Shown here: positions 1 to 64,000 of the stretch, piece after piece
Position numbering within the stretch: the stretch's first letter is position 1
Layout: every line of letters starts with the position of its first letter
The notes under the pieces: generated by a model
The model's input: only the letters and a program-made list of their open reading frames with translations
What the model was told of the DNA's origin: nothing
Databases searched by the model: none
Translations under genes and position numbers: made by a program
IMG/VR virus record: IMGVR_UViG_3300037042_006844
Span: 186,001-250,000 of that record
Strand: one strand, 5' to 3'
Length of the DNA stretch: 64,000 nt

Positions 1-593
1 CAGTTATCATTCTTGGCGACGATACCACCAATCATTCCAGTCTGGCAATACGAACGCTGTATATTCCACCGTTGCCAAAACCACTGAACACTTTACTGCG
101 ATTTCATTATATAAAACAATGCGATCTGTCGGAGTTTGATTTGATTTATTATATAGATGCCGACTGTGAAGTGGTCGTTCCAATAGGAGACGAAATTTTT
201 CCAGATAAACAGGGGCAATTGTGTGTGGTAAAACACCCTTGGGCAGATAAATGTGGTTACGGTTTGGGACCGGATGATTTTTACGAAAGAAATCCTCTAT
301 CGCAAGCCGCAACGTCCGATCCTCGTAACGGTATTTACTACCAAGGGTGTTTTTTTGGCGGGTATCGTGATGATTTTCTGACTATGGTAGAATTGTTGGA
401 TAAAAATGTCAAGCTGGATTTGAACAACCGAATCATTGCCAAATGGCATGACGAGTCCCACATGAACAAATATTTCATCGACAATCCACCAAAAGAATTG
501 TCGCCATCATATGCTTATCCTGGGTGCGATTCGTATCGTGGTATATTTCCAGCCTACATCAAACACTGGAACAATGCTTGGGACGATAAATAG
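1..593 (+). CDS. Family 6 (ABO/alpha-1,3-Gal-type) glycosyltransferase, 5' partial
   Basis: Frame is open from the window start; YYIDAD (DxD), YYQGCFFGG and WHDESHMNKY motifs are characteristic of GT6. Confidence 0.85.
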   Translation, partial: VIILGDDTTNHSSLAIRTLYIPPLPKPLNTLLRFHYIKQCDLSEFDLIYYIDADCEVVVPIGDEIFPDKQGQLCVVKHPWADKCGYGLGPDDFYERNPLSQAATSDPRNGIYYQGCFFGGYRDDFLTMVELLDKNVKLDLNNRIIAKWHDESHMNKYFIDNPPKELSPSYAYPGCDSYRGIFPAYIKHWNNAWDDK

Positions 594-596
594 CAG

Positions 597-1721
597 TTAT
601 ACAGCAACGTCCATTTTGATTGTTGGATGCGAACCATAATCGATCAGTTTTATGTCGTCATACTTGAAATCAAACAAAGATTTGATTTCGGGATTCAGCC
701 GCAATTCTGGCAGCTTCATTGGCTCACGTAGCAGTTGCTCCTTAACACCATCCATATGGTTAACATAGATATGCAAATCTCCATATGTGTGAGTGAACAC
801 ACCTGGCACCATGTTGACAACGTGGGCAACCATAGCGGTCAGTAAACAATATGATGTTATGTTAAAAGGAACTCCGAGTCCCAAATCACAGCTGCGTTGG
901 TAGAGCAAACAATTCAAACGGCGGTTTGGAATATCCATTACATCAAACAATTCAATCATTTTGGTCTCGGGTTCAGCAATCAAATCGCCACCCTTAGCCA
1001 AATATAATTGAAAACGTTCATCGTAGGTCAATTCTTCTGTATGAAACTGAAACAAACAATGACATGGCGGGAGAGCGCAATGATCAACCCAATAGGGATG
1101 CCATGACGACACAATCATTCTTCTGTCGTCGGGGTTAGTTTTGAGTTTGTCCACGACCTTTTTGAGTTGGTCAACTATCCCTTCCATTGGATGATAAAAC
1201 TTTTGCTCGCCACCGTTTGGGTTTGGGACTTCCCGCTCATAGAAATAGGGAAATGCTCTCCACATTCCTCCATAAGTTCCTTCACCAAGTTCGCCAAACT
1301 GTTTTGCGAAATTCACATCTTCTTTTATCTTTTGAACAAACTCGTCTTGAGTATACGGATTTGCACTACGACATCCAGATAGTCTGGTTCCATAAATACT
1401 TATCCTGCCGCCTGCGGTCTCAAACCACTTTTTGTATTTTGCATACGCCCATTCATCCCAGATTCGAACGTCGTTGTCCACAAAGTATTTGATGTTGGTG
1501 TTGCCGCTGATAAACCAAAGCAATTCGTGGACGATTGCCCGAAAATAAACCTTTTTTGTAGTTAAAATCGGAAATGCCTCCAAATTCACATCAAACTTGG
1601 CTTGAGCACCGAAGACCCCAAGGGTATCAATGCCAGTGCGATTTTTTTTGAGCCGCCCATTTGTTAATACGTTATTCAGCAGCTTAAAATATTCGGCATC
1701 TACGTTATTAATGTTGTTCAT
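597..1721 (-). CDS. thyA: Thymidylate synthase (likely start ATG 1721-1719; ORF track starts at 1730)
   Basis: RTG, FPILTTKK, ELLWF, RRMIVSSW, LPPCH (catalytic Cys), YQRSCD, PFNI, GDLHIY motifs. Confidence 0.95.
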   Translation of the reverse strand: MNNINNVDAEYFKLLNNVLTNGRLKKNRTGIDTLGVFGAQAKFDVNLEAFPILTTKKVYFRAIVHELLWFISGNTNIKYFVDNDVRIWDEWAYAKYKKWFETAGGRISIYGTRLSGCRSANPYTQDEFVQKIKEDVNFAKQFGELGEGTYGGMWRAFPYFYEREVPNPNGGEQKFYHPMEGIVDQLKKVVDKLKTNPDDRRMIVSSWHPYWVDHCALPPCHCLFQFHTEELTYDERFQLYLAKGGDLIAEPETKMIELFDVMDIPNRRLNCLLYQRSCDLGLGVPFNITSYCLLTAMVAHVVNMVPGVFTHTYGDLHIYVNHMDGVKEQLLREPMKLPELRLNPEIKSLFDFKYDDIKLIDYGSHPTIKMDVAV

Positions 1722-1732
1722 AGTTACCATTT

Positions 1733-2959
1733 TTATTGTTTTTTATGACAATTGGTTTTTTGAACACTAGGAACTATAAATTCCTTGCTTGCAACATTCC
1801 AATAGAAACCATTTCTATTTCGTTGCTGCAATCGTTCTTGCTTCGTTATCGGCACAAGATTGAAAGACAAATTCAAAGAAGCATTCAAATCTGCGTCAAG
1901 TTCACATTGACATTTCCCACATTTGAATCTCTTACTTTTACGGTTATCCTTCCGAGTCCAACCACATGACGAACATCTTTGACTTGTATATGTTGGATTT
2001 ATCTTGTTGACAAGGACACCTTGTGCTTCAAGTTTAGAATCCAACACATCAAAGAGTTCTCCGTAATTCCAATGCTTCATGTGGCGAGAAGTATTGGTAA
2101 ATTTTCTTAAATTTTTGATGTTTTCCCTATTTACAATTTTAACACCATCGAGATTAAGTTTATTAACAATATAACGTAAATAATTGCTTCTATGGTTAAC
2201 AACTTTATTGAAATTTTTGCTATTCTTTTTCTTTTTTGCGAGTTTATTACATATGGAAGCATAGGTATGACCATGTGGACATTTATCCAACACTTGTCCG
2301 TTGCTTGTGCTTAATGTAGTTGTCTGACCAATGTCAATGCCCATCACCATTCCTTCACTTTTATTATTAACGTCATTGACATCAAACATAAATGTAGCAT
2401 TATGTTTTGAAATTCTAATGCCTTTCTTGATCGACCCATTTTGCAACATTTTATTGAAATGTTTGTGTTTTTTGAAAGGAATATTTAATTTTATTTTATT
2501 TCCGAGACTGGTTAATAATATCCATCCATCAAAATTTGTATTTTTATCAAAATTGATTTTTACAAATCTTTCGTCCAATTCACATTCAATATTATTAATG
2601 TTTGGTTTAGATATTTTATTTTTATTATAAATTTCTTGGAGTTTTCTTGATTTTTTGAATTTACCTTCTTTTTGTAGTTTCTCGATCATGAACAATCTAC
2701 GTTTTTGTTTAAGTTGTGTTCCACGAACAATGCCACTTGCTTGTTTTCCAGCACATTGTATGATCCTAGCACTCAACCAACTATTATTCTTAATTTGTGA
2801 TGTTAATTCTTTTGGGAGAAGAGATGGGATTTTATCTAAATTCCAAATCAAATCAATAAATTGAACAACGACACTGCGATATTCTCTAATAAAACGATGG
2901 AGAATATCTAATTTGCCTTTGTTTGCAAATTTAAGCGTTGTTTTTGTTGACCGTATCAT
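1733..2959 (-). CDS. tnpB: TnpB RNA-guided endonuclease (IS607-associated)
   Basis: RuvC motifs GIDIG / NRENI / DADLNAS and zinc ribbon TSQRCSSCG...FKCGKC. Confidence 0.9.
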   Translation of the reverse strand: MIRSTKTTLKFANKGKLDILHRFIREYRSVVVQFIDLIWNLDKIPSLLPKELTSQIKNNSWLSARIIQCAGKQASGIVRGTQLKQKRRLFMIEKLQKEGKFKKSRKLQEIYNKNKISKPNINNIECELDERFVKINFDKNTNFDGWILLTSLGNKIKLNIPFKKHKHFNKMLQNGSIKKGIRISKHNATFMFDVNDVNNKSEGMVMGIDIGQTTTLSTSNGQVLDKCPHGHTYASICNKLAKKKKNSKNFNKVVNHRSNYLRYIVNKLNLDGVKIVNRENIKNLRKFTNTSRHMKHWNYGELFDVLDSKLEAQGVLVNKINPTYTSQRCSSCGWTRKDNRKSKRFKCGKCQCELDADLNASLNLSFNLVPITKQERLQQRNRNGFYWNVASKEFIVPSVQKTNCHKKQ

Positions 2960-3521
2960 TTTGCAATTCTTTTATTAGTTGTTCTGTTTTTCGTTTACTT
3001 CTTCTCTGACCATAAATTCTAGCACAAAAAGACGTTATCACATTCACGAAATCTTGAATTAAATCTTCTTTTTCTTCTTTAATATTATTAATATAAATTA
3101 CATCACAATTGAAATGTTTACATGCATATTCAATATATGTTGCACCAAATCTACTTAATCTATCTTTATGTTCAACGACCAATTTAGTTGCAGCACCATC
3201 TTTTAATAATTTGATTAGTTTGGGACGAGAATCATTTAATCCACTTCCTATTTCTTTAATATTTTCATGAGTTTTCCATCCTTTAGCGTTGCAGTAATCA
3301 ATTAATCTATTAGATTGTGATTCTAAATTGTCTTTATTTTCGGATGAACTGACTCTGGCATATGTTATTACATGTTCTTTTTTATTATTTGTCAACTCAT
3401 TTGGAACGATTATAGTTCCAGTTGGTAATTTGTATGCGCCGATGATTTGTCCACGATTGAACATCATCCATGCGGTTCTATACAAAATGCCTTTTTCTTT
3501 TGCCCAGTGACTTAATTTCAT
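2931..3521 (-). CDS. tnpA: IS607 transposase (MerR-like HTH + serine recombinase)
   Basis: YARVSS catalytic motif, EIGSGLN, VEHKDRLSRFG, SFCARIYG. Confidence 0.95.
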   Translation of the reverse strand: MKLSHWAKEKGILYRTAWMMFNRGQIIGAYKLPTGTIIVPNELTNNKKEHVITYARVSSSENKDNLESQSNRLIDYCNAKGWKTHENIKEIGSGLNDSRPKLIKLLKDGAATKLVVEHKDRLSRFGATYIEYACKHFNCDVIYINNIKEEKEDLIQDFVNVITSFCARIYGQRRSKRKTEQLIKELQNDTVNKNNA

Positions 3522-3684
3522 TTTTATTAATGGTTACTATTACATATAATAAATATCAATGAGAAATAGAAAACAACAAAAAATAATAAAAAACAATAAA
3601 ATTATTTATCTATAACTATACATCCTGCTTGATTCGTGATTGCCATACACGACAACACATTTTGATAATAATAATCATTCATAT

Positions 3685-4551
3685 TTATTTTTTATAACTT
3701 TCACAAAATACCAATGCTCTATCCATCACATCACCACAACTCTCTCTGATCACCATCTGAGCAGCACCATCGTAAACGGTTTCTGTGTTGTTGATGATTA
3801 CGAATGTGCAATTTTTGTTGCGGCGATTTACCAATCCTGCTGCTGGCTGCACACTCAACGAACTACCAATTACAATGAGCAGATCAGCTTCATTGATGAC
3901 TCTATATGCAGTGTCGTATGTTTCGTCATTCAAACTTTCATCAAACAAAACGGTTGTGGGTCGCACTTTTCCACCACAATCACATTTGGCGATGTCGGAG
4001 GAATTCAACATATCGTCAAACTGCTCGTATGTGTATTTACGATAGCAACTAATACAATGTGCTTTTGATCCATTACCGTGTAGATCGAGCACGTTGACGC
4101 TTCCCGCTTTTTGATGTAAATTATCAATGTTTTGAGTCACCACCCATTTGATCTTGCCCATCTTTTCCAATTCAACCAAAGCCACATGCGCTTTGTTTGG
4201 TTGTTTGCGTGTTATCCCAGTCAATCTATGTTTATAGAAAGAGTAGAAAAGTTTGGGATTCTCCCTAAACATTTTTTTGCTAAGAATGTCTTGAGGGTTG
4301 TATCCTTGAAACTCTCCGCTTTGGTATATGCCATTATTTGATCGAAAATCTGGAATGCCAGACTCAGTAGATATACCAGCACCGGTGAAGGTCACAATGT
4401 TTGTTGCTTCCAACACCAATTCGTTGAACGTAACGGATTTCAACTTATCTGGCAGAGGCCCGGATGACTCAATGGGATCAGGACGTTGGTTTTTCAACCT
4501 CTCGGCTTTCAATTCATTGAGCGCATTCAAAATGGCATTCTGATCGATCAT
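3685..4551 (-). CDS. Sir2/CobB-family NAD-dependent deacylase
   Basis: TGAGISTESGIPDFRS, TQNIDNLH, LHG, CxxC..CxC zinc site, GSSL. Confidence 0.95.
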   Translation of the reverse strand: MIDQNAILNALNELKAERLKNQRPDPIESSGPLPDKLKSVTFNELVLEATNIVTFTGAGISTESGIPDFRSNNGIYQSGEFQGYNPQDILSKKMFRENPKLFYSFYKHRLTGITRKQPNKAHVALVELEKMGKIKWVVTQNIDNLHQKAGSVNVLDLHGNGSKAHCISCYRKYTYEQFDDMLNSSDIAKCDCGGKVRPTTVLFDESLNDETYDTAYRVINEADLLIVIGSSLSVQPAAGLVNRRNKNCTFVIINNTETVYDGAAQMVIRESCGDVMDRALVFCESYKK

Positions 4552-4919
4552 AGTTTTTCCCAGGCCTGAATTTCTGTTTGGAGAATCGCGATTTCATTTT
4601 GAAGTGAGTCAATCCGACCCTTTTTGGATCGAATTTGATGTTCAACGTTTTTTCGCCGCTGAATGGCGGACATGCGCTGTATAACCTTGACAACCTCTTC
4701 GGCGTTTTGACAACCAAGAATATCATTGGTCCAATCTTCGGCACCATCTTCTGTTTTGTTAGCCATCTCCGGCCAGAGGCTCAATATGCTGGATTCGATT
4801 TGCTTGATTATAGGAGCTATTGTTGTGGTGTTGATGTCACGAATTGCTGCTGCGCAAATTTCGATCTTTTGATAATGATCCAATGTTGTGGGTTTCGTTT
4901 TAGTGTTTGTGTTGTTCAT
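4548..4919 (-). CDS. Hypothetical protein, C-terminal coiled coil
   Basis: ORF in tightly packed minus-strand run, ATGA overlap with sir2. Confidence 0.6.
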   Translation of the reverse strand: MNNTNTKTKPTTLDHYQKIEICAAAIRDINTTTIAPIIKQIESSILSLWPEMANKTEDGAEDWTNDILGCQNAEEVVKVIQRMSAIQRRKNVEHQIRSKKGRIDSLQNEIAILQTEIQAWEKL

Positions 4920-4939
4920 ATTATGTTGTTGTTATGTTA

Positions 4940-5260
4940 TTATTTGAGGCTGTCTAGGTATTCCATCACTCTGTTGCGCAGTTCATGGTCGTGGGCGAAG
5001 CACCGGGGCCAAACCTCGGTCATGTGAAGAAAATAAGGGTTTCTTTCGTCGCCGTGTGCATGGAATTTGATTTCTTGGCTCACTTCGTTGAACGACTTTT
5101 CTGCGATATAACCCGTTTGACCAAACTGTAAAAATGGATGATGTCGAGTAATAACTGTTGCCGGAACCGTTCCGCCGAATGTAAGCTGCTCCCCTTGTGG
5201 TTTAGGACTGTATATGGCGGTTATCGTATCGAAAATTTGCTTGATAGTTTTTGATGTCAT
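4940..5260 (-). CDS. Hypothetical protein
   Basis: ORF in tightly packed minus-strand run. Confidence 0.55.
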   Translation of the reverse strand: MTSKTIKQIFDTITAIYSPKPQGEQLTFGGTVPATVITRHHPFLQFGQTGYIAEKSFNEVSQEIKFHAHGDERNPYFLHMTEVWPRCFAHDHELRNRVMEYLDSLK

Positions 5261-5269
5261 ATTCTATTT

Positions 5270-5455
5270 TTATTCGCCTCTTTTGAAACTGCCTTTCAAA
5301 CTATACAGCAGATTCTTGATTTCGTCAAGACTTCTAACACGATCTCTATATAGCATCTCTGTTTTGATACACTCTTCGTCAACTCTGCGAAGAAGATCGT
5401 TGATCTTCTGCATCGTCACCGTTGGCTTAGTTCGTTCAAACTCATCTATGTTCAT
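5270..5455 (-). CDS. Small hypothetical protein
   Basis: Preceded by TTGACA-N16-TAGCAT-N6-ATG promoter. Confidence 0.6.
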   Translation of the reverse strand: MNIDEFERTKPTVTMQKINDLLRRVDEECIKTEMLYRDRVRSLDEIKNLLYSLKGSFKRGE

Positions 5456-5461
5456 AGGAAT

Positions 5462-5489
5462 ATGCTATCATCCATTGTTGATCTGTCAA
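5462..5489 (-). promoter_or_regulatory. Sigma70-like promoter, 16-bp spacer, leaderless
   Basis: TTGACA (5489-5484) N16 TAGCAT (5467-5462), 6 nt before ATG. Confidence 0.65.
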
Positions 5490-6445
5490 GCTGCTAAAAT
5501 TTCCATGCTTTTTGCCGCTCGACCCAAATCGGGATATGCCCAATCCCCCGCCATGTGATAATCGATTCTACAATGATTTTCTGTAAGATAATCAGTCGGT
5601 CCTCCGTAGTTTGTGGCGATAATTTTTTTGCCATAGTTCACAGCATCATACAAACTCAACCCAAAACCTTCGCCTTTGTGTAAACTCACATAACAGTCAC
5701 CCAAACTATGAATTTCGAGCAGTTCTTTGTTGCTCACATTTTTGCTGATAAGATACACGTTATCGCCATATGGTTTGACCGCATTCTCCACATGCTTGAT
5801 GCTTGCTTGTGAATAGTTACCGTAGTGCAGTTTCAACAACAGTTGAGTGTTTCTGTGAGTTTCGTTGAATCGGCTGTATGTGTCCAGCAGATCAAGTATT
5901 CCTTTTCTATCCACATATTCGGCTATGCAATAGAACGTGAATTTGTTGTTGGGTATGGTTCTACCGCGATAATCACACAAACTCACAGCGTCTCGGGCTG
6001 GCAGTGTTTGTTCAAGAAATATGTGGGGAAAAACCACAATTGGTATTGTTACTCCGCTTGCGGCAAAATAGGTGTGGTTGAACGTGCTGGGAACCCACAA
6101 TTCATCTAATTGGTTAATCTCAGTAACCCAATCGGCAGCAACTCGCTGTGTTTCCCAAGTGCAATAGCCTATCTGCTTGGTGTAATAGTTTTTTTTGACT
6201 TTAGGACGGATCATACTCCATAGGTTTGGGATGGTGTGATAGATTTGCGCATCATATTTGGATAGTGCCGTCATATTACCACAAACTCGTTGGTCAACCA
6301 ACCATTCTCTATCAATTTGTGAATCATCAAACTTCAAAGGAGCAAAACACAGATTGTGACCTTGATTCAAAAAATATAGCATATTGCCTTTGGCGGCAGT
6401 TGCATAACCAGACGTTCCGTATTGGGCAATGTATTCGATGTTCAC
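5486..6445 (-). CDS. GT-B (GT4-like) glycosyltransferase
   Basis: QYGTSGYATAAKG N-terminus, WVPS, RKG, GEGFGL motif; paralog of 44725-46143 and 53103-55733. Confidence 0.85.
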   Translation of the reverse strand: MNIEYIAQYGTSGYATAAKGNMLYFLNQGHNLCFAPLKFDDSQIDREWLVDQRVCGNMTALSKYDAQIYHTIPNLWSMIRPKVKKNYYTKQIGYCTWETQRVAADWVTEINQLDELWVPSTFNHTYFAASGVTIPIVVFPHIFLEQTLPARDAVSLCDYRGRTIPNNKFTFYCIAEYVDRKGILDLLDTYSRFNETHRNTQLLLKLHYGNYSQASIKHVENAVKPYGDNVYLISKNVSNKELLEIHSLGDCYVSLHKGEGFGLSLYDAVNYGKKIIATNYGGPTDYLTENHCRIDYHMAGDWAYPDLGRAAKSMEILAA

Positions 6446-6517
6446 TTCTTTATATAGCTAATTATAATAACGCAACCGAAATAATAAACCGATATGTATT
6501 GTTACACAACAACAATT

Positions 6518-7390
6518 ATGATTATTCTATTCGGATCAAACGGTTATATCGGCGGCGAATTTGCAAAGCAACTGGAAGACGCAAAAATTCCTGCATTTTT
6601 CTGGCCAAATACTCACAAAACAACGTTCCAAGATTTGGAAAAGTGGTATGAAGATGTGGGATATCCATTGATTGGCGGCGTGATCAATGCTGCTGGTTAC
6701 ACTGGCAAACCCAACGTGGACGCTTGTGAAACAGATAGAGAATCCGCTGTTCATGGGAATATTGTTTGGCCCACAATATTGACTGATTGGTGCGCTCTCA
6801 ACACCATTCCACTGGGACATGTCAGCAGTGGTTGTATTTACGCCGGTAAAAAGTCAGACGGTGGTGGGTTTACCGAAACCGACGAACCAAATTTCAGTTG
6901 GCAGCAAAACAATTGCAGTTTTTACAGCGGCACCAAAGCGTTGAGCGAGAAAATCGTGAGCAACTGGGATTCCCATTATATTTGGCGTTTGCGTATTCCG
7001 TTTGACGAGTTCGACGGTCCTCGCAACTATATCAGTAAAATGCTGCGATATCAAAAATTGTTGCAGGCCGAAAACAGCATCAGCCATCGTGCCGAATTTG
7101 TCAAAGCTTGCATCGAAACGATGACCAAAAAAGTGGACTATGGCACATACAATGTCACCAATACTGGTTATATCACCACAGATCGATTGGTAGAAAAGCT
7201 CAAAAAAACCATCGTCAAAAATCGCGATTTCACACTAATCGGTGAGGAAGAGCTTTACAAGAATTTTGCCAAAACACCTCGCAGTAATTGTGTGTTGGAT
7301 AACAGCAAACTACTTGCCACGGGAATAAAAATGCGCACTGTGGATGCCGCGTTGGATCATTGTTTGGCTAACTGGAAGTATTCGGCCTAA
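6518..7390 (+). CDS. NAD(P)-dependent nucleotide-sugar epimerase/reductase (RmlD/UER1-like)
   Basis: GSNGYIG Rossmann motif, GYTGKPNVDACE, SSGCIY, YSGTK (YxxxK). Confidence 0.85.
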   Translation: MIILFGSNGYIGGEFAKQLEDAKIPAFFWPNTHKTTFQDLEKWYEDVGYPLIGGVINAAGYTGKPNVDACETDRESAVHGNIVWPTILTDWCALNTIPLGHVSSGCIYAGKKSDGGGFTETDEPNFSWQQNNCSFYSGTKALSEKIVSNWDSHYIWRLRIPFDEFDGPRNYISKMLRYQKLLQAENSISHRAEFVKACIETMTKKVDYGTYNVTNTGYITTDRLVEKLKKTIVKNRDFTLIGEEELYKNFAKTPRSNCVLDNSKLLATGIKMRTVDAALDHCLANWKYSA

Positions 7391-7653
7391 AACCCGTTTT
7401 GTCGAAGGATACCCACACCAAAACCAAGAATTTGAATTTTGAAGCCCAAATGCACTTTGCTTTTCACCAGACTGATAGTGGTGGGCGCATTGATTGAATA
7501 AATCGCGTTTTCTTCAATATCCATCTGCTCACGAAACTTGCCAGCTTCAACGAACGGAAAAAAGAAGCTTAGACAGTAATAGTCATACCAGCTTTTTTCA
7601 AAGTTGATTTGCAAACAAGGATATCGAAAATACATTGCGGGTTTGTAACTCAT
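7387..7653 (-). CDS. Hypothetical protein
   Basis: ORF with TATTTAA motif 5 nt upstream of ATG. Confidence 0.5.
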   Translation of the reverse strand: MSYKPAMYFRYPCLQINFEKSWYDYYCLSFFFPFVEAGKFREQMDIEENAIYSINAPTTISLVKSKVHLGFKIQILGFGVGILRQNGF

Positions 7654-7665
7654 ATACATTAAATA

Positions 7666-8238
7666 TCAATCCCCCGACGAAAACAACGTGCGTTTAAGTG
7701 CAATTATGCGAGGCTCATGATTTTTGTAAGAAGTCATCGTTGCGGAAACAAATTTGGTGTCAAGCTGTTTGAACGGTTGTTTATGAGATTTGTTGTATCC
7801 ATGCACATAACTTAGCAAACACAGCACTGTTTGTTTATCGGCGGCATGGCTGGTCCATTTTGCAGTTTTGTGCGCATATTTCCAAGCATCAATTTCGGTT
7901 TTCATTCGGTATTTACTCACAAACACACACGATTTGCTGCGACTTAGATTCCACAATACCCGATTCATATTGTAGTAAATCATGGGATGCTCATTGACTA
8001 TATGACCGATTTCGTGAAGTGCTCCAAAATATGTTTTAACCGTGCGGATTTCGGGGTTGATCCAAATCAATTTACTCAACATGTTTGCCGCATTGTCGGT
8101 TTTTCTGAAAACTATTTTGATGTCGTGCTCTTCGCATAACGCACGGATATGATCCATGTATTTCGTTTTAGGGATGTAGCGAAGCCGTTTTTCATGGTCC
8201 CAAGTGTAGTCCGTCTCGATATCGTAGTAGGTCGTCAT
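7666..8238 (-). CDS. Hypothetical protein with HExxH (zincin/ImmA-like) motif
   Basis: ALHEIGH and downstream EIDAW; TTGACA-N16-TATCTT promoter upstream. Confidence 0.6.
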   Translation of the reverse strand: MTTYYDIETDYTWDHEKRLRYIPKTKYMDHIRALCEEHDIKIVFRKTDNAANMLSKLIWINPEIRTVKTYFGALHEIGHIVNEHPMIYYNMNRVLWNLSRSKSCVFVSKYRMKTEIDAWKYAHKTAKWTSHAADKQTVLCLLSYVHGYNKSHKQPFKQLDTKFVSATMTSYKNHEPRIIALKRTLFSSGD

Positions 8239-8277
8239 TCAGACCCAAGATACCATCAGTTGCGAGCTTGTCAACAA

Positions 8278-8934
8278 CTAGACGCATTCTGTGGTGTGCG
8301 GATCGCCCTCGGCATCATCACCCCGACTTTCTACAATTACTTTGCCAATATAACCACCGTCTCCATTACGCATGGCATCGGCACGAACTTTATAAACAAC
8401 TCCGTCTTTACTCACAATACGAAACGTCGCGTGACTGTCACGTTTATCTTTAACCGCAGATTCCCATTCAACTGAAATACGCTCACGATCCGCTTCATGC
8501 AAAACGCTTTTCCAACCATTGTTGAGAAAATCATCCACAGAATATCCAGTTAGTTTGCAGTATTTGTCATTTACCCATGTGCAAGTGCCGTCGTCCCGAG
8601 ACTCAAAAATGGGTTCGTCGCGATTATTATCCAGCAACCAGCGTTGCCGATGCATGATGACAGACGTGGCTTGTGTATTCTCTTCCAATTTTCGTTCGAT
8701 GGTGTTTACTTTGTCTTTGAGACTAGTTCCGTGGTTCGGAGTAATTTCTGAATAGATAGTTTCAATCATGGTGTGTAGTTTGCACACTTTTCCGTATTCA
8801 GATTTGACAGTTTTGAAAATGAACATGAGCAATTTATAAAGAATGCCAATAACTGCACTTGCGGCGATTATTAGCTGGAGAATGGAATATATACTTTTCC
8901 AATCGAACGAACTTAGAATAATATCTGTAATCAT
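8278..8934 (-). CDS. Membrane-anchored PAS-domain protein
   Basis: N-terminal hydrophobic helix, coiled coil, then PAS signature (IFESRDDGTCTWVNDKYCKLTGYS...GWKSVLHEADR). Confidence 0.8.
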   Translation of the reverse strand: MITDIILSSFDWKSIYSILQLIIAASAVIGILYKLLMFIFKTVKSEYGKVCKLHTMIETIYSEITPNHGTSLKDKVNTIERKLEENTQATSVIMHRQRWLLDNNRDEPIFESRDDGTCTWVNDKYCKLTGYSVDDFLNNGWKSVLHEADRERISVEWESAVKDKRDSHATFRIVSKDGVVYKVRADAMRNGDGGYIGKVIVESRGDDAEGDPHTTECV

Positions 8935-9025
8935 GCTCTAATAAATAGCACGATCGCCCTCATTAATAAAAAAACTCTAATCGCTTAGAGTCTTTTCGTG
9001 GGTCGGGGGTGTGTTTATATGGTTT

Positions 9026-9676
9026 CTAGTCCCACAAACTATCAAAATGCTCTGCAAACAACAGTAGTCCTTTTCGTTTGCGATTTTCCAAATCGTCGCA
9101 ACGTTCGATATATTGCTGCCATGCCAGCTTTTCTTCTTGGGTTTTTTCACGGTGCAGCCAACCAAGATAATCTCCATTGTTTTGATGATTTGCTGCTGGG
9201 ATATCGGGTATGGGATTGATTTTTTCGGGATCGTCGATGTATTCAAACGTCCAAATCAATTCATCCAGAATATCATTCCATTCTTTGATTACAGCATCAT
9301 CGTATGAATCGCCGTTCATCGGATGGCATTTCAAATACATAGAATTGGGGATGCCACACCTATCCATGCGGCGATAATGTTTGAGTCGGGGAAGAATGTA
9401 TTTGGTCAATGTGCTATTAAGATTCCAACACTCTTCGTTGCTCACACCATAACGCACCTTTTGATACGACGATTTTGCCCACAAACGAACAGACTCATAG
9501 CGATCTACGGCTCCCCAGCCCAAACAACGAGGAACTCGGTCGCACCACCAATCAATGTATCTGTTGATACGATAATATTCGCTGACGCAGCAACAATTGT
9601 CTGGTGTGGCATCTTTTACAACAGCTGCTTTTTTTGATGGAGAAACAAAATTTAGTTCGAGTTGATGTGCTCTCAT
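9026..9676 (-). CDS. Phage hypothetical protein
   Basis: Long ORF ending KGLLLFAEHFDSLWD; TTGACA-N16-TAGAAT-N6-ATG upstream. Confidence 0.7.
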   Translation of the reverse strand: MRAHQLELNFVSPSKKAAVVKDATPDNCCCVSEYYRINRYIDWWCDRVPRCLGWGAVDRYESVRLWAKSSYQKVRYGVSNEECWNLNSTLTKYILPRLKHYRRMDRCGIPNSMYLKCHPMNGDSYDDAVIKEWNDILDELIWTFEYIDDPEKINPIPDIPAANHQNNGDYLGWLHREKTQEEKLAWQQYIERCDDLENRKRKGLLLFAEHFDSLWD

Positions 9677-9764
9677 GTTATTATTCTAGCAGACATAAAA
9701 AAACTGTCAAGCATAACTCTTGTTTTGCTTTTTGCAAAACCCATGCTACTATTTATACAGAGCT

Positions 9765-9953
9765 ATGGAATCATTCAGTGGCAAAATAAAAGGCATACGT
9801 TTCTTGATTAAAGATGCGAAAACAATTCGAATCTGGAAACCAGATAATATGTCGTTGGAAGAGTTTAGACCCCAATGCGATTTGGTGGTCAAGTATATCA
9901 TTGACGAGGGCTTTTACACTAAAAAAACGTGCAAAGTCGAAATCGTGTTCTAG
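9765..9953 (+). CDS. Small hypothetical protein
   Basis: TATTTAT motif (9750-9756) 8 nt before ATG. Confidence 0.6.
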   Translation: MESFSGKIKGIRFLIKDAKTIRIWKPDNMSLEEFRPQCDLVVKYIIDEGFYTKKTCKVEIVF

Positions 9954-10432
9954 AGATTGTCTTTGCCCACATCTCCAAACTTAAACACTATCTTATTTTT
10001 CATAATCTCCGTCACCGTATTGTATAACTGGGGATTTTTCTTTTTGATGTCTGCTTCCAGTTCTGAAATCATCGGAATAGCTGTGTAGGCACTGGCGTTT
10101 TCCATTAGTATGCGAGTCCGAATAACATAATGGTTGTCTGTTTTGCTCACGTCTTTGGGTCTATAGATTTTTGTTAGTAGTCCAAACGAAGGATCGGGAG
10201 CTTCCATTTTACTGCTCTTTTTTGTTTTTGCGAAATAGTCTAGACCTTGACCATTTTTCAATTCGAAAATCTCCACGGTTTCGTCGTAACGACCTTCATC
10301 ACTAAACAAATACTCCATACAACGCGTTGCTGCTTCTATTAAACGATAATCAGCATCATTATCCGGGTTCGTTTCTAATGTAACTTTACATTTCCAATTC
10401 GCCCCTTCCACAATGTAGATTTCGTGTGCCAT
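9950..10432 (-). CDS. Hypothetical protein, paralog of 19775-20131
   Basis: Shared Y.V...W...V / EA.T...E / T..L..NA pattern. Confidence 0.6.
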   Translation of the reverse strand: MAHEIYIVEGANWKCKVTLETNPDNDADYRLIEAATRCMEYLFSDEGRYDETVEIFELKNGQGLDYFAKTKKSSKMEAPDPSFGLLTKIYRPKDVSKTDNHYVIRTRILMENASAYTAIPMISELEADIKKKNPQLYNTVTEIMKNKIVFKFGDVGKDNL

Positions 10433-10441
10433 ATGTTATTA

Positions 10442-11230
10442 TTAGTATAGTTCAGCGGGTTTTTGGCCTGGATAGAAAATAATATCATTAGGCTCATCGG
10501 ATGGCAATTTACCAGGTTTAGTCAAAAAGTCAAAACTATAGCTGTATTTACCTATGTGCGCCAATCGAACCGTGGTGTCACAGAAAAGGGTGATGTCGCT
10601 TTCAGTGGCACGATGACAAAATGAAAAATCTTCGCCGACATAACAATCATCGATGATCATTGGTAAAAACCAAGGATGCACGTTATATTGTCCACCCCAA
10701 ATTTTAACTGGGCGCATGTTGTATTGCAGTTTGATGTTTTCATACACACTGACATGAGTATACATGAAACCGGTTGCGCTATACTGAGCCTCATACAATG
10801 CTCCGTCTCTTCCAAATTTAATTTCGGAAAAATCTGAATGAAACTGTGTGGTGAGCGCAGGCCAACCTTTCACAGAATATGCTGCTGTGATGAACGGATA
10901 TTTACCAGCACGATTGTGGTTAATCATGCGATAAACGTCTTGTGGACAAAACGCCATATCGCTGTCGATCCAAAACAAATGTTCATATCCTTCATCGATG
11001 GCTTGCTGTGCCATCACACAACGTCCTTGATCAATAGCACTAAATCCATATTTTCTATACACTCGAATGCCGTCTGCTTCCAGCTGTCGCAACGCTTCAT
11101 CACATGCTGGTTCGACAGTCGATCCTACGGGAACCAAAATGATCGTTTTAGTTTTGTCCTCTGGACTCAACTTCCAGTATTCACCTTCGTTGGCGATTTT
11201 TTCTAGTTTTGCTGGTTTATTGAAAATCAT
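10442..11230 (-). CDS. GT-A fold glycosyltransferase-like protein
   Basis: LFWIDSDM (DxD), ATGFM, GEDFSFC, HIG motifs. Confidence 0.8.
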   Translation of the reverse strand: MIFNKPAKLEKIANEGEYWKLSPEDKTKTIILVPVGSTVEPACDEALRQLEADGIRVYRKYGFSAIDQGRCVMAQQAIDEGYEHLFWIDSDMAFCPQDVYRMINHNRAGKYPFITAAYSVKGWPALTTQFHSDFSEIKFGRDGALYEAQYSATGFMYTHVSVYENIKLQYNMRPVKIWGGQYNVHPWFLPMIIDDCYVGEDFSFCHRATESDITLFCDTTVRLAHIGKYSYSFDFLTKPGKLPSDEPNDIIFYPGQKPAELY

Positions 11231-11297
11231 ATTTATACATATCCGGCCCACGAATCTTTTGGGTTTTTTTAATTAAGCACACCCTATTTATAGCCAT

Positions 11298-12053
11298 ATG
11301 ATTGTTACAGCTTGCAATATTTTCGGTAGAGCAAAAGATTTATTGCCGCATTATTTCAAACACTATTCTGGGTTGGGAATTGACAGGTTTTACTTTGGTG
11401 TGCATGGCGAAGAAAATAGTCACATATGGGAAGAGCTTCGTCATTTTGGAAACGGTTTGGATGTGCGCATATCTAAAATGCCAACCGACAAACCGTTTGA
11501 TTGTGGTCTTGATGCCGAATTCAAAACGCAGATTGGAAATTCCATTGATGGTTGGGTTGTGCCAACCGATTTAGATGAATTTCACACCATAGATGGATAT
11601 TCAGATTTTCATCAACTCGCCAAAGATTGCGAATCGGAAAATGCCGACTATGTATTTTCGCATTTTTTAGATCGCATCGCAGAAGATGGAAGTATTCCAC
11701 CGATCATCAATCCAACGATTCCAATATGGGAGCAATTTCCCAGAACGGAGCATATAACGGCGACGGTTTTGGGGGATCGAGTAAACACAAACAAATTGTG
11801 TCTGTCAAAAGCAGGAGTGCCGTTTAGAATTGGACATCATCACGTCGGTCTTGAAAATACAGAGGCGATGTATAAACAATTTTCGAAAGTCGGTGTAACA
11901 CACCATTTCAAATGGTTTGGAGAACTAAAAACGCGCGAGCTTGACAAACTAGCTGCCAATACACCCTATAAATTTTACTATACCAACGATTGGACATTGG
12001 AACATTTGAAACTTATTAATTACGTAGAATCGCACGGAGGAAAATTGATATGA
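11298..12053 (+). CDS. GT-A glycosyltransferase (GT2_4/GT92-like), tandem paralog 1
   Basis: HYSGLGID, WVVPTDLDEF, GHH, HHFKW. Confidence 0.75.
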   Translation: MIVTACNIFGRAKDLLPHYFKHYSGLGIDRFYFGVHGEENSHIWEELRHFGNGLDVRISKMPTDKPFDCGLDAEFKTQIGNSIDGWVVPTDLDEFHTIDGYSDFHQLAKDCESENADYVFSHFLDRIAEDGSIPPIINPTIPIWEQFPRTEHITATVLGDRVNTNKLCLSKAGVPFRIGHHHVGLENTEAMYKQFSKVGVTHHFKWFGELKTRELDKLAANTPYKFYYTNDWTLEHLKLINYVESHGGKLI

Positions 12054-12808
12054 TTGCCACAATTTGTTGTATCTCGGACAGACCAGATGATTTACTTCCT
12101 CACTATTTCCAACACTATGCCAACATGGAAATCGATAGATTCTATTTTGGACTATATGGAGAAGAAAATGGAAAACTATGGGACATTGTTCGGCATTATG
12201 GTCGTGGTTTGGATTTGCAGCTATACAAAATATCAACAGCTTTGTTTTTTGATTCCCCGATGGAGTGCAATTTCAAAAACCAAATTATTAAAGATATTCA
12301 TCAACAAAACCAAAATAATTGGTATGTGCCGACCGATCTAGACGAGTTTGTGACCGTAGATGGCTATTCAACGTTTCCACAATTATCAAATGCTTGTATT
12401 TCTGAAAATGCTGATTTTGTTGCATCGGAATTATTGGATCGTATAACCACAGATGGCACTTTACCGTCCAACATTCTGTCCGATAAAACTATTTGGGACC
12501 AATTCCCCAGAACGGGGAAAATTACCACCGACATTTTGGGCAACAATGTATACATATCCAAGGTTGCATTGGCTAAATCCAGCATCCCAATCAGAAACGG
12601 GCATCACTATCCTGGATATCATGGAACGGAAGGTTCCTACAAACCATTTTCGATGCGTGGCAACACACATCATTTCAAATGGTTTGGAGCACTCTCATCC
12701 AGAGAACTACTCAAATATGACTCTGCTGTGGCAAGCAAATTTGTGTGGGCATGGGAAAATTCCAAACTGAGTGAACATATTGAGGCTCATGGCGGAAAAT
12801 TGTTCTAA
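12050..12808 (+). CDS. GT-A glycosyltransferase (GT2_4/GT92-like), tandem paralog 2
   Basis: Same motifs as upstream gene, ending HGGKL; ATGA overlap. Confidence 0.75.
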   Translation: MIATICCISDRPDDLLPHYFQHYANMEIDRFYFGLYGEENGKLWDIVRHYGRGLDLQLYKISTALFFDSPMECNFKNQIIKDIHQQNQNNWYVPTDLDEFVTVDGYSTFPQLSNACISENADFVASELLDRITTDGTLPSNILSDKTIWDQFPRTGKITTDILGNNVYISKVALAKSSIPIRNGHHYPGYHGTEGSYKPFSMRGNTHHFKWFGALSSRELLKYDSAVASKFVWAWENSKLSEHIEAHGGKLF

Positions 12809-12828
12809 ATTTTACTATTTATAACCAT

Positions 12829-13191
12829 ATGATAGTCACCAGCTTACTTACACTGCACAACCAGCTTAAAATTCATCACTGGCAAACCAAAAGCTATGCC
12901 CAGCATCAAGCATTCGGAGGAACCTATGGTGATCTCACTGATTTAATTGATGAATTTGTGGAATTATTCATGGGCAAGTATGGTCGCATCAAAGCCAAAG
13001 GTGGGTTCACCATTAAACTGGAGAACTACGAAACTCTGGCACCAACCGATCTTGCTGATAAATACATTGCCTATTTAGTTGATGAACTGCCAAAAGAACT
13101 GGATGCTGAGAAAGATACCGATCTTCTCAACATTCGAGATGAAATGCTGGGGCTACTAAACAAGTTGAAATATCTGTTGACTCTGGATTGA
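12829..13191 (+). CDS. Ferritin/Dps-like four-helix protein
   Basis: HWQT..YAQH, D...D.FVE, DLLNIRDEM, YLLTL. Confidence 0.75.
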   Translation: MIVTSLLTLHNQLKIHHWQTKSYAQHQAFGGTYGDLTDLIDEFVELFMGKYGRIKAKGGFTIKLENYETLAPTDLADKYIAYLVDELPKELDAEKDTDLLNIRDEMLGLLNKLKYLLTLD

Positions 13192-13211
13192 TCGTTTATA
13201 TTTATAATCAT

Positions 13212-13610
13212 ATGGAGCAAGACCAAAAATATTGTGTGGTGAAGTTTGTTAAGTTTATCAAAGATCAACTTGGCGTAAAACAACCATTCAAAGTGAAACT
13301 CACCGACACTCGTGACCAAGACCTTAAAACATATGCGTTTTACGACAAAACGAGTGGTGATATGAAAGTTTATACCCGGGGTCGCGGAATGGCAGACGTT
13401 CTGCGCAGTATTGCTCATGAAATGGTGCATCATTTGCAGAATCAGCGTCAACAACTCAACGTGAACCATCCAGACGTGGGTGGAAAGATTGAAGACGAAG
13501 CAAATGCAGTTGCGGGACAGTTAGTAAAGAAATTTGGGTATCAGTTTCCAAAGTTGATTATATACGCCCAACAGTTTGATGTTGACAATACACCAGACGA
13601 TGGTGTATAG
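13212..13610 (+). CDS. Putative metallopeptidase (HExxH)
   Basis: AHEMVHH...EDEANA; TATTTAT-N6-ATG start. Confidence 0.7.
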   Translation: MEQDQKYCVVKFVKFIKDQLGVKQPFKVKLTDTRDQDLKTYAFYDKTSGDMKVYTRGRGMADVLRSIAHEMVHHLQNQRQQLNVNHPDVGGKIEDEANAVAGQLVKKFGYQFPKLIIYAQQFDVDNTPDDGV

Positions 13611-13618
13611 TATCATCA

Positions 13619-13912
13619 ATGAATCCTGTTACGACCACAAAATATCAAGTCAGTGCCGAAAATTTGCAGCGTGTTTTTCAAAAACACAAACTCTGCCCAG
13701 AATACCCTATTGATGCGGAAACGTTTGTGAAAGACATTCACGAAATTACAAACGTGTGCATTATCAACACGCGTAACGTAAGTTTTGTCGAACCATTGGG
13801 TGTATCTGATGTCAATGCATTCGATCTTTTCTGTCCGAGCCACAACGACCCTTTTGCCGCCACATCAAATGAGACCAGAACTACAAGCATATCTACAGCA
13901 GAAATTTCCTAA
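13619..13912 (+). CDS. Hypothetical protein
   Basis: ORF in plus-strand run. Confidence 0.5.
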   Translation: MNPVTTTKYQVSAENLQRVFQKHKLCPEYPIDAETFVKDIHEITNVCIINTRNVSFVEPLGVSDVNAFDLFCPSHNDPFAATSNETRTTSISTAEIS

Positions 13913-14387
13913 ACTTTATACCACCACCCAAGACAAAAACGATTCATTTAGCCAGTGGGGATTTGAATGCGGAGATGGATGGTTTAGGTTATTGTTATGG
14001 TTAAGTCGATATTTGCAAAACTATCTTGATCGTCAAAACAAGATGGCGGAAAAGTATCCAGATAACTATCCCAAAATTGATCAAGTTCGGGTTGAGCAAG
14101 TCAAAGAAAAATTTGGCACACTACGTTTCTACACACAAGGTGGTAACGACCGAACCCAATCTGTAATATCGTTTGCTGAATATATTAGCGGATTTTGCTG
14201 CGAGTATACAGGTAAAACTGAAGATGTGGGTTACAACAAAAAAGGTTGGATCAAAACTGCACATAAAAGTTTTGGCAAAAAAAACGATTTCTATTATGTC
14301 GATGATGAAGAACTTCGCAGCTTGTTAAAAGGGCAGCCAACTGATGTTCAACTAGAATTTAATTTCGCAGAAAATAAGAAGGATTGA
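13869..14387 (+). CDS. Phage hypothetical protein
   Basis: GFECGDGW and QVKEKFGTLRFY motifs, typical of a common phage family. Confidence 0.75.
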   Translation: MRPELQAYLQQKFPKLYTTTQDKNDSFSQWGFECGDGWFRLLLWLSRYLQNYLDRQNKMAEKYPDNYPKIDQVRVEQVKEKFGTLRFYTQGGNDRTQSVISFAEYISGFCCEYTGKTEDVGYNKKGWIKTAHKSFGKKNDFYYVDDEELRSLLKGQPTDVQLEFNFAENKKD

Positions 14388-14404
14388 TATGTATACTATA
14401 AGTT

Positions 14405-15025
14405 ATGTATACATACAAATCCCAACGCTCTCCACATGCTAACGGTGACGAATACGACGAAGAGATTATCATAACAAAGCCTTCCAAAGGGCAAAGCCAG
14501 GTTAATGGTAACGACATCTATTTCTACAGCGATGTTTCTCTCGGAACCGTTTTTGGTCTAAACAAAACAATCAGTGATTTGGAAAAGCAAATGCTTATCA
14601 CCCAAATCAGTTTGGGACTGTCCAAACCTCCACACATCAATCTTTATATCAACAGTGATGGAGGAGAAATTTTCAGTGCTTTCACCACAGTTGACCGCAT
14701 AAAAGCATGTAAAGTGCCAATCCGAACATACGTTGAAGGTATTGCTGCCAGTGCAGCCACTTTGATCAGTGTATGTGGAACCAAACGTTATATTGGTAAA
14801 ACGGGGGTCATGTTGGTGCATCAATTGCGGAGTTGGTGCGGTGGAACCCACGAAAATTTCAAAGATGAAGCAAAAAACCTCGAAATGCTATCAGAAAAAA
14901 TTCAGAGCATTTATTTGGAGCACACCAAATTCTCCAAAGCCGATCTTGAAGAACTTCTCAAACACGACATTTATTTAAGTTCTGACGAATGTCTCAAATA
15001 CGGTTTGGTCGATGAGGTTTTGTAA
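14405..15025 (+). CDS. ClpP-like serine protease
   Basis: LYINSDGG, EGIAASAA (catalytic Ser), MLVHQ (His), YGLVDEV. Confidence 0.9.
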   Translation: MYTYKSQRSPHANGDEYDEEIIITKPSKGQSQVNGNDIYFYSDVSLGTVFGLNKTISDLEKQMLITQISLGLSKPPHINLYINSDGGEIFSAFTTVDRIKACKVPIRTYVEGIAASAATLISVCGTKRYIGKTGVMLVHQLRSWCGGTHENFKDEAKNLEMLSEKIQSIYLEHTKFSKADLEELLKHDIYLSSDECLKYGLVDEVL

Positions 15026-15051
15026 CACACTTGTAACAATAGAAATCATAT

Positions 15052-15903
15052 ATGAAAAAACTATTATTATTATTATCAATCGCATTGTTGGGCATGGCAG
15101 CAGTTGGCATTGCTGCTGAAAACTCAATCAACGTCAAAGGCTCCGACACGATGGTTGTATTGGGACAAAAATGGGCAGAGGTGTATATGTCCACAAACCC
15201 GACAGTTAAAATTCAAATAACTGGCGGCGGGTCTGGAACTGGACTCGCAGCATTGCAAAACAATCAAGTGGACATCGCCAACTCATCGCGAAGCATTAAA
15301 CCAAAAGAAGTCGAGCAGTGCATAAAGACTTTTCACAGAAAGCCTGTGCAATATGTCGTTGCGTTGGATGGTTTGTCCATCTACGTCAATGAAAACAATA
15401 AAATCGACACCATCACGTTTTCAGATTTGCGTGATATTTTCACCGGAAAAATCACAAACTGGAAACAACTGGGCGGCAATGATTGTAATATCGTCGCATA
15501 CAGCAGAGAAAACAGTTCTGGAACATATGAATTCTTCAAAGAGCATGTTCTCAACGGCGCAGATTTTGCAGCCAATGTTCAAACACTAGCTGGCACTGCT
15601 CAAATCATTCAATCTGTGGCAATGGATAAAACCTCCATTGGATACGGTGGTGCCGCATACGCAAAAGGAGTTAAACAACTCAAAGTTGCAAAAACCAAAG
15701 AAGAAGGTTATTTTGCGCCAACGGAAGAAAACGTAATGACTGGCAAATATCCTATTTGGAGGAATTTGTATATTTACGTCAACCCTGATCTGGATAAAGG
15801 TGACGTTCACAAATACATCGATTGGATTAAAAGCGATGCTGGTCAATCCGTCGTAAAAACCGTAGGATATTATCCAATTCCTGCAAATATTCGAACAAAA
15901 TAA
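15052..15903 (+). CDS. pstS: Phosphate ABC transporter substrate-binding protein
   Basis: Signal peptide, KGSDT, GGGSGTG, ANSSR, SRENSSGT, YPIWR. Confidence 0.92.
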   Translation: MKKLLLLLSIALLGMAAVGIAAENSINVKGSDTMVVLGQKWAEVYMSTNPTVKIQITGGGSGTGLAALQNNQVDIANSSRSIKPKEVEQCIKTFHRKPVQYVVALDGLSIYVNENNKIDTITFSDLRDIFTGKITNWKQLGGNDCNIVAYSRENSSGTYEFFKEHVLNGADFAANVQTLAGTAQIIQSVAMDKTSIGYGGAAYAKGVKQLKVAKTKEEGYFAPTEENVMTGKYPIWRNLYIYVNPDLDKGDVHKYIDWIKSDAGQSVVKTVGYYPIPANIRTK

Positions 15904-15926
15904 CGTTTGTTACATTATTCCGTCGC

Positions 15927-15960
15927 GCCCGTGGATTTAGATGTCCACGGGCTTTTATTT
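15927..15960 (+). terminator. Rho-independent terminator after pstS
   Basis: GCCCGTGGA-N8-TCCACGGGC stem followed by TTTTATTT. Confidence 0.8.
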
Positions 15961-16066
15961 ATATAAAATCACGTTGCGTTCTGTGAATGGACTACTTATT
16001 AGCATGGCAAGTGTTTGAAAAAACCCACTTGACACTCTATAAAAAGCATATACACTTAAAGGAGTT

Positions 16067-16717
16067 ATGGAACACAACAACATTGCAAATAAAGCTATCT
16101 GTTTGAACCTCAATGCCAACTGGCAGCCTGTGGGATTCAAAACCGTAAAGGACGCTATCATCGACCTTTGTGGTTGCGATGCCAACGGCACTCCGACCAG
16201 TTTGGCACTTGACATTGACTATGAGGTTGATGCGGATGGAGAACCCATCATGACCGAGCCAAAGACAATGAACCCTGTGGCTTGGAGCGATTGGATTAAA
16301 TTACCAATTCGCAGTTGGGACTTGGTGATCCATAGCCAGACGCTCACGATCCGCGTGCCAACGGTTATCATTGCTACCAATTTTACCAAGATGCCCGTGA
16401 AGCATTTCAGAGGCAAGCCCAGCAAAGAAGGAATCTACAACCGTGATAATGGTATGTGCCAATACACGGGAAAAAAGATTGACCGTCACAATGCTACGGT
16501 TGACCACGTTTTGCCTCGCAGCAGAGGTGGTGCTGATACATGGGAGAATCTTGTGTTGTGCAGCAAAGAAGTCAACGGTAAGAAAGGCAACAAACTCAAC
16601 AGTGAGGCTGGTTTGAAGCCGCTCAAAAAGCCTATTGCTCCACAGCCAATTCCTGTGTATGCTCTGATCAAAGAGGCAAAGCATCTTGATTGGAAACATT
16701 TTTTGATCAAGACTTAG
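16067..16717 (+). CDS. HNH endonuclease (McrA-like)
   Basis: RD...CQYTG, TVDHVLPRSRGG..TWENLV, N..K; TTGACA-N16-TACACT promoter and GGAG SD upstream. Confidence 0.9.
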   Translation: MEHNNIANKAICLNLNANWQPVGFKTVKDAIIDLCGCDANGTPTSLALDIDYEVDADGEPIMTEPKTMNPVAWSDWIKLPIRSWDLVIHSQTLTIRVPTVIIATNFTKMPVKHFRGKPSKEGIYNRDNGMCQYTGKKIDRHNATVDHVLPRSRGGADTWENLVLCSKEVNGKKGNKLNSEAGLKPLKKPIAPQPIPVYALIKEAKHLDWKHFLIKT

Positions 16718-16758
16718 TTTTTTGAAAGTTTCATAGTGGTGGGGGCATATGTAAATAT

Positions 16759-16950
16759 ATGCCTTCACCACGCCACAAACTATTTCAAATTACCCTCGAC
16801 GGAGAAACTGTCGAGCTTTCCCACGAACTCGTAAAATTCTATCTCAAAGAAACACAACGACAGGTTCCTCGTCGTAGTTCTATGGAGAAATTTTTCAACA
16901 ATATGATACGGCATTACGCCGACCGATCATCCTTCAATAAAACAGATTAA
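16759..16950 (+). CDS. Small hypothetical protein
   Basis: ORF preceded by TATGTAA motif variant. Confidence 0.5.
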   Translation: MPSPRHKLFQITLDGETVELSHELVKFYLKETQRQVPRRSSMEKFFNNMIRHYADRSSFNKTD

Positions 16951-17317
16951 ATGGAGCACGTTTCCATTTACCCGCCAGATGTAAATACAAAAAATTGTCG
17001 TCGGTTCGCAATTCTCCCTCAATACCGAACGTGTTGCTTGTTGCCGGAGGAATTGCGCCAGCATTGAAAATGATCGACGTAAACGAACCCGTATCGGCAG
17101 TCAATGGACCCACCAATGTTGTTGGACCTTGAACAAACAGAGCCGATGCACTAACAGCACTTCCAGAGATGTTGAAAGGTGGCAAGTTCTGGCTACCAAT
17201 CAACACACCCGCAGTATCAGTCTGCAAAATCAGCTTCGATCCAGAAATAACCCGCTCCACAAATTTTGTGTTTTGTGGTGTTCTTTGCGGGATTACAATG
17301 TCATATTTTCGTGGCAT
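16934..17317 (-). CDS. Hypothetical, possibly structural/fibre-like protein
   Basis: ISGS/TGSF repeats and GELRTDDNFLY...WKR C-terminal motif; TATTTAT upstream. Confidence 0.55.
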   Translation of the reverse strand: MPRKYDIVIPQRTPQNTKFVERVISGSKLILQTDTAGVLIGSQNLPPFNISGSAVSASALFVQGPTTLVGPLTADTGSFTSIIFNAGAIPPATSNTFGIEGELRTDDNFLYLHLAGKWKRAPFNLFY

Positions 17318-17409
17318 AGTTTATCTAATAAATATAAATATCGTGCCATTGCAACATTCACCTGAAAATAAACACCATTGTTTGTGGGTTTTTCTATTTA
17401 TAGTAGAAT

Positions 17410-17772
17410 ATGAACCCCTACAAACGATACGAACGGAATATCAACCGAATAAACCGTGGAACTCCACGCTTCAAAGGACTTCACGAAGCGGTCGTTAAAT
17501 GGGTTCGCAGCAAAAGGCAATTAAACGAGATTTTTCAAATTGCTCACGCTGAAACCCTTCGCAAAGATTTTGTTGCGTTTCTCATGCATGAATTCCAAAC
17601 TGGAAACATTCGTCCCATTCATGCGGGTCCAAGCACCACCGAATTCAAGCCCCAAGATTGGATGCCAGATATTGCCGACGATCTCGTAAACAGACTCGTT
17701 CAATATTTTGAAACGACTCGTGGACAAACCGAGCGTGACATGTATTCTCCTGTTCCAATCGAACAAAACTAA
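17410..17772 (+). CDS. Hypothetical protein
   Basis: TATTTAT-N8-ATG; LHE/LNE motifs. Confidence 0.6.
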   Translation: MNPYKRYERNINRINRGTPRFKGLHEAVVKWVRSKRQLNEIFQIAHAETLRKDFVAFLMHEFQTGNIRPIHAGPSTTEFKPQDWMPDIADDLVNRLVQYFETTRGQTERDMYSPVPIEQN

Positions 17773-17846
17773 CAACATCATCTAAAATTATAATAGCAAT
17801 ACTTCTTGCTTGATGTATATTTATATGGTAATATACATACAACAAT

Positions 17847-18149
17847 ATGAGTAACTATTATATCAAAGATGACGTAAATCACCAAATCGTTTACTGTTCA
17901 ACTGTTCCAGAAGTGGTTTCGAAACTCGAAGCACTCTGCAAACGGATGATGCAGAAAAGTCGTAAAAACTTCATGATTGAAATGATTAGCCTGGGACATG
18001 GCTATGATGACACCGATGGTGTTAGTTTCACCGAACTAATGGCTGATAAGGTCGAAATCGGCGTGGTGGGCAAAGATGGTCGCCACAAACGCTGCAACAT
18101 TCACGAACACGCTCGCAATGTGAAGTATCGTGATGTAATGGGTGACTAA
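17847..18149 (+). CDS. Hypothetical protein
   Basis: ORF heading plus-strand run. Confidence 0.6.
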   Translation: MSNYYIKDDVNHQIVYCSTVPEVVSKLEALCKRMMQKSRKNFMIEMISLGHGYDDTDGVSFTELMADKVEIGVVGKDGRHKRCNIHEHARNVKYRDVMGD

Positions 18150-18165
18150 AATATAACCGCTGCGT

Positions 18166-19797
18166 ATGGTAGATTTGGATATAAAGTGGTCTGCTCCAAT
18201 TAAGCACGAAGTAGACGGCGAAACCTATTATATACGAGAGTGGAACATACCACTCCAATATAGACCACATTTTTTTGCATGGTGGAAAATCAACAAGTTC
18301 ACCATGAAAGAACGGGGTTTCGCAATAACTAAACGTGAACAAGATTGGATATTGTTAGAATCCAAAACCGATCCCACCCTATTCCACAAAAAAACGTTTG
18401 GTAGCAGCAACGCCGATGGATCGGTCCAAGTAGAACCACTTCCAAACTACAATGTCAAAAATCCAAACGGTCTGCGTCCTTGGCAGGTCAACGCCGTGAG
18501 CAAACTGGTTGCCAGCATTCAAAAATGGGGTGCTGGTGTGGATGGTAGCGATGTGGGTGTGGGCAAGACATACACAGCTTGCGCAGTAGCTAGAGAGCTT
18601 GATATGGACATTCTGGTGGTGTGCCCCAAAGCTGTGAAAGAAAGTTGGAAGCGTGTCATACGAAACCACTTCAAAATGTGGGGTAAGTGCATAGCGATCA
18701 TTAATTATGAAAGCCTCCGTGTTGGTAAAAGCGATAGTTTGATTGCCAGCTACGTCAAGCGGCGGGATACTCGCAGAAAAGAATTCGTTTGGAAAATACC
18801 CAAAACCACTCTGATTGTATGGGACGAAGCTCAAAAGCTAAAAAACGGCAAAACAAAAAATAGCGAGACCTGTTTGGCTGCGCTCAAAGCAGGCTACAAG
18901 ATGCTTTTCTGCTCTGCCACTATGGCAACCAACCCTCTTGAGTTAAGAACCGTAGGACAAGGTATAAAGCTATTCAAGAACAGTCAGCAATACTACGAAT
19001 GGGCTTACAGACACGGCGTTGTCAGAGGTAGATTCGGTATGGAATTTACTGGTGACAAAAAGGCACTTAAAAAACTTCATGAGGATATTTTCATCAACCG
19101 TGGTGTTCGTTTGAGTCGTGACACCATTCCAAACTTCCCAGAAAGCGAAATCATAGCCGAATGCTATGAAGCCGATAAAGAAGATCAAGATAAAATCAAT
19201 GCTGCATATGATGAGATGCGGCTCGAATTGCTGAAAATTGAAAAGCTCGTAAAAAAAGATCAAAAAAACTGCGCGATGGTTGCCATACTACGCGCTCGTC
19301 AACAAGTAGAAATGCTCAAAGTTCCTTTGCTCATCGAAATGGCAGAAGAAGGTATTGAGAGCGGCATGAGTGTGGTGATATTCTGCAATTTTACCGAAAC
19401 GATCAATGCCCTAAGTAATCGTCTCAACACCAAATGTATTGTCAATGGTGTTGTTAGCGATAAAAAGCGTCAGCAAGCCATTGATGATTTTCAAGCCGAT
19501 AAGGAGCGCATCATATTGGTAAACATCGCTGCTGGTGGAGCAGGATTAAGTCTGCATGATTTGAACGGAAACTTTCCACGATTGTCATTGATTAGTCCGT
19601 CCTACTCAGCAGTTTTAATGCGTCAAAGCACAGGTCGTGTTTGGCGTGACAGCGCAAAGACCAAAAGCATACAAAAAATTGTGTTTGCCGCAAATACAGT
19701 TGAAGAGAAAGTGTGCGAAACCGTGAACCAAAAACTAGAAAACTTAGATTTACTGAACGATGGTGATTTGAATTATGTCCAAGAAAACATCAATTAA
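18166..19797 (+). CDS. SF2 (SNF2/DEAD-like) helicase
   Basis: LRPWQ, GVGKT Walker A, WDEAQ Walker B, SAT, GGAGLSL, QSTGRVWR. Confidence 0.9.
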   Translation: MVDLDIKWSAPIKHEVDGETYYIREWNIPLQYRPHFFAWWKINKFTMKERGFAITKREQDWILLESKTDPTLFHKKTFGSSNADGSVQVEPLPNYNVKNPNGLRPWQVNAVSKLVASIQKWGAGVDGSDVGVGKTYTACAVARELDMDILVVCPKAVKESWKRVIRNHFKMWGKCIAIINYESLRVGKSDSLIASYVKRRDTRRKEFVWKIPKTTLIVWDEAQKLKNGKTKNSETCLAALKAGYKMLFCSATMATNPLELRTVGQGIKLFKNSQQYYEWAYRHGVVRGRFGMEFTGDKKALKKLHEDIFINRGVRLSRDTIPNFPESEIIAECYEADKEDQDKINAAYDEMRLELLKIEKLVKKDQKNCAMVAILRARQQVEMLKVPLLIEMAEEGIESGMSVVIFCNFTETINALSNRLNTKCIVNGVVSDKKRQQAIDDFQADKERIILVNIAAGGAGLSLHDLNGNFPRLSLISPSYSAVLMRQSTGRVWRDSAKTKSIQKIVFAANTVEEKVCETVNQKLENLDLLNDGDLNYVQENIN

Positions 19798-20131
19798 TAC
19801 AGGTAATTATAAAGTGTCAACGGGGGATTGGTGGGGATTGGTCGTGGTGAACCATGATATATTCGACGATCCGTATGTGGAAGCCTGCACTCAAGCTATC
19901 GAACGCAAAGTGCTTCGCATGGACTCCGATGATGATTTGAATGTAAACCCAGTTATGGTGTGCCGAAATACAGATAACACTAGCGACAGAGAGCGTTACA
20001 TCAACACCTATAAAATTCTGCTAAACGCTGGTATGCCTAGACGAGCCGAATTGCTACGAAAAGTATTTATGGCAAACATTGAAGTGGATCTGGCAACAGA
20101 GCCACTATCAGCATCATTGAAAAAATTATAA
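19775..20131 (+). CDS. Hypothetical protein, paralog of 9950-10432
   Basis: Shared motif pattern. Confidence 0.6.
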   Translation: MSKKTSINTGNYKVSTGDWWGLVVVNHDIFDDPYVEACTQAIERKVLRMDSDDDLNVNPVMVCRNTDNTSDRERYINTYKILLNAGMPRRAELLRKVFMANIEVDLATEPLSASLKKL

Positions 20132-20132
20132 T

Positions 20133-20894
20133 ATGTCTGACCCAATCCTACCATTCGACATTGCAGAAATCAACAAAAAACTCGCCGAGTTAGAAGCACT
20201 CAAAGCCAAAGTGGAAAAACTTTACACTTTGAGTGATATTGGTGACGAAGTTCGCAAAGAGCTTGATCAATATAAAATTCTCAAAGAACACGGTGTGGAG
20301 ATTCCACATCTTGACCGAGAATTCCGAGAGCAGTTATATCCAAAGCGAGAGAACCACGGACCCAAAACCAAACCATTGATGGCACATGAAGTGCAGGAAG
20401 CATTGGACAAAAGCACATCTGCTCTCAAAGCGGCACGAAGATTGGGTGTGTGTTATCCCACGTTCAAAAAATATGCCAAATTATACGGCATACATGAAAC
20501 TCCAGGATGGCCCATCAAGAAAATGCTCAAAAAAGATTTGAACCGTGGACCCATCGATCCGCACAAAGGAAAATATCCAGTCAGAGACATTGTCAAAGGA
20601 ATGTATCCAGACTTTCCAATACACCGTCTAAAAGACAAATTGATTCGCTCAGGCATCAAAGCTGCACAATGCGAACAATGTGGTTTTTCCGAGCGCAGAC
20701 TGACCGATGGTAAAATTCCACTGTTGCTCAATTTTGAAGACGGCAACAACAAAAACCACAAACTGGAAAACATGCGGTTGTTGTGTTTCAACTGCACATT
20801 TACATCTGGAAAAGGATATATCAACCGTGGACCGAAATTTTTTGATCCCGATACGTTACAAGACAGCAAAAAACTGCTTAGGCAAAGATTCTAG
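20133..20894 (+). CDS. HTH + degenerate HNH-like zinc-binding protein
   Basis: AARRLGVCYPTFKKY HTH; CEQCG...LLLNFEDGNNKNHKLENMRLLCFNC. Confidence 0.7.
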   Translation: MSDPILPFDIAEINKKLAELEALKAKVEKLYTLSDIGDEVRKELDQYKILKEHGVEIPHLDREFREQLYPKRENHGPKTKPLMAHEVQEALDKSTSALKAARRLGVCYPTFKKYAKLYGIHETPGWPIKKMLKKDLNRGPIDPHKGKYPVRDIVKGMYPDFPIHRLKDKLIRSGIKAAQCEQCGFSERRLTDGKIPLLLNFEDGNNKNHKLENMRLLCFNCTFTSGKGYINRGPKFFDPDTLQDSKKLLRQRF

Positions 20895-20901
20895 AAATTA
20901 T

Positions 20902-21414
20902 ATGGGCGATTTCAATCATATACTGGCAAAACACGGCGTATTGACAACATTCAACATCGCTAAAAAAGTTAAACAAAGCGATATCACCAAACTTCGCAAA
21001 GAACTCAAAAAAACTTGCAAAGACGGCGATACAATGACTGAGCAGTTGGAGCAAATGATTTTGTTGCATGTCAACAATACGATTCAATCCGATGAAATAC
21101 CAGGTTTGATTTTCGATGGTGCGTCAACGCAAAAAAACAGCAAACGACCCCCGCACGATCCGTTCAAAAACATACCATTCAAGTTGAGACAGAAAATAGT
21201 TGGTCTCGCTTTAGTGGCGCACGAACTATTACGCAAAGAAAATTTCAACAAAGAGTTGATATTGATTTTTTTGCAAATATTGTTGATGGAGACCAAAATC
21301 ACCAATGCCGATATAAAATCGTTCAACGAAAAATATAAATTAGACTCGTTCAACAATGATAGCTATTTAGAAGAGGACGGTGGGGATGACGAGGGTGACG
21401 AACCAATAGTATAG
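20902..21414 (+). CDS. Hypothetical protein with acidic tail
   Basis: ORF between neighbours; start taken at MGDFNH. Confidence 0.6.
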   Translation: MGDFNHILAKHGVLTTFNIAKKVKQSDITKLRKELKKTCKDGDTMTEQLEQMILLHVNNTIQSDEIPGLIFDGASTQKNSKRPPHDPFKNIPFKLRQKIVGLALVAHELLRKENFNKELILIFLQILLMETKITNADIKSFNEKYKLDSFNNDSYLEEDGGDDEGDEPIV

Positions 21415-21424
21415 AAAGTTTTTT

Positions 21425-22618
21425 ATGGAAATATTCAACATCTCAGACGCAAAACAATTTATGACCGACAAAAAAACTGTATTTGTTACCGGTGTTACCG
21501 GACAAGACGGTAGTCATATGGTTGACTATCTACTCAAAAACACTGACCACATTATTTTTGGTGGTGCCAGACGTTTGAGCATCAAAAATCATGAAAACAT
21601 TCGCCACCTTGAAAATGAACCTCGGTTTCATTTGATCAATTTCGATCTCAGCGATGCCCACAGCATTAGCAAGACAGTTGAGCAGCTTCAGCCCGACTAT
21701 TTCATAAATCTTGCTGCTCAAACGTTTGTGGGATCAAGCTGGGACTTTCCAGCACAAACATGGGAGTGTAATACCACTGGAATAATTCATATCCTTGAAG
21801 CAATTCGCCTACACAAGCCTGCATGTCGATTTTACAATGCTGGCAGCAGTGAAGAATATGGCAACGTTGAGTATTTTCCACAAGACGAGAAGCACCCTGC
21901 CAAACCTCGCAGTCCATATGGAGCCAGCAAAAGTGCTGCCCGACAGTTGGTGAAGGTATATCGCGAAAGCTATAATTTGTATGCTGTGCAAGGGCTATTG
22001 TTCAACCACGAAGGCACTCGCAGAGGCGAAGAGTTTGTGACTCGCAAAATCACCAAAGGCGTTGCTCGTATCAGAGAAGCCATCAGCAAAAATCTCGCAT
22101 TCACACCAATTGAATTGGGCAACGTTTATGCCAAACGAGATTGGAGCGATGCCGAAGATTTTGTGGACGGTATTTGGCGCATGATGAATCAGGAAATGTT
22201 TCGTAAAGACATTCAAAAACATGCGGGAATTGTTCCACCAGAGAACATTCCAAACAAACATATTGTTCCCCATCTCAAAGAATATGTTCTTAGCAGCAAT
22301 GAAACACATACCATCAAAGAGTTTGTTGAATTGGCATTTAGAAGTGCTGATATTGAAGGTGCGTGGCACGGAGATGGTATAAATGAAGAGTTTTCTATCA
22401 CCGTAACCTATGCCAAAATAGAAAGACCGCTATCATCTGTGTTGATTCGTATCAATCCCAAATTTTATCGTCCAGCAGAAGTGGATGTATTGCTGGGCAA
22501 CAGCAATTTGGCTCGAACTGAGTTAGGATGGGCACCAAAAACAAGTTTTGATCATCTTGTGAAAAAAATGGTGGGAACCGACTTGACACAAACAGGAATG
22601 GGAGTATCCTGGTGGTAG
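21425..22618 (+). CDS. gmd: GDP-mannose 4,6-dehydratase
   Basis: TGVTGQDG, NLAAQ, SPYGASK, LFNHE, FVTRKIT, RDW, YRPAEVD. Confidence 0.93.
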   Translation: MEIFNISDAKQFMTDKKTVFVTGVTGQDGSHMVDYLLKNTDHIIFGGARRLSIKNHENIRHLENEPRFHLINFDLSDAHSISKTVEQLQPDYFINLAAQTFVGSSWDFPAQTWECNTTGIIHILEAIRLHKPACRFYNAGSSEEYGNVEYFPQDEKHPAKPRSPYGASKSAARQLVKVYRESYNLYAVQGLLFNHEGTRRGEEFVTRKITKGVARIREAISKNLAFTPIELGNVYAKRDWSDAEDFVDGIWRMMNQEMFRKDIQKHAGIVPPENIPNKHIVPHLKEYVLSSNETHTIKEFVELAFRSADIEGAWHGDGINEEFSITVTYAKIERPLSSVLIRINPKFYRPAEVDVLLGNSNLARTELGWAPKTSFDHLVKKMVGTDLTQTGMGVSWW

Positions 22619-22654
22619 GGTATCGTTATCCAATTACAACAATAATAGTAAGTT

Positions 22655-23317
22655 ATGAAACAGAACTACACAAAAATCGTCTTCGTCATTGATCGAAGCG
22701 GCAGTATGGAGCGCATTAAAAACGACATGAACGGTGGGTTCAAAACGTTTATTGATGCACAAAAATCAGCAAACCTTGGTAAATGTGATGTGAGCGTATA
22801 TCAGTTTGACCACGAACTCGAACCTGTATTTGAACACAAAAACATTATGGACAGTCCTTCTTATGCTCTGGTTCCCCGTGGAGGAACTGCACTGTATGAT
22901 GCAGTTGGAAAGACAATTCTGAAAGTTGGTGCTCAATTAGGTGCAATGGATGAAAATGAACGACCAGACCGTGTGATGATGGTTATTACCACCGATGGAG
23001 AAGAAAACAGCAGCGTCGAGTTTAATGTTAAAAAAATCAAAGAGATGGTAACGCATCAAACAGATGTATATCATTGGCAATTCACATATCTCGGCAGCAA
23101 TCAAGATGCTTGGGAAGTTGGAAAGACCCTTGGTGTTGCATCAGCATCGACACTGACATACGCCAATAATGCCCGTGGAGTAAATAGTAGTTGGACATCA
23201 TTGTCTGAAGCAACTAAAGGTTATCGATCTACGGAGGTGGTATACACCGGATCGTTTGCATATACAAACTCTGATTTGGAAGAGCAATCAGAAGCTCTCA
23301 AAGAACCCCAAAAGTAA
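22655..23317 (+). CDS. von Willebrand factor A domain protein
   Basis: DRSGSM MIDAS, GGTALYDA, ITTDGEENSS. Confidence 0.9.
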   Translation: MKQNYTKIVFVIDRSGSMERIKNDMNGGFKTFIDAQKSANLGKCDVSVYQFDHELEPVFEHKNIMDSPSYALVPRGGTALYDAVGKTILKVGAQLGAMDENERPDRVMMVITTDGEENSSVEFNVKKIKEMVTHQTDVYHWQFTYLGSNQDAWEVGKTLGVASASTLTYANNARGVNSSWTSLSEATKGYRSTEVVYTGSFAYTNSDLEEQSEALKEPQK

Positions 23318-23322
23318 AAAAC

Positions 23323-23592
23323 ATGAATACATTCGAAGGAATAAATCAAACGCCGAAGCGCAATTTTGGAATTGCGGATACTACTGCTGTGGAATGCCCG
23401 GGATGCCAAAACACTGTGTTTCAAAACGGTGTTATATTTCGTAAAGTAAGCAAGCTGCTTGCTGGAACCGACAAAGACGCACTGGTGCCAATCACCATTC
23501 CGTATTGTGTAAATTGCCTGGAACCACTGCAAGAATTGCTTCCGTCCGAACTACGCAAACAAAGGTCAATCACGTTTGTCGATCCTGCGTAG
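23323..23592 (+). CDS. Small zinc-ribbon protein
   Basis: CPGC...CVNC. Confidence 0.7.
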   Translation: MNTFEGINQTPKRNFGIADTTAVECPGCQNTVFQNGVIFRKVSKLLAGTDKDALVPITIPYCVNCLEPLQELLPSELRKQRSITFVDPA

Positions 23593-23606
23593 AACGCAGC
23601 ATGTTG

Positions 23607-23977
23607 CTATCCATGCAACATTGTTTTATTTGATGCAACTGGGAGTTCTTCACGAACTCCCATTTTTGTTTTTAGGAACTGCAAAGCTGCTCGGGGACTC
23701 ATACGCCCACAATTAAACCCAATGATGCCATATTGCTGGCAAAACTCCTCCAAAGCTTGTATATCGGGGTGACTGTGTTGAATGACTGTTGGAGCTTCAG
23801 TCGATTCTGGTTCTTCCAAACGCTTCTTACGGTTAAGCATGGCTTGATAAGGATCAAAATCGGTAGCATTTTGATTTTTACGAATCGGCATTTGAGCAGA
23901 TGTCATGGCACCCATTTGTGCCATCATTCCAAACGCCGAACTATCCATTGAGGGCCACTGTTCCATTCCGTTCATAC
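23607..23977 (-). CDS. Hypothetical protein
   Basis: ORF downstream of lysozyme fusion, likely start MNGMEQ. Confidence 0.55.
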
Positions 23978-23979
23978 AT

Positions 23980-25572
23980 TTATTCGACTGCGTAGTTGAA
24001 TCCAAAAAATTCACTTTGGTTTTTTGCGAATTGCGCGAATGCCAGAGCGTTTGTTTTCATTCTACGTTGAATTTGTTCTGGACCGCTTTTTGCGTTTTGA
24101 TGATTCAGATATTCTCTTGCCGCCGCGCCCCAATTGCCAGTGTTAATTAGTTTGATGGTTTTTGGTCCCAAATCCCCTCTGTAGAGTGCGTTAATCACAG
24201 CATTTTTAACATATAGCGGCAATGACGAGAAATTGTCAATTTTATTGGCTGCCAGTTTTTCTTTGATTTTGACATCCACGTTGAACAGTTTTTCAACTTG
24301 TTCATCGGTCAGCGATTGCTTACCACTCAGCACAGCATCATAATCAGCCGATTTTCCAAACAAAGCAGCAAAAAGCTGACGATCTTGGCTGGTATCTGTT
24401 AAATAATGTCCTATTCCAATTGTTGGCAATCCACTGGAATCTTTATAGACTCGATTTCTTTTGCCTTCCCAATGTCCAATGTAATCACTGGTTTTTTGAC
24501 GCAGCAATGAGTCTCCACTGGTGTTGGCAGATCGGTTAGCCGTTCGCGGCACAGTATATGACACACGTTTCAATGCATCTGCTGGTGCCGCATGAGATGG
24601 ACTTTTCATCGTCTGCATTGCCAGGGCCCCTGTAGTGACCCAGTTTTTCCATCCTTCAACCAAATCATTTTCTCGCAAATGCTGCGTGGTCATTCCTGTG
24701 ACTTGGGTGATCAAACTCCGAACGCATTCAAAATTTCCATTTTCCAAACAAGTTTCCATCTGCTTTTCTTGGTCGGATGTGGCTTTTTGATAAAATATGC
24801 TCATCTCATGGAAACCAATGGCACCTTCGTAATCCAATTCATTTAAGCCTCCAGTAGATAACTGAGACCATTCCAATTGGAGACGTAATGCTGTTGCCAA
24901 TGTTTGATTCTCACGCAGCCCACGCAACCTTTGCAATTCCTTTGCATAGCCAGCTGGCAATTGCGACATTTTAACATGCGCCGTTTGAACAAACTCTTTT
25001 TCTTTGTCCGTTAGATCACTATCTTTTTTTGAGGTGAGTTTCGGCGAAAAACTCCCCATCAACGTGAATTTGCTTGAAGCTTCGCTGCCCAACATGCCCA
25101 TTTGAATATAAGTGACATCTTTAGGAAACGTAGCAAGGTATTCTTTCAGTGCTGAATACTGATCTGGAGTAATGGATGTATTCCAAATACCCACAAAATA
25201 GTATTTCTTGTTTTGCAAAGTGGCGATCCACGCACGACCACTCAAACAAGTTTTTCGCATAAAAGTCATGTTGTCTTGATCAGCATACTTTTCTTTGCGA
25301 ATGGCTTGCAATTCTTTGCTTCTGGCGTAAACAGTTTCATTGTGATCGGAACCTTGACCACCTTTGAGTATCAACTTGTTGGTGCCATCAACATAAACCA
25401 AAAATGCGTATCCGTTTTCTTCTGTGGCTTTGAACACTCTGGCATATTCGCCAGTTCCACGTTCAAAGACTTTCAGCGAAAATCCCCGAGCAGACGGTGG
25501 TGTCCCCAGCATGTCGCCAGGGCCACCAACCGTATACTCAGTATTACCAATTTTTAACGGATATGCCTTCAA
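23980..25572 (-). CDS. Multi-domain protein with C-terminal T4-type lysozyme (GH24)
   Basis: WEGKRNRVYKDSSGLPTIGIGHYL catalytic E-D-T motif in the C-terminal third. Confidence 0.8.
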   Translation of the reverse strand: MKAYPLKIGNTEYTVGGPGDMLGTPPSARGFSLKVFERGTGEYARVFKATEENGYAFLVYVDGTNKLILKGGQGSDHNETVYARSKELQAIRKEKYADQDNMTFMRKTCLSGRAWIATLQNKKYYFVGIWNTSITPDQYSALKEYLATFPKDVTYIQMGMLGSEASSKFTLMGSFSPKLTSKKDSDLTDKEKEFVQTAHVKMSQLPAGYAKELQRLRGLRENQTLATALRLQLEWSQLSTGGLNELDYEGAIGFHEMSIFYQKATSDQEKQMETCLENGNFECVRSLITQVTGMTTQHLRENDLVEGWKNWVTTGALAMQTMKSPSHAAPADALKRVSYTVPRTANRSANTSGDSLLRQKTSDYIGHWEGKRNRVYKDSSGLPTIGIGHYLTDTSQDRQLFAALFGKSADYDAVLSGKQSLTDEQVEKLFNVDVKIKEKLAANKIDNFSSLPLYVKNAVINALYRGDLGPKTIKLINTGNWGAAAREYLNHQNAKSGPEQIQRRMKTNALAFAQFAKNQSEFFGFNYAVE

Positions 25573-25584
25573 GAAATCGTTTGG

Positions 25585-26808
25585 TTACTTTTTCTTTTTG
25601 AACCTGTTAACAATCATGGCGAGCTTTGCTTGTTTTGCTGACTTGCCACCTTTTTTGCCACCTGAAGTTTTCTTTTCAGATTGCTTGTTAAGCTTGCCTT
25701 TGTTTTTAGGATCAAATGCTTTTTGCATCCACTTTTTCTTGGTCTTACCAATGGCTTCTGATTGCTCATAGGTGATTTCACCAATTGATTCTTCATCCGA
25801 ACCTTCATCGCCACCGTTTGTTGGCATTGGCGCACCTGTGGTCGGCATTGTTTGGTCGCCGCCAGTTCCGATTTCGCTGTCGGCTGGAGGAAGTTGATCA
25901 TCGGTTTCTGTTTCACCATCCGCTGGGAGTTCGCCACCTTGCAATTGTTGAGTCAAAAGGTCCATCAACTTTTGAGCGGTTTCACGGTCCAAAGTAAGAG
26001 TGACTTCACCTTCGCCCCCACCTTCAGGAGCTTCTTCTGGTTCTGGACCTTCTTCACCCTCTGGACCCTCGGGGGTTTCTGGTGCTTCTCCAGCATCAGA
26101 ATCTTCTGGGGTTTCTGGGGTTTCCATTTCTGGTGCTTGTTCGGCACCTTCTTGCTCTGCCAATTGTTGGCGAGCAAGTTTTTTGATAAGTTCTGTTAAT
26201 CTTGCTTGTTTCATAGAGTATTCCTTGGTTTCTGCATATCCGACAAAATCGTATCCACTACCGAAAGTTCCCAGACCTTCTGGGCTTGCTTCGGTAGGAG
26301 ATGGACCGTCGAAAACTTGTATTGGATTGCGATCCACACCGTTTCCGATGCTACCTTCCCGCATCCGTTTTAAGATATTTTCAATTCGCTTTTTGCGACG
26401 TTCTTGAAGCTCAATGTCAACAGTTTTGTTGATAATTGGATCACTGTTACGACCATCTGTGTGTCCGTCTGGCGTATGCCCCATTGTTCCCACGATGTTG
26501 TTCCCAGGTGTGGCTGTCACACTGTGCCCCAAACGGGCTGGATCGTTAAAACCTTGATCTGGGTCGCCGAACCCACTGCTGCATGATGGTTGAAATTCTT
26601 TTGCCAATCCAGCTTTGATAAGCTTGGTGTAATATTCTGGGTCTTCGGTCAAATGATCCATCGCGATTTCTTTGGCGATTTCTGGATCATTGGAATGTTC
26701 CATTTCAATTTGGACACCCAAACTCAACTGGTTTGGATTAACTTTATCTGAAGGGGTGTTGTCGCCAGAACCTCCTTTCAATTTGTTATTGGTTAAATTG
26801 TTGATCAT
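25585..26808 (-). CDS. DUF5661-like domain + acidic low-complexity protein
   Basis: LGVQIEMEH...AKEIAMDHL.EDPEYYTKL; long E/P/G-rich tract; basic C-terminus. Confidence 0.7.
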   Translation of the reverse strand: MINNLTNNKLKGGSGDNTPSDKVNPNQLSLGVQIEMEHSNDPEIAKEIAMDHLTEDPEYYTKLIKAGLAKEFQPSCSSGFGDPDQGFNDPARLGHSVTATPGNNIVGTMGHTPDGHTDGRNSDPIINKTVDIELQERRKKRIENILKRMREGSIGNGVDRNPIQVFDGPSPTEASPEGLGTFGSGYDFVGYAETKEYSMKQARLTELIKKLARQQLAEQEGAEQAPEMETPETPEDSDAGEAPETPEGPEGEEGPEPEEAPEGGGEGEVTLTLDRETAQKLMDLLTQQLQGGELPADGETETDDQLPPADSEIGTGGDQTMPTTGAPMPTNGGDEGSDEESIGEITYEQSEAIGKTKKKWMQKAFDPKNKGKLNKQSEKKTSGGKKGGKSAKQAKLAMIVNRFKKKK

Positions 26809-27011
26809 GACTTTTTGAGTCCTTGCTGAAACTTCTCAAATCCTTTGCCGCTATTATAACCATAATCGATCATCCAACGGCGACCATGCATTGCTGGATC
26901 GCCCACCGTTGGATCGTGCAGCTTTCCGTCTCCAACATAGCTCCATTGAGCAGGTAAGTTTGACGGCTTGCGATACTGTGGCTTTTGAGTGCTAACAAAA
27001 TTGTTACTCAT
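26805..27011 (-). CDS. Small hypothetical protein
   Basis: Overlapping start/stop with neighbours. Confidence 0.6.
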   Translation of the reverse strand: MSNNFVSTQKPQYRKPSNLPAQWSYVGDGKLHDPTVGDPAMHGRRWMIDYGYNSGKGFEKFQQGLKKS

Positions 27012-27522
27012 ATGTGTTATAATACTCGTGGCGATTCATTGCGTATTTGCGAGCCTTGAGAGTCGCAAAAATTTCCATGAGATTTTCAGCCTTCTCGTCT
27101 GGGAGCACACCGAGCATATGTAGCTTGCTGTAATACTTGGGGTCTTTTTTGAGATTTTTGACCACGTTGGTTCTTGCCACTTGACGATCTTTAAGCACCA
27201 ATTTTTTCATTTCATAATCAATTCCCATGATAACTTCATCTGGCGTGACTTTGTTTTTGATCTGTTCAACGTCGCGAATATAGTTCCAAGGGTCTTGACC
27301 AGTATATGGTCCGAATGGAGCAATCGCTTGCATAGATTGCTTATCGGTAGCCGTAATCTTACTTTTATCAGTAAGAGTTCCGAACTTATTTGGATCTTGC
27401 GAAACATCTGGGCTGCTAAAAGTGCCTAAACCGGATGCTCCTGACACAGCACCCCCTTGACCATAAGGAAGTCCTTGCATTATTCTATCGCCCATATCAC
27501 CCAGTTCATTTAGCTTTGGCAT
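27004..27522 (-). CDS. Divergent DUF5661-like protein
   Basis: MGIDYEM...NLKKDPKYYSKL resembles N-terminus of 25585-26808. Confidence 0.6.
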   Translation of the reverse strand: MPKLNELGDMGDRIMQGLPYGQGGAVSGASGLGTFSSPDVSQDPNKFGTLTDKSKITATDKQSMQAIAPFGPYTGQDPWNYIRDVEQIKNKVTPDEVIMGIDYEMKKLVLKDRQVARTNVVKNLKKDPKYYSKLHMLGVLPDEKAENLMEIFATLKARKYAMNRHEYYNTYE

Positions 27523-27581
27523 AAATATAAATATAAGACGCAGATTGAAATTGTGTGTAAATCGTGCAGATTACAAACGAA

Positions 27582-28265
27582 TCATTTCTCACACGAATGC
27601 AAAATGGTGGTCTCGAAACGATATTTTTTATCAAAATGACCCAAATGATCATTTTTAGAAATCGCATCTGCAAAAAATTGGCTTGGACAGTAACATTTAT
27701 GATGATCAAACAAACTGTAATATGCTATATCGGCTGCGCAGGTTATACGGTTTAACGCTTCGATTGTAGCATCGTATGCGATATTGCGAATTGCAATACA
27801 GTGCGATCCGGTGCCCCATTTGAACCTATACACGTTTTGGTCCACAATATCTCGGCGCAGCCAGTGCGTTGACAAATAGTGATTTCCAAGCTGCAAAAAC
27901 TCCCAATCGGTCGGAACCTTTGTGACAAACTCCGCCACTTTTTTTGTAAAATCGGGACAAAACTCGACATCATCTTCGCAGATGAGTATTTGATTAAACT
28001 TGTTCAGCCTAGCGTCTATGATGCAATGTAAATGTCCCAACAAAAGACTCAATTCGGAATCGGTGACACAAGTCATCTGAGTAAACAGAGCTTTGTTGAT
28101 GGAACTGCGAAATTCAAAATCGATGTTATGATTTTTGAAATGCTCGGTGATATACATTTGCCGGTCAACAAAATTGCTACATGTTATAACATAAACTTTA
28201 TCAAATATAGTATTAATCGATGTGAAATCGTTTGAGATCATATTGTAGAATAATTTTAATGTCAC
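27582..28265 (-). CDS. GT25-like glycosyltransferase
   Basis: FDKVYVI, R, ILICEDD, W..LQLG. Confidence 0.8.
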   Translation of the reverse strand: MTLKLFYNMISNDFTSINTIFDKVYVITCSNFVDRQMYITEHFKNHNIDFEFRSSINKALFTQMTCVTDSELSLLLGHLHCIIDARLNKFNQILICEDDVEFCPDFTKKVAEFVTKVPTDWEFLQLGNHYLSTHWLRRDIVDQNVYRFKWGTGSHCIAIRNIAYDATIEALNRITCAADIAYYSLFDHHKCYCPSQFFADAISKNDHLGHFDKKYRFETTILHSCEK

Positions 28266-29665
28266 ACATTGTGATGTTTTATAGCAATATGTTTTGCACC
28301 ATAAACAGAATATCCCTGTTTGTTTGCTTCAATGGAAAACCAAGTTCCGTCTGACCAGCAATTTTGTTTACCACCACATCCATCGAGATATTCCGCGTCA
28401 ACGAATTTGTAACGCAATGTATCAAACACTCTGGTTTTAATCAAACAGTGCGTATCGGCTCTATCAATTTTCACCAATCCGGTTTCTGACGGATAATATT
28501 GGAACCTTTTTTGACAATCGCCCTCAAAAACCACCGAGCCACAATCATGATATCCCCATTTTTCATGCGTCAACGCGGGAATTACAATATCTTTATCGCA
28601 AGCAATCAAAAAATTGAGTGTGTTTGTGGGAATGGTTTCGAAATCGGAATCCACCCACCAGACATAATCGTTATTTTTAGCATACCGATTAACAATGAAA
28701 TTTCTGGTTTCTACCAGACCTTTGATCCTCCGGGGAAATTTATCAGTATCGTATCGATGTAAATCGTGACCCAAATGATATCCAAAATCCAGTTTTAGAA
28801 CCTCGACGCTGGCAAATGGATGGTCAGATTTGGCAAACTGTTGGCAAACCGAATATGTATTATCAATACTATCGCCCTCCGCCAATACAATCGTAATTAG
28901 TTTTTTATCATAATCCAATGACCATAGCTGATTGAACAGATTTGGTAAAAACTTCGCGGTGTTTTTTGCGGGAATTCCTATCAATATTTTATGTGATTGC
29001 GGGGGTGTGCAGTTCCATGTTTTATGCCATTTATGCACCGCATATGCGAGTGGGCACGTTTGTTTGAAATTTTCCTGACTGCGATTCGGCTCATTCCAAG
29101 AATATGGATAAAAATATTCCGGTGTAAAAAACCAATGATCGGAGCGAGTGTAATACTGTTTTGCAATATCACTGAAAAATTCAGGCCCACTTATTTTATG
29201 TATGTAATCTTGTCGATATTGCCCAGCCAGACGACGATACTCGATATTGATCGGCAAACGTTCGATAGCATCCGTTAGCAATTCGCACTCGGGACTAGCT
29301 GCAAAAAAACCAATAGCAACCTCGCCATTGTTTTGAATTCCGCCAAGAAATTCGAACTCTAAAAAACTATCTGGCATTCGCTTCAAACATTCAAAATCGG
29401 CATCGATATATATTCCTCCGTAACGATGAATAATATTGTATCTGGCTAAATCAGCTTTGTATGTTGGATGAAGCTGATTACTATGATATTCTTCGAGCAG
29501 CTCATCGGGAATGATTTTGTGCTGATCGATCATGACATCGTCCCAAACGACGATTTTGTAATCCGAATACATTGCCGCCCATTCAGATATATTCCTCTGG
29601 TATTTTTCTGGCATTTTGGCATTCCCTACCCAAATAAAATTTATGCTTTTTGGAATTTTTTGCAT
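28262..29665 (-). CDS. Two-domain glycosyltransferase (GT32-like + Anp1/GT62-like)
   Basis: IPKSINFIW, ADLARY...GGIYIDAD, GP, YAVH.W; second domain EGDS.D, RN, WVDSD. Confidence 0.8.
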   Translation of the reverse strand: MQKIPKSINFIWVGNAKMPEKYQRNISEWAAMYSDYKIVVWDDVMIDQHKIIPDELLEEYHSNQLHPTYKADLARYNIIHRYGGIYIDADFECLKRMPDSFLEFEFLGGIQNNGEVAIGFFAASPECELLTDAIERLPINIEYRRLAGQYRQDYIHKISGPEFFSDIAKQYYTRSDHWFFTPEYFYPYSWNEPNRSQENFKQTCPLAYAVHKWHKTWNCTPPQSHKILIGIPAKNTAKFLPNLFNQLWSLDYDKKLITIVLAEGDSIDNTYSVCQQFAKSDHPFASVEVLKLDFGYHLGHDLHRYDTDKFPRRIKGLVETRNFIVNRYAKNNDYVWWVDSDFETIPTNTLNFLIACDKDIVIPALTHEKWGYHDCGSVVFEGDCQKRFQYYPSETGLVKIDRADTHCLIKTRVFDTLRYKFVDAEYLDGCGGKQNCWSDGTWFSIEANKQGYSVYGAKHIAIKHHNV

Positions 29666-29669
29666 AAAT

Positions 29670-30389
29670 TCAACCGATTAAACTTTTGAACATCACATCT
29701 GGATTATCAACGCCGGATTTACAATCGTGTCGATACGACTGCTGCCGACAAATGATTTCGTTGGGAATATAACTTTTCATGAAAGGCTCAGAGTCGGATT
29801 TGAACAAATCCAGTTTCAATGCGTGTGTAAAATATCCAAACACGAAATCGACTGGCGCCTGGTCGGTTCTAAATTTGTTTATCAACCGCGTTAACGTTTT
29901 CTTACCTTGAATCGCCACTATATGTGATGCATACGCGTATTCGCATAACGATACATATTCATCAATCGGCTCAAATTTCCACGAACTTGTTTTGCTTCCG
30001 TGATGACCGATATTCAACAATTCCCATTCGTTTGGGACGTGCTTCATAAATACATCAAATTTCGTTTCATAGTCGTTTTCAAATATAATGTCGTCTTCCA
30101 AAATTAATAGTTTATCAATTCCTCTGTAAACACACTCTGCAAAAATACTAAGATAGCATAATTTAAGACTTGTGGCACCAGGATGCAACCATGCGACAGG
30201 GTCCCAATACAGAATAAACCCTTCACATGGCTTTCCTTCAAAATACTCTTTTGGCGGAGCAATTCTCAGATTGTATTTAATCCCCAAACTATCAAGATAG
30301 TCAGTGATGCGTTTCTGGCGACCCGTATTCTCAACCGTGCTGATAACAAAGACGTGATCGAAATATTGATTGATGATGTTAGATTTCAT
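29670..30389 (-). CDS. GT25-like glycosyltransferase
   Basis: FDHVFVI, LILEDD, WELLNIG. Confidence 0.8.
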   Translation of the reverse strand: MKSNIINQYFDHVFVISTVENTGRQKRITDYLDSLGIKYNLRIAPPKEYFEGKPCEGFILYWDPVAWLHPGATSLKLCYLSIFAECVYRGIDKLLILEDDIIFENDYETKFDVFMKHVPNEWELLNIGHHGSKTSSWKFEPIDEYVSLCEYAYASHIVAIQGKKTLTRLINKFRTDQAPVDFVFGYFTHALKLDLFKSDSEPFMKSYIPNEIICRQQSYRHDCKSGVDNPDVMFKSLIG

Positions 30390-30438
30390 ATTTTTGGAGG
30401 AAGGAAACCTCTTCGGCTTTAGCCTAGGGGTAGTTGAC
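30390..30438 (+). mobile_element. 49-bp collapsed IS200/IS605 scar (left end fused to right end through one hairpin)
   Basis: TTCAT|ATTTTTGGAGGAAGGAAACCTCTTCGGCTTTAGCCTAGGGGTAGTTGAC matches 5' half of LE and 3' half of RE of 51357-52681. Confidence 0.85.
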
Positions 30439-31105
30439 TGTATAGATTGCTTTTGAAATTGACGTATGTATCTTTTACATAGGATAGCTCATCTGCGCAT
30501 TTTCTATAACTCAATTGATATGCTATGTGTTCTTCTGGTATGTATGATGTCATTTCAGTTCGTTTGTATAACTCATTGAATGTATAGTCGATTGAAAGAT
30601 GCCAATTCCAGTGGTTCAGCATGTGTTTGAAAGGAACATATGCTGTGTTTCTGATCATCATGAAATGTGTGGTGTGATGCCAGTTCAAAGGTTTCGAAAC
30701 CAAATCGCTGATTTTTTCTTTTATTGTGTCAGTGTCGTGCATCGGATGATACCCAAGATTTAATATGTCCCAATCAGATGGAACTTTATTGTAAAACCTC
30801 TTAAACTTCTCTTGCCAATCTCTCAACAAAAAACAATCATCTTCAATGATCCCAACTCGTTTAATGCCACTGATTCGACACGATTCGGTTATGGACAGAT
30901 ATGCCGAAATCAGACTGATGGATGGCCTGGACTCTCGTTGTGGGGGGCTATGAAGAATTCGGTTTGGATCGATAATTTCAAAAAACGGCGCGATGTGGAA
31001 CTCAAATTTGACACCACGAGAATCCAAATGGCTTCGGATATAATCCACTCTATTCGAGTCGATGGTTGTTATGACAAAAACTTTTTCACAAATATCGTTT
31101 AACAT
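30419..31105 (-). CDS. GT25-like glycosyltransferase (C-terminal SQLPLG* encoded by IS right end)
   Basis: KVFVIT, IIEDDC, WDILNLG; close paralog of 62982-63647. Confidence 0.8.
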   Translation of the reverse strand: MLNDICEKVFVITTIDSNRVDYIRSHLDSRGVKFEFHIAPFFEIIDPNRILHSPPQRESRPSISLISAYLSITESCRISGIKRVGIIEDDCFLLRDWQEKFKRFYNKVPSDWDILNLGYHPMHDTDTIKEKISDLVSKPLNWHHTTHFMMIRNTAYVPFKHMLNHWNWHLSIDYTFNELYKRTEMTSYIPEEHIAYQLSYRKCADELSYVKDTYVNFKSNLYSQLPLG

Positions 31106-31143
31106 AAATTCCGGCCACTATATATGTATATCGAAATAGTCGC

Positions 31144-32061
31144 ATGGAAGTCACAATTTTCACTTATAATAATGGTTCTGGTATTGTAGCAGACATACTC
31201 CTTTTGCAAAACCTGTTTATCAATAATGTAACAAAAACCGCAAAAGTCATATTCACCGATGCTTGTGGTTGGGAGGCTCAAAGCGGCGATCTCGGCGTTT
31301 GGGTCCAAAATCCCAGATATGACCAATTGTTCCGTTTCAAAAAAAATATCTGGTTCATCAATGAAGAGTGGGTCACCGACTATGATCTGAGCCATATCAA
31401 CGATTTTGATTATGTGGTATGCAAAAGTAAATTTGGCAAAAATTTACTTACGCCATATAGGCAGGATGTTTTATACATTCCATTTTTAAGTTATGATTGT
31501 TATGACCCCACTATAATCCGAACTGATAGGTTTCTACATCTGAATGGAAAAGCCATTCAGAAAAATACAGAATTGGTTATGCAGCAAACGGTGCCATTAA
31601 CAGTGTTGGACGTAACATCGAGGTTCGAGAAAATACCAAACAATATCAATTATATCACGGCCTTTTTGAACCGCAACCAAGTTAAATCGTTGCTCAATAC
31701 CCACGCCGTCCATCTATGCCCTAGTATGTATGAAAGCTGGGGGCACTATTTGTTTGAAGGGCTATCAACTGGTGCGGAAATCATATGCAGCGATATAGCA
31801 GCATTTTCAGAGCATTTGGACCCAAATTTGGTGCATATGCTTCCCGCAGTCGAAGGAAAAAATTTGGATTATTGGTTTGACTCCGACAACGCTACAAACC
31901 ATTTTTCTTTGCGCAAAAGCTACTACATCGATCCACAACTGTTTGCAGATTATATAAACAATTTCAAACCCAAAGGAAACCATCACGCTCGTCGCCAGTT
32001 ATATTTGGATATCATGTCCCGAAGTGAAAAACTGTTGATTGAGTTTTTCCTTAACTTGTAA
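31144..32061 (+). CDS. GT-B glycosyltransferase
   Basis: GKAIQKNT, HLCPSMYESWGHYLFE. Confidence 0.75.
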   Translation: MEVTIFTYNNGSGIVADILLLQNLFINNVTKTAKVIFTDACGWEAQSGDLGVWVQNPRYDQLFRFKKNIWFINEEWVTDYDLSHINDFDYVVCKSKFGKNLLTPYRQDVLYIPFLSYDCYDPTIIRTDRFLHLNGKAIQKNTELVMQQTVPLTVLDVTSRFEKIPNNINYITAFLNRNQVKSLLNTHAVHLCPSMYESWGHYLFEGLSTGAEIICSDIAAFSEHLDPNLVHMLPAVEGKNLDYWFDSDNATNHFSLRKSYYIDPQLFADYINNFKPKGNHHARRQLYLDIMSRSEKLLIEFFLNL

Positions 32062-32800
32062 CAAACCTGTAGTTCAATCTGTCGTTGAAATTCTGTGGTG
32101 TGTATTTTGCAAAATTGTGTGTATCATAGAGCGATTGATTGTAGGATGCCCCCTCAACGCCAATATGGTTCAGTCTCGACAATTTTGGCGTGACTGTTTT
32201 GAAATCGTTTTTGATGTAATCCATGATTGTGTCCCCAACACAACCTTGATGATTCCATTTGCTCACGCACTCCCTCCACATTTTTGCGGTGCATAAATAA
32301 CCCCATGTGGCAAAATACGACATTTCTGGAAATGCAGCCGAACCATAATTGTTTTTGATTTCCAAAATTTCTTTTCCATCATCATTCGTAGGTGGCTCAA
32401 TCAAATTGTCTTTGTTGAGATACGTGAAAATAGTTTTATTGTCATAATACGAAGAATTGATATAGAATTGAGTAATGTCGTTTATGTCATTGCTGAATAT
32501 GCAATCATCCTCTATATAAATGGCGTGATCCAACCGTAACCGCTCAAAACTGTAATACATGGTTACATATTGGTTGAGTAACAATCCATATTTGAACTGG
32601 TTGATCAACACCCGAACGTTTGGATATTTACGCAGTGCTATGATCGGATCTAAATCCACAAACTCTGGCTCCACCAAAAACACAAAATCGATTTTGTCAA
32701 AATCTCGCTGACCCAAACAAGATTTTACATACTGGTTGAAATACCCAACTCTGTGTGGTTGCCCAAGATAAACTGGTGTGACAATTGTTGTTCTGCTCAT
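32051..32800 (-). CDS. GT-A glycosyltransferase-like protein
   Basis: IYIEDD, TWG, SRLNHIG motifs. Confidence 0.7.
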   Translation of the reverse strand: MSRTTIVTPVYLGQPHRVGYFNQYVKSCLGQRDFDKIDFVFLVEPEFVDLDPIIALRKYPNVRVLINQFKYGLLLNQYVTMYYSFERLRLDHAIYIEDDCIFSNDINDITQFYINSSYYDNKTIFTYLNKDNLIEPPTNDDGKEILEIKNNYGSAAFPEMSYFATWGYLCTAKMWRECVSKWNHQGCVGDTIMDYIKNDFKTVTPKLSRLNHIGVEGASYNQSLYDTHNFAKYTPQNFNDRLNYRFVTS

Positions 32801-33402
32801 AAATCATCGGGTGTGCTATAATTCCAAATCAAAGGCCAAAGTCGCTCAAACACGCAACATGCTGTAAGTGTCTCTCTGTTATCGACTATTTTGGTGTATT
32901 GATTAAATATTGTTTGTGCGTGTATCCACCAATCTAGGCTTTTACTGACGATAAACTTTCGAGGAACAATATACTGAGAACCCGCACTGAACACGAACTG
33001 CGTTGTGGTATTGTAACCCCAATTACCAAACAGTTTATAGCAAACTTCAAGCATGGGGAGGGACTCTCCGGCACCAGGCCCGCCAGTAAAATCTTTTGTA
33101 ACTGGTCCCCAATTACTTCCCAGCCACACCACTTGATCTGGGTCTGGGTTTTTTCTTATTAAATCCAAAACATCCCAACAATGATCGAACGGGTCTGCTT
33201 GTAAGAAGACGGTTTGTGTATCTAAAGAATTGTAATTGTTTACTATGTGATGCAGCACTGTGCCAGTGTCTCGTCCGAAATTGGGCACGGATGTAAACTT
33301 TTGTTTTATATCTGGTAGTCCTTTGTTGTATATCTGAACACCACATGGTAACGAATCTACCCAATCAATATTTTCTCGGTATCTGGTTATGATCACCGTC
33401 AT
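32797..33402 (-). CDS. DUF3431-like (GT-associated) protein
   Basis: RYRENIDW, IYNKG, PNFGR, HIVNNY, FLQADPFDH, GSQYIV, FERLW. Confidence 0.75.
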   Translation of the reverse strand: MTVIITRYRENIDWVDSLPCGVQIYNKGLPDIKQKFTSVPNFGRDTGTVLHHIVNNYNSLDTQTVFLQADPFDHCWDVLDLIRKNPDPDQVVWLGSNWGPVTKDFTGGPGAGESLPMLEVCYKLFGNWGYNTTTQFVFSAGSQYIVPRKFIVSKSLDWWIHAQTIFNQYTKIVDNRETLTACCVFERLWPLIWNYSTPDDL

Positions 33403-34580
33403 CACAATTTGACCCATCCTTTTTTGATAACATCTACCACATATTTGCGATCTTCTTCAGTGACCCACCAACCGACCGGTATGCACACCAACTTACCAAC
33501 AATGTCGTCCAAACTCGGCAAATGCACACTATATTCAGCCACGCATGTATGTTTGTCGTTTCTTTCATGAACTTGACTCACCATAATATTGTGGGCTTTC
33601 ATATGGTTCATAAATCCCAACTTGTCATGCACCAATATGCTGTAAATCCACGCTGCTGATTGGCAATTGCCGTTCTGATTTACCAAAGTAAGGTTTGGAA
33701 TATTGGCGAGATGTGTGTCGTAAAATGCCGCATTCTTTTTGTGAATTGCAATACTGGCATCAATATTTTTAAGGTTCTCAATACCGATTGCGGCATTAAC
33801 ATCGTTCATGTGAAATTTGAATCCCCATTCTGAAATGTTGGTTTCACATCGAAAATCTTTACGGTCACTGGAACGGTCAATACCATACCAACGTAGCAGC
33901 TTGCCTCGTTCGTGATACCAGTCTGTGGGGCATATCAAAGCACCACCGTCCACGCTCGTCAAATGCTTGATTGCTTGAAAACTGAACACATTAAAATTGT
34001 GATATTCTTTACCTCCGACTTTGAGACCATCGTGAAATTTGCTGCCGAAAGCGTGAGCGCAATCTTCAATAACCATCGGAACAAAGCCAAAACGGTTTTT
34101 TGTTTTGCGTTTGATTTCCTCAATTCGATCAAGGTCGATTGGATAACCGCCCCAATGCACCACCAATATCACTTTTGTATTTTTGGTGATTTTACGTTCC
34201 AAATCATCCAAATCCATGTTAATGGTTTTTGGATCAACATCGACCCATTTGATTCGCAGTCCATTGGCTAGGATTGGCCAATTGGTTGCAGTGCAAGTCA
34301 TGGGTGTGGACAGAATTTCGCTATTTTCATCCAGCCCAGGCCACTCCAAATTTGGTTTTTTCAACAAATGTAAAGCCAGATGCAATGCAGAAGTGGCACT
34401 ATTGGTGGTCAGTAGATGCTTGCAGCCAATATATCGTTTGAGTTTTGTTTCAAACTCATCGACTTTCGGACCCTGACCGATAAAACCTGAATGCAGGACT
34501 TCGTTGACTGCTGCACTTACGGTGCTAGCCATTCTAACTTTGAAAAGCGGCAACATATCTTTGTGGGTAGCTTTCGACAT
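33402..34580 (-). CDS. DegT/DnrJ/EryC1/StrS PLP-dependent sugar aminotransferase
   Basis: GPKVDEFE, NSATSALHLAL, IEDCAHAFG, FSFQAIKHLT..DGG. Confidence 0.93.
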   Translation of the reverse strand: MSKATHKDMLPLFKVRMASTVSAAVNEVLHSGFIGQGPKVDEFETKLKRYIGCKHLLTTNSATSALHLALHLLKKPNLEWPGLDENSEILSTPMTCTATNWPILANGLRIKWVDVDPKTINMDLDDLERKITKNTKVILVVHWGGYPIDLDRIEEIKRKTKNRFGFVPMVIEDCAHAFGSKFHDGLKVGGKEYHNFNVFSFQAIKHLTSVDGGALICPTDWYHERGKLLRWYGIDRSSDRKDFRCETNISEWGFKFHMNDVNAAIGIENLKNIDASIAIHKKNAAFYDTHLANIPNLTLVNQNGNCQSAAWIYSILVHDKLGFMNHMKAHNIMVSQVHERNDKHTCVAEYSVHLPSLDDIVGKLVCIPVGWWVTEEDRKYVVDVIKKGWVKL

Positions 34581-34583
34581 AGC

Positions 34584-35477
34584 TCAGTAAATGATAAAAG
34601 GTTGTTGCCTAATTCTATTCATAAAATCCAGTTTGTCAACACTCATCTTGACCGCACTACAATCATTCAGACCGCCATAAATGTGTATTGATGAATCATC
34701 CACAGTCACACTCATGGGAAATATCACTTCGTATTTTACTGCTTTGCGATGAACAGTGTTACGCCAATTCCACAAACTATTCAATACATAATTGCTACTG
34801 TGATCACGATCCGCAACCAACAGTGGATTGGCACAATACCCCAACGGTGTAATATCAGCATTGAGCCGCATCACGCCCACAAAATATTTGTATAACAACT
34901 GACCTTGCTGCACGTAGCTATGATACAACAAAAACTTTTCTCCGCAGACATCGAATATGTTCGTGCTCAAACCCGGATTGCCGTATTTTTCAATCCACGG
35001 TTTCCAGTTGAGTTTCTTACTAAATATTTCTTGTTCATTCGAGTCAAAAATAATGTAGGGATCGATGTGATAAATGATGTGGTCTTTATGAAATTGCCAA
35101 TGTTTTTCAAAATAGCTGCGTTGAGTAACAAAATGATAAAACTTTTTTTCCTCTAAATTGTATTTTTTATACACCACGCCACACAATTTGGCATAATCGT
35201 TTACATCCCATTTGCTGACACTGACGCTGATGGTGTTGTCATCAATCCAACGAGCGTCTTCGTAATTGTAATGGAACTCGTCATCGGCGTAATTTTGAAG
35301 AATGACGTTTCCGTTTTGATCCACGATGTCATTGACGTGAAAATCTGGTGTCAGTTTATATTCTTTACGGAATATGGTTTTGCCGTTTAGATGGGCGCAG
35401 TTGTAATAATTCGTGGTTCCATCGAATTGTTTTAACAACTCGACCCGTAGCTCTTTGAATTGAAAAATTGGGTTCAT
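34584..35477 (-). CDS. Beta-propeller glycoside hydrolase/phosphorylase-like protein
   Basis: EDAR, EKHW, VIFPMS...IYGG.ND resemble GH130-like folds. Confidence 0.55.
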   Translation of the reverse strand: MNPIFQFKELRVELLKQFDGTTNYYNCAHLNGKTIFRKEYKLTPDFHVNDIVDQNGNVILQNYADDEFHYNYEDARWIDDNTISVSVSKWDVNDYAKLCGVVYKKYNLEEKKFYHFVTQRSYFEKHWQFHKDHIIYHIDPYIIFDSNEQEIFSKKLNWKPWIEKYGNPGLSTNIFDVCGEKFLLYHSYVQQGQLLYKYFVGVMRLNADITPLGYCANPLLVADRDHSSNYVLNSLWNWRNTVHRKAVKYEVIFPMSVTVDDSSIHIYGGLNDCSAVKMSVDKLDFMNRIRQQPFIIY

Positions 35478-35480
35478 AAT

Positions 35481-35948
35481 CTACCGATATTCAAACAACG
35501 TTGCTTCAGAATCGGAGCACTCACGAATTATGGTTTGGTCGGGGTTTTTGATTTTGTGGGACGAAAAACCAAGGTCCGCCGATGAATAAAATCGTCGTCC
35601 GTCAAGTTGAAACGATTCTTCGCCAATAAGCTGATTGATATGCACCCAAAACCCTGCTTTGCTGCTGATGAGAAAATACTGAATCCCGTGCTGTCTCTTT
35701 TCGAGGTTCATTGCTTTGACTATATTGCCCACGTTTGAAAAATCGTCGAGGTTCAGATAGCAAAAATCAAATGGATATTGGGATAGTTTAGTAATATCAC
35801 TTTCAACGTTGATTGTGCCAAACAACTGTTTCCACATTTGAGACGAAATGGTTCCTGTTGTATTGACCTCCAACATCGACATGTTGGCTATTTGCGGCAG
35901 GTTCACAAACCGCTTGTAAACATCAAAATAAAATCTAGGGCTGTTCAT
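35481..35948 (-). CDS. Hypothetical protein
   Basis: ORF in operon. Confidence 0.55.
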   Translation of the reverse strand: MNSPRFYFDVYKRFVNLPQIANMSMLEVNTTGTISSQMWKQLFGTINVESDITKLSQYPFDFCYLNLDDFSNVGNIVKAMNLEKRQHGIQYFLISSKAGFWVHINQLIGEESFQLDGRRFYSSADLGFSSHKIKNPDQTIIRECSDSEATLFEYR

Positions 35949-36615
35949 GGTTTTTGTAACACATTGTTAATGACGGATAGTTTTCGATAACGAAAAAATT
36001 GTATAGCTTTTTCAGTTCCGGGGTTTCCAGAACTGGCGCAATCGGCTTGCAGTTGTAGTTGATCATCCAAGGAATATTGTCACGGCTTTTGCTACCACCC
36101 TCAAACAAAATGACTCCGTCGTCTTTGAGTTTCGAGTGATATTTTTTCAACAGATACTCTATCTTATCACCAGTATTGCTGATGTCAATATGCAATATAT
36201 CGATGCTTTTATCGACGAATTCAATATTAAGATTCATGACATCGCCTCTGTGTAGATAGACATGTTTCTCCATGCCAAATCGTTCTAATTTTTCTCGGAT
36301 ATCTTCATAACTGGCACGAGCATATGGATATTCTTCAAACATGTCAATTGCGATTATTTTGCCTTTTTTGTTTTCTACACATCCTTTTGCAAAACTAAGC
36401 AACGAATACCCATCTAAAATACCCATTTCAACGATCAAATCGGGCTTTTTATTGAGCACCCAATTGTAAAACTTTACCCAATAATTATGTTTTTTGTATG
36501 ACGAGCGCAATCCTCCCAGAAATAAAACGAATGATGCGCCAAACACTTGGGCGGCAGATTGTGCAAATTCTTTGTAGTCAAAAATTAAATCTAAAATTTT
36601 TTGTGCGTCCAGCAT
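35935..36615 (-). CDS. Class I SAM-dependent methyltransferase (Methyltransf_24-like)
   Basis: IVEMGILDGYS, IIAID, IDILHID, LKDDGVILF. Confidence 0.85.
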   Translation of the reverse strand: MLDAQKILDLIFDYKEFAQSAAQVFGASFVLFLGGLRSSYKKHNYWVKFYNWVLNKKPDLIVEMGILDGYSLLSFAKGCVENKKGKIIAIDMFEEYPYARASYEDIREKLERFGMEKHVYLHRGDVMNLNIEFVDKSIDILHIDISNTGDKIEYLLKKYHSKLKDDGVILFEGGSKSRDNIPWMINYNCKPIAPVLETPELKKLYNFFVIENYPSLTMCYKNHEQP

Positions 36616-36626
36616 AGTCTACTGAA

Positions 36627-36669
36627 TACATAGTTATTATATAGGTTACATAGTTATTATATAGGTTAC
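36627..36669. repeat. Perfect 20-bp tandem duplication
   Basis: TACATAGTTATTATATAGGT x2 plus TAC. Confidence 0.9.
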
Positions 36670-37784
36670 TCAGTAACCATATGATACCGCTTCGTAAATT
36701 TTCCAGTAAACTTGATGAAGCGTCCGTAGTTATACTTATGCCGCATATAAAAATACCCGAAGTAACTAAAGCAGACGCGCATTGCATTTTTCAGCGATTT
36801 TCTATGCTTTTCGTATTCTTCTCTGCCCAATAGTGCAATATATTTGCTTTTTACGGCTCGCAGCATACCAAAATGAATAGTATGGGTTGACATGTGATAC
36901 ATATACTGACCAAAATGTGGTGCGTTCTGCATTTCCTCGTTGTATGTCTGTTTATTTTCATCGTGATGATAATCAATGTTCGAAAAAAGCGATCCGTTGA
37001 AATAATGCATATATTTCAACTCGCCACTCATATTTCTATAAAAACTGTTTATTTCACCACTGCCCTCTGGACCCCAATAATCATAGTTTTGCTCATCATA
37101 GGTGGAAAATTTGATGCTTGGATTCATCCAGCAATTGAAACTGAAAAATTCGAATGTGTCGAATCCTATTGGTTCCTGAAATCGCAATTTAGTTCCTTCG
37201 GGTCGGGTGTAAACAATATCACGATTCCAATTCACATAATCGAATCCGATCCAATCATATTTTGATAATATTGATTTGCGGATGAAAAACACACTTTCTT
37301 TTCCTGGCATGTTGATCGATCCCACAAAAATGCTTAATTTACCAAACAACTGAGCAAAATTATTGGGATTGCGAGGTGCCACCACACATACTAAATCCTC
37401 AGTCTGTAGTCTATTAAACATTTCGTCGAACATCGATTGTGCGAATATATATGCATCTTCTTCATATATGACCATTTCAGGTTCTTGTATTGTGTGAAAC
37501 AGCAAATCAATGCACTGTCCATGTGCCAACCACACGTTCGATGTGTTTTCAATCACAACGATTTTTGCGAAATATTTTTCATAATCGGCTATGATTTTGT
37601 ATGTGTTGTTGGTCAACTTTTGGAAATTTTCGTCACTGATATACTCTCTCGAAATATTGAGGCATACATAGATATTGTAACCGGGGCACAATGTTTTGAA
37701 TTTATCAAACGAGGCAATCAATGTTATGGGATTGCCGATTGAAACAAGTCCTACTGCTCTATTAGATGGTGTTGAGTTACTCAT
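36666..37784 (-). CDS. GT-A-like glycosyltransferase (paralog set A)
   Basis: HGQCID, YEEDAY, FDTFEFFS, H..NGSL shared with 39949-41112. Confidence 0.65.
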   Translation of the reverse strand: MSNSTPSNRAVGLVSIGNPITLIASFDKFKTLCPGYNIYVCLNISREYISDENFQKLTNNTYKIIADYEKYFAKIVVIENTSNVWLAHGQCIDLLFHTIQEPEMVIYEEDAYIFAQSMFDEMFNRLQTEDLVCVVAPRNPNNFAQLFGKLSIFVGSINMPGKESVFFIRKSILSKYDWIGFDYVNWNRDIVYTRPEGTKLRFQEPIGFDTFEFFSFNCWMNPSIKFSTYDEQNYDYWGPEGSGEINSFYRNMSGELKYMHYFNGSLFSNIDYHHDENKQTYNEEMQNAPHFGQYMYHMSTHTIHFGMLRAVKSKYIALLGREEYEKHRKSLKNAMRVCFSYFGYFYMRHKYNYGRFIKFTGKFTKRYHMVTE

Positions 37785-38803
37785 AATAAATGTGTTCGGT
37801 GATATTGTTTTGTCAATGCAAGGTGCGATTGATAAAATTTAACATCGATGTTATGCTCCGTCAATACCTCATCAATGTTGTTCATAAACACCGAATATTC
37901 TGGGTGTTTTGCACAGACTTTCTCTAAAATTATTTGGAACCACGATAGCAATCTAAGTCCTTCAGACGGATTGGTTTGCAATTGCGATATGTATGGATAC
38001 TGCGGGGATTTATCGATCATTTTGATCGTGTCTCCGAAATTGCGCATATGATAGTATTTCGCCCCATTGAACATTTCATCATCGACCCGCGTGTCGTTTG
38101 AATTATTATAACAATACAACATATTCCGCTCGTTGACCAGAACGCTGCGACGATAGTCATACATTTCTTTGACCCTCACGCTCGGCAATAACGATGCTAC
38201 ATTACGAGAAAACAACTCCATACTTTCCACTGTCGCAACATCACAATTTTTATCTGGCGCGGCACTGTATTTCGTATAAAAATCATAGCTGCATCCAAAT
38301 AATGTCGCCGCAAAACGAGTTTTTGCCCCTCGATTGGAGATTGGTCGCATGATCGGAATTCGATACATCAAATTCTTCGAATCAGTCATGTCCGCGTTTT
38401 GCCAATTCACAAACAAAACGTGGGTGGGGTGAACACGGGTTCCCGAATCCAAATTACCCACGATATCGTAATTGTTCAAATCAGAAAAAATGTCTGTGAA
38501 AACGGAACGATCATAGATTACACAATCGCTATCCATTACAACAAACTTGTCCCCAGGTGACAACGTGGCTATACCACGCTCAATATTTTCTTGATGAATG
38601 ATACTGCCACAGTCTTTCAAAATCCGAACAGTTTTTCCGTCGATCACAAACTCGCACTCATCCAAACCCATTCGAGTTGGGCAGATGAGCACTTGATCGG
38701 CATCTATTCTATGAATATTATCCATCACGTATTCAAACAACAGCCTACCCAGCAATTTGTTGGTGCGGTTATATTTGATGAATGGAATAATAACTGTGTT
38801 CAT
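37781..38803 (-). CDS. GT-A-like glycosyltransferase (paralog set A)
   Basis: HQENIE, VMDSDC, ESMELFS. Confidence 0.65.
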   Translation of the reverse strand: MNTVIIPFIKYNRTNKLLGRLLFEYVMDNIHRIDADQVLICPTRMGLDECEFVIDGKTVRILKDCGSIIHQENIERGIATLSPGDKFVVMDSDCVIYDRSVFTDIFSDLNNYDIVGNLDSGTRVHPTHVLFVNWQNADMTDSKNLMYRIPIMRPISNRGAKTRFAATLFGCSYDFYTKYSAAPDKNCDVATVESMELFSRNVASLLPSVRVKEMYDYRRSVLVNERNMLYCYNNSNDTRVDDEMFNGAKYYHMRNFGDTIKMIDKSPQYPYISQLQTNPSEGLRLLSWFQIILEKVCAKHPEYSVFMNNIDEVLTEHNIDVKFYQSHLALTKQYHRTHLL

Positions 38804-39702
38804 AACGTGGCGGCTAAAATTTTGCTTGAAGCATCTAGCCATTTATCATAAAATGCAACGTTGCAATTACGGCACAACTCGTAGAACCGAGTGTATGCCG
38901 TGTTTTGTCTTGCCAGTTTGTTGTGCAACGCCATAGTTAGATAGTCATAAGTGATACCCGTCATATGCTCCCACCATATATCGGGCATACGATTCAGCAA
39001 CAATAACTGTTTGCCGTCATCAACCACATGCTCCATGATTTGCGTGGAAACGTAATCAAAATGATCATACACCACATCTTCAATGCCGTCAATTACACAA
39101 ATTGTTTTTTTGTTGGCAATCGTCATTGGAGCACTAAGCGCAAAATCTTTGGTGCCGTCAAACGGAGGAAAAAACTTCACTGCTTTATTATATGACACCC
39201 CGCAAGATTGTCGCGTCGCAAGATTTGGCATGGCTGAAAAATTTCGATCTGTTTTTTTCAAATTCGACATTCGACATCCCCAAAAACTAGGCCATAGTCG
39301 CACATCCATGATGCGCTGCCCAGCAGTATAATTTCCAAACAGCACATATTCTTGGTTTAACATGATGTCCACAATTCGGTCCCAGTCACCTATGAAATCT
39401 GGCTCGAAACTGAAAATGTAATCCGCATTGCTATTATCTATGGCGAGGTTCATTGCTATGCTTCGCCAGTCATGAATTCCGTTACTTTCATGGCGGCAGA
39501 TCGTAATGTCACATTTACCAACAAGATCGTTCGTGATAAAATCGATGTGGCTGTTTTCACTCTGAGTCAACACATGATATCGAGCGACATCGAAAATGTA
39601 ATGGATTTTATTGAATCTGGAATGATACCGATGAATAAAATCCCGTATCATGGGACTATCAAATTCGGCAGCAGCAATTATAACAACATCTACTTTATTC
39701 AT
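38800..39702 (-). CDS. GT-A-like glycosyltransferase (paralog set A)
   Basis: DWR, FEPDF, LWPSFW, YDHFDYVS, WEHMTG. Confidence 0.65.
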   Translation of the reverse strand: MNKVDVVIIAAAEFDSPMIRDFIHRYHSRFNKIHYIFDVARYHVLTQSENSHIDFITNDLVGKCDITICRHESNGIHDWRSIAMNLAIDNSNADYIFSFEPDFIGDWDRIVDIMLNQEYVLFGNYTAGQRIMDVRLWPSFWGCRMSNLKKTDRNFSAMPNLATRQSCGVSYNKAVKFFPPFDGTKDFALSAPMTIANKKTICVIDGIEDVVYDHFDYVSTQIMEHVVDDGKQLLLLNRMPDIWWEHMTGITYDYLTMALHNKLARQNTAYTRFYELCRNCNVAFYDKWLDASSKILAATL

Positions 39703-39976
39703 AATCTTTGGAGGAAGGAAACCACGACGGCTTTAGCCTCGTGGAGGAATTCCGACCAATATAATAAGTTTTTTGACATCTTCAGTATTCTGTGATATAG
39801 TTATGTTTGAAGATTGATTTCTTCAAACATCTGCCTCACGTTAGAAATAATGTCTGGACAGCAGGCCACAGTCAATTGGCCAAACGGAAACCTCACGGTT
39901 TCCAATGAATGTAAATCTTTGAACATAAGTTTGGAGTCTTTCAAGCACCTATCCCTTTAGGGTAGGTGTGGTTGAC
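39703..39976 (+). mobile_element. Non-autonomous IS200/IS605 element (LE + promoter + omega-RNA + RE, no ORF)
   Basis: TTCAT target, LE GGAGGAAGGAAA-hairpin-GAGGAATTCCGACC, RE CAAG-hairpin-GTTGAC. Confidence 0.85.
39773..39801 (+). promoter_or_regulatory. Sigma70 promoter inside the ORF-less element
   Basis: TTGACA-N17-TGaTATAGT (extended -10). Confidence 0.75.
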
Positions 39977-39996
39977 ACCAACCGTTTACAAACCGT
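39803..39996 (+). ncRNA. Putative stand-alone TnpB omega-RNA (scaffold to 39976, guide about 39977-39996)
   Basis: Four hairpins; CAGGCCACAGTCAATTGGCCAA is covariant with CAGGTGACTGTCAACTCACCAA at the tnpB 3' end; GTCAA loop complementary to terminal TTGAC. Confidence 0.7.
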
Positions 39997-41112
39997 TCCA
40001 TAGATATCCTCATCCAATCCCTTTGTCAACGACCAAATTCCAAATTTGTCCAGCACAGCCTGCATGTCATTTTCAGCCTCAAAAATGCCAATGATCTCGT
40101 CCAATCTTCCTTCGTAGTTGCCGAAAAATTCAAACTCCTCTGGTTTTTTAAGAGCATACAACATTTGTCGCATTAGCAACAAACGGCGATACATTTCAAC
40201 TATTTCCCGATATCCGTAATCGAATTGTCGGACGTGCCGCATATACGCAACATAGCTGGAATTTTCATCCCACACGCCATCGGTTGGTTTCCACAGTCTG
40301 TTGCCCAACATGCTGGACAACGATCCAACGTGGAAATCCAGAGACGTATCCAAAATTTGTGGTATAAGCGCGTTATCTTCCAGTCTGCTATGATACAACT
40401 CATGTAGCATTTTAACACGTTTCACTTCTGGATTTTGATACAACTCCATAGAAAATCCAACCATTGTATCACCATTACAATCCTCTGTCAATACAGTCTC
40501 GGAATCTCCCAGTTTCAACGTCGTTCCCACAGGCCATGCTCTGGCACAAAAATTACGGCTTGAATTGAAAAAATGCTTTTTCTTGGTCAATAAAAGCGTG
40601 GGCCAGAAATTGAGTGTATATTCCTCTTTTCTCAGTTTGGCATTAAGATAAAAATCAGGCTTACTATAAACATATTGTCGAATGAGTTCTGCCATATATG
40701 GAGTGCAAGAGCCTCTTGGGCACCCCAAAACGTCATAGTTCTCATCAAAATACTCTTTGATTTCGATTTCAAGCAATGCGGGATTCAGCACATAGTCGTC
40801 CTCCTCCATCAACAAAATATTTTCTTTGATGTCGGGTTCAAACCTAGTTAACAAACTGTCAATATTATGACCATGCTGTCCAAGCGCATAGTTGTAATGG
40901 TTCTGCACATTTGGTAGTCGATTTAGCTGCCGCCCAATGTAATTTTTAATAAACAAAAACTCCATTGGATTAAGCTTGCCCATGCAGTCAATCGCAATAT
41001 AGGTGTTGTTGACCAGATGGCTATATTTGCTATAGTTTTGTAGCCAGAACTGCATTATCAATGGCTCACCGGTTGCAGGAAGCAATAGTGAAATTTCTCT
41101 GTTGGTGCTCAT
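39949..41112 (-). CDS. GT-A-like glycosyltransferase (paralog set A; C-terminal STTPTLKG* from IS right end)
   Basis: HGHNID, MEEDDY, FWPT, GDTMVGFS, HVGSL. Confidence 0.7.
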   Translation of the reverse strand: MSTNREISLLLPATGEPLIMQFWLQNYSKYSHLVNNTYIAIDCMGKLNPMEFLFIKNYIGRQLNRLPNVQNHYNYALGQHGHNIDSLLTRFEPDIKENILLMEEDDYVLNPALLEIEIKEYFDENYDVLGCPRGSCTPYMAELIRQYVYSKPDFYLNAKLRKEEYTLNFWPTLLLTKKKHFFNSSRNFCARAWPVGTTLKLGDSETVLTEDCNGDTMVGFSMELYQNPEVKRVKMLHELYHSRLEDNALIPQILDTSLDFHVGSLSSMLGNRLWKPTDGVWDENSSYVAYMRHVRQFDYGYREIVEMYRRLLLMRQMLYALKKPEEFEFFGNYEGRLDEIIGIFEAENDMQAVLDKFGIWSLTKGLDEDIYGTVCKRLVSTTPTLKG

Positions 41113-42104
41113 ATAAGATTTGCTAGAAATGATTTTATCGACATAAACTCATCGTCGAAATTACTAATGGTGTTAAACTTTTTTACAACGTAATTACTAA
41201 TTTCGTCGTAATTTTCCGTCATATCTCGGATCATACCCTCTACTTCGGTAATGGTTTTCCCATTTACATCAATGATGGTTTTGCCGTCCTCAAACATCAA
41301 AGATGCTGTATTTCCAATCCACCCATTCCAATCCACTCCCATATGACTGCTATCAGTGATAACAGGTTTGCCACAAGCAAAAGCGTTGTGCATGTTGTGT
41401 CCGTAACCTTCGTCCACGATTTTGCAATGAAACAAAAATCCTAAATTGGTGATATGCTGGCTCATTTCATCCTCGCCGTTTGGAATGAACCCGTCGCGGT
41501 TTCCCGCGCCATGAGCATAGAACTTGTAATCTGGCATGTTTTTTTCAAGTCCAAAAAACAATTCTGGCATCTGCATAAAATGTTGTAAATTCCCAATACT
41601 TTTACGATCACAGTCCAATTTTTGTTTGAATTTGGTGGTGTCAAACTCCTGATGATAAAACACTTTGTTTTTGCATGGATACTGCACATAGCAGGGCCAT
41701 GAGCTTGACAATATATTTTCGAACTTAACGGGCTGTGCCCAAAGAGGAATATTATTACCAATTTGAAAAATTAACTTGGCTTTGAGATTGTATTGCTTGA
41801 TCAGAGTTTGCCACGAAATATAGTTCTCCAACAATGTGCATACTATGATGTCATAATGATTGTTTTTTAGTTTCTCATACGTCCCCGGTTTTAGATCAGG
41901 AAGGTATTTGTGAAAATATGCATTATTGAACTCTGGAATGACTGTGTATGTGCCTACCATTGGTGCATAAGAACTATACACCGACCCATCGTAATACCAA
42001 TCCCAACCAAACGGTATGTCGAGGTTATGCCCCAATCGCTCTCTAAACAGCATATAGATGGATCGGAGCAATGAGATATGGTGGTAATCTGCTAAAACAT
42101 TCAT
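41109..42104 (-). CDS. GT-B glycosyltransferase (paralog set B)
   Basis: DYHH.SL, FYHQEFD, EGYGH, AFACGKPVI. Confidence 0.75.
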   Translation of the reverse strand: MNVLADYHHISLLRSIYMLFRERLGHNLDIPFGWDWYYDGSVYSSYAPMVGTYTVIPEFNNAYFHKYLPDLKPGTYEKLKNNHYDIIVCTLLENYISWQTLIKQYNLKAKLIFQIGNNIPLWAQPVKFENILSSSWPCYVQYPCKNKVFYHQEFDTTKFKQKLDCDRKSIGNLQHFMQMPELFFGLEKNMPDYKFYAHGAGNRDGFIPNGEDEMSQHITNLGFLFHCKIVDEGYGHNMHNAFACGKPVITDSSHMGVDWNGWIGNTASLMFEDGKTIIDVNGKTITEVEGMIRDMTENYDEISNYVVKKFNTISNFDDEFMSIKSFLANLI

Positions 42105-43258
42105 ATTAGTCTTTCAATAAATACACGAACCTTTTGGTATTCGGCATCAAAATCAACAACTTCTTTGAATTTATTCCGCGCGTTTTCCTGTAACACAGGA
42201 TAGTTATCGGCGCACCATTTGAGTCGATCCACGAGCGCATCGTAGTTATATCGGCTCCAATCCACGAATGCGGGCTTGTCATGATAGTTCTCAGTGTCCA
42301 ACAGCAATTGTGATGTGAACCATTCTTCTGGATTACCGCCACTGCACATGTGGGTGCTGTCTGTGATTAAAATTGACCCCACAGCATACGTTTGATGCAC
42401 ATTGTAGCCATAACCATCCCCAACAGGTTTAACGTGGTATATGAACCCAGATTCATTCATAACTCTGGCTATATCATAATCCGTTTTCAATTCACCATCT
42501 CGGTTGGCAACGCCATATGCTTTAACCGTCCAATCTGGCAATCTGCGTTCAAGCTCATATAAACCGCCAAGAGTATTGCAACCATGCCGAATGTTGCTGA
42601 TACTTTTGATGTCTTTGATACTATTGTCATTTTTGAAAATGTTTAGATCAAACTCGGGGTGGAAAAACACCATGTTACATTTTTTGCCACTGCGGCGATT
42701 CTGAAACACTTTGTGCATTCCTTTATACAAATCTCGCTTGGAAAACTTTTTGTAAAGAGAATTCATTGTCCAGCCATGCATATCTTCCCCAGAAATGAAC
42801 GTGTATGTGGTCGAATTCAAAAAATTGGGAACATTGATAGGAATGTGTCCCCAGTTGTTTCCTGCCTCAAAAATGAATTTGGCTTGCGGCTGATGATCTT
42901 TCAACAGCTTCATATACACCGGAATGTGTGCTGGAACCGTTGAAATGATGATGTCAAACTTGGTCTTGCAAAACGTATTGAAATCGATGCCCTTGTATGG
43001 AAGTTTGCCGTCATTGGTGTCCACCAAAATCGTTCCGTCTTGACGATCAGTTATCTTTTGTAAACTATCGTCAACAAACATGTTGATCAAAAATTGCTGT
43101 GCCACAGCATCTTTGTTGGCATCCACAACGCCCCAATAACCTTGTTTGTAATAATCAAGTCCCCAAGGAACATACAATTCGCCACCCATTCGTCGTTCGA
43201 ACAGATGGCACATTGAATTTACTAGGTCTCGATGATGAAAATCACAAAATATTTTCAT
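42101..43258 (-). CDS. GT-B glycosyltransferase (paralog set B)
   Basis: DFHH, FFHPEFD, DGYGY. Confidence 0.75.
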   Translation of the reverse strand: MKIFCDFHHRDLVNSMCHLFERRMGGELYVPWGLDYYKQGYWGVVDANKDAVAQQFLINMFVDDSLQKITDRQDGTILVDTNDGKLPYKGIDFNTFCKTKFDIIISTVPAHIPVYMKLLKDHQPQAKFIFEAGNNWGHIPINVPNFLNSTTYTFISGEDMHGWTMNSLYKKFSKRDLYKGMHKVFQNRRSGKKCNMVFFHPEFDLNIFKNDNSIKDIKSISNIRHGCNTLGGLYELERRLPDWTVKAYGVANRDGELKTDYDIARVMNESGFIYHVKPVGDGYGYNVHQTYAVGSILITDSTHMCSGGNPEEWFTSQLLLDTENYHDKPAFVDWSRYNYDALVDRLKWCADNYPVLQENARNKFKEVVDFDAEYQKVRVFIERLI

Positions 43259-44292
43259 AGAGTATCCAAAAACGATTTCCATTGGGGTTTGATAACATCT
43301 ACCCCAAAAAGCTCGACCGCCGCTTTCTTTCCATTTTCACTGATGCGCTTGCGCAAAGGCACATTGACCATAACTTCGCGAATGCACTCTTTGAGTTCTT
43401 TGATGTTGTTGCAGCAAAACCCAGTTTCTCCGTGCTTAATGAGACTATTCACTTCGTATGGAAATTTGCCAACTTTGCCCGCCAACTCATCCCCCAACGC
43501 GATTACTGGAATGCCGCTCATCCACGCCTCAATGAAATTGAGAGTGTAGGATGCAGGCCATGTTCCGCTGTAAAAATACGCTTTGTTTTTACTCAACTCA
43601 ATCAATTGTGATGCGTAATCAATTTCACCATAACTCATCGGTGCTTCAGCGTTTCCCGGTCCAAACAATTTGAAATTGTAATCCTTGGCAACATTGCGAA
43701 TCAAATCATAACGGCAATGATCTCCTCTACCAATAACGTTTTGCCCAAACGACATCACATAGTTTTGATCTCCGACATATGGTAGATAATCGGATTCATA
43801 CTTGGCAAAACGAATGATGGTATCCTCGCCGACATAATGCGCAAGACTGCGTTCTTTTGGACTATACCGAATGATTTTCAAGCCTTGCTCTCGATATCGC
43901 AACATTTTTGCTTCGACATCTGGGGTTGACTGACCAATCGTTCTCCAAATAACAGTTTTGTGTTTGATCCGTTCCCAGTTTTGCTCAATGAAACGTGGCA
44001 AATGCATGATCATGATAATATCAAACGCATCAATCATGGCATCTGTGAGCAGATTGTTGTATTGCTCGGGCTTTACATCTGGATTATTACTATTGACATG
44101 ACACATCTCATAGAACTTCTGAAGATAGTCAGACTTGTCGGGAATGTCTAGTGGTGGTCTACGATTCACCACAGGAGTTCTTGGACGATGATATGCGTCA
44201 TTTGTAAACACATCATAACCCAATTCGTTGAGAACACGAAGTTCGTCGTATTCCAAAACACAGTGACATGACAGATATAGGAGTTTTTTCAT
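43255..44292 (-). CDS. GT-B glycosyltransferase
   Basis: YTLNFIEAWMSGIPVI, HGETGF. Confidence 0.8.
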   Translation of the reverse strand: MKKLLYLSCHCVLEYDELRVLNELGYDVFTNDAYHRPRTPVVNRRPPLDIPDKSDYLQKFYEMCHVNSNNPDVKPEQYNNLLTDAMIDAFDIIMIMHLPRFIEQNWERIKHKTVIWRTIGQSTPDVEAKMLRYREQGLKIIRYSPKERSLAHYVGEDTIIRFAKYESDYLPYVGDQNYVMSFGQNVIGRGDHCRYDLIRNVAKDYNFKLFGPGNAEAPMSYGEIDYASQLIELSKNKAYFYSGTWPASYTLNFIEAWMSGIPVIALGDELAGKVGKFPYEVNSLIKHGETGFCCNNIKELKECIREVMVNVPLRKRISENGKKAAVELFGVDVIKPQWKSFLDTL

Positions 44293-44293
44293 T

Positions 44294-44719
44294 TTATAAA
44301 CAAGAAAGGCTGGGATGTTCACACACTTGGAAAAAGCACAGTCCCAATTGGCGGGTGTCGTTTTCTGGCATGTATGCATCCGTTTCAACCGTCAGTGAAG
44401 TTGTAGCGTTGCAATTAACAATAAAAGTGTATGGTTTGTTTGGTGTCAATTTTTGTTTGAAGTCAACTTTTCCATTATATATATGCACCTCACGACCAAT
44501 GGGACACACAACTCTGAATCGAATCGCAGAAATGTTTTCGAATTCGATCACCGTCTTTGGATGCGCCCATCGAAACTTGTTTCCGTCGATATCTTTCTCA
44601 ACTTCGTGCCAATTGCCGCCGATCAACGTCAGTGTGCTGGCACTATTAAAAGCTTTCATCGAGAATATGCCCTTGATTCGATTCCAAAACGATTGATTGA
44701 TTATAATTGCGTCATCCAT
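44294..44719 (-). CDS. Small beta-sandwich protein, paralog of 46158-46601
   Basis: W..E...FRW.HP...P.GREV...DTR.LGL.F. Confidence 0.7.
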   Translation of the reverse strand: MDDAIIINQSFWNRIKGIFSMKAFNSASTLTLIGGNWHEVEKDIDGNKFRWAHPKTVIEFENISAIRFRVVCPIGREVHIYNGKVDFKQKLTPNKPYTFIVNCNATTSLTVETDAYMPENDTRQLGLCFFQVCEHPSLSCL

Positions 44720-44724
44720 AAAAT

Positions 44725-46143
44725 TTATTTAACTTTTTGTTCCATCAACATATATGCGTGTTCCAAATCAGGATATGCCCATTCTTGGTCACTGGTATAA
44801 TTCGAACTGAACGATTCCATACCTTGAATACTACCCAAAGTATATTTCACCAAACCAGGATGGCTGATTCCAAGAAAATCGATCTGCCCACTATATCCAG
44901 TGGCAATCACGTCTTTTTTCAGTTTATACGCTTCAAAAATCGTCAAACCGAATCCTTCACTTTTTGTCAAACTAACATAACAATCGCCAAAACCGTGCAA
45001 GCTCAACATTTCACGTTCGTTTAGATTCATCAACAATAGATGAATACTCTTTCCCAGCTTGTTTGTCAATAGTTTAATTTTATTGACGATGTAGTTGATG
45101 TTCGTTATTGTATAATCTTTGTAATGCACTTTAAGCAACAATTGAGTATTTGGATACTTGTCGTTTAGTTTATCAAATACTTTGACCAATTCTTCGATAC
45201 TCTTGCGTGCAGTCAACTCTCCAATGCTGTAAAACGTGTATTTTGTTTTGCTTATTTCTGTTCCGAAACAATCGGTGATGTTGATCGATCTTTTGTCGGG
45301 CAGTCGTTGATCAAACCATACGTGCGGCACCACTCGAATGTTGTTTTTGATTCCGCAGTTTTTGAACACCGTTTTGTTGTAAGTTGAAGGAACCCATACT
45401 TCTGGTAAAAGGTTGATGTAGTCCGCCCATTTAGCAGGTAATTTGCTGCTTTCCCAAGCACAATACCCCACCACACGTTTGTATTTGCTGCATTCATAGG
45501 TCCGAATGTATTCTGGCCACAGATCGGGTGTAGAATGAATAGTGATTTGGTCTTTACCTGGCAACAAACGATTGATTGCGCTCTCTGCAAGTGCGTTGAT
45601 ATAGTTAGTGGTATCAAGTTTGCTGCTGTCAAATTTCAGCGGATGCCAACTAACGGGAACACCCTTGGTGACATATTCGGCAACATAGCCTTTTGCAGCG
45701 GTTGCATAGCCGGAGGTTCCATATTGCCCAACATAATACACGCTGTCAATCGTATCCAATTCGATGCTGGATCGATTGAACAGCTTGATCATCGATATCT
45801 TTTTGAGCGTTTCTTTACGTGGAAAATCGTATTTTGGATAGACAACGATATTGCAAAATATTTTCTCTTTTTCAAAAACATTGAGTGTGCGATTTACAAT
45901 GAATTTGAGAAACTTACTTTCTTCAAAACTGCTATTGACGAACACAAACGTTTTACCCAGCTTTTTGATAAGTTCATTGTAAATGCCGATACCATTTAAC
46001 GCCTCCATGTCATCAATCAAATAAATCTCGACATCTTTTTCAGATTGCAGATTCTCAAGCAAATTTTTGTCTTTGGAGATCAATACCAAAGAAGTCATTC
46101 GCTCTCTAAGAAAATCAATTTGATTTTGATTGAAACGTTCCAT
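44725..46143 (-). CDS. GT-B (GT4-like) glycosyltransferase with N-terminal extension
   Basis: QYGTSGYATAAKG, WVPS, RK, SEGFGL. Confidence 0.85.
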   Translation of the reverse strand: MERFNQNQIDFLRERMTSLVLISKDKNLLENLQSEKDVEIYLIDDMEALNGIGIYNELIKKLGKTFVFVNSSFEESKFLKFIVNRTLNVFEKEKIFCNIVVYPKYDFPRKETLKKISMIKLFNRSSIELDTIDSVYYVGQYGTSGYATAAKGYVAEYVTKGVPVSWHPLKFDSSKLDTTNYINALAESAINRLLPGKDQITIHSTPDLWPEYIRTYECSKYKRVVGYCAWESSKLPAKWADYINLLPEVWVPSTYNKTVFKNCGIKNNIRVVPHVWFDQRLPDKRSINITDCFGTEISKTKYTFYSIGELTARKSIEELVKVFDKLNDKYPNTQLLLKVHYKDYTITNINYIVNKIKLLTNKLGKSIHLLLMNLNEREMLSLHGFGDCYVSLTKSEGFGLTIFEAYKLKKDVIATGYSGQIDFLGISHPGLVKYTLGSIQGMESFSSNYTSDQEWAYPDLEHAYMLMEQKVK

Positions 46144-46157
46144 TGCGTATTGTTATA

Positions 46158-46601
46158 CTAGTTCAAAACCATGCACGGTGTTGTGGTGATATAAACGAAC
46201 TGCAATCCAAGGGAGCGAGTGTCACTCTCTGGGTTGAAAGGTTCGGTTCGAAATACCACTTCTTCAGCATCATTCACACTCAACACAATATCATAGAACT
46301 CACCCGGTTCCAATTTAACAGTATGGTTTACTTCCTTGGTGGTGATGTTGACCTCTCTTCCCAGAGGGTCCATGATGCGCACCGCCAGTGTTTCCAAATT
46401 TTGAATGTTTAACTTGGCTACAGGATGTGACCAACGAAATGGAGCATCAACAGCTTGTTCCAAACCAAACCAAGTATCGGGGTTGCGTTCCAGCTTTCGT
46501 TCATTTTTAATGAACGAGATTTTACGAAAAAGCCGCTTCACTTGTGCCATAGGCTTGAGGTAGAACGGTTGTCTAATTATAATAGTTTTGGTGTTCTGCA
46601 T
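46158..46601 (-). CDS. Small beta-sandwich protein, paralog of 44294-44719
   Basis: WFGLE...FRWSHP...PLGREV...DTRSLGLQF. Confidence 0.7.
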   Translation of the reverse strand: MQNTKTIIIRQPFYLKPMAQVKRLFRKISFIKNERKLERNPDTWFGLEQAVDAPFRWSHPVAKLNIQNLETLAVRIMDPLGREVNITTKEVNHTVKLEPGEFYDIVLSVNDAEEVVFRTEPFNPESDTRSLGLQFVYITTTPCMVLN

Positions 46602-46698
46602 AGCAAATATCTTCTATCCTACCATAACTAGGCGACAATGCAAGAGTGTTGTTAATTATATTTTAGTCGAACGCAGTTCTGTTGATATTTAAGATTAT

Positions 46699-48075
46699 AT
46701 GGTAAAACTGATTGTTTTCGATTTGGATGGTGTGCTGGTGTCCACTAAAAAGTTACATTACGATGCTTTCAACAAAGCATTGGCTGAGATCGACCCCAAA
46801 TACGTTATTACAGTCGAGGAGCATTTGTCTAAATATGATGGTCTGAGCACACGAAAAAAGCTGGATCTTCTTTCCAAAGAAAAAGGATTGAGCTATATGC
46901 TGCATCAAAACGTGTGGCTCATGAAGCAATCATATACTACTCAACTGCTGACAGAGCTTAAACCAGACAGTCGTATCATAGAGGTTCTTCAACTGCTTAA
47001 AAAACACAGATACACCATTGCAGTGGCAAGCAATAGCATCCGTGAGACCGTCAAAATCACATTGTTGCGACTTGGGTTTTTGGAATACATCGATTTCTTT
47101 CTCAGCAATGAGGATGTGAAATATCCAAAACCAAGTCCAGAGATTTATCTTCGGTCCATGATTCAAGCGGGGTCCAGCCCAAAAGAGACCCTCATTATAG
47201 AAGATAGTGTTATTGGTCGTAACGCTGCCAATGATAGCGGAGGACATCTAATGGGAGTGAACGATCCGTCCGAAGTGACATATGATGCCATCAAAAACTT
47301 TATAGAAAGTATCGATACTAGTAATAGTAAACAACCAAAATGGCAAGGAGGAAAAATGAATGTTTTGATACCAATGGCAGGAGCAGGAAGCAGATTTGAA
47401 AAAGCGGGATATACATTTCCAAAACCGTTAATTGACGTTCGGGGCAAGCCAATGATTCAGTTGGTCGTGGAAAATCTGAACGTTGATGCTCGATACATTT
47501 TTATAGTTAGAAAAGACCACTATGAAAAATACAATCTCCAAGAAACGTTGTCCAATTTCTGTCCCAACAACACAATCATTCAAGTCGATCATCTCACAGA
47601 AGGAGCGGCTTGCACTACGCTGCTCGCCAAACAGTTTATTGATAATGAAGAGCCATTGATTATCGCCAATAGTGATCAATTTGTTGAATGGAACAGCGAC
47701 GAGTTTATGTATGCTTGTGGTGCCGGTGATTTGGACGGCAATATACTTTCGTTTGAGTCCACACATCCAAAGTGGAGTTATGCGCGGCTTAACGACTGCG
47801 GGTATGTAACCGAAATTGCCGAAAAGAAACCCATAAGCAATGTCGCCACAGTAGGTATTTATTATTGGCGACGGGGCAGTGATTATGTAAAATATGCCGA
47901 GCAAATGATATCAAAAAACGTTCGTGTCGACAATGAGTTCTATGTGGCACCCGTCTACAATGAAGCCATTGAAGCTGGCAAAAAAATCAAAGTGTTCAAC
48001 ATTGAAAAAATGTGGGGACTTGGAACTCCAGAAGACCTCTCTCATTTTTTAGAAAATTACAAAAATAGTTATTGA
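46699..48075 (+). CDS. HAD phosphatase fused to nucleotidyltransferase (GlmU/RmlA-like)
   Basis: FDLDGVL, KPSP, IEDS; then IPMAGAGSRF, PKPLI, EKKPIS, LGTPEDL. Confidence 0.9.
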   Translation: MVKLIVFDLDGVLVSTKKLHYDAFNKALAEIDPKYVITVEEHLSKYDGLSTRKKLDLLSKEKGLSYMLHQNVWLMKQSYTTQLLTELKPDSRIIEVLQLLKKHRYTIAVASNSIRETVKITLLRLGFLEYIDFFLSNEDVKYPKPSPEIYLRSMIQAGSSPKETLIIEDSVIGRNAANDSGGHLMGVNDPSEVTYDAIKNFIESIDTSNSKQPKWQGGKMNVLIPMAGAGSRFEKAGYTFPKPLIDVRGKPMIQLVVENLNVDARYIFIVRKDHYEKYNLQETLSNFCPNNTIIQVDHLTEGAACTTLLAKQFIDNEEPLIIANSDQFVEWNSDEFMYACGAGDLDGNILSFESTHPKWSYARLNDCGYVTEIAEKKPISNVATVGIYYWRRGSDYVKYAEQMISKNVRVDNEFYVAPVYNEAIEAGKKIKVFNIEKMWGLGTPEDLSHFLENYKNSY

Positions 48076-48076
48076 T

Positions 48077-48400
48077 ATGCATGTTTTCGATCTCAAAAGT
48101 TTTGTGGGCGGATGGTTTGTTGGAAATTTCGATCCGTCCATAATTAACACTAAAAATGTTGAAATCGCCATTAAACACTATGTGGCGGGGCAAAATGAAA
48201 CGTCACATTATCATGCAATCGCAGACGAAATTACTGTGATTGTTAGTGGTGCCGCCAAAATGAACGGACTAACATATCATACTGGCGATGTGATTCATAT
48301 TCAACCAGGAGAGTCTACAGATTTTGTTCCGTTGACAGATACAACCACATGTGTAGTAAAAATGCCGTCGGTAATAGGTGATAAATATACAAAGAACTGA
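48077..48400 (+). CDS. Cupin-fold protein
   Basis: GWFVGNF, HYH...E.T...G cupin motif. Confidence 0.8.
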   Translation: MHVFDLKSFVGGWFVGNFDPSIINTKNVEIAIKHYVAGQNETSHYHAIADEITVIVSGAAKMNGLTYHTGDVIHIQPGESTDFVPLTDTTTCVVKMPSVIGDKYTKN

Positions 48401-48402
48401 TT

Positions 48403-49077
48403 ATGTTTATTATACCATGCAAATATGCTGCGGGAAATTCACATCACAAACATCCCGTGTCACGCATCGTTCCATTGGTTGAATCCATTGCCAAATTTCA
48501 TCCCAATGAAAAAGTAATGGTGGCGGATTCAAACTCACCAGACCTGTCATATGTTGAAACAATACAGCACAGCAATCCGAATGTAGTAATGCGTTACAAC
48601 AACAACCATTTTATAGACTCGGCGGTGTGGACTGGATTTTTTGATTTTCCAGATGAAAAGTTTTTCTATGTCATACACGACAACGTCGAAATACATAAAA
48701 GCTTGGAGCCGTTCAGACAATTTGAATTCACATCGTTTATGACGTTTCCCCTTCATTACGGAGACGAAAGTTTGCGGCTCCACGCACAGAGTGTAATTGC
48801 AAAAACCAAATTCAAATACAATGAGCAGGTTCCTGGTTTAGCCGGGATACAGTTTTTATGCAATCGCTCAGTTTTGCAAAAACTATATGAAAGAGGTTTG
48901 CACTTAAACACACCCGACAACAAAATAGAAAGCGATAATAGCGAACGCATATGGGCAATATGTCTGGCGGACATTGGGATCGACATCACCAAATCGTCTA
49001 TCTACGGTCCAATGACTGCGTTCAATCCTCCTTTCAAATCTGAATACCTCACAAAATATTTATCATCCAGGCCATGA
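48403..49077 (+). CDS. Putative glycosyltransferase
   Basis: VADSNS, VIHD, ERIW. Confidence 0.55.
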   Translation: MFIIPCKYAAGNSHHKHPVSRIVPLVESIAKFHPNEKVMVADSNSPDLSYVETIQHSNPNVVMRYNNNHFIDSAVWTGFFDFPDEKFFYVIHDNVEIHKSLEPFRQFEFTSFMTFPLHYGDESLRLHAQSVIAKTKFKYNEQVPGLAGIQFLCNRSVLQKLYERGLHLNTPDNKIESDNSERIWAICLADIGIDITKSSIYGPMTAFNPPFKSEYLTKYLSSRP

Positions 49078-49892
49078 AAATAAGATTTTACATCGTCACT
49101 TACAAAAATCCAACGGTTTTGAACGATTGGATTTTGGCATCACTATACAATTCGGAGTATGACCGAGAGAACGTTGAAATTTATATCATAAATAACCATA
49201 GCCAATTTTTCATTGAGGACAAATATAAGCCTATGGTCACAGTGCTGCACAACACGTTGCGACCAGATTTCTCAACTGGGCATTTAGCTAGAAACCATAA
49301 TCACGCCATCATCAATGGGTTTGAAACTCTACAACCAGGCCATGAAAAATGTGACGCAGTGATTTCGTGCCAAAACGACACCAAAGTTTTGCCAAACTGG
49401 GAAGAAACTGTCAAAACACTGCTAAAAACATACACATACGCTTCGTTTGGCACTGGGGATCAATTTCAAATCTTTACGCCAGAAGGCATACGAACCACTG
49501 GGATATATGATGAACGATTCTGTAACATTGGGTATCAAGAAGCAGATTACTTCTTGCGAAGCTATATCTACAATCGAGACAAATCCAGTATAAATGATCA
49601 CGCTCATGCCAGATTGTGGAACACGTCTGATCTATGTCCAATCGAAAATACTGTGGCGGGTTGGTGGAGAGAAGGGGAATCGAGGGACATTCATGGCGCG
49701 TCATATCATTTTCATGAATATTCTCGCACAGTATTTATACGTAAATGGGGGATTCCATCTGAAGGGTGGATCATCGACGAACTTGACAAGGCTCCAAACC
49801 CATCTCTTATACCAAATTTCGTTACGTATCCATACTTTGAACAATACGTAGACAAACTTCGTGAGAAAAACTATGTATACGGACCAGCATGA
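49074..49892 (+). CDS. GT2-like glycosyltransferase
   Basis: IVTYK, QNDT, GIYDERF, EADYFLR. Confidence 0.75.
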   Translation: MKIRFYIVTYKNPTVLNDWILASLYNSEYDRENVEIYIINNHSQFFIEDKYKPMVTVLHNTLRPDFSTGHLARNHNHAIINGFETLQPGHEKCDAVISCQNDTKVLPNWEETVKTLLKTYTYASFGTGDQFQIFTPEGIRTTGIYDERFCNIGYQEADYFLRSYIYNRDKSSINDHAHARLWNTSDLCPIENTVAGWWREGESRDIHGASYHFHEYSRTVFIRKWGIPSEGWIIDELDKAPNPSLIPNFVTYPYFEQYVDKLREKNYVYGPA

Positions 49893-50344
49893 AATTCATT
49901 AGTCATAGAGGTAATATCGACGGTAGAAACAAACAAACTGAGAATCACCCAGATCAGATTCTCAAAGCAATTTCGCTTGGCTATGATGTTGAAATCGATA
50001 TTTGGGATGTTGACTGTAAACTGTGGTTGGGGCATGATGGTCCAGAATACGAAACTAACGTGACATTTTTATTAGAACATCATCAAAAGTTGTTGATCCA
50101 TTGCAAAAATGATGCTGCGTTGTTCAAACTGCATAGTGTTTCGGAACTAAACATTTTTACTCATGCCGACGATCCATTTACAATTTCCAGCAAAAACAAC
50201 CTTTTAATTCACCCGCACACAAAAACAGCACGTAGATGCGGAATTTTGATCATGCCTGAGATGTCCACCTATACTGTGGATGAAATTTTGCAATTTGATG
50301 GAATAGTCAGTGATAACATAGATTTTTATGAAAATCATTTATGA
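49889..50344 (+). CDS. Glycerophosphodiester phosphodiesterase-like (PLC-like) protein
   Basis: ISHRGN, EN, VEID, LGHD, HCKN, GIVSD. Confidence 0.8.
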   Translation: MKFISHRGNIDGRNKQTENHPDQILKAISLGYDVEIDIWDVDCKLWLGHDGPEYETNVTFLLEHHQKLLIHCKNDAALFKLHSVSELNIFTHADDPFTISSKNNLLIHPHTKTARRCGILIMPEMSTYTVDEILQFDGIVSDNIDFYENHL

Positions 50345-50396
50345 CTTAAAAATTGCCTATAGCACATCGATGAATTAACTGGTTTTAATGACATGT

Positions 50397-51356
50397 TCAT
50401 GGTTTAATAAAAGTGTCGTGAATGTTATGGTAATTTATTCTACCAGAAAAAACTTGATCAAACGGAACATATATATACAATAACGCGTGTCTAACATAGA
50501 CTGTATTTTGATCCATCGCGTGCAGTGCGCAATTCAAATTAAGCTTTCTTTCTGCATTGGAGTCATTTACAAAATTTTTCATGAACGCATATACTATAGG
50601 ATGGTCATTTTTGTTTAATCTATCAAACTCTTTATATAGATCATAATTGTGTTTGAGACAATTTTCAAAAAATAATTTCATCGTTGTTGGTGATCCAATG
50701 TGATAATAATCACCGCCGTAGAGATGCCCCGTGCGTGCAAGAAAAAAATTTAGGTGTATGATTCGTTTTTGTATTTGTTTTAGCGGCGAAATTATAAAAT
50801 TGTTTATGTCCCTGAATTCATGTTCGTTTATTTCGGTCCCATAGCACATCAATAAATCTGGCCGGGTGTGGATCACCAAATCAGCATCATCATTTACCAA
50901 GTCCACCATTTTTTCATACTTCACAAGCTGTCGGCTGGTCCAATAATCAAAATCAATAACTCTATCTTTTAATTCGACATTTTTAATATTGCGCAGACAG
51001 TCTTCGTATTGATCAAACTGCTCTTTTTTTAATGCATCTACATCGGCCAATACTATTTTTTTGAAATCGATGTGCCGTTTGAACTCATCGAGCCATTCGT
51101 TGAAATCATCCAGTGTATATTCTTTGTATAATTCTGGAAAGTATGTTTTGCCATACTTCAAAATGGCTGGCTTAAAATTAATCTCTGGGTATGTGTATAA
51201 AACATGTTCAAATTCTATTTTGTCGTAGTTGGTGTTTGCCTCCTTATTTATATAGTCAATGTCCATTTTATCAAAAAAATTTTTGAAATACGTGGCAGTG
51301 GCACTGCCACGCAAATGACCTTTATATATAACTTGAATCTTTAATACGTTTTTCAT
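50397..51356 (-). CDS. Putative glycosyltransferase-like protein
   Basis: GHLR and TRPDL motifs; located in glycosylation island. Confidence 0.5.
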   Translation of the reverse strand: MKNVLKIQVIYKGHLRGSATATYFKNFFDKMDIDYINKEANTNYDKIEFEHVLYTYPEINFKPAILKYGKTYFPELYKEYTLDDFNEWLDEFKRHIDFKKIVLADVDALKKEQFDQYEDCLRNIKNVELKDRVIDFDYWTSRQLVKYEKMVDLVNDDADLVIHTRPDLLMCYGTEINEHEFRDINNFIISPLKQIQKRIIHLNFFLARTGHLYGGDYYHIGSPTTMKLFFENCLKHNYDLYKEFDRLNKNDHPIVYAFMKNFVNDSNAERKLNLNCALHAMDQNTVYVRHALLYIYVPFDQVFSGRINYHNIHDTFIKP

Positions 51357-51418
51357 AATCTTGGAGGAAGGAAACCCCTTCGGCTTTAGCCAAGGGGAGG
51401 AATTCCGACCATTTAACT

Positions 51419-51447
51419 ATCTTAACACAACCACCTCAATTTGTCAA
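51419..51447 (-). promoter_or_regulatory. Outward-facing promoter in element left end
   Basis: TTGACA-N17-TGtTAAGAT pointing to gene 50397-51356. Confidence 0.65.
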
Positions 51448-51509
51448 CCACAAAAATATTTTAACTTTTTTGATGTTTTGTTATTTTCATTACTATTTAT
51501 ATCGTAGTA

Positions 51510-52670
51510 ATGATAACATACAATGTCAAATTAAAGTTTGCTAAACAAGATGATTACAATAATCTTCTTGAATCGCTCAAACTAAATCAATTGGCTTGGA
51601 ATATCATAAGTGAAGAACGATTCTCAATGACGGGTGGAAGATTGAAGCTTCTTCACGACAAGTGTTATTATAAAGTAAAAGAAGCAATTCCTACAATTCC
51701 TTCTCAATTTATCATTAAAGCAGAACAAGATGTAATTGCTACATATAAAACTATCAAGTCAAATAAACATAAACTTGATTCTCCTGCAATAAAAAAGAAT
51801 CTATCAATACAACTAGATAAACGCATATACAAGTGGATAGATAAAACTAATATCAAAATAACAACATTAGATAAACAAGCAATCGCTTCGTTTGATGTGT
51901 ATGATAAATTAAACCAATTTGACTTCAATAAGTTAAAAGATCCAAAACTATTTTTCAAAAATGGAGATTTTTACCTAAGTCTAATATTTGATACGAATGT
52001 TCCTTTTGTAGATAACAATAAAATCATAGGAATTGATGTTGGATTAAAAAGACTTGTATCAACAAGTGAAGGTATCATAATTAAAGGCAATGAATTCAAT
52101 GGACATAAACGTAAAATTCGTTGGAACAAAAGAAAACTTCAATCCAAGAAAAAATCACATTCCGCAAGAACAAAACATAAAAAACTTAAAAGGCGTGAAT
52201 CAAACTTTAGCAGAAATTATATACACAATGTTACAAAGAATGTAATTGTAAATACAAGTGCAAATACACTCGTAGTAGAAGATTTGAGCAAAATCAAAAG
52301 CAAAAATAAAGGTAGAAGATTTAATAATAGATTGAGTCAACTTCCATTTTTTGCGTTTAGATCCATATTAACATACAAGGCACAACTTTATGGGAAAAAA
52401 GTTGAAACAGTTAACCCTGCCTATACAAGCCAAATAGACCATAGAGGTTTAGCTGGTGGAAAAAGAAAGGGATGTAGATATTATGGATTGGATAAAGTAA
52501 TATTAGATTCGGATGTAAATGCCGCAATCAATATTGCAAATAGATATGTAAACAATTTAAGTTTGCATAAACACTCTGTTTCGTGCTGCAAAGCACTTGA
52601 TGGACAGGTGACTGTCAACTCACCAATCGTCGGAAGTTTCTTCCGGCAAGCCCCTATGGCTTTAGCCTAG
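51510..52670 (+). CDS. tnpB: TnpB RNA-guided endonuclease lacking canonical zinc-ribbon cysteines
   Basis: GIDVG / VVEDL / DSDVNAA RuvC triad; YKAQ, VNPAYTSQ. Confidence 0.92.
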   Translation: MITYNVKLKFAKQDDYNNLLESLKLNQLAWNIISEERFSMTGGRLKLLHDKCYYKVKEAIPTIPSQFIIKAEQDVIATYKTIKSNKHKLDSPAIKKNLSIQLDKRIYKWIDKTNIKITTLDKQAIASFDVYDKLNQFDFNKLKDPKLFFKNGDFYLSLIFDTNVPFVDNNKIIGIDVGLKRLVSTSEGIIIKGNEFNGHKRKIRWNKRKLQSKKKSHSARTKHKKLKRRESNFSRNYIHNVTKNVIVNTSANTLVVEDLSKIKSKNKGRRFNNRLSQLPFFAFRSILTYKAQLYGKKVETVNPAYTSQIDHRGLAGGKRKGCRYYGLDKVILDSDVNAAINIANRYVNNLSLHKHSVSCCKALDGQVTVNSPIVGSFFRQAPMALA

Positions 52671-52701
52671 GGGTTGTTGACAACGATTTCGCCAGAACAT
52701 T
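52560..52701 (+). ncRNA. Cis omega-RNA overlapping tnpB 3' end; guide about 52682-52701 (5' boundary approximate)
   Basis: GGTGA-CTGTCAAC-TCACC, CGGAAG-TTT-CTTCCG and RE hairpins; GTCAA/TTGAC pseudoknot. Confidence 0.7.
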
Positions 52702-53106
52702 AGTTTCCGCATTCATTCTTCCTTTGTTTTGATCGAACATCGTAAACAACTTATGAAATTGGTCGTCTTTGTTGATAACTACCCAAGTATTGGTTTGCTC
52801 ATCCATGCACATGACCACGGCATCCAGTTTGATTTTGGCAAGCTTTTTGTCCAAAATTTCAATAATAGTATCAGAAGCGACTTTCAATGGAATCGTTTCA
52901 GTCTCGGTTTTGACGTTTATCACAACCAAATTTTCGTATAGAGTTTCGAGGTCAATATTGGCGCGTTGCCATTGTTGTTCTGTATCTGAATAAAACACCA
53001 CTGTATTATCATCAATCCTCACAACATCGGTTTTATTGATATGCCGCAATGTGCTCATTGGCACGGAATACATTTTGTTGTTGTAGTATATCTCTTTCAT
53101 GCTCAT
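52654..53106 (-). CDS. Hypothetical protein (C-terminal STTPRLKP* from IS right end)
   Basis: ORF in operon with ATGA overlap to upstream gene. Confidence 0.6.
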   Translation of the reverse strand: MSMKEIYYNNKMYSVPMSTLRHINKTDVVRIDDNTVVFYSDTEQQWQRANIDLETLYENLVVINVKTETETIPLKVASDTIIEILDKKLAKIKLDAVVMCMDEQTNTWVVINKDDQFHKLFTMFDQNKGRMNAETNVLAKSLSTTPRLKP

Positions 53107-55733
53107 AGGCTTTTGTAGATTTTCGAATTGACCAGACTTTCTAGGAAATACTCAATCTCGACTTTGTAACGAATTGTTTTGAGATACAAATGCGCAGACC
53201 GAATCAACTCCAAATTTTGGATTTTTTGCTCTAAATCATTTTGATTTTCAATGTAAAGTGGATATGACTCTCCCAAATATTCTTCCACGGCTGGAAGCCG
53301 GTTGATAAACAATGGGGTGCCACGGGCAATGCACTCGATGATGCCGTTGTTGGCACTGCTGTCATACAAATCGAGATACACCAAATTCTCGGACAAAATC
53401 TGGTCGTATTCTTCATTTGGCAAAAAATCCAGCACTTGCACAGAGTTTCGTTGCTCAATCGAAACCGTTTGATTGTTCACGACCTCTTCGATCTTCTCCA
53501 ACCGCATGATCGTTTCTTTGCATTTATTGTTGGGAAGCAATCGAATTTTTTGATAACCTTGGGGTTGCACAGTATATAGTGCATTTAGCTTTCGCAGCCA
53601 CCAGCCGATTGATATCAATTTTTTGTTCGGGTTGCTGGCAAATTTATCAAAATCAAACTGCACCGCTGGTATTTCAGTTGGATGCAATAAAGATTCAACT
53701 TGAACAAACGGCAAATATTGTCTTATGAATCGGGCATGATATTCGCTTAGTGTGAACAGCCCTTTGCATTTGCGCAGACTATCCAGAAAATAAGGGTCGT
53801 GTAGGATAATATTGCAAAACGCACTATTGTCACTGAACCAGGGAGACATGTTCGGTGGGTTGTGGAGAAAACCCACCCAGCTTTTGTTGTATGGAATCAA
53901 TTTTTGAAGAACAGATTCGTTCTTTCTCCAACTAAAATTGTTCTCTAAAAACCCGTCACAATATACACCATTGTCGGAATTTAATGCCGACATCTCATTC
54001 AACACATAATTCCAACCTGAACGATGTGAGTAGAAACTGAGTTGGCGACCCAGATTGAGTTTTTTTGGATATTTTTGAAGTGCTACTGTTTCTTTGAACT
54101 TCAAAACTACATCGCCGTATTCGCCTTTGGTCAACACGTTGCTTTTCTCGACGATGAATCCGGTTTCATTCAACACGTCCGCTTCGAAATTTCTGTCTTT
54201 GAGAATTAGTTTGCTGGTATTATTACGAATGCCATTGACAAACAAATCAACTATTTTGATGCCATACAAACTGGTTGGGGCACGATTGATCAGATCCCCA
54301 CTGAACACATCTGTTTGAAACTGTATATTTTTAGTGTGTTTGCCGATGATTTTGATGGAATACTGACCTCGTTTCAACTCAAAATTATGAACCGTGCCAT
54401 CGACTGTGAATTTCAAATCACAATCTTTCATCGACTCGATCAACATTTCTAGTTTGTAAACTTCTCCTCCGACGATTAGTTCGGATGTGCCATTACTCCA
54501 AACCCCCGAACTGAGGTTTTCTTGGTGCCATCCATTTTTGAAATAGATGGGAAACAACGAGCTTTCTTCGGTGAGATCGGTATGGGGCTGATAACTGTCG
54601 AGATGTGTGAAATACACGCTGCTGCGAATACTGTCATAATATGCTGCTTTGAAAACATTGCTTAAATCGTCATATGATGGATCAATACCTTTGGTGCGGG
54701 GATCGCAAACGGCATCTGTTACAATGTTGTCTGTGATTTTGATTACACTATAATCTACCTCGTATAATTTTTTATATCCAGTGAGATAGTCCACCATACC
54801 ACCGTGAAGTGGAGTGATGATTCCTTTGTTTTTCTCTTTTGCGGTATAACACGGAATGCTGAAGCCTTCTCCTCGACTGACGTTTACATACACGTCGCAA
54901 TTGTCATATAAACTCTGCATCCGATCAAAACTCAATGCATCCGTTATCAACGCTATCGGAGCGTATGCAAAATTGGCGTGCTTGTTTTTGATTTTATTGA
55001 CGATCAGGTTTTGAATCGTTTTGTCAAAACCCTTCAAATTAAATTTGTTGTCCGTCAGTTTGAGAACCAACAACGTTTCATCATCAAACTCGAACGTGCT
55101 CAAATAATTGTCGATCAAAAAAGATGTGTTTTTTCGACCAGCCAACGTGGTTACGTTCAGAAATTTGATGCGTTTTTCAAAACGACGATAATTTACGGCA
55201 ACAGGTGAGAAAATTTTGGCACAATTCAGCGTGTCGATTAAATTGATGCTTTCGTATGGAATGCTGGGCACCGTATGGGGGTCAACCACAATTTCTTTTT
55301 TGACACCTGATTTAATAAATACTTCTTTGGTCCATTGAGACGGAACACTAACAATATTCACAATACTATCATTAATAGCTTTTACCCATTTTTCTGGCAA
55401 TGGATCAAAATCCCACACGGTTCTGCCAATGATTTTTCGGTCTCCAAACAGATCGGAGTAGTTTTCAAAAATTTTACCCCACATATTGGGGGTGATATGA
55501 ACTACTATTTCCGCATCTTTTAGTTTTTCGGATCGCCCAAAAAGGGGAAGTTTGCGTAGGTTGCTATGGAAATACTTTGCGAACTCCGTGTTGTTTTTGG
55601 TGGTAGCGCCGGATACTGGAACAAAATAAACATCTACACCTTGCTGCAAAAGGCTATACATATAACCCTTTGCAGCATTGGCATATCCGCTAGAACCGTC
55701 TGCACCAAAATATACAACTTGTTTAGAACTCAT
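53103..55733 (-). CDS. Three-domain protein: GT4-like + beta-sandwich + second GT-B-like domain
   Basis: GSSGYANAAKG...GEGFSIP; GWHQE...W; HRSGW, HPTE, IGWWLR, SANNGIIEC. Confidence 0.75.
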   Translation of the reverse strand: MSSKQVVYFGADGSSGYANAAKGYMYSLLQQGVDVYFVPVSGATTKNNTEFAKYFHSNLRKLPLFGRSEKLKDAEIVVHITPNMWGKIFENYSDLFGDRKIIGRTVWDFDPLPEKWVKAINDSIVNIVSVPSQWTKEVFIKSGVKKEIVVDPHTVPSIPYESINLIDTLNCAKIFSPVAVNYRRFEKRIKFLNVTTLAGRKNTSFLIDNYLSTFEFDDETLLVLKLTDNKFNLKGFDKTIQNLIVNKIKNKHANFAYAPIALITDALSFDRMQSLYDNCDVYVNVSRGEGFSIPCYTAKEKNKGIITPLHGGMVDYLTGYKKLYEVDYSVIKITDNIVTDAVCDPRTKGIDPSYDDLSNVFKAAYYDSIRSSVYFTHLDSYQPHTDLTEESSLFPIYFKNGWHQENLSSGVWSNGTSELIVGGEVYKLEMLIESMKDCDLKFTVDGTVHNFELKRGQYSIKIIGKHTKNIQFQTDVFSGDLINRAPTSLYGIKIVDLFVNGIRNNTSKLILKDRNFEADVLNETGFIVEKSNVLTKGEYGDVVLKFKETVALQKYPKKLNLGRQLSFYSHRSGWNYVLNEMSALNSDNGVYCDGFLENNFSWRKNESVLQKLIPYNKSWVGFLHNPPNMSPWFSDNSAFCNIILHDPYFLDSLRKCKGLFTLSEYHARFIRQYLPFVQVESLLHPTEIPAVQFDFDKFASNPNKKLISIGWWLRKLNALYTVQPQGYQKIRLLPNNKCKETIMRLEKIEEVVNNQTVSIEQRNSVQVLDFLPNEEYDQILSENLVYLDLYDSSANNGIIECIARGTPLFINRLPAVEEYLGESYPLYIENQNDLEQKIQNLELIRSAHLYLKTIRYKVEIEYFLESLVNSKIYKSL

Positions 55734-55739
55734 TTGTGA

Positions 55740-55787
55740 ATGAATTACCCACCCGCTAAAGCAGGTGGGTTTTCTGCTCCCTAAAAG
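55740..55787 (-). mobile_element. About 48-bp collapsed IS200/IS605 scar of a related subfamily (target TTTAT)
   Basis: Minus strand TATTTAT|CTTTTAGGGAGCAGAAAA-CCCACCTGCTTTAGCGGGTGGG-TAATTCAT; right boundary could extend to TTCAC at 55736. Confidence 0.7.
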
Positions 55788-55827
55788 ATAAATAGTGCTG
55801 TAACCAGTTTAGTGATTTATTATACAA

Positions 55828-56787
55828 TCACTTCGATGTGGTTTTGATGATTTTGGCTATACAAGCCATGAATGTGATTTCTTTGTCAACCACCATCGAA
55901 TTTTGATATAAACTTTCAGATATGTCGATGATCACACTAATGTCATTTCCGTTGCTGTATTCAGATACCTTGTTGTAGAGTTCAGAATACAACTCATCAA
56001 ACATTTTGATTCCCGCATCGTTAACCAGTTGGCGAACTTCATTGAAAACTTTTTTATTGGTTTTTGCTTCCCGCAACAACTGCACCAATTTTTGTTTTAG
56101 ATCATGCCCAGCACTTTGGGTCTTGATCAACTCCAAAACTCCATTCGTAGAGCTTTGCTGCATGAAATTTACAATCTTTCGAATATCTGGATAGAAATCT
56201 TTGACAACAGTTGCCACGGTTGGCATGTCGTATTTGATCTTTTCTGCATCTAGGATTTTGATTGCGTATTTCGCCACATCTTTCATTGTGGGAGGCTCCA
56301 GCTTAAACACTTGGAGACGACTCCGCAATGGGTCAATCATCTTTTCATAATAATTGCAGGTTAGAATAAACCGTGTGGTTTTGCTGTATGTTTCCGTCAG
56401 ATTACGCAACGATGCCTGAGATGCTGCCGACATATAATCAGCCTCATCCAAAATCACAATCTTCAAATCGTGAAACCCCATCGATGCAGCGAATGGCTTG
56501 ATTCTATCGCGAACAAAATCCACGCCCGTATTGTCGGATGCGTTTACATACATCGTATCACACGGAATATTTTTGGCCAGAATTTTTGCCAGAGTGGTCT
56601 TGCCTGTGCCAGGGGAGCCATGAAACAAAAGGTGTGGAACCTCTTTTTTAGAGATGAAACTCGTGATAATCGTCCGAAGTTGGTCATTGCAAATGTAATT
56701 ATCTGTCGTCTCTGGGCGGTATTTCTCGACCCAAAGACCATGATCGTTCACAACCGTCCGAGTGATGGTTTGTTCAAAAAAACTCAT
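55828..56787 (-). CDS. Clamp loader AAA+ subunit (gp44/RFC small-like)
   Basis: WVEKYRP, GSPGTGKTT, NASD, LDEAD, FILTCN, RSR. Confidence 0.95.
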   Translation of the reverse strand: MSFFEQTITRTVVNDHGLWVEKYRPETTDNYICNDQLRTIITSFISKKEVPHLLFHGSPGTGKTTLAKILAKNIPCDTMYVNASDNTGVDFVRDRIKPFAASMGFHDLKIVILDEADYMSAASQASLRNLTETYSKTTRFILTCNYYEKMIDPLRSRLQVFKLEPPTMKDVAKYAIKILDAEKIKYDMPTVATVVKDFYPDIRKIVNFMQQSSTNGVLELIKTQSAGHDLKQKLVQLLREAKTNKKVFNEVRQLVNDAGIKMFDELYSELYNKVSEYSNGNDISVIIDISESLYQNSMVVDKEITFMACIAKIIKTTSK

Positions 56788-56792
56788 AAATA

Positions 56793-57569
56793 TTAGTCGA
56801 TGTTTTTGATTTCAACCAAGAAATAGCTTCCACTGAACGTGTCAGTATCTACTTCGATGTTTGACAACCCAGCATCGCTGACTTTCCAAACTGCATTATC
56901 ACACTCACTGTTGCTGGTGATGATTTCTTTCAAATACTTTGCATTGAAATGCATCGTCTTGCCCAGCTTATCCTTGCCACCAGTTGGTTTGATTTCGACG
57001 TTGATTCGATTGCTGTTGACACTGCTGTATCCCAGCGTCATTTTGATCTTTCCTTTTTTATCGGTTGTGAGAGTCAAAACATCATTGTCGCTCAAAGCAT
57101 TTTTTGCCTTGATAAATGTTGCTGTAAACTCTTTGGTCAACGGAATTTCCAAATTGAAATTGGGAAGCTTTTTGAGAGGAGGAACGACTGGAATGACGCT
57201 AAGATCGGCGGTGCAATACTGAACATCTGTTTCGCCACTCACAACTGTCATGGATGTGATTTTCTCGACACTTTCCGTATTGCCGTCCAAATCTTGTGTT
57301 TCAACTTTAATTTTGTTTGGAGTAATTTCAACATCGTCGCCAAGAACCGTGAGCATTTTCTTGAGCTTGCTGGTATCATTGACACCAATTTCCAAATCTT
57401 CAAGACCAGCGTTGTCTTTCAGAGTAACAAAACTAAGAACACCACGATCATCGCTCATAGAGCTTGTTTTGATGTTTTTATCTTTTGCTGAAACGGTCCA
57501 TTTGACGCTTTCAATGGTGCCGTTGAGGGAGTATTTATCGATAAACGAATTGAGTGTAGCTTTCTTCAT
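56793..57569 (-). CDS. Putative sliding clamp (gp45-like)
   Basis: 258 aa two-lobed pattern, located between DNA polymerase and clamp loader. Confidence 0.7.
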   Translation of the reverse strand: MKKATLNSFIDKYSLNGTIESVKWTVSAKDKNIKTSSMSDDRGVLSFVTLKDNAGLEDLEIGVNDTSKLKKMLTVLGDDVEITPNKIKVETQDLDGNTESVEKITSMTVVSGETDVQYCTADLSVIPVVPPLKKLPNFNLEIPLTKEFTATFIKAKNALSDNDVLTLTTDKKGKIKMTLGYSSVNSNRINVEIKPTGGKDKLGKTMHFNAKYLKEIITSNSECDNAVWKVSDAGLSNIEVDTDTFSGSYFLVEIKNID

Positions 57570-57602
57570 ATTTGACTATTCTACCGTATTGTTGTGTGGA
57601 TG

Positions 57603-58010
57603 TCAACTGAATTGAAAAAATTCAGATGTGTGTGTATTTATTGTGACTTTCTCGCTGATACATGGTGTGCCGTCCGATAGGAACAGATCAGTGGGAGAGA
57701 TATAAAAATTGTTGATGGCATAATCTGCATATGCCACAGTGCGCATTTGATAGTAAACCATGACGTTGCTTTCGTCATTGGTGCGAAACTCAATGTAATA
57801 CACTTTCGGATCGCTCAATCGAAACAGTTGCGAACGGGGGATGTAAAGGTTTTGTTGGTTAAGTTGAGTTTTTGTGAATTCAACGTATGGTCCACGTTGC
57901 CCAATTACGACGCGTTCGTATTTGTCCGCTATAAGGGTGCCAGATTTTGTGTATAGATTGATTTTACACCCATCTTCAAAAATATTCAATAACTCGCTAT
58001 CTTTTTTCAT
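57603..58010 (-). CDS. Hypothetical protein
   Basis: YERVVIGQRGPYVEF, YYQMRTVAYADY. Confidence 0.7.
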   Translation of the reverse strand: MKKDSELLNIFEDGCKINLYTKSGTLIADKYERVVIGQRGPYVEFTKTQLNQQNLYIPRSQLFRLSDPKVYYIEFRTNDESNVMVYYQMRTVAYADYAINNFYISPTDLFLSDGTPCISEKVTINTHTSEFFQFS

Positions 58011-58074
58011 AGTTTTGGAGGAAGGAAACCTCTTCGGCTTTAGCCAAGAGGAGGAATTCCGACCACTTCTTAAT

Positions 58075-58103
58075 ATCCTATACTAGGGTCAACCGAAAGT
58101 CAA
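58075..58103 (-). promoter_or_regulatory. Outward-facing promoter in element left end
   Basis: TTGACT-N17-TAGGAT pointing to gene 57603-58010. Confidence 0.55.
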
Positions 58104-58149
58104 TACGAAAGTGAATGCTCCCAAGGTCTAAAGACCTTGGGCGTCTGTG

Positions 58150-58290
58150 TTAAGTTGCCTTAACAAAAGAGTCCATTCCGACTCTCAAAATGTTTCGTGC
58201 TGCGTTAAGGTCTCGTCCAATGTTAAGATTACAAATAGGACATTTGTGCTGTCTCTCCGACAACTCCTTCTTAACTATGGTTCCGCACCC
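58150..58290 (-). pseudogene. tnpB: C-terminal remnant of a third TnpB, followed by its own right end (hairpin 58120-58141, TTCAC ending 58111)
   Basis: Translates as GCGTIVKKELSERQHKCPICNLNIGRDLNAARNILRVGMDSFVKAT*. Confidence 0.85.
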
Positions 58291-58323
58291 CTACGTCTTT
58301 AGCGTAGGTGTGGTTGACATATG

Positions 58324-61041
58324 TTAAAATCCGAAAAATTCATTCACTGTATTTTGATTCGCCGTAGGGAATTGCCATTTCAAAATTGAATAGAAATCTA
58401 AAAGTTTATTTTCTAATTCGGCCTCAAACATATGATGTCTATCCACATTTTTAGTAATAAAATCAAGAATTTGATCTGGATCAGTTCCATCTGCTTTGAG
58501 TGCGATACACTCAATTCCAAACTGGTTTTGTTTCAAATAGACATATTTGATTTTCTGTCCATGAAAAATTGGATGCACCATTTTGCCGATACCCGAATGT
58601 TGCAACAAATCGTTGTATGCTAATGCCGCTTTGGCTTGTGCTGTTGCTCCTTTGATAAATTTGAAACAATGGCGAGTTTTTGGATTGAAATCCGTTTTCT
58701 TGTCTTTGCTTTTGAACTTAACACTGGTATTCTTGGCAATATCAATAATACTCGCATTTGGAAGGTCGTTCAGCAATGCCAGAATTTTGACATCAATCTC
58801 TTCCTTGGGAGTTTTGCGAAGAATATCTTGCAGAAACGTTTCCATGAATTTGCGGAAATAAATTGGGAATGAGCTTTTAACTACGTCAATACCTTTGACT
58901 TCCAGTTTAGCAATATGATTTCCATTTTCATCAAAAACGAATTCTGAACGATTGTCGTTTGTGACTTCCATCGTTTTGACATCGATGCCGCCCACGTTAA
59001 TGATGAATTGTGCGTAACGCTTTTTGCTCAACCAAAAACTGGTCTTGGCAATAACTTCTTGCTTGGCATCGAAACGGTGTTTTTCAATATTGAACATCCG
59101 CACTGCCATAACATCATAAAACTTGTTCACGAACGTCTGGACTTCTGTGGTGACTTTGAGAATTGCCTCGGTCATCAACTTTTCATCGCTCTCATCGATT
59201 TCTGGCATGTTTTTCCGAATGATCGGCAGAGCACTGGCGAAACAAGAATCCGTGTCAGTATAGATCACCCAATTACCCTCGGTTTCGTTCAACGATTTTT
59301 TGAAATACTCGTTGATCGCTTTACCAGTTGTTTTGATAATATCCTGACCAGTTATTGTTACAGCACTCGCATTATCCTTGTCATAAAAACGAAAGATAGC
59401 CAGACCCAATACACCATATATGGAATTGAGAAGCACTTTCTGCACCTTTTGGCGTTGTTCATAAAATTCATACTGCTCCCAATCTTTTGCCTTCGCATAC
59501 TTCTTGGCAAGTGATCGCATTTCTTTACGCTCATCGAACCATTTTACAAGAATGCTTGGCAGCACACCCGGAACATCTTTTTGATACAAAACACCGTTGC
59601 TGGAAATACTCAACTTACTTTGGTCCAACAGTTCTTTCATTTGTGCATGTGAATAGAACGTCGAACCCATATGATATGTGGAAATTTTGTTTTGAGCAAA
59701 CATGCGAGCATTGTAACTATACAATTTCTGCTCAATATAACGATCAAGTGTAGTTTCCGTCTTGGCTTTATCACTAAGATTTTCCCAATCGTCGGTTAAC
59801 TCTTGCTTGCGTTCTGGAACGTGAATATCGTCGTATTCAACACGGTCAATTACTGCTACTTTTGTTTCAGGACTGAGGTTAAGACTAATGACGATATTCG
59901 GATACATTGATGTGAGGTCCAAATCAAACACCCATTCATAACGACCAGGAACAGGTTCTTTTACATAAGCTCCCTCAAATCCTTCTTCATCAGAATTCTT
60001 CTGGTTTTCATATTCTTCTCGCCCATCCACGGGTTTGTTTTTGGCGACTTGATTGTTCCTTCGCAGATACATCAATATTGCGCCCTCAATGAACCGTGAG
60101 CTACGATCATAGCACTCGTATGGAACGTGCCCTTTATGACAAATAGCTCGGACTAGATCGATAAACTTGAGTTTTTTATCGATTGCTACCATGATCTCTA
60201 CGTCATTCAAATTGTATTCAACATATTTTTTGATGTCCTCTTTGTAAAGAGTATCGAGACTGCCACGATAAGTAATCTTTTCCATGCCCACTTGTTTTTT
60301 ACCAATCGCGTTCAACGAATAGCTCGCCTCTTTTTTGATATTGAGCTTTTCGTAAACCTTCATGTAGTCCAAATGGGTAACGCCAGCAATTACCAATTTC
60401 TGGCTCCAATCGTTGATATAAACAATGCCGATTGGACTCAATCGTTTGGCATTCTCATACCCCACCACAGATTTGAGGCGACGATAGATGTAAGGCATGT
60501 CGAATTGATCGCTGTTCCATCCAGTTACAATCGTGGGCTGAATTTCTTCCCATTTGGATAGAAAGTGCATCAACATACTTTCTTCATTGCGAAAGCTTTT
60601 GATTTCTTTGTCGGGGCTGTCAAAGTCCGCCATCAAACCATTGCGGTCCAAAATGAATGCGGTATATTTCTTGGCAGCACTATCATATACAGCCAAAGCT
60701 GTGATTGTTTTGTCAGCCTCTCCGTCCGCAGCGATTCCACCTTCGATGTCGATTTCGATGTCCAAAAATAATACGCGATGACCTTCAGAAAGTTCGTCGC
60801 TATCTTCATAAGCATCAATCAGAATACGAGTATCAATTGGAACGTCACTTTCAAACAAAGAAGGATCGCGAGGATTGAAACTGAACACTTTCTCCAGATC
60901 GTCCCCGAACATACTTTTGTATTTACCGCCCGAACGCTTTCTATAAGCGTATGGGCGAAAAACAAAATTGGTATATCCAAGTTTGTCGTCCCACAGATGG
61001 CAGGTGTTTGTTTTACGCTCGAAGTAGATGTTTTGAAACAT
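58324..61041 (-). CDS. Family B DNA polymerase
   Basis: Exo FLDIE, GWN...FD, YNLND; pol DLTSMYP, KVLLNSIYG, YTDTDS, KKRY. Confidence 0.97.
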   Translation of the reverse strand: MFQNIYFERKTNTCHLWDDKLGYTNFVFRPYAYRKRSGGKYKSMFGDDLEKVFSFNPRDPSLFESDVPIDTRILIDAYEDSDELSEGHRVLFLDIEIDIEGGIAADGEADKTITALAVYDSAAKKYTAFILDRNGLMADFDSPDKEIKSFRNEESMLMHFLSKWEEIQPTIVTGWNSDQFDMPYIYRRLKSVVGYENAKRLSPIGIVYINDWSQKLVIAGVTHLDYMKVYEKLNIKKEASYSLNAIGKKQVGMEKITYRGSLDTLYKEDIKKYVEYNLNDVEIMVAIDKKLKFIDLVRAICHKGHVPYECYDRSSRFIEGAILMYLRRNNQVAKNKPVDGREEYENQKNSDEEGFEGAYVKEPVPGRYEWVFDLDLTSMYPNIVISLNLSPETKVAVIDRVEYDDIHVPERKQELTDDWENLSDKAKTETTLDRYIEQKLYSYNARMFAQNKISTYHMGSTFYSHAQMKELLDQSKLSISSNGVLYQKDVPGVLPSILVKWFDERKEMRSLAKKYAKAKDWEQYEFYEQRQKVQKVLLNSIYGVLGLAIFRFYDKDNASAVTITGQDIIKTTGKAINEYFKKSLNETEGNWVIYTDTDSCFASALPIIRKNMPEIDESDEKLMTEAILKVTTEVQTFVNKFYDVMAVRMFNIEKHRFDAKQEVIAKTSFWLSKKRYAQFIINVGGIDVKTMEVTNDNRSEFVFDENGNHIAKLEVKGIDVVKSSFPIYFRKFMETFLQDILRKTPKEEIDVKILALLNDLPNASIIDIAKNTSVKFKSKDKKTDFNPKTRHCFKFIKGATAQAKAALAYNDLLQHSGIGKMVHPIFHGQKIKYVYLKQNQFGIECIALKADGTDPDQILDFITKNVDRHHMFEAELENKLLDFYSILKWQFPTANQNTVNEFFGF

Positions 61042-61050
61042 AGGCTGTCA

Positions 61051-61281
61051 TTAGGATACACCCAACTTGGCAACAAGTCCATCGAAAAGTGGAAGATGTT
61101 CTTCTATTACTTTAGGTCGAGCATTTGCTAACCGTTCCATCAACTTTTTATGATTAATGGAAGGAAACACAGACGGGTCTAGTTCGACTCCAACCAATAC
61201 AGGAGGTTCGATTTTATTGATACAATACCACAATATCGCTAGTTCGTCTTCGTTTAATTCGTTTAATTGCTCTCGTCTCAT
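61051..61281 (-). CDS. Small hypothetical protein
   Basis: ATGA overlap with upstream gene. Confidence 0.6.
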   Translation of the reverse strand: MRREQLNELNEDELAILWYCINKIEPPVLVGVELDPSVFPSINHKKLMERLANARPKVIEEHLPLFDGLVAKLGVS

Positions 61282-62027
61282 TGGTGTAACTTGAGACCAA
61301 AAATGTTGGTCCCGTAGTTCACAAATAATACATTAGAGAGCTTGGTTTGTAAAGCTTTAATTTCAGCAACGTGCGCTTCTCTTTCTACGTCTTCAACTTC
61401 TTTGATGCTAAAACTATTACCTAAATTGCGAACCATGGAGTCTTTTGGACTAAGAGTAGCTTGCGGTGTGATGACCAGATAGTCATTTGGTTTGAGTTCT
61501 TTTTTCTTTTTGCTTTTATTGTCAAGAACTGTCACTTTACCATCCACCAAATATACATGCGTGAACTTATCTCCTGCTTTGATAAATAGTGTAGCCTTAT
61601 CAAATACAATTGTGCTCATACTGGTTGCGATGACTGACTGTTTGGTAGACTCACTGGCACAGTATAGTTCACCTTGAAACGAAAAATTGAATTGCGAGTC
61701 TTTGATTTTCAACACCTCTGGTAGTTTGAAATCGTTGGCGTATTCTGTTGGAGTGACGTTGAAAAACGCAGAACTGTTTTCTTTTTGATACACAACTATT
61801 TTATAAGGCAGTGCGTATGTAGCTGTGGAGTTGGTCGTTGTGACCACCGACAGATTGTTGTTGAGCGTATATGTATTTCCAATAATAGTAGGCACCACCA
61901 CCAATTTGTTGCTTACAACGTCACCAAGCTCAATTTTCTCGGTGGTGTCGTAAAGGAACAGATCGTTCGCGGTAACAGTGTTTACCAGCACAAACATTGA
62001 TATCAATAATGCGGTTAATTTTTTCAT
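61278..62027 (-). CDS. Secreted beta-rich protein (FecR-like?)
   Basis: Signal peptide MKKLTALLIS...TA; THVYLVDGKVTV...ELKPN; TATTTAT-N6-ATG. Confidence 0.6.
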   Translation of the reverse strand: MKKLTALLISMFVLVNTVTANDLFLYDTTEKIELGDVVSNKLVVVPTIIGNTYTLNNNLSVVTTTNSTATYALPYKIVVYQKENSSAFFNVTPTEYANDFKLPEVLKIKDSQFNFSFQGELYCASESTKQSVIATSMSTIVFDKATLFIKAGDKFTHVYLVDGKVTVLDNKSKKKKELKPNDYLVITPQATLSPKDSMVRNLGNSFSIKEVEDVEREAHVAEIKALQTKLSNVLFVNYGTNIFGLKLHQ

Positions 62028-62084
62028 ATACTAATAAATAGTTCTTTTAATTGACAGTTGCTGTTTATACTGTAGCATGATGCT

Positions 62085-63005
62085 ATGTCGGATCAAGAAC
62101 AAAAAATACAAAAGCGGGGTCGAGTGAGTTTCAGTCAATATTCAACTTTTCTGAAATGCCCCCATAAATGGTATTTGGATTACGTCAAAAACTTACGAGT
62201 TCGTGATGATAATGTAAATACTGCGTTTGGCACTGCGATGCACCATGTATTTCAAACTTATCTGACCGCTTTATACAAAGAGAATGCGGTCACAGCCGAT
62301 GCTTTGGATTTGAAAGCCATGTTCATGACCAAATTCAAAGAAGAAGTTGCAAAAATTCGTGCAGCAGGAGTTGTTTTAAGTGAAGACGAGTTCACCGAAT
62401 TTTGCTATGATGGCGATGATATTATTACTACATTCAGCAAAACCAGCAATCGTATCAAACATTTTCCTTCCAAAAAATATGAACTGGTTGGTATAGAATT
62501 GCCATTGGAAATTCCAATCAAAAACAACGTCAATTTCATTGGTTTTGTCGATGTGGTTCTGAAAGAAATCAACAAAGAGCAATATCGTATTATCGACATC
62601 AAAACCAGCAGCAATGGTTGGAATAAATACCAGAAGGCAGATGAAAGTAAATATTCTCAACTACATCTCTACAAAAGCGTTTATAGCAAAAAATTCGGTG
62701 TTCCTTTGAGCGCAATCGATGTGGAGTTTTTTATTGTTAAGCGCAAACTATATGAATCTGCCACTTATCCACAAAGCAGAATTGATGTATTTGTTCCTGC
62801 GCATGGACCTGCTGCCATTAAAGAAAGCATCAACAATTTCATTGAATTTTTGGATCACGGATTTCATCCAGACGGCACTTACAATGAGACCAGCGACTAT
62901 CCGAAAATCCCAGGCAACGCAAAAAAGAATTGCAAGTATTGCGCCCACTACAAAAAAGCGTGTGATGCTAAAGCAACGAAACTACAACCCGTATTGAAAA
63001 AGTAA
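62085..63005 (+). CDS. PD-(D/E)XK nuclease (RecB/AddB/Cas4-like)
   Basis: SFSQ...CP, GTAMH, GFVD, IIDIKT, QLHLY, CKYC......C; TTGACA-N16-TAGCAT-N6-ATG promoter. Confidence 0.9.
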   Translation: MSDQEQKIQKRGRVSFSQYSTFLKCPHKWYLDYVKNLRVRDDNVNTAFGTAMHHVFQTYLTALYKENAVTADALDLKAMFMTKFKEEVAKIRAAGVVLSEDEFTEFCYDGDDIITTFSKTSNRIKHFPSKKYELVGIELPLEIPIKNNVNFIGFVDVVLKEINKEQYRIIDIKTSSNGWNKYQKADESKYSQLHLYKSVYSKKFGVPLSAIDVEFFIVKRKLYESATYPQSRIDVFVPAHGPAAIKESINNFIEFLDHGFHPDGTYNETSDYPKIPGNAKKNCKYCAHYKKACDAKATKLQPVLKK

Positions 63006-63647
63006 ACTGGGGAATCTACTGGGGTCTTCAGGAATCTCGTAGTATGGCGATTGTCTCACCGACAGTTGATACGCAAAATGTTTGACTGGCGCAAAACAAT
63101 TGAACTCTGGATTTTGATAGAGTTCAATTGTTATATGATCTATTGCTTTGTTATAGACCGAGTTATGCACCGCATCAATGATGGGCTGAAAACTTCTTTT
63201 TTTGAAAACCATGCAGTGTGTTGTGAAATAATCGGTTGACGGTCTTATTACATATTCATTGACAGGTATTCGGACTCCCGTGGCAAGTTGACTTGGATGA
63301 TATCCTAAATTAAGAATATCCCATTCATTTGGTAGATTTGCTAAAAACAGACTTAACGATTCCTCCCAGTTCTTCGCAAAAAAACAATCGTCTTCGATCA
63401 CAGCAACACTTTCATAACCACTAATTCGTGCGTTTTCTAAAATTGATACATACGCCGACACAAGGCTGATGTTTGGTTTATGAAATCCTCCTGACACAGA
63501 AATGCTTGAATCTATGAATGAGGTCTCTGGTGCAATGACGTATTCAAATTTGATTCCATTACTTTTGAGATGATTATCGATATACCCAAACCGTTTCGAA
63601 GCAACAGTGGTAATAACGAATATTTTGTCTACAATATTGTGCAACAC
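62982..63647 (-). CDS. GT25-like glycosyltransferase
   Basis: KIFVIT, VIEDDC, WDILNLGYHP; paralog of 30419-31105. Confidence 0.8.
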   Translation of the reverse strand: MLHNIVDKIFVITTVASKRFGYIDNHLKSNGIKFEYVIAPETSFIDSSISVSGGFHKPNISLVSAYVSILENARISGYESVAVIEDDCFFAKNWEESLSLFLANLPNEWDILNLGYHPSQLATGVRIPVNEYVIRPSTDYFTTHCMVFKKRSFQPIIDAVHNSVYNKAIDHITIELYQNPEFNCFAPVKHFAYQLSVRQSPYYEIPEDPSRFPSLLFQYGL

Positions 63648-63720
63648 ATTAATACATATGGTGCCAAAATAAAAATAAGCGGTCGCAGCATATTCGCATA
63701 TGTATATATGTTAATATGTT

Positions 63721-63951
63721 ATGGAACCATTTGTTACAACAGTAAAATTAGACGACGAACTTTACACACAGTTCAAAGAAATCAACGTAAGAGGCAAAAT
63801 CTCTTTTCAGGATTTTGTCAACAAGTGCCTTCAGAAATATATTGACGACGTTGAATTTCGCAACGAAATCAGCGAAGGTGTGTGTCACAAGCTGAGTCAC
63901 AATCAGCCTTTCCAACTTTCAAATCCACATAAAGACAAAAATGAGCGATAA
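63721..63951 (+). CDS. Small ribbon-helix-helix-like DNA-binding protein
   Basis: TTVKLDDELYTQFK...SFQDFVNKCLQKY. Confidence 0.6.
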   Translation: MEPFVTTVKLDDELYTQFKEINVRGKISFQDFVNKCLQKYIDDVEFRNEISEGVCHKLSHNQPFQLSNPHKDKNER

Positions 63952-64000
63952 ACGTAAAATTCTATTAGCGTCGGACGATCTGCGAATGCACAGTGGCATT
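63941..64000 (+). CDS. Probable GT-B glycosyltransferase, 3' partial
   Basis: MSDKRKILLASDDLRMHSGI N-terminus. Confidence 0.55.
   Translation, partial: MSDKRKILLASDDLRMHSGI

What the first reader, a model, noticed from the sequence alone, without database searches (positions are those of the whole stretch)
1720..3619. An unrelated IS607 element is also inserted in a start codon, that of thyA
Seen: on the minus strand the element begins ATAGTTATAG and ends GGTAACTAT; collapsing on the shared AT gives AGCAGGATGT-ATG-AACAAC. The right end therefore rebuilds the thyA ATG, and adds an in-frame upstream ATG (MVT). The target again reads ATGAA. Established: IS607 serine recombinases cross over at a dinucleotide core, GG in the best-studied members. 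Inference: an AT core would be a variant specificity; a mechanistically different family has converged on the same start-codon niche, and its TnpB guide would be the first codons of thyA, coupling homing to a replication gene.
Basis: partly seen in the sequence, partly recalled or inferred. Interest (0 to 1): 0.7.

Follow-up and report, generated by a model that had tools for sequence, protein, structure and literature searches.

The report
TAT-ended IS607 element abutting phage thyA
An intact IS607-type mobile element that recombines at (G)TAT instead of the usual GG sits against the thymidylate synthase start codon of a 300-kb freshwater phage; it marks a 2.2-kb gene loss rather than a clean insertion, and the match to the start codon follows from how this phage's genes begin.

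Summary
A 1,901-bp IS607-family element (window 1720-3620, minus strand: tnpA serine recombinase, tnpB) begins TATAGTTATAG and ends GGTAACTAT, and its last AT supplies the A and T of the thyA ATG.

The boundaries are confirmed three ways:
- The same element (3 differences in 1,901 bp) lies in a Verrucomicrobiota-like chromosome with other flanks.
- At least 10 further insertion contexts from about five diverged lineages all read (G)|TAT...GTAA(C/T)TAT|N.
- An element-free sister phage reads ACG-TAT-GAG at its thyA start.

The crossover lies inside TAT (AT or TA cannot be told apart) and is preceded by G. Every characterised IS607 uses GG, so this is a real variant.

It is not a simple insertion. 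The sister phage has five genes, including DHFR, between SIR2 and thyA.

The "start-codon niche" is not supported as an adaptation. In this phage 62% of genes begin T-ATG, only 2 of 13 right-end junctions fall on real start codons, and any conservative crossover at TAT rebuilds the ATG.

A thyA-directed TnpB guide is plausible, because a conserved structured RNA ends at the right end, but it is untested.

The parts
1720..3620 (-). IS607-family element, 1,901 bp counting the TAT at each end (LE TAT 3620-3618, RE TAT 1722-1720); GC 29.6% against 41% for the phage
   Evidence: An identical-length copy with 3 substitutions lies in L050/L051 with different flanks.
3610..3620 (-). Left-end terminal motif TATAGTTATAG. 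It is preceded by G (3621), the conserved target base.
   Evidence: The base before the LE TAT is G in 9 of 10 independent contexts.
3586..3601 (-). Subterminal repeat TTTTATTGTTTTTTAT, inverted copy of 1731-1746; candidate TnpA binding site
   Evidence: 16/16 inverted match between LE and RE. Role inferred from IS607 end architecture (paper).
2931..3521 (-). tnpA, a 196-aa IS607-type serine recombinase (N-terminal HTH, catalytic YARVSSS)
   Evidence: Pfam Resolvase 1.2e-17. NCBIfam NF033518 171.9 bits, cut-off 110. PDB ISC1926 and IS1535 TnpA catalytic domains, E 3e-27.
1733..2959 (-). tnpB, 408 aa, overlapping tnpA by 29 nt. RuvC D (GIDIG), E (NRENI) and D (DADLNAS) and the CxxC...CxxC zinc ribbon are present.
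   Evidence: Pfam PF07282 5.5e-19. NCBIfam guided_TnpB 82.6 bits, below the cut-off of 100. PDB Cas12f/TnpB alignments. Motifs.
1720..1959 (-). Candidate omega-RNA scaffold: conserved structured region over the tnpB 3' end, running to the right end
   Evidence: MFE z-score -3.63, 0 of 200 shuffles as stable. Consensus fold of 9 copies has 55 pairs, 10 with compensatory changes. No Rfam match.
1700..1719 (-). Predicted TnpB guide-matching target, GAACAACATTAATAACGTAG (thyA bases 3-22)
   Evidence: Inference from the TnpB/IS607 mechanism (papers). Homology among copies stops exactly at 1720.
597..1721 (-). thyA, 374 aa, intact. Its ATG (1721-1719) takes A and T from the element end. An alternative in-frame ATG lies at 1730, 2 nt after the tnpB stop.
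   Evidence: Pfam 3.8e-97, NCBIfam, homologue starts, sister allele P0002.
3621..3684 (-). Left flank: the first 21 codons (MNDYYYQNVLSCMAITNQAGC) and start region of 'geneX', foreign to the sister phage at this position
   Evidence: Found uninterrupted in other runs, continuing ...GGA TGT ATT AAA TAT ATG AGT.... Follows g125 in L054. Absent from L135.
3685..4551 (-). SIR2-family gene, the upstream syntenic anchor
   Evidence: Pfam SIR2 2.5e-54. Window 9000-3685 is 99.2% identical to L135 499-5818.

Best explanation
**What it is.** An intact, probably active IS607-family insertion sequence (tnpA serine recombinase plus tnpB RNA-guided nuclease). It belongs to a subfamily whose recombination core and target are (G)TAT rather than GG. 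It sits in a ~300-kb jumbo phage of freshwater and sediment.

**How the junctions form.**
- Shown: TAT stands at both junctions. Every independent copy ends ...GTAA(C/T)TAT and begins TAT..., and G precedes the left TAT.
- Inferred from the serine-recombinase mechanism: TnpA exchanges strands at a 2-bp core inside TAT, either AT or TA.
- Because this phage's genes usually begin T-ATG-A, a TAT target often overlaps a start codon. Conservative recombination there rebuilds the ATG automatically, as at thyA.

**How the locus arose.** It is not a simple insertion. The left junction lies at a G|TAT site in codon 21/22 of another gene (geneX). The right junction lies at the G|TAT|G site of the thyA start. 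The DNA between them (the rest of geneX or g226, DHFR and g138 in relatives) is gone. This is an element-mediated deletion or replacement. The mechanism is inferred: either homologous recombination between two copies, or TnpA recombination with a second TAT site.

**Effect on thyA.** thyA stays intact and co-oriented. Inferred: it is expressed by read-through from the element, with possible translational coupling, since the tnpB stop lies 2 nt before the in-frame ATG at 1730.

**TnpB role (inferred).** The tnpB 3' region specifies a conserved structured RNA that ends at the right end. By the family mechanism it would carry thyA bases 3 to about 22 as guide and use a GTAT-type TAM. TnpB would then cut element-free thyA alleles in co-infecting phages and favour retention or spread of the element.

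**Exchange with a bacterium.** The same element, 99.8% identical, lies in a low-GC Verrucomicrobiota-like chromosome. This indicates recent exchange and suggests the host lineage.
For: - **Identity:**
- **Boundaries and TAT core:** the same element with other flanks. Related copies are the window, L002, L032/L040, L034/L036, L037, L038, L039, L138, L140, L144, L145 and L146. Element-free thyA reads ACG|TAT|GAG in L135-L137 and runs X7/X9.
- **GG is the norm:** it is the core in all characterised IS607 systems (papers).
- **Replacement of 2.18 kb with five genes:**. None of the five proteins is found in this genome by tblastn.
- **Left flank is the geneX 5' end:**
- **A second variant with the same right breakpoint:** run X22 reads DHFR-CAAG|TATAGTTATA|TATGAAC.
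- **Single copy, not an assembly collapse:** contigs from the source run cross both element boundaries with 0 differences and no loose ends there (table 8).
- **Start context:**
- **Structured RNA at the right end:**
- **Bacterial context of the twin copy:**
- **Phage nature:** PolB is 39.5% identical to that of Microcystis phage Mel-JY01. Relatives carry Gp23 and clamp-loader genes.
Against: - No excision product, circle junction or small RNA has been observed; the public data are assembled contigs only.
- AT and TA cores cannot be told apart.
- The order of events (insertion at thyA first or at geneX first) and the deletion mechanism are not resolved.
- The short stretch 3694-3703 at the left homology break remains unexplained.
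- TnpB scores below the NCBIfam guided_TnpB cut-off, and no Rfam omega-RNA family matches.
- The structured region overlaps coding sequence, which inflates conservation.
- The sister allele differs from the predicted guide at position 3 (GAG against GAA).
- The host assignment rests on one flanking protein at 72% identity.
Confidence: 0.75

Rival explanations
1. One reading: a single clean transposition into the sequence AGCAGGATGT-ATG-AACAAC, directly upstream of or in the thyA start codon, with nothing lost.
For: Both flanks end in TAT, and collapsing them gives an open reading frame into thyA. The right junction is a genuine G-TAT-G target in element-free alleles.
Against: The element-free sister phage (99.2% and 97.3% identical flanks) has 2,181 bp with five genes where the window has 64-80 bp plus the element. 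The window's left flank occurs elsewhere as the start of another gene, following g125. An exact-pattern search for the collapsed site in metagenome contigs found nothing.
Confidence: 0.07
2. Assembly artefact: the real genome has two copies (one in geneX, one at thyA) with the genes between them, and the assembler collapsed the repeat. Alternatively, the contig joins two strains inside the element.
For: The independent contigs of the source run break inside the element at about 2440-2469, and their depths differ (37.6 against 45.4). The contig's own end lies in another IS607 copy. Several strains coexist in related samples.
Against: Contigs from the source run pass through both element boundaries into the flanks with no differences, and no alternative flank is seen at 1720 or 3620 (tables 7 and 8). 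Element depth is not double that of the flanks. Both flanks are syntenic with one sister genome.
Confidence: 0.1
3. Cassette import: the block 'geneX 5' end plus element' entered from a co-infecting relative (as in run X5 and L054) by recombination. One crossover was near the SIR2 end and the other at or in the element or thyA, rather than a deletion within one lineage.
For: The geneX-LE junction is identical in L054/X5 and in the window. The geneX 5' segment is identical at nucleotide level across phages whose neighbouring DNA differs. The region is mosaic among relatives.
Against: It needs an illegitimate left crossover. It does not by itself explain why the right breakpoint is exactly the TAT of the element end. 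It overlaps with the best explanation rather than excluding it.
Confidence: 0.25
4. Adaptive start-codon targeting: the element family has evolved to land on start codons, as a safe harbour with built-in ATG regeneration and a guide in conserved N-terminal codons.
For: The window and L039 have TAT|G on true starts, and L032 lies 1 nt upstream of a start. Where a downstream gene is close, elements are co-oriented with it. The TATG at the thyA start is conserved in 20 relatives, which would make a durable homing target.
Against: Only 2 of 13 independent right junctions are on real starts. The others are intergenic, after stop codons, or inside genes (geneX codon 22, DHFR codon -3). With 62% of genes starting TATG, about 10% of non-disruptive TAT sites are starts; the chance of at least 2 of 8 is 0.18. 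No base is conserved after TAT (G, A, C, A, T, T, C, C, G, C, G, A, G).
Confidence: 0.12

Closest known systems
IS607 (Helicobacter pylori), IS1535 and ISC1926: the canonical IS607 family
   Same: Same gene pair and order, with tnpA overlapping tnpB. TnpA has an N-terminal HTH and a C-terminal serine-recombinase domain (NCBIfam equivalog passed; PDB 6dgc/6dgb hits). There is no target-site duplication and there are subterminal repeats at both ends.
   Different: The ends and target are (G)TAT instead of GG. The core is therefore palindromic (AT or TA), as at the crossover of Tn3/gamma-delta resolvase site I (own knowledge), whereas GG is directional. There is also a short 7-nt terminal inverted match (ATAGTTA/TAACTAT).
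CboIStron and ISXfa1 (IS607-type TnpA plus TnpB, experimentally characterised)
   Same: The logic of TAM equal to TnpA target is paralleled. The left flank reads G-TAT and the right end reads C-TAT, just as TAM TGGG contrasts with the right end TCGG in CboIStron, which avoids self-cleavage. An omega-RNA candidate runs to the right end, and scarless excision and homing are expected.
   Different: The TAM would be AT-rich (GTAT) rather than TGGG or GGG. There is no group I intron. Nothing has been tested biochemically here.
ISFba1-type IS607 TnpB with RAGATH-18-derived guide RNA
   Same: An IS607-associated RNA-guided TnpB.
   Different: Those use TAM AGGAG or GAGGG and a guide RNA separate from the coding sequence. 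Here there is no Rfam/RAGATH-18 match, and the structured region overlaps the tnpB 3' end.
Fanzor2 / IS607EU of giant viruses (ISvMimi, ApmFz2)
   Same: A virus-borne IS607-type element with a TnpB homologue.
   Different: This virus is a tailed-phage type, not a giant virus. The RuvC glutamate lies about 50 residues before the zinc finger (the canonical TnpB layout), not 6 residues before it as in Fanzor. The ApmFz2 TAM is NGGG.
Homing elements in phage thymidylate synthase genes (T4 td intron with I-TevI; own knowledge)
   Same: A selfish nuclease-bearing element lodged at a conserved nucleotide-metabolism gene of a large phage, leaving the gene functional.
   Different: This is a transposon with an RNA-guided nuclease sitting outside the coding sequence. 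It is not a self-splicing intron, and homing has not been demonstrated.

Membership tests
IS607 family insertion sequence | Transposase is a small serine recombinase with N-terminal DNA-binding domain and C-terminal catalytic domain | tested here: met
   NF033518 transpos_IS607 equivalog 171.9 bits (cut-off 110), covering residues 5-178. Pfam Resolvase covers residues 51-180. Best PDB matches are IS607-family TnpA catalytic domains 6dgc and 6dgb.
IS607 family insertion sequence | tnpB follows and overlaps tnpA in the same orientation | tested here: met
   tnpA is at 2931-3521 and tnpB at 1733-2959, both on the minus strand, with a 29-nt overlap.
IS607 family insertion sequence | No target-site duplication; a short core shared by both ends and the target | tested here: met
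   Only TAT is shared by the two junctions. The element-free allele has a single TAT.
IS607 family insertion sequence | GG core dinucleotide at the ends and the target (the rule in characterised members) | tested here: not met
   The ends are TAT...TAT in all 13 contexts examined, and targets read G-TAT. The GG rule comes from papers.
IS607 family insertion sequence | Excision as a double-stranded circle with a scarless donor joint | not testable with these tools
   Only assembled contigs were available, and no circle junction was seen.
TnpB / omega-RNA (OMEGA) RNA-guided nuclease | RuvC D-E-D triad and zinc ribbon | tested here: met
   GIDIG, NRENI and DADLNAS are present, plus CSSCG...CGKC. 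They align to the catalytic motifs of solved Cas12f/TnpB structures. PF07282 68.5 bits.
TnpB / omega-RNA (OMEGA) RNA-guided nuclease | Whole-protein family score | tested here: inconclusive
   NF040570 guided_TnpB 82.6 bits, below the cut-off of 100. NF038280 IS607_TnpB 23 bits against a cut-off of 350.
TnpB / omega-RNA (OMEGA) RNA-guided nuclease | Structured guide-RNA scaffold at the tnpB 3' end, terminating at the right end and followed by a variable guide | tested here: inconclusive
   z-score -3.63. 10 of 55 pairs are compensatory across 9 copies. Similarity stops at the TAT. No Rfam family matches and there are no RNA data.
TnpB / omega-RNA (OMEGA) RNA-guided nuclease | TAM at the left flank matching the transposase target | tested here: inconclusive
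   G-TAT is conserved in 9 of 10 left flanks, and the right end has C-TAT. Cleavage was not tested.
Fanzor2 / IS607EU | Relocated RuvC-II glutamate about 6 residues before the zinc finger; eukaryotic or giant-virus host | tested here: not met
   The glutamate (NRENI, about residue 277) lies about 50 residues before CSSCG (criterion from the paper). The genome is phage-like.

The most novel reading that the evidence does not exclude
A distinct IS607 subfamily has switched its recombination core from GG to a palindromic AT/TA within (G)TAT, and its TnpB has co-evolved an AT-rich GTAT TAM. Its target coincides with the T-ATG-A start context of Shine-Dalgarno-less phages and hosts. As a result it shuttles between Verrucomicrobiota chromosomes and their jumbo phages. 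It lands harmlessly at gene starts and drives gene-cassette deletion and replacement (here the loss of DHFR next to thyA) between TAT sites.
Probability: 0.3. Interest if true: 0.6.

Novelty: new variant of a known kind. Interest (0 to 1): 0.45.

Why it matters
All experimentally characterised IS607 transposases and their TnpB or Fanzor2 partners use GG cores and G-rich TAMs. A natural subfamily with a (G)TAT core offers three things:
- A test of how the small serine transposases read their crossover dinucleotide, including how direction is kept with a palindromic core.
- A candidate compact nuclease with an AT-rich TAM.
- A concrete case of an insertion sequence reshaping a phage nucleotide-metabolism module, with DHFR lost and thyA kept.

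The 99.8%-identical copy in a Verrucomicrobiota-like chromosome also gives a host lead for an uncultured jumbo phage.

The result corrects the attractive idea of a start-codon niche. It reduces to target motif plus start context plus selection against disruptive insertions.

Tried and rejected
**Searches that found nothing**
- Exact patterns in viral contigs for the spacer, the X7-type thyA junction and the intact geneX: none.
- Rfam scan of 1500-3800 at E<=1: none.

**Searches that were uninformative**
- Capsid_NCLDV family search in the genome. The controls did not ring either, so it says nothing. A giant-virus/Fanzor reading was considered first and dropped after the PolB match to phages and the glutamate position.
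- L033, a TnpB at 57% identity, is a tnpB-only copy without recognisable ends and gave no information on the core.
- The sigma-70 promoter scan found no more sites than shuffled sequence, and no terminators. Nothing can be said about an internal promoter for thyA.

**Ideas considered and left open or rejected**
- The 64-bp left flank as a separate mini-element bounded by TAT on both sides. It is more simply the 5' end of geneX, whose own start is C-TAT-G.
- X22's 10-nt left-end remnant could not be derived from a simple AT- or TA-core crossover between the ends. It is left unexplained.

**Not attempted**
- No protein-complex or structure prediction was run, because no claim depends on one.
Full report
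**1. What is in the sequence**

All features below are on the minus strand.
- A SIR2-family gene lies at 3685-4551.
- It is followed by 64 nt, then G|TATAGTTATAG at 3621|3620.
- Next come a 196-aa serine recombinase (2931-3521) and an overlapping 408-aa TnpB (1733-2959).
- The TnpB stop codon TAA is followed by AA-ATG-GTA-ACT-ATG-AAC-AAC..., which runs into a 374-aa thymidylate synthase (597-1721).

The recombinase passes the NCBIfam IS607-transposase equivalog (171.9 bits, cut-off 110). Its best solved relatives are IS607-family TnpA catalytic domains. TnpB has the Cas12f1-like TNB domain and intact RuvC D/E/D and zinc-ribbon motifs. It scores below the NCBIfam TnpB cut-off.

The only correction is that the junctions share TAT, three bases rather than two.

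**2. What the genome is**

The window is part of a 303,564-bp IMG/VR virus record with 41% GC.
- Its family-B polymerase is closest (39.5% identity over its full length) to that of Microcystis phage Mel-JY01 and other large tailed phages.
- Relatives carrying sister elements encode T4-type Gp23 and phage clamp-loader proteins.

It is therefore a jumbo phage, not a giant virus, and the nuclease is a TnpB, not a Fanzor. Its RuvC-II glutamate sits about 50 residues before the zinc finger (criterion from the paper). The genome holds 11 matches to the TnpB zinc-ribbon family.

**3. Boundaries and core**

Three independent lines fix the ends.

(a) *The same element in another genome.* The exact TnpA protein is encoded on contigs from other samples (L050, L051, L053). 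They carry the same 1,901 bp with 3 substitutions and diverge from the window exactly outside TAT...TAT. The flanks there read ...CCCCAAGAGG|TAT[element]TAT|ATACAATAC....
- Those contigs are 32% GC and encode cytochromes c, a phosphate-binding protein and DUF2490.
- The binding protein's best genome matches are freshwater Verrucomicrobiota MAGs, at up to 72% identity.
- The element itself is 29.6% GC.

(b) *Related copies.* These have TnpA at 77-91% or TnpB at 57-85% identity. They comprise a second partial copy at the end of this contig, several other phage contigs, a 710-bp non-autonomous derivative (L039) and degenerate remnants.
- All of them end GTAA(C/T)TAT, and similarity stops there.
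- The left ends begin TAT.
- The base before the left TAT is G in 9 of 10 independent contexts.
- The base after the right TAT is unconstrained.

(c) *Element-free alleles.* The ThyA cluster contains one other sequence (P0002), which is encoded on a 164-kb contig (L135) and others. Window 1722-1 aligns to L135 at 97.3% identity, and homology ends exactly at TAT. L135 reads ...GGAAACGACG|TAT|GAGCAAC.... Runs X7 and X9 show the same.

So the target is G-TAT and the crossover lies within TAT. AT and TA cannot be distinguished from these data.

In every characterised system the core is GG and the TAM is G-rich:

| System | Core or TAM | Source |
|---|---|---|
| IS607 | GG core | |
| CboIStron | TAM TGGG | |
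| ISXfa1 | TAM GGG | |
| ApmFz2 | TAM NGGG | |
| ISFba1-type | TAM AGGAG / GAGGG | |
| 2026 review | GG-terminated, G-rich TAMs | |

The left flank G-TAT against the right end C-TAT mirrors the TGGG/TCGG contrast that spares CboIStron from self-cleavage.

**4. It is not a simple insertion**

L135 is syntenic with the window on both sides:

| Window | L135 | Identity |
|---|---|---|
| 9000-3685 | 499-5818 | 99.2% |
| 1722-1 | 8000-9724 | 97.3% |

Between these blocks L135 has 2,181 bp with five genes: g53, g125, g226, a 198-aa DHFR and g138, whose end overlaps the thyA start. The window has none of these. tblastn of all five proteins against the whole phage record finds nothing.

Instead the window has the element preceded by 64 nt. 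These 64 nt are the start and first 21 codons of another gene, 'geneX'.
- In L054 and run X5, geneX follows g125 and carries the element at the identical junction.
- In runs X2, X4 and X22, geneX is uninterrupted and reads ...GGA TGT ATT AAA TAT ATG AGT....

A third variant, in run X22, has the thyA junction preceded by only 10 nt of the left end. These 10 nt are joined to a G|TAT site three codons before the DHFR stop.

The left and right flanks of the window's element therefore come from two different G-TAT sites, and the DNA between them is missing. Candidate mechanisms are:
- homologous recombination between two element copies;
- recombinase-mediated joining to a second TAT site;
- import of a 'geneX 5' end plus element' block from a co-infecting relative.

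The data do not decide among them.

An assembly collapse is unlikely. The source run's own contigs cross both element boundaries with no differences and no alternative flanks, and element depth is not doubled.

**5. The start-codon idea**

Counts below use 359 crude ORF-based genes in this phage.
- T precedes the ATG in 62% of genes and A follows it in 56%. G is depleted upstream, so there is no Shine-Dalgarno motif.
- 'TATGA' is therefore the generic start context. This explains why two unrelated elements appear to share an 'ATGAA' target.
- There are 13,753 TAT sites. Of these, 222 overlap predicted starts and 2,039 are intergenic. About 10% of non-disruptive TAT sites are start codons.
- Among 13 independent right-end junctions, two lie on real starts (thyA here, and a 61-aa gene in L039) and one lies 1 nt upstream of a start (L032).
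- The rest are intergenic, next to a stop codon, on tiny spurious ORFs, or inside genes.
- This is not more than expected (P = 0.18 for at least 2 of 8).

ATG regeneration follows from conservative recombination at TAT. Because the terminal 7 nt are inverted repeats, it would occur in either orientation.

What does stand out is co-orientation with the nearby downstream gene, which is consistent with selection against polar insertions. The TATG at the thyA start is conserved across 20 related viral contigs.

**6. TnpB and guide**

The last ~240 nt of the element fold much better than shuffled sequence (z = -3.63). Across nine copies the consensus structure has 55 pairs, 10 with compensatory changes. 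A further terminal hairpin changes sequence but keeps its pairing: ATTGTC/GACAAT, ATATTGAAAA/TTTTCAATAT and TTTCAT/ATGAAA (read directly). No Rfam family matches.

By the established mechanism, the RNA would continue into the flank. The guide would then be thyA bases 3 to about 22, and the TAM would be G-TAT. This is inference, not observation. The sister allele differs from the predicted guide at position 3.

**7. Expression of thyA**

thyA is intact but is cut off from its former upstream region. The tnpB stop codon lies 2 nt before the in-frame ATG at 1730 and 11 nt before the native ATG. Read-through with translational coupling is therefore the likeliest route, though this is inferred. The consensus promoter scan is uninformative.

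**8. Verdict**

- The AT-type core is supported and is the most interesting part, a new variant of IS607.
- The simple-insertion picture and the start-codon-niche convergence are not supported.
- The thyA guide and homing remain a reasonable but untested inference.

Noticed in passing
L050:5902-7802 (also L051, L053): The same IS607 element (3 substitutions in 1,901 bp, all in tnpB) sits in a 32%-GC contig with cytochrome c, phosphate-binding and DUF2490 genes. The flanking protein best matches freshwater Verrucomicrobiota MAGs. This is a likely host or donor link for the phage.
   Followed up: partly
L135:5819-7999 compared with window 1723-3684: The element-free sister phage has five genes, including a 198-aa DHFR, between SIR2 and thyA. 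None of the five is found anywhere in this phage record, so this lineage keeps thyA but has lost its DHFR.
   Followed up: yes
whole genome G000 (window = G000:186001-250000): The translation start context is T-ATG-A (T at -1 in 62% and A at +4 in 56% of 359 crude genes), with G depleted upstream. There is no Shine-Dalgarno signal.
   Followed up: yes
G000:183411-184613 (just left of the window); window 51510-52670; window about 58189-58290: The 303-kb phage carries 11 TnpB zinc-ribbon matches (about 9 genes), mostly tnpB-only IS605-type. The 400-aa copy just outside the window is absent from sister phage L135. Its right end (...GGTGGGTAGTTCAT) is also found inside g125 in L054.
   Followed up: partly
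L002:1463-2366 (G000:302661-303564): The contig ends inside a second IS607 copy of the same subfamily (79% DNA identity). Its right end abuts the N-terminus of a C2H2-zinc-finger/HNH-like ORF (TAT|ATA TGT AAA CAA TGT). The assembly probably broke at the repeat.
   Followed up: partly
Run X22, junction at window 1722: One strain has thyA preceded by only TATAGTTATA (the first 10 nt of the left end), joined to a G|TAT site 3 codons before the DHFR stop. It looks like a footprint that a simple AT- or TA-core crossover does not produce. It is unexplained.
   Followed up: partly
L039:771-1480; L037:8045-8494; L145 about 3420-3500: The subfamily has decayed members. L039 holds a 710-bp non-autonomous derivative that keeps both ends and the RNA region. 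L037 holds a 5'-truncated remnant. L145 holds a copy whose left terminus is missing, next to a divergent gene's start.
   Followed up: partly
window 3694-3703: About ten bases at the end of SIR2 (TGAAAGTTAT) match neither the sister phage L135 nor the L054-type donor. The left edge of the rearrangement is therefore not cleanly defined.
   Followed up: no

What the first reader, a model, noticed from the sequence alone, without database searches (positions are those of the whole stretch)
27582..55733. About 28-kb phage glycosylation island with roughly 20 glycosyltransferase-like domains
Seen: GT25-like x3, GT32+Anp1-like fusion, four paralogous GT-A genes, several GT-B genes, DUF3431-like, DegT aminotransferase, methyltransferase, propeller hydrolase and HAD-nucleotidyltransferase; further GTs at 1-593, 5486, 10442-12808, 62982 and 63941. 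No flippase, polymerase or obvious membrane export genes were seen. Inference: a cytoplasmic, giant-virus-style pathway building a complex glycan on virion proteins (or on DNA), rather than host O-antigen conversion.
Basis: partly seen in the sequence, partly recalled or inferred. Interest (0 to 1): 0.65.

Follow-up and report, generated by a model that had tools for sequence, protein, structure and literature searches.

The report
Membrane-free glycosyltransferase island in jumbo phage
A 28-kb block of an uncultured ~300-kb phage related to a Microcystis phage is packed with soluble sugar-adding and sugar-making enzymes, most from unannotated families; it is conserved but cassette-variable in related phages, and what it coats with sugar (most likely the virus particle, possibly the host surface) is still unknown.

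Summary
The island is real. Window 27582-55733 holds 30 tightly packed genes (97.5% coding), in a 303,564-bp IMG/VR phage record whose nearest cultured relative is Microcystis phage Mel-JY01 (PolB 39.5% identity).

"About 20 GT domains" is an upper bound:
- 12 domains in 11 genes are well supported, by Pfam or PHROG hits, paralogy, two AlphaFold models (Z 13-15 to GT-A enzymes) or profile searches.
- 5 more are probable.
- 2 (48403, 49074) have no statistical support.

The island also encodes a sugar aminotransferase, a methyltransferase, a HAD-nucleotidyltransferase fusion, a GH130-like protein (lead only) and DUF3431.

No island protein has a predicted membrane helix. The whole record has no match to WbaP, WecA, Wzx, Wzy, Wzm or GtrA families. 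The only thymidylate-synthase homologue is a true ThyA, and no C5 DNA methylase was found; no Tet/JBP match either, but that search's positive control did not fire. DNA glycosylation is therefore unlikely.

Four related metagenomic phages carry the same island at 38-85% identity, with swapped cassettes. Mel-JY01 lacks it.

I read it as a cytoplasmic glycan factory. A virion-protein target is my best guess (about 0.4). Remodelling of the host envelope is the main rival. It is a new, much larger variant of known phage sugar-gene clusters.

The parts
27582..28265 (-). GT25-family glycosyltransferase (GT-A); absent from the four relatives examined
   Evidence: Pfam Glyco_transf_25, 33.4 bits against a cut-off of 24. 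Paralogue of 29670, 30419 and 62982.
28262..29665 (-). Two-domain GT: N-terminal GT32-type DXD domain plus C-terminal Anp1/GT62-like GT-A domain. Window-specific cassette.
   Evidence: Pfam Gly_transf_sug 52.3, Caps_synth 47.8, Anp1 66.1 and Glycos_transf_2 29.4 bits, all above cut-off. No homologue in L009-L012.
29670..30389 (-). GT25-family glycosyltransferase
   Evidence: Pfam 34.7 bits. 49% identical orthologues in L009 and L011.
30419..31105 (-). GT25-like paralogue
   Evidence: BLAST 1e-21 to 29670 and 3e-52 to 62982. PHROG glucosyltransferase 1.5e-4. Orthologues are flagged GT25 weak or faint.
31144..32061 (+). Probable GT-B protein (sub-threshold)
   Evidence: Pfam Glycos_transf_1 E 1.9e-4, 21.5 bits, below the cut-off of 26.4. 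Conserved at 52-61% in all four relatives.
32051..32800 (-). Probable GT-A protein (GNT-I-like, sub-threshold)
   Evidence: Pfam GNT-I E 1.8e-3. hhalign E 6e-4 to the GT25 group. 59-61% orthologues.
32797..33417 (-). DUF3431 protein, function unknown
   Evidence: Pfam 33.4 bits against a cut-off of 25. Duplicated in L012. The literature gives no function.
33402..34580 (-). DegT-family NDP-sugar aminotransferase. Window-specific cassette.
   Evidence: Pfam DegT 243 bits. Best PDB relatives are 4xau/4zwv (E about 1e-117) and CalS13 (1e-102), against perosamine synthase at 1e-24. Below every NCBIfam equivalog cut-off. Absent from L009-L012.
34584..35477 (-). GH130-like (beta-mannoside phosphorylase-like) protein; lead only
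   Evidence: ESM Atlas feature score 0.96 to a viral cluster in which 22% of members carry PF04041; further hits carry DUF1861, GH130 or BMT. No Pfam, PHROG or phage hit. 70-78% identity in relatives.
35481..35948 (-). Conserved 155-aa protein, unknown
   Evidence: No Pfam, PHROG or NCBIfam hit. 40-47% orthologues, always next to the methyltransferase.
35935..36615 (-). SAM-dependent methyltransferase (Methyltransf_24; weak likeness to sugar O-methyltransferases)
   Evidence: Pfam 53.4 bits; weak Methyltransf_3 and RMNT_CmcI hits. 70-79% orthologues.
36666..37784 (-). GT-A fold glycosyltransferase of an unannotated family (U3), with a C-terminal helical domain
   Evidence: No Pfam or PHROG hit. 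20 homologues, none with a Pfam domain. AF2 pLDDT 83.5. Foldseek TarP 1e-6. VIA Z 14.8, rmsd 3.2 Å over 173 residues to GtrB; all 50 top entries are GT-A enzymes. Invariant E108-E109-D110.
37781..38803 (-). Probable GT-A protein (U4). The true start is probably Met14 of the longest ORF (37781-38842).
   Evidence: Atlas score 0.97-0.98 to clusters named dihydrostreptosyltransferase or carrying 13% Glycos_transf_2; the Atlas record starts at residue 14. Invariant D104 and D106. Local hhalign E 7e-4 to U3 at the DXD strand. No PDB or Pfam hit.
38800..39702 (-). GT-A fold glycosyltransferase of an unannotated family (U5)
   Evidence: 23 homologues, none with a Pfam domain. AF2 pLDDT 89.7. Foldseek LH3 GT domain 4e-6. 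VIA Z 13.3, rmsd 2.8 Å over 171 residues. Invariant E100-P101-D102.
39949..41112 (-). GT-A-like protein (U6), remote homologue of U3
   Evidence: hhalign 94.4%, E 9.5e-8 over 242 columns to the U3 family. Its paralogue at genome 98979-100148 has a weak Glyco_transf_21 hit.
41109..43282 (-). Two tandem paralogues (41109-42104 and 42101-43282) of a divergent GT-B (GT4-like) family
   Evidence: Mutual BLAST 4e-35. 513 representative clusters in the 1.84-billion-protein library. The family profile hits PDB 4xso at E 0.005. Pfam matches among the 51 members scanned were 7 to Glyco_trans_1_2, 6 to Glycos_transf_1 and 2 to Glyco_trans_1_4, and to no other family.
43255..44292 (-). Probable GT-B protein. 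The start is probably Met33 of the longest ORF (43255-44388).
   Evidence: Pfam Glycos_transf_1 E 7.3e-5, 22.8 bits, below cut-off. Orthologues of 345-347 aa are flagged weak or faint. hhalign E 4e-4 to the 41109 family.
44294..44719 (-). Small beta-rich domain protein (141 aa), paralogue of 46158
   Evidence: Orthologues of 141 aa in all four relatives. 30-35% identity between 46158 and the relatives' 141-aa proteins at this position.
44725..46143 (-). GT-B (Glycos_transf_1) glycosyltransferase with a 130-aa N-terminal extension
   Evidence: Pfam 37.3 bits. 83-84% orthologues. Paralogue of 5486-6445.
46158..46601 (-). Small beta-rich domain protein (147 aa), homologous to the middle domain of the 876-aa protein
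   Evidence: hhalign 94.3%, E 9.8e-8 over 98 columns to residues about 395-500 of 53103-55733. No Pfam hit.
46699..48075 (+). Fusion of a beta-phosphoglucomutase-like HAD domain and a sugar-1-phosphate nucleotidyltransferase. First gene of the window-specific plus-strand block.
   Evidence: Pfam HAD_2 106 bits and NTP_transferase 40.5 bits. NCBIfam bPGM and rmlA_long, below cut-offs.
48077..50344 (+). Four small genes of the window-specific block: 48077 (weak cupin; phrog_24762), 48403, 49074 and 49889 (phrog_34507).
   Evidence: None has a homologue in L009-L012.
50397..51356 (-). Orphan 319-aa gene, low GC (0.33)
   Evidence: No Pfam, PHROG or phage hit. GC.
51510..52670 (+). TnpB (IS605 OrfB / Cas12f-like) mobile-element gene inside the island, GC 0.31
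   Evidence: Pfam OrfB_IS605 48.7 and TNB 47.2 bits. 58% identical copy at genome 147410-148606, and five more paralogues.
52654..53106 (-). 150-aa protein, unknown
   Evidence: No significant hit.
53103..55733 (-). 876-aa three-part protein: GT-B domain (1-330), beta-rich domain (about 395-500) and a widespread unannotated ~320-aa C-terminal domain (probably GT-B-like)
   Evidence: phrog_2170 glycosyltransferase 5.6e-21. hhalign 99.5% to 44725. The C-terminal 537 aa has over 520 homologues, fused to GT1 or GT25 domains or standing alone, none with a Pfam domain over it. 186 loci among GTDB species genomes, many of them cyanobacteria. Weak GT-B signals fall at the same place: Pfam Glyco_trans_1_2 E 0.037 and PDB SenB-type GTs E 0.13-0.9.

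Best explanation
The island is a phage-encoded, membrane-independent glycan-assembly line.

Shown:
- It has 30 co-directional, overlapping genes.
- It encodes at least 12, and probably about 17, soluble GT-A and GT-B glycosyltransferase domains.
- It also encodes enzymes that make or tailor activated sugars: a phosphomutase-like HAD fused to a nucleotidyltransferase, a CalS13-like NDP-4-keto-sugar aminotransferase and a methyltransferase. A 4,6-dehydratase and an RmlD-like reductase lie nearby in the window.

Inferred:
- The enzymes act one after another in the infected cell's cytoplasm. They build a complex, partly methylated glycan that contains amino- or deoxy-sugars on an acceptor that is not a phage-primed lipid.
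- The conserved core with swappable cassettes resembles serotype loci. That suggests the product is exposed to selection from outside.
- My best guess for the acceptor is surface proteins of the virion (capsid, decoration or fibre proteins), as in chloroviruses, mimiviruses and mycobacteriophages.

Confidence that it is a multi-enzyme glycan-building island is about 0.85. Confidence that the acceptor is the virion is about 0.4; the score given is for the full statement.
For: GT content:
- Pfam, PHROG and paralogy.
- Two AF2 models with Z 13-15 to GT-A enzymes.
- hhalign links.
- GT-B family evidence.

Sugar-nucleotide genes.

Operon-like packing: 97.5% coding, with 4-bp overlaps.

Solubility, and no carrier or export genes:
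- No TM helix in any island protein. Only 8 proteins with three or more candidate TM segments in the whole record, none looking like a flippase or polymerase.
- No match to Bac_transf, Glycos_transf_4, Polysacc_synt, Wzy_C, GtrA or ABC2_membrane in 303 kb, with positive controls firing.

Conservation with cassette exchange:
- Four metagenomic relatives keep 19 of the 30 genes in order at 38-85% identity.
- They swap DegT, GT32-Anp1, one GT25, U4 and the 46699-53106 block for UDP-galactopyranose mutase, GT77-like Nucleotid_trans, a TylF methyltransferase, GT6 or radical-SAM genes.

DNA target disfavoured.

Precedent for soluble viral GTs on virion proteins: Freeman 2023 as cited in PMC12619734; the giant-virus cases rest on my own knowledge.
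Against: - No virion glycoprotein is shown, and nothing in the sequence names the acceptor.
- The island sits among replication genes, next to the clamp loader and PolB. It is about 50 kb from the nearest structural gene.
- The motif found 4-9 nt before many structural-gene starts is absent from the long minus-strand GT block.
- Soluble GTs are also what a pathway on host lipid-linked intermediates would need.
- Relatives carry UDP-galactopyranose mutase. From my own knowledge, galactofuranose is typical of bacterial surface polysaccharides.
- The C-terminal domain of the 876-aa protein is common in cyanobacterial genomes.
- The record is 89% complete, so a missing gene cannot be excluded.
- The genes might not form one pathway.
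Confidence: 0.4

Rival explanations
1. Host-envelope remodelling. The soluble GTs extend or rebuild a host lipid-linked or polymer intermediate (O-antigen, exopolysaccharide or sheath glycan of a cyanobacterial host). They would use the host's own priming enzyme and exporter, changing the infected cell's surface, for example to block superinfection or progeny loss on debris. This has been proposed for the 'LPS' clusters of large cyanomyoviruses.
For: - Large cyanomyoviruses (P-SSM2, S-SCSM1, S-SCSM2R) carry GT and NDP-sugar clusters that are read this way (PMC12801897).
- Huge-phage GTs are counted as envelope-associated in bioRxiv 10.64898/2026.10.24.761521.
- GTs of lipid-linked pathways are soluble or peripheral, so the lack of TM helices fits.
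- Relatives encode UDP-galactopyranose mutase.
- The 876-aa protein has two GT-B-like domains. From my own knowledge this is reminiscent of polymerising O-antigen mannosyltransferases.
- Its C-terminal domain is frequent in cyanobacteria.
- The island lies among early/replication-type genes.
Against: - The 303-kb record has no priming transferase, flippase, polymerase, ligase, ABC2 permease or GtrA.
- About 17 GT domains would have to mesh with host export specificity.
- In bacterial genomes, the C-terminal-domain gene has an ABC ATPase within 6 kb in only 10 of 80 loci.
- Several families (Anp1/GT62, GNT-I-like, DUF3431, and GT77 in relatives) are, from my own knowledge, typical of eukaryotic or giant-virus cytosolic and Golgi glycosylation rather than of O-antigen loci.
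Confidence: 0.3
2. DNA hypermodification. The GTs attach mono- or oligosaccharides to hydroxylated pyrimidines in phage DNA to evade restriction.
For: - Phage GTs do build DNA glycans (bioRxiv 10.1101/2023.12.21.572611; PMC13326640).
- The island lies beside replication genes, and a thymidylate-synthase homologue is in the window.
Against: - The only PF00303 gene passes ThyA equivalog cut-offs. It keeps the Leu (E. coli L143) and Asn (N177) equivalents in its ALPPCH and PFN motifs. 5hm-dCMP and 5ho-dCMP synthases carry Asp/Glu and Asp there.
- No Tet_JBP match, although the control for that family rang nowhere. No C5 DNA methylase.
- As far as I know, about 17 GT domains plus an aminotransferase and a methyltransferase far exceed any described DNA-glycan system.
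Confidence: 0.04
3. Another cytoplasmic acceptor, or no single pathway. The block could be an accretion zone where several small, independent GT modules have piled up. These might include glycosylation of host or phage non-structural proteins, small molecules, or free oligosaccharides.
For: - Mosaic structure, with a TnpB and low-GC genes inside the island.
- Cassette gain and loss between relatives.
- About 15 further GT-like genes are scattered elsewhere in the record, so GT genes are not confined to one locus.
- One GT-like gene and the HAD block are on the opposite strand.
Against: - 19 genes keep order, orientation and 4-bp overlaps across relatives that have diverged to 38-85% identity. 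That argues for selection on the block as a unit.
- Sugar-nucleotide and tailoring genes are interleaved with the GTs.
Confidence: 0.2

Closest known systems
'LPS / cell-wall synthesis and modification' gene clusters of large T4-like cyanomyoviruses (P-SSM2, S-SCSM1, S-SCSM2R)
   Same: - Large aquatic myovirus-type phage with T4-type replication genes.
- Clusters of GTs (GT25, GT2, GT1, GT6) with NDP-sugar dehydratases and epimerases.
- A GH130-type gene is reported in S-SCSM2R.
- No exporter genes.
- The target has not been tested (PMC12801897).
   Different: - 12-17 GT domains lie in one 28-kb block and about 30 in the record. S-SCSM2R has 13 in its whole genome, described as possibly the highest in a marine phage.
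- Most families here have no Pfam or PHROG model.
- Six of seven island proteins queried have no tblastn match in 50,697 GenBank phage records; the seventh has only 25-28% identity to Streptomyces-phage GTs. A 19-kb megablast also finds nothing.
- The nearest cultured relative, Mel-JY01, lacks the island.
Autonomous virion glycosylation of giant viruses (chlorovirus PBCV-1 capsid glycans; mimivirus fibril glycans). Comparison from my own knowledge.
   Same: - Many soluble, TM-less GTs, some multi-domain.
- A sugar methyltransferase.
- A DegT-type aminotransferase making a 4-amino-4,6-dideoxy-hexose-class sugar.
- Virus-encoded nucleotide-sugar synthesis.
- Lineage-specific gene clusters that give strain-specific glycans.
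- Structural look-alikes of U3 include GT-A proteins of Bodo saltans virus, Tetraselmis virus and klosneuviruses.
   Different: - The host is a bacterium and the virus a tailed phage.
- No sequence-level orthology to the characterised giant-virus enzymes was shown here.
- No glycoprotein has been identified.
Mycobacteriophage virion glycosylation (Freeman et al. 2023, cited in PMC12619734)
   Same: Phage-encoded soluble GTs that act in the cytoplasm on capsid and tail-tube proteins.
   Different: - As I recall, those systems have one to a few GT genes placed by the structural genes.
- Here there are over a dozen, plus sugar-nucleotide enzymes, about 50 kb from the structural module.
Bacterial O-antigen and capsule loci (Wzx/Wzy- or ABC-transporter-dependent), and GtrABC seroconversion modules of temperate phages
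   Same: - A conserved core plus variable GT and sugar-synthesis cassettes at a fixed locus.
- A methyltransferase and a two-GT-domain large protein.
   Different: All the defining membrane components are absent from the whole record: priming phosphoglycosyltransferase, Wzx, Wzy, Wzm and GtrA.
Phage DNA glycosylation systems (T4 alpha/beta-GT; 5mC-TET-GT systems; 5-hydroxycytosine arabinosylation in RB69 and DLP3)
   Same: Phage GTs and NDP-sugar genes close to replication and nucleotide-metabolism genes.
   Different: There is no enzyme to make a hydroxylated base. The ThyA homologue has the canonical Leu and Asn residues, and no TET or C5 methylase was found.

Membership tests
GT-A fold glycosyltransferases (for the unannotated genes 36666, 38800 and 39949) | Single Rossmann-like alpha/beta/alpha nucleotide-sugar-binding domain superposable on known GT-A enzymes | tested here: met
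   - 36666: AF2 pLDDT 83.5; VIA Z 14.8, rmsd 3.2 Å over 173 residues to GtrB; all top 50 entries are GT-A enzymes.
- 38800: pLDDT 89.7; Z 13.3, rmsd 2.8 Å over 171 residues.
- 39949: hhalign 94% to the 36666 family.
GT-A fold glycosyltransferases (for the unannotated genes 36666, 38800 and 39949) | Acidic DXD-type metal/nucleotide-binding motif after the fourth strand, conserved in the family | tested here: met
   Invariant E108-E109-D110, E100-P101-D102 and E103/D105/D106. These are variants of DXD, and their placement after a strand is read from the models.
GT-A fold glycosyltransferases (for the unannotated genes 36666, 38800 and 39949) | Glycosyl-transfer activity with a nucleotide-sugar donor | not testable with these tools
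   Needs an enzyme assay. The same fold also occurs in nucleotidyltransferases, which appear among the Foldseek hits of 38800.
GT-B (GT4-like) glycosyltransferases (41109, 42101, 43255, 31144 and the C-terminus of 53103-55733) | Significant match to GT-B families or structures | tested here: inconclusive
   - 41109/42101: the family profile hits PDB 4xso at E 0.005. Pfam matches among the 51 members scanned were 7 to Glyco_trans_1_2, 6 to Glycos_transf_1 and 2 to Glyco_trans_1_4, and to nothing else. I accept these two.
- 43255 and 31144: below the Pfam cut-off.
- C-terminal domain of the 876-aa protein: only E 0.037 to 0.9.
Wzx/Wzy-dependent or ABC-transporter-dependent surface-polysaccharide locus | Initiating phosphoglycosyltransferase (WbaP/Bac_transf or WecA/Glycos_transf_4) | tested here: not met
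   No match in the 303-kb record, while 9 and 12 of 14 control genomes rang.
Wzx/Wzy-dependent or ABC-transporter-dependent surface-polysaccharide locus | Flippase (Wzx), polymerase/ligase (Wzy_C) or ABC2 permease (Wzm) | tested here: not met
   No match to any of them. No polytopic membrane protein in the island.
GtrABC-type seroconversion module | GtrA flippase and a membrane GtrC-type transferase | tested here: not met
   No PF04138 match. No multi-TM protein in the window.
Phage DNA base glycosylation system | Enzyme that creates a hydroxyl acceptor on a pyrimidine: a TS homologue with Asp at the N177 position and Asp/Glu at the L143 position, or a 5mC methylase plus a TET/JBP dioxygenase | tested here: not met
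   - There is a single TS homologue. It passes ThyA equivalog cut-offs (349.7 against 325 bits) and has the Leu and Asn equivalents (criteria).
- No PF00145 match.
- No PF12851 match, but the control for that family was silent, so this last point is weak.
Virus-encoded virion glycosylation machinery (giant-virus or mycobacteriophage type) | Soluble virus-encoded GTs, with nucleotide-sugar supply, acting without host ER/Golgi or lipid carriers | tested here: met
   No TM helix in 30 proteins. HAD-nucleotidyltransferase, DegT, a 4,6-dehydratase and an RmlD-like reductase are in the window.
Virus-encoded virion glycosylation machinery (giant-virus or mycobacteriophage type) | Glycan demonstrably attached to a structural protein of the virion | not testable with these tools
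   Needs virions. No collagen-like repeats were found; a few Ser/Thr-rich stretches occur in structural proteins, but these are not evidence.
Large-cyanomyovirus 'LPS/cell-wall' gene cluster | GT plus NDP-sugar gene cluster in a large T4-like aquatic phage, homologous to the P-SSM2 or S-SCSM1 genes | tested here: inconclusive
   The architecture and the Pfam families overlap (GT25, GT1, GT2, GT6, GMD). However, tblastn of seven island proteins against all GenBank phages gave no cyanophage hit. Direct orthology to those clusters is therefore not shown.

The most novel reading that the evidence does not exclude
A whole lineage of uncultured ~300-kb phages, probably of cyanobacteria, coats its virions with a complex, strain-variable glycan. 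The glycan would be built entirely in the cytoplasm by more than fifteen phage-encoded soluble glycosyltransferases, most from families with no annotation. This would be the first bacteriophage counterpart of the autonomous glycosylation machinery of chloroviruses and mimiviruses, with cassette exchange producing 'viral serotypes'.
Probability: 0.3. Interest if true: 0.8.

Novelty: new variant of a known kind. Interest (0 to 1): 0.55.

Why it matters
If the product decorates the virion, tailed phages would join giant viruses in running a host-independent multi-step glycosylation pathway. That bears on how phages evade adsorption traps, grazers or host defences, and it would supply many new soluble glycosyltransferases for glycoengineering.

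If the product instead changes the host surface, this would be the largest phage-borne envelope-remodelling kit yet seen.

Either way the island defines unannotated protein families that deserve annotation:
- two GT-A families;
- one GT-B family with over 500 sequence clusters;
- a ~320-aa domain found at 186 loci in GTDB species genomes, many of them cyanobacteria.

About 30 GT-like genes in one phage genome is well above the 13 described as a possible record for marine phages (PMC12801897).

Tried and rejected
**Searches that found nothing**
- Megablast of 19.4 kb of the island against 50,697 phage records: no match.
- PHROG scans of 20 island proteins gave four annotated or named hits only.
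- Profile searches of the U4, U5, U6 and 41109 family alignments against PDB sequences gave nothing meaningful. Single-sequence PDB searches of 48403 and 49074 gave nothing.
- tblastn against phages found nothing for 48403, 49074, 50397, 41109, 34584 and the C-terminal module.
- The search for related loci in IMG/VR with the GT32-Anp1 fusion found one weak locus. With the 876-aa protein it found none.
- The search for related loci with alignment A8 failed because no conserved stretch was available.

**Analyses that did not help**
- BLAST and phmmer did not link the four putative GT-A genes to each other.
- The sigma-70 promoter and terminator scan was barely above shuffles and I did not use it.
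- The classic T4 late-promoter octamer was not informative. A different upstream motif emerged instead.
- No collagen-like repeats were found as possible GT25 substrates.
- The moraphage lineage (PMC12619734) has Bacteroidota hosts and shows no link to Mel-JY01. I did not pursue it.

No reads were laid and no expression evidence was obtained; I did not try another route.

**First attempt timed out**
- The first all-against-all hhalign run hit the time limit and was repeated on a subset.

Full report
**Context**

The window is bases 186001-250000 of a 303,564-bp IMG/VR virus record (linear, CheckV completeness 89%, GC 41%). It is a tailed phage.
- The window carries family-B DNA polymerase (58324-61041), a gp44-type clamp loader (55828-56787), ThyA, ClpP, PstS, an SNF2 helicase and a lysozyme-domain protein.
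- The rest of the record has 37 tRNAs and a tmRNA.
- It also has a capsid, portal, terminase, sheath and tube module at 0-57 kb and 287-303 kb, homologous to that of Microcystis phage Mel-JY01.
- Mel-JY01 is the nearest cultured relative (PolB 39.5% identity; next best 26-28%).

**Observation**

Window 27582-55733 (28,152 bp) contains 30 ORFs. It is 97.5% coding, with many 4-bp overlaps. Twenty-three genes are on the minus strand. GC is 0.39, like the rest of the window, except for an orphan gene (50397, GC 0.33) and a TnpB gene (51510, GC 0.31).

Pfam, above its gathering cut-offs, gives:
- two GT25 genes;
- a GT32 + Anp1/GT2 fusion;
- one Glycos_transf_1 gene;
- DUF3431;
- a DegT aminotransferase;
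- a Methyltransf_24 gene;
- a HAD_2 + NTP_transferase fusion;
- TnpB.

A third GT25-like gene (30419) is a clear paralogue. The N-terminus of the 876-aa protein is a GT-B domain (PHROG 5.6e-21; hhalign 99.5% to 44725). Fourteen proteins or domains had no Pfam or PHROG hit at all.

**Resolving the unannotated genes**

36666 (U3):
- It has 20 homologues at 38-98% identity, none with a Pfam domain, on contigs up to 229 kb.
- An AlphaFold model from that alignment (pLDDT 83.5) matches only GT-A glycosyltransferases. Foldseek gives TarP at 1e-6. VIA-align gives Z 14.8, rmsd 3.2 Å over 173 residues to GtrB, and all 50 top entries are GT-A enzymes.
- In the viral structure library its look-alikes are phage and giant-virus GT-A proteins.

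38800 (U5):
- It has 23 homologues, none annotated.
- It gives a better model (pLDDT 89.7), again GT-A (Z 13.3, rmsd 2.8 Å over 171 residues), with an invariant Glu-Pro-Asp at the DXD position.

39949 (U6) is a remote homologue of U3 (hhalign 94.4%, E 9.5e-8, 242 columns).

37781 (U4) has only leads:
- Atlas scores of 0.97-0.98 to glycosyltransferase-named clusters;
- an invariant Asp-x-Asp;
- a local hhalign match to U3 (E 7e-4).

They are not recognisable paralogues by BLAST or phmmer.

The tandem pair 41109/42101 belongs to a family with 513 representative clusters.
- Its profile hits the GT4 structure 4xso (E 0.005).
- Pfam matches among the 51 members scanned were 7 to Glyco_trans_1_2, 6 to Glycos_transf_1 and 2 to Glyco_trans_1_4, and to nothing else.

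31144, 32051 and 43255 have sub-threshold GT hits that recur in their orthologues.

48403, 49074 and 50397 gave nothing in Pfam (even at E 5), PHROGs or phage genomes; 48403 and 49074 were also negative against PDB sequences.

34584 resembles GH130-type clusters by language-model features only (0.96).

My tally is 12 well-supported GT domains in 11 genes, 5 probable and 2 unsupported.

**The 876-aa protein**

Its C-terminal 537 residues form a module with over 520 homologues. The module is fused to a GT1 domain, fused to a GT25 domain, or standing alone. No Pfam model covers it.
- The last ~320 residues occur as a stand-alone gene at 186 loci among GTDB species genomes. Many are cyanobacteria: Nostoc, Anabaena, Dolichospermum, Moorena, Scytonema, Chamaesiphon.
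- An ABC ATPase lies within 6 kb in only 10 of the 80 loci kept.
- Weak signals at one and the same place point to a GT-B C-terminal half: Pfam Glyco_trans_1_2 at E 0.037, and SenB-type GT structures at E 0.13-0.9.
- The middle ~100 residues are homologous to two small island proteins, 46158 and 44294 (hhalign 94.3%, E 9.8e-8). Each of these sits just upstream of a GT-B gene.
- The module is also present in a 401-kb NCBI contig, next to another GT and methyltransferase cluster.

**Conservation**

Four metagenomic relatives (L009-L012, contigs of 65-229 kb) carry the island in the same order, between the 876-aa gene and, in L010, a DUF5661 gene.
- Nineteen of the 30 genes have orthologues at 38-85% identity.
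- The relatives lack DegT, GT32-Anp1 and GT25 27582; two of them also lack U4. All four lack the whole 46699-53106 block (HAD-nucleotidyltransferase, cupin, three orphans, TnpB).
- In their place they have UDP-galactopyranose mutase, one or two Nucleotid_trans (GT77-like) genes, a TylF methyltransferase, a second U3 paralogue, and in one case GT6 and a radical-SAM gene.
- Mel-JY01 has no counterpart. Its small GT cluster matches genes just right of the window (genome 249941-254862).

The island is thus a lineage-specific, conserved core with exchangeable cassettes, like a serotype locus.

**What it is not**

It is not a self-contained surface-polysaccharide locus.
- No island protein has a hydropathy-predicted TM helix. 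Only eight proteins in the record have three or more candidates.
- The record has no match to Bac_transf, Glycos_transf_4, Polysacc_synt, Wzy_C, GtrA or ABC2_membrane, with controls firing.

It is unlikely to be a DNA-glycosylation system.
- The only thymidylate-synthase-family gene (597-1730) passes ThyA equivalog cut-offs.
- It is unique in the record.
- It keeps the Leu and Asn equivalents of E. coli L143 and N177. These are replaced by Asp/Glu and Asp in 5hm-dCMP and 5ho-dCMP synthases (PMC13326640).
- No C5 DNA methylase and no Tet/JBP match were found. The Tet/JBP control was silent, so that negative is weak.

**Sugar chemistry (inferred)**

- The DegT protein is closest to 4xau/4zwv and CalS13 (E about 1e-117 and 1e-102), far above perosamine synthase (1e-24). 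From my own knowledge CalS13 is an NDP-4-keto-6-deoxyhexose 4-aminotransferase.
- The window also holds a phosphomutase-like HAD fused to an RmlA-like nucleotidyltransferase, a GMD-like 4,6-dehydratase (21425-22618) and an RmlD-like reductase (6494-7390).
- Together these fit the making of 6-deoxy- and 4-amino-4,6-dideoxy-hexoses.
- The methyltransferase has weak likeness to sugar O-methyltransferases.

**Mechanism and rivals**

The best-supported reading is a cytoplasmic assembly line of soluble GTs, with its own nucleotide-sugar supply, that makes a complex and variable glycan (about 0.85).

The acceptor is not shown. I favour virion proteins (about 0.4), for three reasons:
- the pathway lacks any carrier or export component;
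- the enzyme families and layout recall giant-virus and mycobacteriophage systems;
- cassette variation implies an exposed product.

Against this:
- the island lies among replication genes, about 50 kb from the structural module;
- it lacks the upstream motif common before structural genes.

The rivals, in order of weight:
- Host-envelope remodelling using host primer and exporter (about 0.3), as proposed for large cyanomyoviruses (PMC12801897).
- A non-unitary collection of GT modules, or another cytoplasmic acceptor (about 0.2).
- DNA modification (about 0.04).

**Comparison and novelty**

Phage GT and sugar clusters are known (P-SSM2, S-SCSM1, S-SCSM2R). S-SCSM2R's 13 GTs were called possibly the highest number in a marine phage.

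This record has 12-17 GT domains in one block and about 30 GT-like genes overall:
- window flanks: GT6 at 3-593, and 5486, 11298, 12050, 62982, 63941;
- elsewhere in the record: genes starting at 86722, 88231, 98979, 109014, 135241, 136908, 137779, 251311, 254203 and 264502.

Most of its families are unannotated, and they are absent from 50,697 GenBank phage genomes. I rate it a new variant of a known kind, interest 0.55.

**Limits**

- TM prediction was a simple hydropathy scan.

Noticed in passing
Whole record; in the window before 8278-8934(-), 11298(+), 12829(+), 17410(+), 27004-27522(-), 51510(+) and 61278-62027(-): The motif (C)TATTTAT(A) ends 4-9 nt before the start codon of about 31 genes. 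It is about 10-fold enriched upstream of genes and densest in the structural module. It may be a late promoter or a leaderless-start signal. The long minus-strand GT block has no full copy.
   Followed up: partly
window 53103-54062 (C-terminal ~320 aa of the 876-aa protein); loci L015-L094: This domain is a widespread unannotated family. It has over 520 homologues in metagenomes and 186 loci in GTDB species genomes, many of them cyanobacteria. No Pfam model covers it. In phages it is fused to GT1 or GT25 domains.
   Followed up: partly
window 46158-46601, 44294-44719, and about 54230-54550 (middle of the 876-aa protein): There are three copies of a ~100-aa beta-rich domain with an FRW...DTRxLG-like signature. 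Two are stand-alone genes just upstream of GT-B genes and one is embedded between the two GT-B-like halves. It may bind a glycan or an acceptor.
   Followed up: partly
window 1733-3521 and 51510-52670; genome 147410, 257873, 267162, 270433, 302665: The record holds at least seven TnpB (IS605 OrfB / Cas12f-like) paralogues. One is paired with a serine resolvase (an IS607-like unit, GC 0.31) next to ThyA, and one lies inside the island.
   Followed up: no
window 597-1730: The thymidylate synthase is 377 aa, with about 100 extra residues inserted relative to the 266-position Pfam model. Its catalytic motifs are canonical.
   Followed up: partly
window 37781-38842 and 43255-44388: The longest-ORF starts are probably wrong. 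Orthologues and an Atlas record indicate starts at Met14 (38803) and Met33 (44292), which removes the apparent gene overlaps.
   Followed up: yes
window 3685-4551, 8278-8934, 14405-15025, 15052-15903: Auxiliary genes lie left of the island: a Sir2-family protein, a PAS-domain protein with an N-terminal hydrophobic helix, ClpP, and a PstS-type phosphate-binding protein with a signal-like N-terminus. PstS fits a cyanobacterial or aquatic host.
   Followed up: no
L014 (NCBI GCA_902730405.1, 401-kb contig), 1-22139: A far larger phage-like contig carries a comparable cluster: GT1, three or four methyltransferases, a 915-aa protein, a GT25 + C-terminal-module fusion and a GT32. GT and methyltransferase islands built around this module are therefore not confined to the lineage studied here.
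   Followed up: no
L003 and L013 (Microcystis phage Mel-JY01, 4750-8430 of the record): Mel-JY01 has a 1226-aa 'methyltransferase FkbM' gene inside its structural module. It contains a GT-B segment similar to window genes 5486 and 44725, a hint that GT domains can be linked to virion genes in this group.
   Followed up: no
genome 0-57 kb and 287-303 kb: The structural module is split across the two ends of the linear record, so the contig is probably a permuted or circular assembly. I did not look for terminal repeats beyond eyeballing the first and last 60 nt.
   Followed up: no

What the first reader, a model, noticed from the sequence alone, without database searches (positions are those of the whole stretch)
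30390..58318. A TnpB/IS200-605 family that inserts exactly at start codons and repairs both neighbouring genes
Seen: four related elements (30390-30438, 39703-39976, 51357-52681, 58011-58318) share the left end A.T..TGGAGGAAGGAAA-hairpin and right end hairpin-GTTGAC. All four follow TTCAT, whose complement ATGAA is the start of the adjacent minus-strand gene (MKS, MNK, MKN, MKK). Deleting each element gives a sensible junction: TTG GTA TGA and TCG TTA TGA (canonical ATGA stop/start overlaps at 39.7 and 51.4 kb), TAA-CATAT-ATG after the DNA polymerase, and a short overlap (YNEI*) at 30.4 kb. In three cases the upstream gene now ends in a stop codon inside the right-end hairpin (SQLPLG*, STTPTLKG*, STTPRLKP*). 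Established: Y1 TnpA target choice follows guide/cleavage-site pairing as in IS608 (G1-C2, G2-C1, G4-C4); here GAAA/TCAT and CAAG/TGAC both obey that rule, independently supporting the boundaries. Inference: a TTCAT target plus built-in stop codons and promoter lets the element colonise a genome with almost no intergenic space at little cost; survivor bias probably also contributes.
Basis: partly seen in the sequence, partly recalled or inferred. Interest (0 to 1): 0.9.

Follow-up and report, generated by a model that had tools for sequence, protein, structure and literature searches.

The report
Phage transposon family docked at start codons
Four copies of an IS200/IS605-type transposon (one carrying an RNA-guided TnpB nuclease gene) sit immediately before the start codons of genes in a giant phage genome; their target word TTCAT is the mirror of ATGAA, and selection seems to keep only insertions that break no gene.

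Summary
The four elements exist at the stated coordinates, share the left and right ends, and each follows TTCAT, the reverse complement of the ATGAA start of the adjacent minus-strand gene.

- **Empty alleles:** A phage about 93% identical has empty alleles at two sites with exactly the predicted junctions. Six more distant relatives show the DNA-polymerase site empty. Homologues of the gene upstream of the TnpB copy lack its 8-residue tail.
- **What it is:** A genuine IS200/IS605 family. A Y1 TnpA lies in one sister copy elsewhere. TnpB has an intact RuvC triad and is under purifying selection. The 3' end is a covarying omega-RNA-like region. The guide and cleavage tetranucleotides follow the IS608 rule, and there is no target duplication.
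- **Distribution:** I found 76 informative insertion sites in viral and metagenome contigs and none in 185,579 species genomes. Of these, 64% abut an ORF start, against 7% expected for random TTCAT and 75% among non-disruptive TTCAT sites in the window. Target word plus selection is therefore enough to explain the pattern; no start-codon homing is needed.
- **New features:**
  - a conserved outward promoter next to the left end;
  - a phage-type motif before tnpB;
  - 23 single-hairpin relics of 49-51 bp;
  - a TnpB-less copy that keeps a promoter, the RNA scaffold and a guide matching the relative's empty site 21/21.

The parts
30390..30438 (+). E1: a 49-bp single-hairpin relic. It has the left-end 5' part, one hybrid hairpin and TAGTTGAC. 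There is no CAAG guide.
   Evidence: The empty allele in relative locus L060 gives exact boundaries. It is one of 23 such minis found.
29670..30389 (-). Glycosyltransferase family 25 gene whose ATGAA start abuts the left end of E1.
30419..31105 (-). Gene upstream of E1. Its last six codons and its stop lie inside E1 (SQLPLG*).
   Evidence: The homologue in the relative ends YNEI* and overlaps the next gene by 11 nt.
39703..39976 (+). E2: a 274-bp element with no protein gene (PATE-like), carrying both ends.
   Evidence: The empty allele L058 gives exact boundaries and shows no target duplication.
39773..39801 (+). Inward sigma-70-like promoter in E2 (TTGACA, 17 nt, TATAGT; 11 of 12 matches, with TG), placed upstream of the RNA scaffold.
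39837..39976 (+). Omega-RNA-like scaffold of E2, ending in CAAG (39942-45), the hairpin (39946-68) and TGGTTGAC.
   Evidence: It shares the covarying helices with the TnpB-bearing copies.
39977..39992 (+). Predicted guide of the E2 RNA (the flank next to the right end).
   Evidence: TTCAT plus 16 nt matches the relative's empty site 21/21.
38800..39702 (-). 300-aa gene whose ATGAA start abuts the left end of E2.
39949..41112 (-). 387-aa gene upstream of E2, with an 8-residue tail (STTPTLKG) encoded by the right end.
   Evidence: All seven aligned homologues end 8 residues earlier; P0001 is 379 aa.
51357..52681 (+). E3: a 1325-bp element carrying tnpB only (IS1341-like layout).
51357..51412 (+). 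Left end of E3: linker, outer helix, GAAA guide, and a bulged hairpin with a TTTA loop.
   Evidence: DNA fold. The inner stem covaries: 41 of 45 copies are perfectly paired across 8 different perfectly paired arm sequences.
51419..51447 (-). Outward promoter-like site (TTGACA, 17 nt, TAAGAT, with TG) facing the left end and the downstream gene.
   Evidence: The same position and -35 box are conserved in 31 of 40 copies, against 0.5% of shuffles.
51494..51501 (+). TATTTATA motif 8 nt before the tnpB ATG. The same motif and spacing occur before about 9 phage genes.
51510..52670 (+). tnpB, 386 aa. The RuvC D/E/D triad is intact and there are no zinc-ribbon cysteines. The ORF runs into the right-end hairpin.
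   Evidence: Pfam OrfB_IS605 and Cas12f1-like_TNB. Nearest solved structure is ISDra2 TnpB. Family alignment. dN/dS 0.08-0.21.
52575..52681 (+). Omega-RNA-like scaffold of E3, overlapping the tnpB 3' end. It contains CAAG (52647-50), the hairpin (52651-73) and TTGTTGAC (52674-81).
   Evidence: 17 of 27 consensus pairs show compensatory changes.
52682..52697 (+). Predicted guide of the E3 RNA.
   Evidence: Inferred from its position. No matching empty site was found.
50397..51356 (-). 319-aa gene whose ATGAA start abuts the left end of E3.
52654..53106 (-). 150-aa gene upstream of E3, with an 8-residue tail (STTPRLKP) encoded by the right end.
58011..58318 (+). E4: a 308-bp degenerate element. 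The left end is normal. The right end has an atypical hairpin and no CAAG guide.
   Evidence: Relatives have TAA plus 3-6 nt plus ATG at this junction.
58075..58103 (-). Outward promoter-like site in E4 (TTGACT, 17 nt, TAGGAT).
58119..58255 (-). Inverted remnant inside E4. It comprises about 33 codons of a zinc-ribbon-type TnpB C-terminus (CxxC ... RDLNAA) followed by a TTTA-loop hairpin (58119-42).
   Evidence: My reading of the sequence; hairpin.
57603..58010 (-). 135-aa gene whose ATGAA start abuts the left end of E4.
58324..61041 (-). Family B DNA polymerase. Its own TAA lies 5 nt before the right end of E4.

Best explanation
These are four copies of one IS200/IS605-family insertion sequence lineage that lives in large freshwater-type phage genomes.

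Step 1, transposition (inferred by homology). A Y1 (HUH) TnpA, supplied in trans, moves the top strand as single-stranded DNA. It recognises the bulged subterminal hairpins. It cuts 3' of TCAT at the left, paired with the GAAA guide, and 3' of TGAC at the right, paired with the CAAG guide. It inserts 3' of TTCAT without duplication.

Step 2, retention at starts (shown statistically). TTCAT is the reverse complement of ATGAA. Any gene starting Met-Lys or Met-Asn therefore offers a site exactly between its ATG and whatever lies upstream. In a genome that is 95% coding, nearly all other TTCAT sites lie inside genes. Such insertions are lost, so what remains is mostly start-codon copies plus some intergenic ones.

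Step 3, tolerance of these insertions (partly shown, partly inferred).
- This phage hardly uses Shine-Dalgarno sequences.
- The right end closes the upstream reading frame within 15-28 nt.
- A conserved promoter next to the left end points into the downstream gene.

Step 4, TnpB function (inferred). TnpB with the RNA encoded at the right end should cut TTCAT followed by the right-flank sequence. That is the empty allele, so cleavage restores or spreads the element by recombination, including between co-infecting phages.

The four window copies.
- E3 is the TnpB carrier.
- E2 is a TnpB-less guide-RNA carrier.
- E1 and E4 are decayed. E1 looks like a deletion between the nearly identical left and right hairpins.
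For: Family membership.
- A Y1_Tnp TnpA (E 9e-36) lies inside a 1721-bp sister element with the same ends.
- Related TnpAs (75-80% identity) sit in elements with another left-end subtype but the same TTCAT target, GAAA guide and CAAG-hairpin-TTGTTGAC right end.
- TnpB Pfam hits, the triad conserved in 9 of 9, and dN/dS 0.08-0.21.
- Hairpins fold and covary.
- The 3' RNA-like region has 17 of 27 covarying pairs.

Boundaries and no duplication: empty alleles and tail-less homologues.

Target: TTCAT precedes 123 of 129 left-end copies. The rest have CTCAT or TTTAT, or are cut off by the contig end.

Selection filter.
- 49 of 76 sites are at ORF starts, against 6.9% expected for random use and 75% among non-disruptive sites.
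- None of 48 two-ended sites clearly interrupts a gene.

Tolerance.
- Only 7 of 81 genes have an SD-like motif.
- Stops fall at +15, +20 and +28 in the right end.
- The outward promoter is conserved in 31 of 40 copies.

Homing potential: the E2 TAM plus guide matches the relative's empty site 21/21.
Against: - No TnpA is present in the window or in any held part of this contig, so current mobility here is unproven.
- No RNA or expression data exist, so the promoter and the omega RNA are sequence inferences.
- In the one TnpA-bearing copy, the promoter's -35 box lies in the last codons of tnpA. Part of its conservation could therefore be ancestry.
- All nine TnpBs lack the usual zinc-ribbon cysteines, so nuclease activity cannot be taken for granted.
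- No site was seen in both full-length and mini form, so the deletion origin of the minis is not shown.
- The expected share of start sites comes from one 64-kb window and a crude gene call.
Confidence: 0.8

Rival explanations
1. Active start-codon targeting. The transposase or TnpB prefers the start of genes beyond the TTCAT word, for example because single-stranded DNA is exposed there. On this view the enrichment is an insertion bias, not a survival bias.
For: 64% of 76 sites are at ORF starts, against 7% for random TTCAT. Seven reconstructed junctions with a long upstream ORF are canonical ATGA overlaps.
Against: The share at starts (64%) is slightly below the 75% expected if all non-disruptive TTCAT sites were used equally. 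27 sites are not at ORF starts. Nothing in the ends could read sequence beyond the 4-5 nt cleavage word.
Confidence: 0.08
2. Domesticated cassettes. The elements, especially the 49-bp minis and the promoter-bearing left ends, are kept because they serve the phage rather than as selfish DNA. Possible roles are promoters, RNA hairpins, or insulators between overlapping genes. REP elements or T4-type promoter/stem-loop cassettes would be the analogy.
For: The left end is almost invariant, while tnpB has diverged to 39% identity with synonymous sites near saturation. The outward promoter is conserved. Minis are the commonest form, 22 of 51 sized elements. tnpB carries the phage's own upstream motif.
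Against: The same junctions work without any element in close relatives. Presence or absence is patchy. TnpA and TnpB are under selection, as in mobile copies. Conservation of the left end is also what TnpA recognition requires.
Confidence: 0.15
3. Spread mainly by RNA-guided homing. In phage populations the elements move chiefly by TnpB cleavage of empty alleles in co-infecting relatives followed by recombinational copying, much like free-standing homing endonucleases of T4-type phages. TnpA would be needed only rarely, to reach new sites.
For: Only 1 of 21 full-size (1.2 kb or longer) elements with this left end carries tnpA. TnpB is under strong purifying selection. E2 keeps a promoter, scaffold and guide without any protein gene. 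A natural empty allele matches its TAM plus guide 21/21. E3 and a mini of another subtype both sit at a junction where the downstream gene differs between relatives.
Against: At least 76 different sites require true transposition. There is no direct evidence of cleavage or co-conversion. The TnpBs lack zinc-ribbon cysteines.
Confidence: 0.3

Closest known systems
ISDra2 / IS605-group elements (tnpA and tnpB divergent; TnpB with right-end omega RNA)
   Same: The autonomous sister copy has tnpA antisense to tnpB between hairpin ends. The nearest solved structure to this TnpB is ISDra2 TnpB. The RNA scaffold overlaps the tnpB 3' end and the right end. Insertion is 3' of a pentanucleotide with no duplication.
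   Different: The target is TTCAT, not TTGAT. The TnpBs lack zinc-ribbon cysteines. tnpB reads through the right-end hairpin. There is a conserved outward promoter at the left end. The family was found only in viral and metagenome contigs.
IS608 (the structural paradigm for guide/cleavage-site recognition)
   Same: The cleavage word lies 18 nt 5' of the left hairpin foot and 8 nt 3' of the right one (IS608: 19 and 10). The four bases 5' of each foot pair with the cleavage word in the same C1-G2, C2-G1, C4-G4 scheme. T-4 and A-2 are present in both words (and the sequences).
   Different: The words differ (TCAT/GAAA and TGAC/CAAG, versus TTAC/AAAG and TCAA/GAAT). The gene order differs. An extra outer helix encloses the left hairpin.
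ISGst5 of Geobacillus stearothermophilus
   Same: It has the same TTCAT target/TAM, shown experimentally there (10.1101/2023.03.14.532601).
   Different: ISGst5 carries IscB, not TnpB. It is a bacterial chromosomal element, and no start-codon pattern is described in the passages I read.
PATEs and IS1341-type non-autonomous derivatives
   Same: E3 (tnpB only) and E2/E4 (no gene, both ends) fit these classes. E2 keeps a guide-RNA scaffold.
   Different: The 49-51 bp single-hairpin form, with 23 distinct sites, is smaller than a two-hairpin PATE and lacks the right-end guide.
IStrons and free-standing homing endonuclease genes of T4-type phages
   Same: Both are ways for selfish DNA to sit in dense genomes at low cost. 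Like seg/mob genes, these elements sit between genes and carry a nuclease that should cut the empty allele.
   Different: There is no intron (no Rfam hit at gathering score). Harm is avoided by position (before the ATG) and not by splicing. Target recognition is RNA-guided.

Membership tests
IS200/IS605 | Y1 (HUH) TnpA transposase associated with the ends | tested here: met
   Y1_Tnp E 9e-36 in the 1721-bp sister element in L020, which has the same ends. It is absent from the window copies, so these are non-autonomous.
IS200/IS605 | Subterminal imperfect hairpins at both ends and no terminal inverted repeats | tested here: met
   DNA folds. 41 of 45 left-end stems are perfectly paired across 8 different perfectly paired arm sequences. 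The right-end stem covaries.
IS200/IS605 | Insertion 3' of a fixed 4-5 nt word, with no target-site duplication | tested here: met
   Exact empty alleles at two sites. TTCAT precedes 123 of 129 copies.
IS200/IS605 | Guide tetranucleotide 5' of each hairpin foot pairs with the cleavage word | tested here: met
   GAAA/TCAT and CAAG/TGAC fit the IS608 scheme. CAAG is invariant in 16 of 16 right ends. It is not met at the right ends of E1 and E4.
IS200/IS605 | Single-strand, strand-specific transposition | not testable with these tools
   All four window copies are on one strand, but n = 4 and the genes there are mostly on the minus strand.
TnpB (OMEGA) nuclease | RuvC D-E-D triad and TNB domain | tested here: met
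   Pfam hits. The triad is conserved in 9 of 9. The zinc-ribbon cysteines are absent, which is atypical.
TnpB (OMEGA) nuclease | Structured guide RNA encoded at the tnpB 3' end and right end, with the guide taken from the flank | tested here: inconclusive
   Structure is supported by covariation (17 of 27 pairs). Transcription and use as a guide were not tested. No Rfam family matched.
TnpB (OMEGA) nuclease | TAM equals the transposon's target word | not testable with these tools
   Predicted to be TTCAT from the flanks. A cleavage assay is needed.
IStron | Group I intron fused to the IS | tested here: not met
   No Rfam match at gathering score anywhere in the window.
REP/RAYT | Many short palindromes plus a single domesticated Y1 gene | tested here: not met
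   There is only one mini in 64 kb and no Y1 gene in the window.

The most novel reading that the evidence does not exclude
This is a lineage of IS605 elements specialised for life in phage genomes. On this reading:
- Its target/TAM is the mirror image of the commonest start context.
- Its right end closes the upstream frame.
- Its left end carries a promoter for the downstream gene.
- Its tnpB uses the phage's own promoter motif.
- TnpB with stand-alone guide-RNA copies acts as an RNA-guided homing system, or interference weapon, between co-infecting phages.
- The 49-bp single-hairpin relics are cleavage-immune alleles left behind.
Probability: 0.3. Interest if true: 0.8.

Novelty: new member of a known kind. 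Interest (0 to 1): 0.58.

Why it matters
It gives a clean natural example of how a word-specific transposon can persist in a genome with almost no non-coding DNA. The target word coincides with a start-codon context, and selection does the rest.

It also identifies a large TnpB radiation that seems confined to phages. There are 866 homologues at E of 1e-20 or better, almost all from metagenomes and many on contigs of 180-350 kb.

Several features make RNA-guided homing between phages directly testable:
- a natural occupied/empty allele pair, including one guide-RNA-only copy whose guide matches the empty allele perfectly;
- zinc-finger-less TnpBs;
- a conserved outward promoter.

Tried and rejected
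- **Near-identical DNA in the phage collection:** none found.
- **Close-relative scans with three flanking proteins:** only the source contig was returned.
- **Exact-protein look-ups of the genes downstream of E3 and E2:** only occupied copies, or a contig broken inside the left end. The same happened for a sister site.
- **Exact search for the predicted E3 empty junction in metagenome contigs:** nothing.
- **Left-end pattern in 185,579 species genomes:** one hit, which lacks TTCAT and the hairpin and is spurious.
- **A site occupied by both a mini and a full element:** none among 78 clusters.
- **One apparent in-gene insertion (L021):** rejected, because homologues of the downstream ORF are stand-alone small proteins. 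The missing native stop of its upstream gene stays unexplained.
- **Three-frame stops in the right end as an adaptation:** rejected. They hold for one hairpin subtype only, and my rough estimate of the chance expectation is about 4%.
- **Literature:** I found no description of this start-codon pattern or of an outward left-end promoter in IS605 elements.

Full report
**Source and setting.** The window is part of IMG/VR contig IMGVR_UViG_3300037042_006844, which is 303,564 bp.
- It is about 40% G+C and about 95% coding by a simple greedy ORF call.
- Its family B DNA polymerase is most similar to that of Microcystis phage Mel-JY01 (39.5%). It is therefore a large, uncultured phage with no close isolate.

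**The observation.**
- The left-end 13-mer occurs exactly four times, always on the + strand. The loop word occurs five times. A strict hairpin scan finds nothing else of this kind in the window.
- Each element follows TTCAT. The reverse complement of each TTCAT is the first ATG of an ORF of 239, 300, 319 or 135 aa.
- Each element ends in GTTGAC after a hairpin.

**Boundaries.** A Logan contig from another sample, SRR23086399_25887 (49,960 bp), has neighbouring proteins about 93% identical and carries both the 39.7-kb and the 30.4-kb sites empty.
- The 379-aa and 300-aa genes overlap by ATGA. The sequence around the junction is identical to the window with bases 39703-39976 removed.
- The 225-aa and 241-aa genes overlap by 11 nt. 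This is identical to the window with 30390-30438 removed, apart from one substitution in the flank.
- There is no duplication at either site.
- All seven aligned homologues of the 387-aa gene end eight residues earlier than the window's copy.
- Six relatives with 68-71% identical polymerase have the stop, then 3-6 nt, then ATGAAAAA of the 135-aa gene's homologue.
- For the TnpB-bearing copy I found no exact empty allele. However, four homologues of its upstream gene end within one or two residues of the predicted native stop.
- A fifth homologue carries the tail of a different right-end subtype. In that contig a 50-bp mini of another left-end subtype sits at the same junction, before yet another downstream gene.
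- In the closest relative the downstream neighbour is a radical-SAM gene that starts ATGACC, so no TTCAT exists there.

**What the elements are.**
- *TnpB.* The 386-aa ORF in E3 matches OrfB_IS605 and the Cas12f1-like TNB domain. Its nearest solved structure is ISDra2 TnpB.
- *More copies.* Searching public contigs for the left-end pattern gave 31 viral and 88 metagenome loci.
- *TnpA.* One 1721-bp copy (L020) carries a 135-aa Y1_Tnp transposase (E 9e-36) antisense to tnpB, which is the IS605/ISDra2 layout.
- *Sister subtypes.* TnpA relatives at 75-80% identity sit in elements with a different left-end linker. They share the TTCAT target, the GAAA just 5' of the hairpin, and a right end of CAAG, hairpin, TTGTTGAC.
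Both pairs here satisfy it.
- *Hairpins.* The left-end inner stem is perfectly paired in 41 of 45 distinct copies, through eight different perfectly paired arm sequences. An outer helix encloses it.
- *Divergence.* The nine full TnpBs compared are only 39-85% identical. All keep the RuvC Asp, Glu and Asp residues. None has the usual CxxC zinc-ribbon cysteines. dN/dS is 0.08-0.21.
- *RNA-like region.* The last 110-140 nt of the elements form a conserved multi-helix structure, with compensatory changes in 17 of 27 pairs. This is the pattern expected of a TnpB guide-RNA scaffold. Rfam has no match.
- *E2.* It has lost tnpB but keeps this scaffold behind a strong inward promoter-like site.
- *E1.* It consists of the left-end 5' part, one hybrid hairpin and the right-end tail.
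- *E4.* It has a normal left end, an inverted remnant of a zinc-ribbon-type TnpB, and an atypical right end without CAAG.

**Why start codons.**
- In the window, 262 TTCAT sites exist on both strands: 18 at called gene starts, 6 intergenic and 238 inside genes.
- Across all contigs I found 79 distinct left flanks, of which 76 are informative. Of these, 49 (64%) abut an ORF of at least 50 aa, or an open frame running off the contig. The other 27 do not.
- That share is far above the 6.9% expected for random TTCAT use (P about 4e-38). It is slightly below the 75% expected if every non-disruptive TTCAT were equally usable (P 0.046).
- Among 48 sites with both flanks, none clearly interrupts a gene. 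The one candidate (L021) has a downstream ORF whose homologues are stand-alone small proteins.
- The pattern therefore needs only the target word plus loss of gene-breaking insertions. What does need explaining is why an insertion placed directly before an ATG is tolerated nearly as well as an intergenic one.

**Features that could make such insertions cheap.**
- *Little use of Shine-Dalgarno sequences.* Only 7 of 81 called genes have even a four-base match. The native junctions at the empty sites have none. Replacing the upstream bases therefore costs little.
- *Frame closure.* The reverse complement of the right end contains stops at +20 and +28 in all subtypes, and at +15 in the GGC-loop subtype. 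The upstream protein gains at most nine residues. I estimate that chance alone would close all three frames in about 4% of sequences of this composition, so I do not claim adaptation.
- *Outward promoter.* On the strand of the flanking gene, a TTGACA, 17 nt, TAnnnT site sits with its -10 box 8-9 nt from the conserved GGTCGG. It scores at least 10 of 12 in 31 of 40 distinct non-mini copies, against 0.5% of shuffles, although the spacer and the tnpB genes have diverged. In the TnpA-bearing copy the -35 box lies in the last codons of tnpA, so it may have begun as coding sequence. Its retention in the many copies without tnpA suggests a function.
- *Phage-type motif before tnpB.* tnpB in several subfamilies is preceded, 5-10 nt before its start, by TATTTATA. 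That motif sits at the same distance before about nine genes of this phage.

**Distribution.**
- The exact left-end pattern is absent from one genome each of 185,579 bacterial and archaeal species. The single hit is spurious.
- The TnpB has 866 homologues at E of 1e-20 or better. Nearly all of the 120 listed come from metagenome sources, and several lie on contigs of 180-350 kb.
- The source contig holds at least three more left ends outside the window (loci L014, L028 and L030), and L028 is a full-length copy with a TnpB only 43% identical to E3's. A third family TnpB (59% identical to E3's) is also recorded on a 303,564-bp contig.
- Size classes among 51 elements with both ends: 22 minis of 49-51 bp, 8 intermediate, 20 with tnpB only and 1 with tnpA.
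- The minis always have the right-end type right arm, with varied left arms. This fits repeated deletion between the two nearly identical hairpins. I found no site caught in both states.

**Homing potential.** By the established TnpB mechanism (Karvelis 2021; Meers 2023, for the preprint), the target is the TAM followed by the right flank, which is the empty allele. TTCAT plus the 16 nt that follow E2 match the empty site of the relative 21 of 21. A natural target for the E2 RNA therefore exists in a related phage. This is compatible with RNA-guided homing or interference during co-infection, but it is inference.

**Verdict.** The headline claim, that the element inserts at start codons and repairs its neighbours, is better stated differently: the element inserts at TTCAT, survives mainly where that word is a start codon, and carries ends that make this position cheap. 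It is a member of a known family with several features not described in the literature I could search.

Noticed in passing
window 1733-3521 (-): A second, unrelated mobile element of IS607 type lies between thymidylate synthase (597-1730) and a Sir2-family gene (3685-4551). It comprises a 196-aa serine recombinase (Resolvase domain) followed by a 408-aa TnpB with a zinc ribbon. The 2-4 kb bin that covers most of it has only 31% G+C.
   Followed up: partly
window, e.g. 9750, 11285, 12816, 13199, 17395, 51494 (+); 62040, 8947, 27533 (-): The motif (C)TATTTATA lies 5-8 nt before the ATG of about nine genes and of tnpB. Only 7 of 81 genes have a Shine-Dalgarno-like motif. This looks like a phage promoter with near-leaderless transcripts.
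   Followed up: partly
window 58119-58255 (-): Inside E4, on the opposite strand, lies a remnant of about 33 codons of a different TnpB C-terminus (with CxxC and RDLNAA), followed by its own TTTA-loop hairpin. This suggests an older nested or inverted insertion.
   Followed up: partly
window 50397-53106; L059 4172-5670; L166; L168 780-900: The junction after the 150-aa gene is a swap point. Its downstream neighbour is a 319-aa gene here, a radical-SAM gene in three relatives, and a third gene in L168. In L168 a 50-bp mini of another left-end subtype sits at the same junction.
   Followed up: partly
L021 1050-2381 and flanks: Removing this element in silico leaves the 394-aa upstream gene in frame with the downstream 122-aa gene and with no stop between them. 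Yet the downstream family consists of stand-alone small proteins. The native stop is unaccounted for.
   Followed up: partly
L065 ~2940-3010 (rc), L066 ~125-190 (rc), window 51367-51411: An outer helix around the left-end hairpin covaries between left-end subtypes: GG-A-GGAA/TTCC-GA-CC, TTGTCG/CGACAA and TTCGTTG/CAACGAA. This suggests a larger conserved left-end fold.
   Followed up: no
window 52575-52670 and sister elements: The tnpB ORFs run through the RNA scaffold and into the right-end hairpin, ending at a TAG 11 nt from the element tip. The last residues (QAPMALA or QAPIPLG) are therefore dictated by the hairpin sequence.
   Followed up: no
L043/L044 13116-18556: Two polymerase relatives carry about 5.4 kb of extra DNA between the homologues of the 135-aa and 258-aa genes.
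   Followed up: no
L078, L088, L093, L103, L165: A few left ends follow CTCAT or TTTAT instead of TTCAT. The fifth base, and sometimes the C, is therefore not absolute.
   Followed up: no
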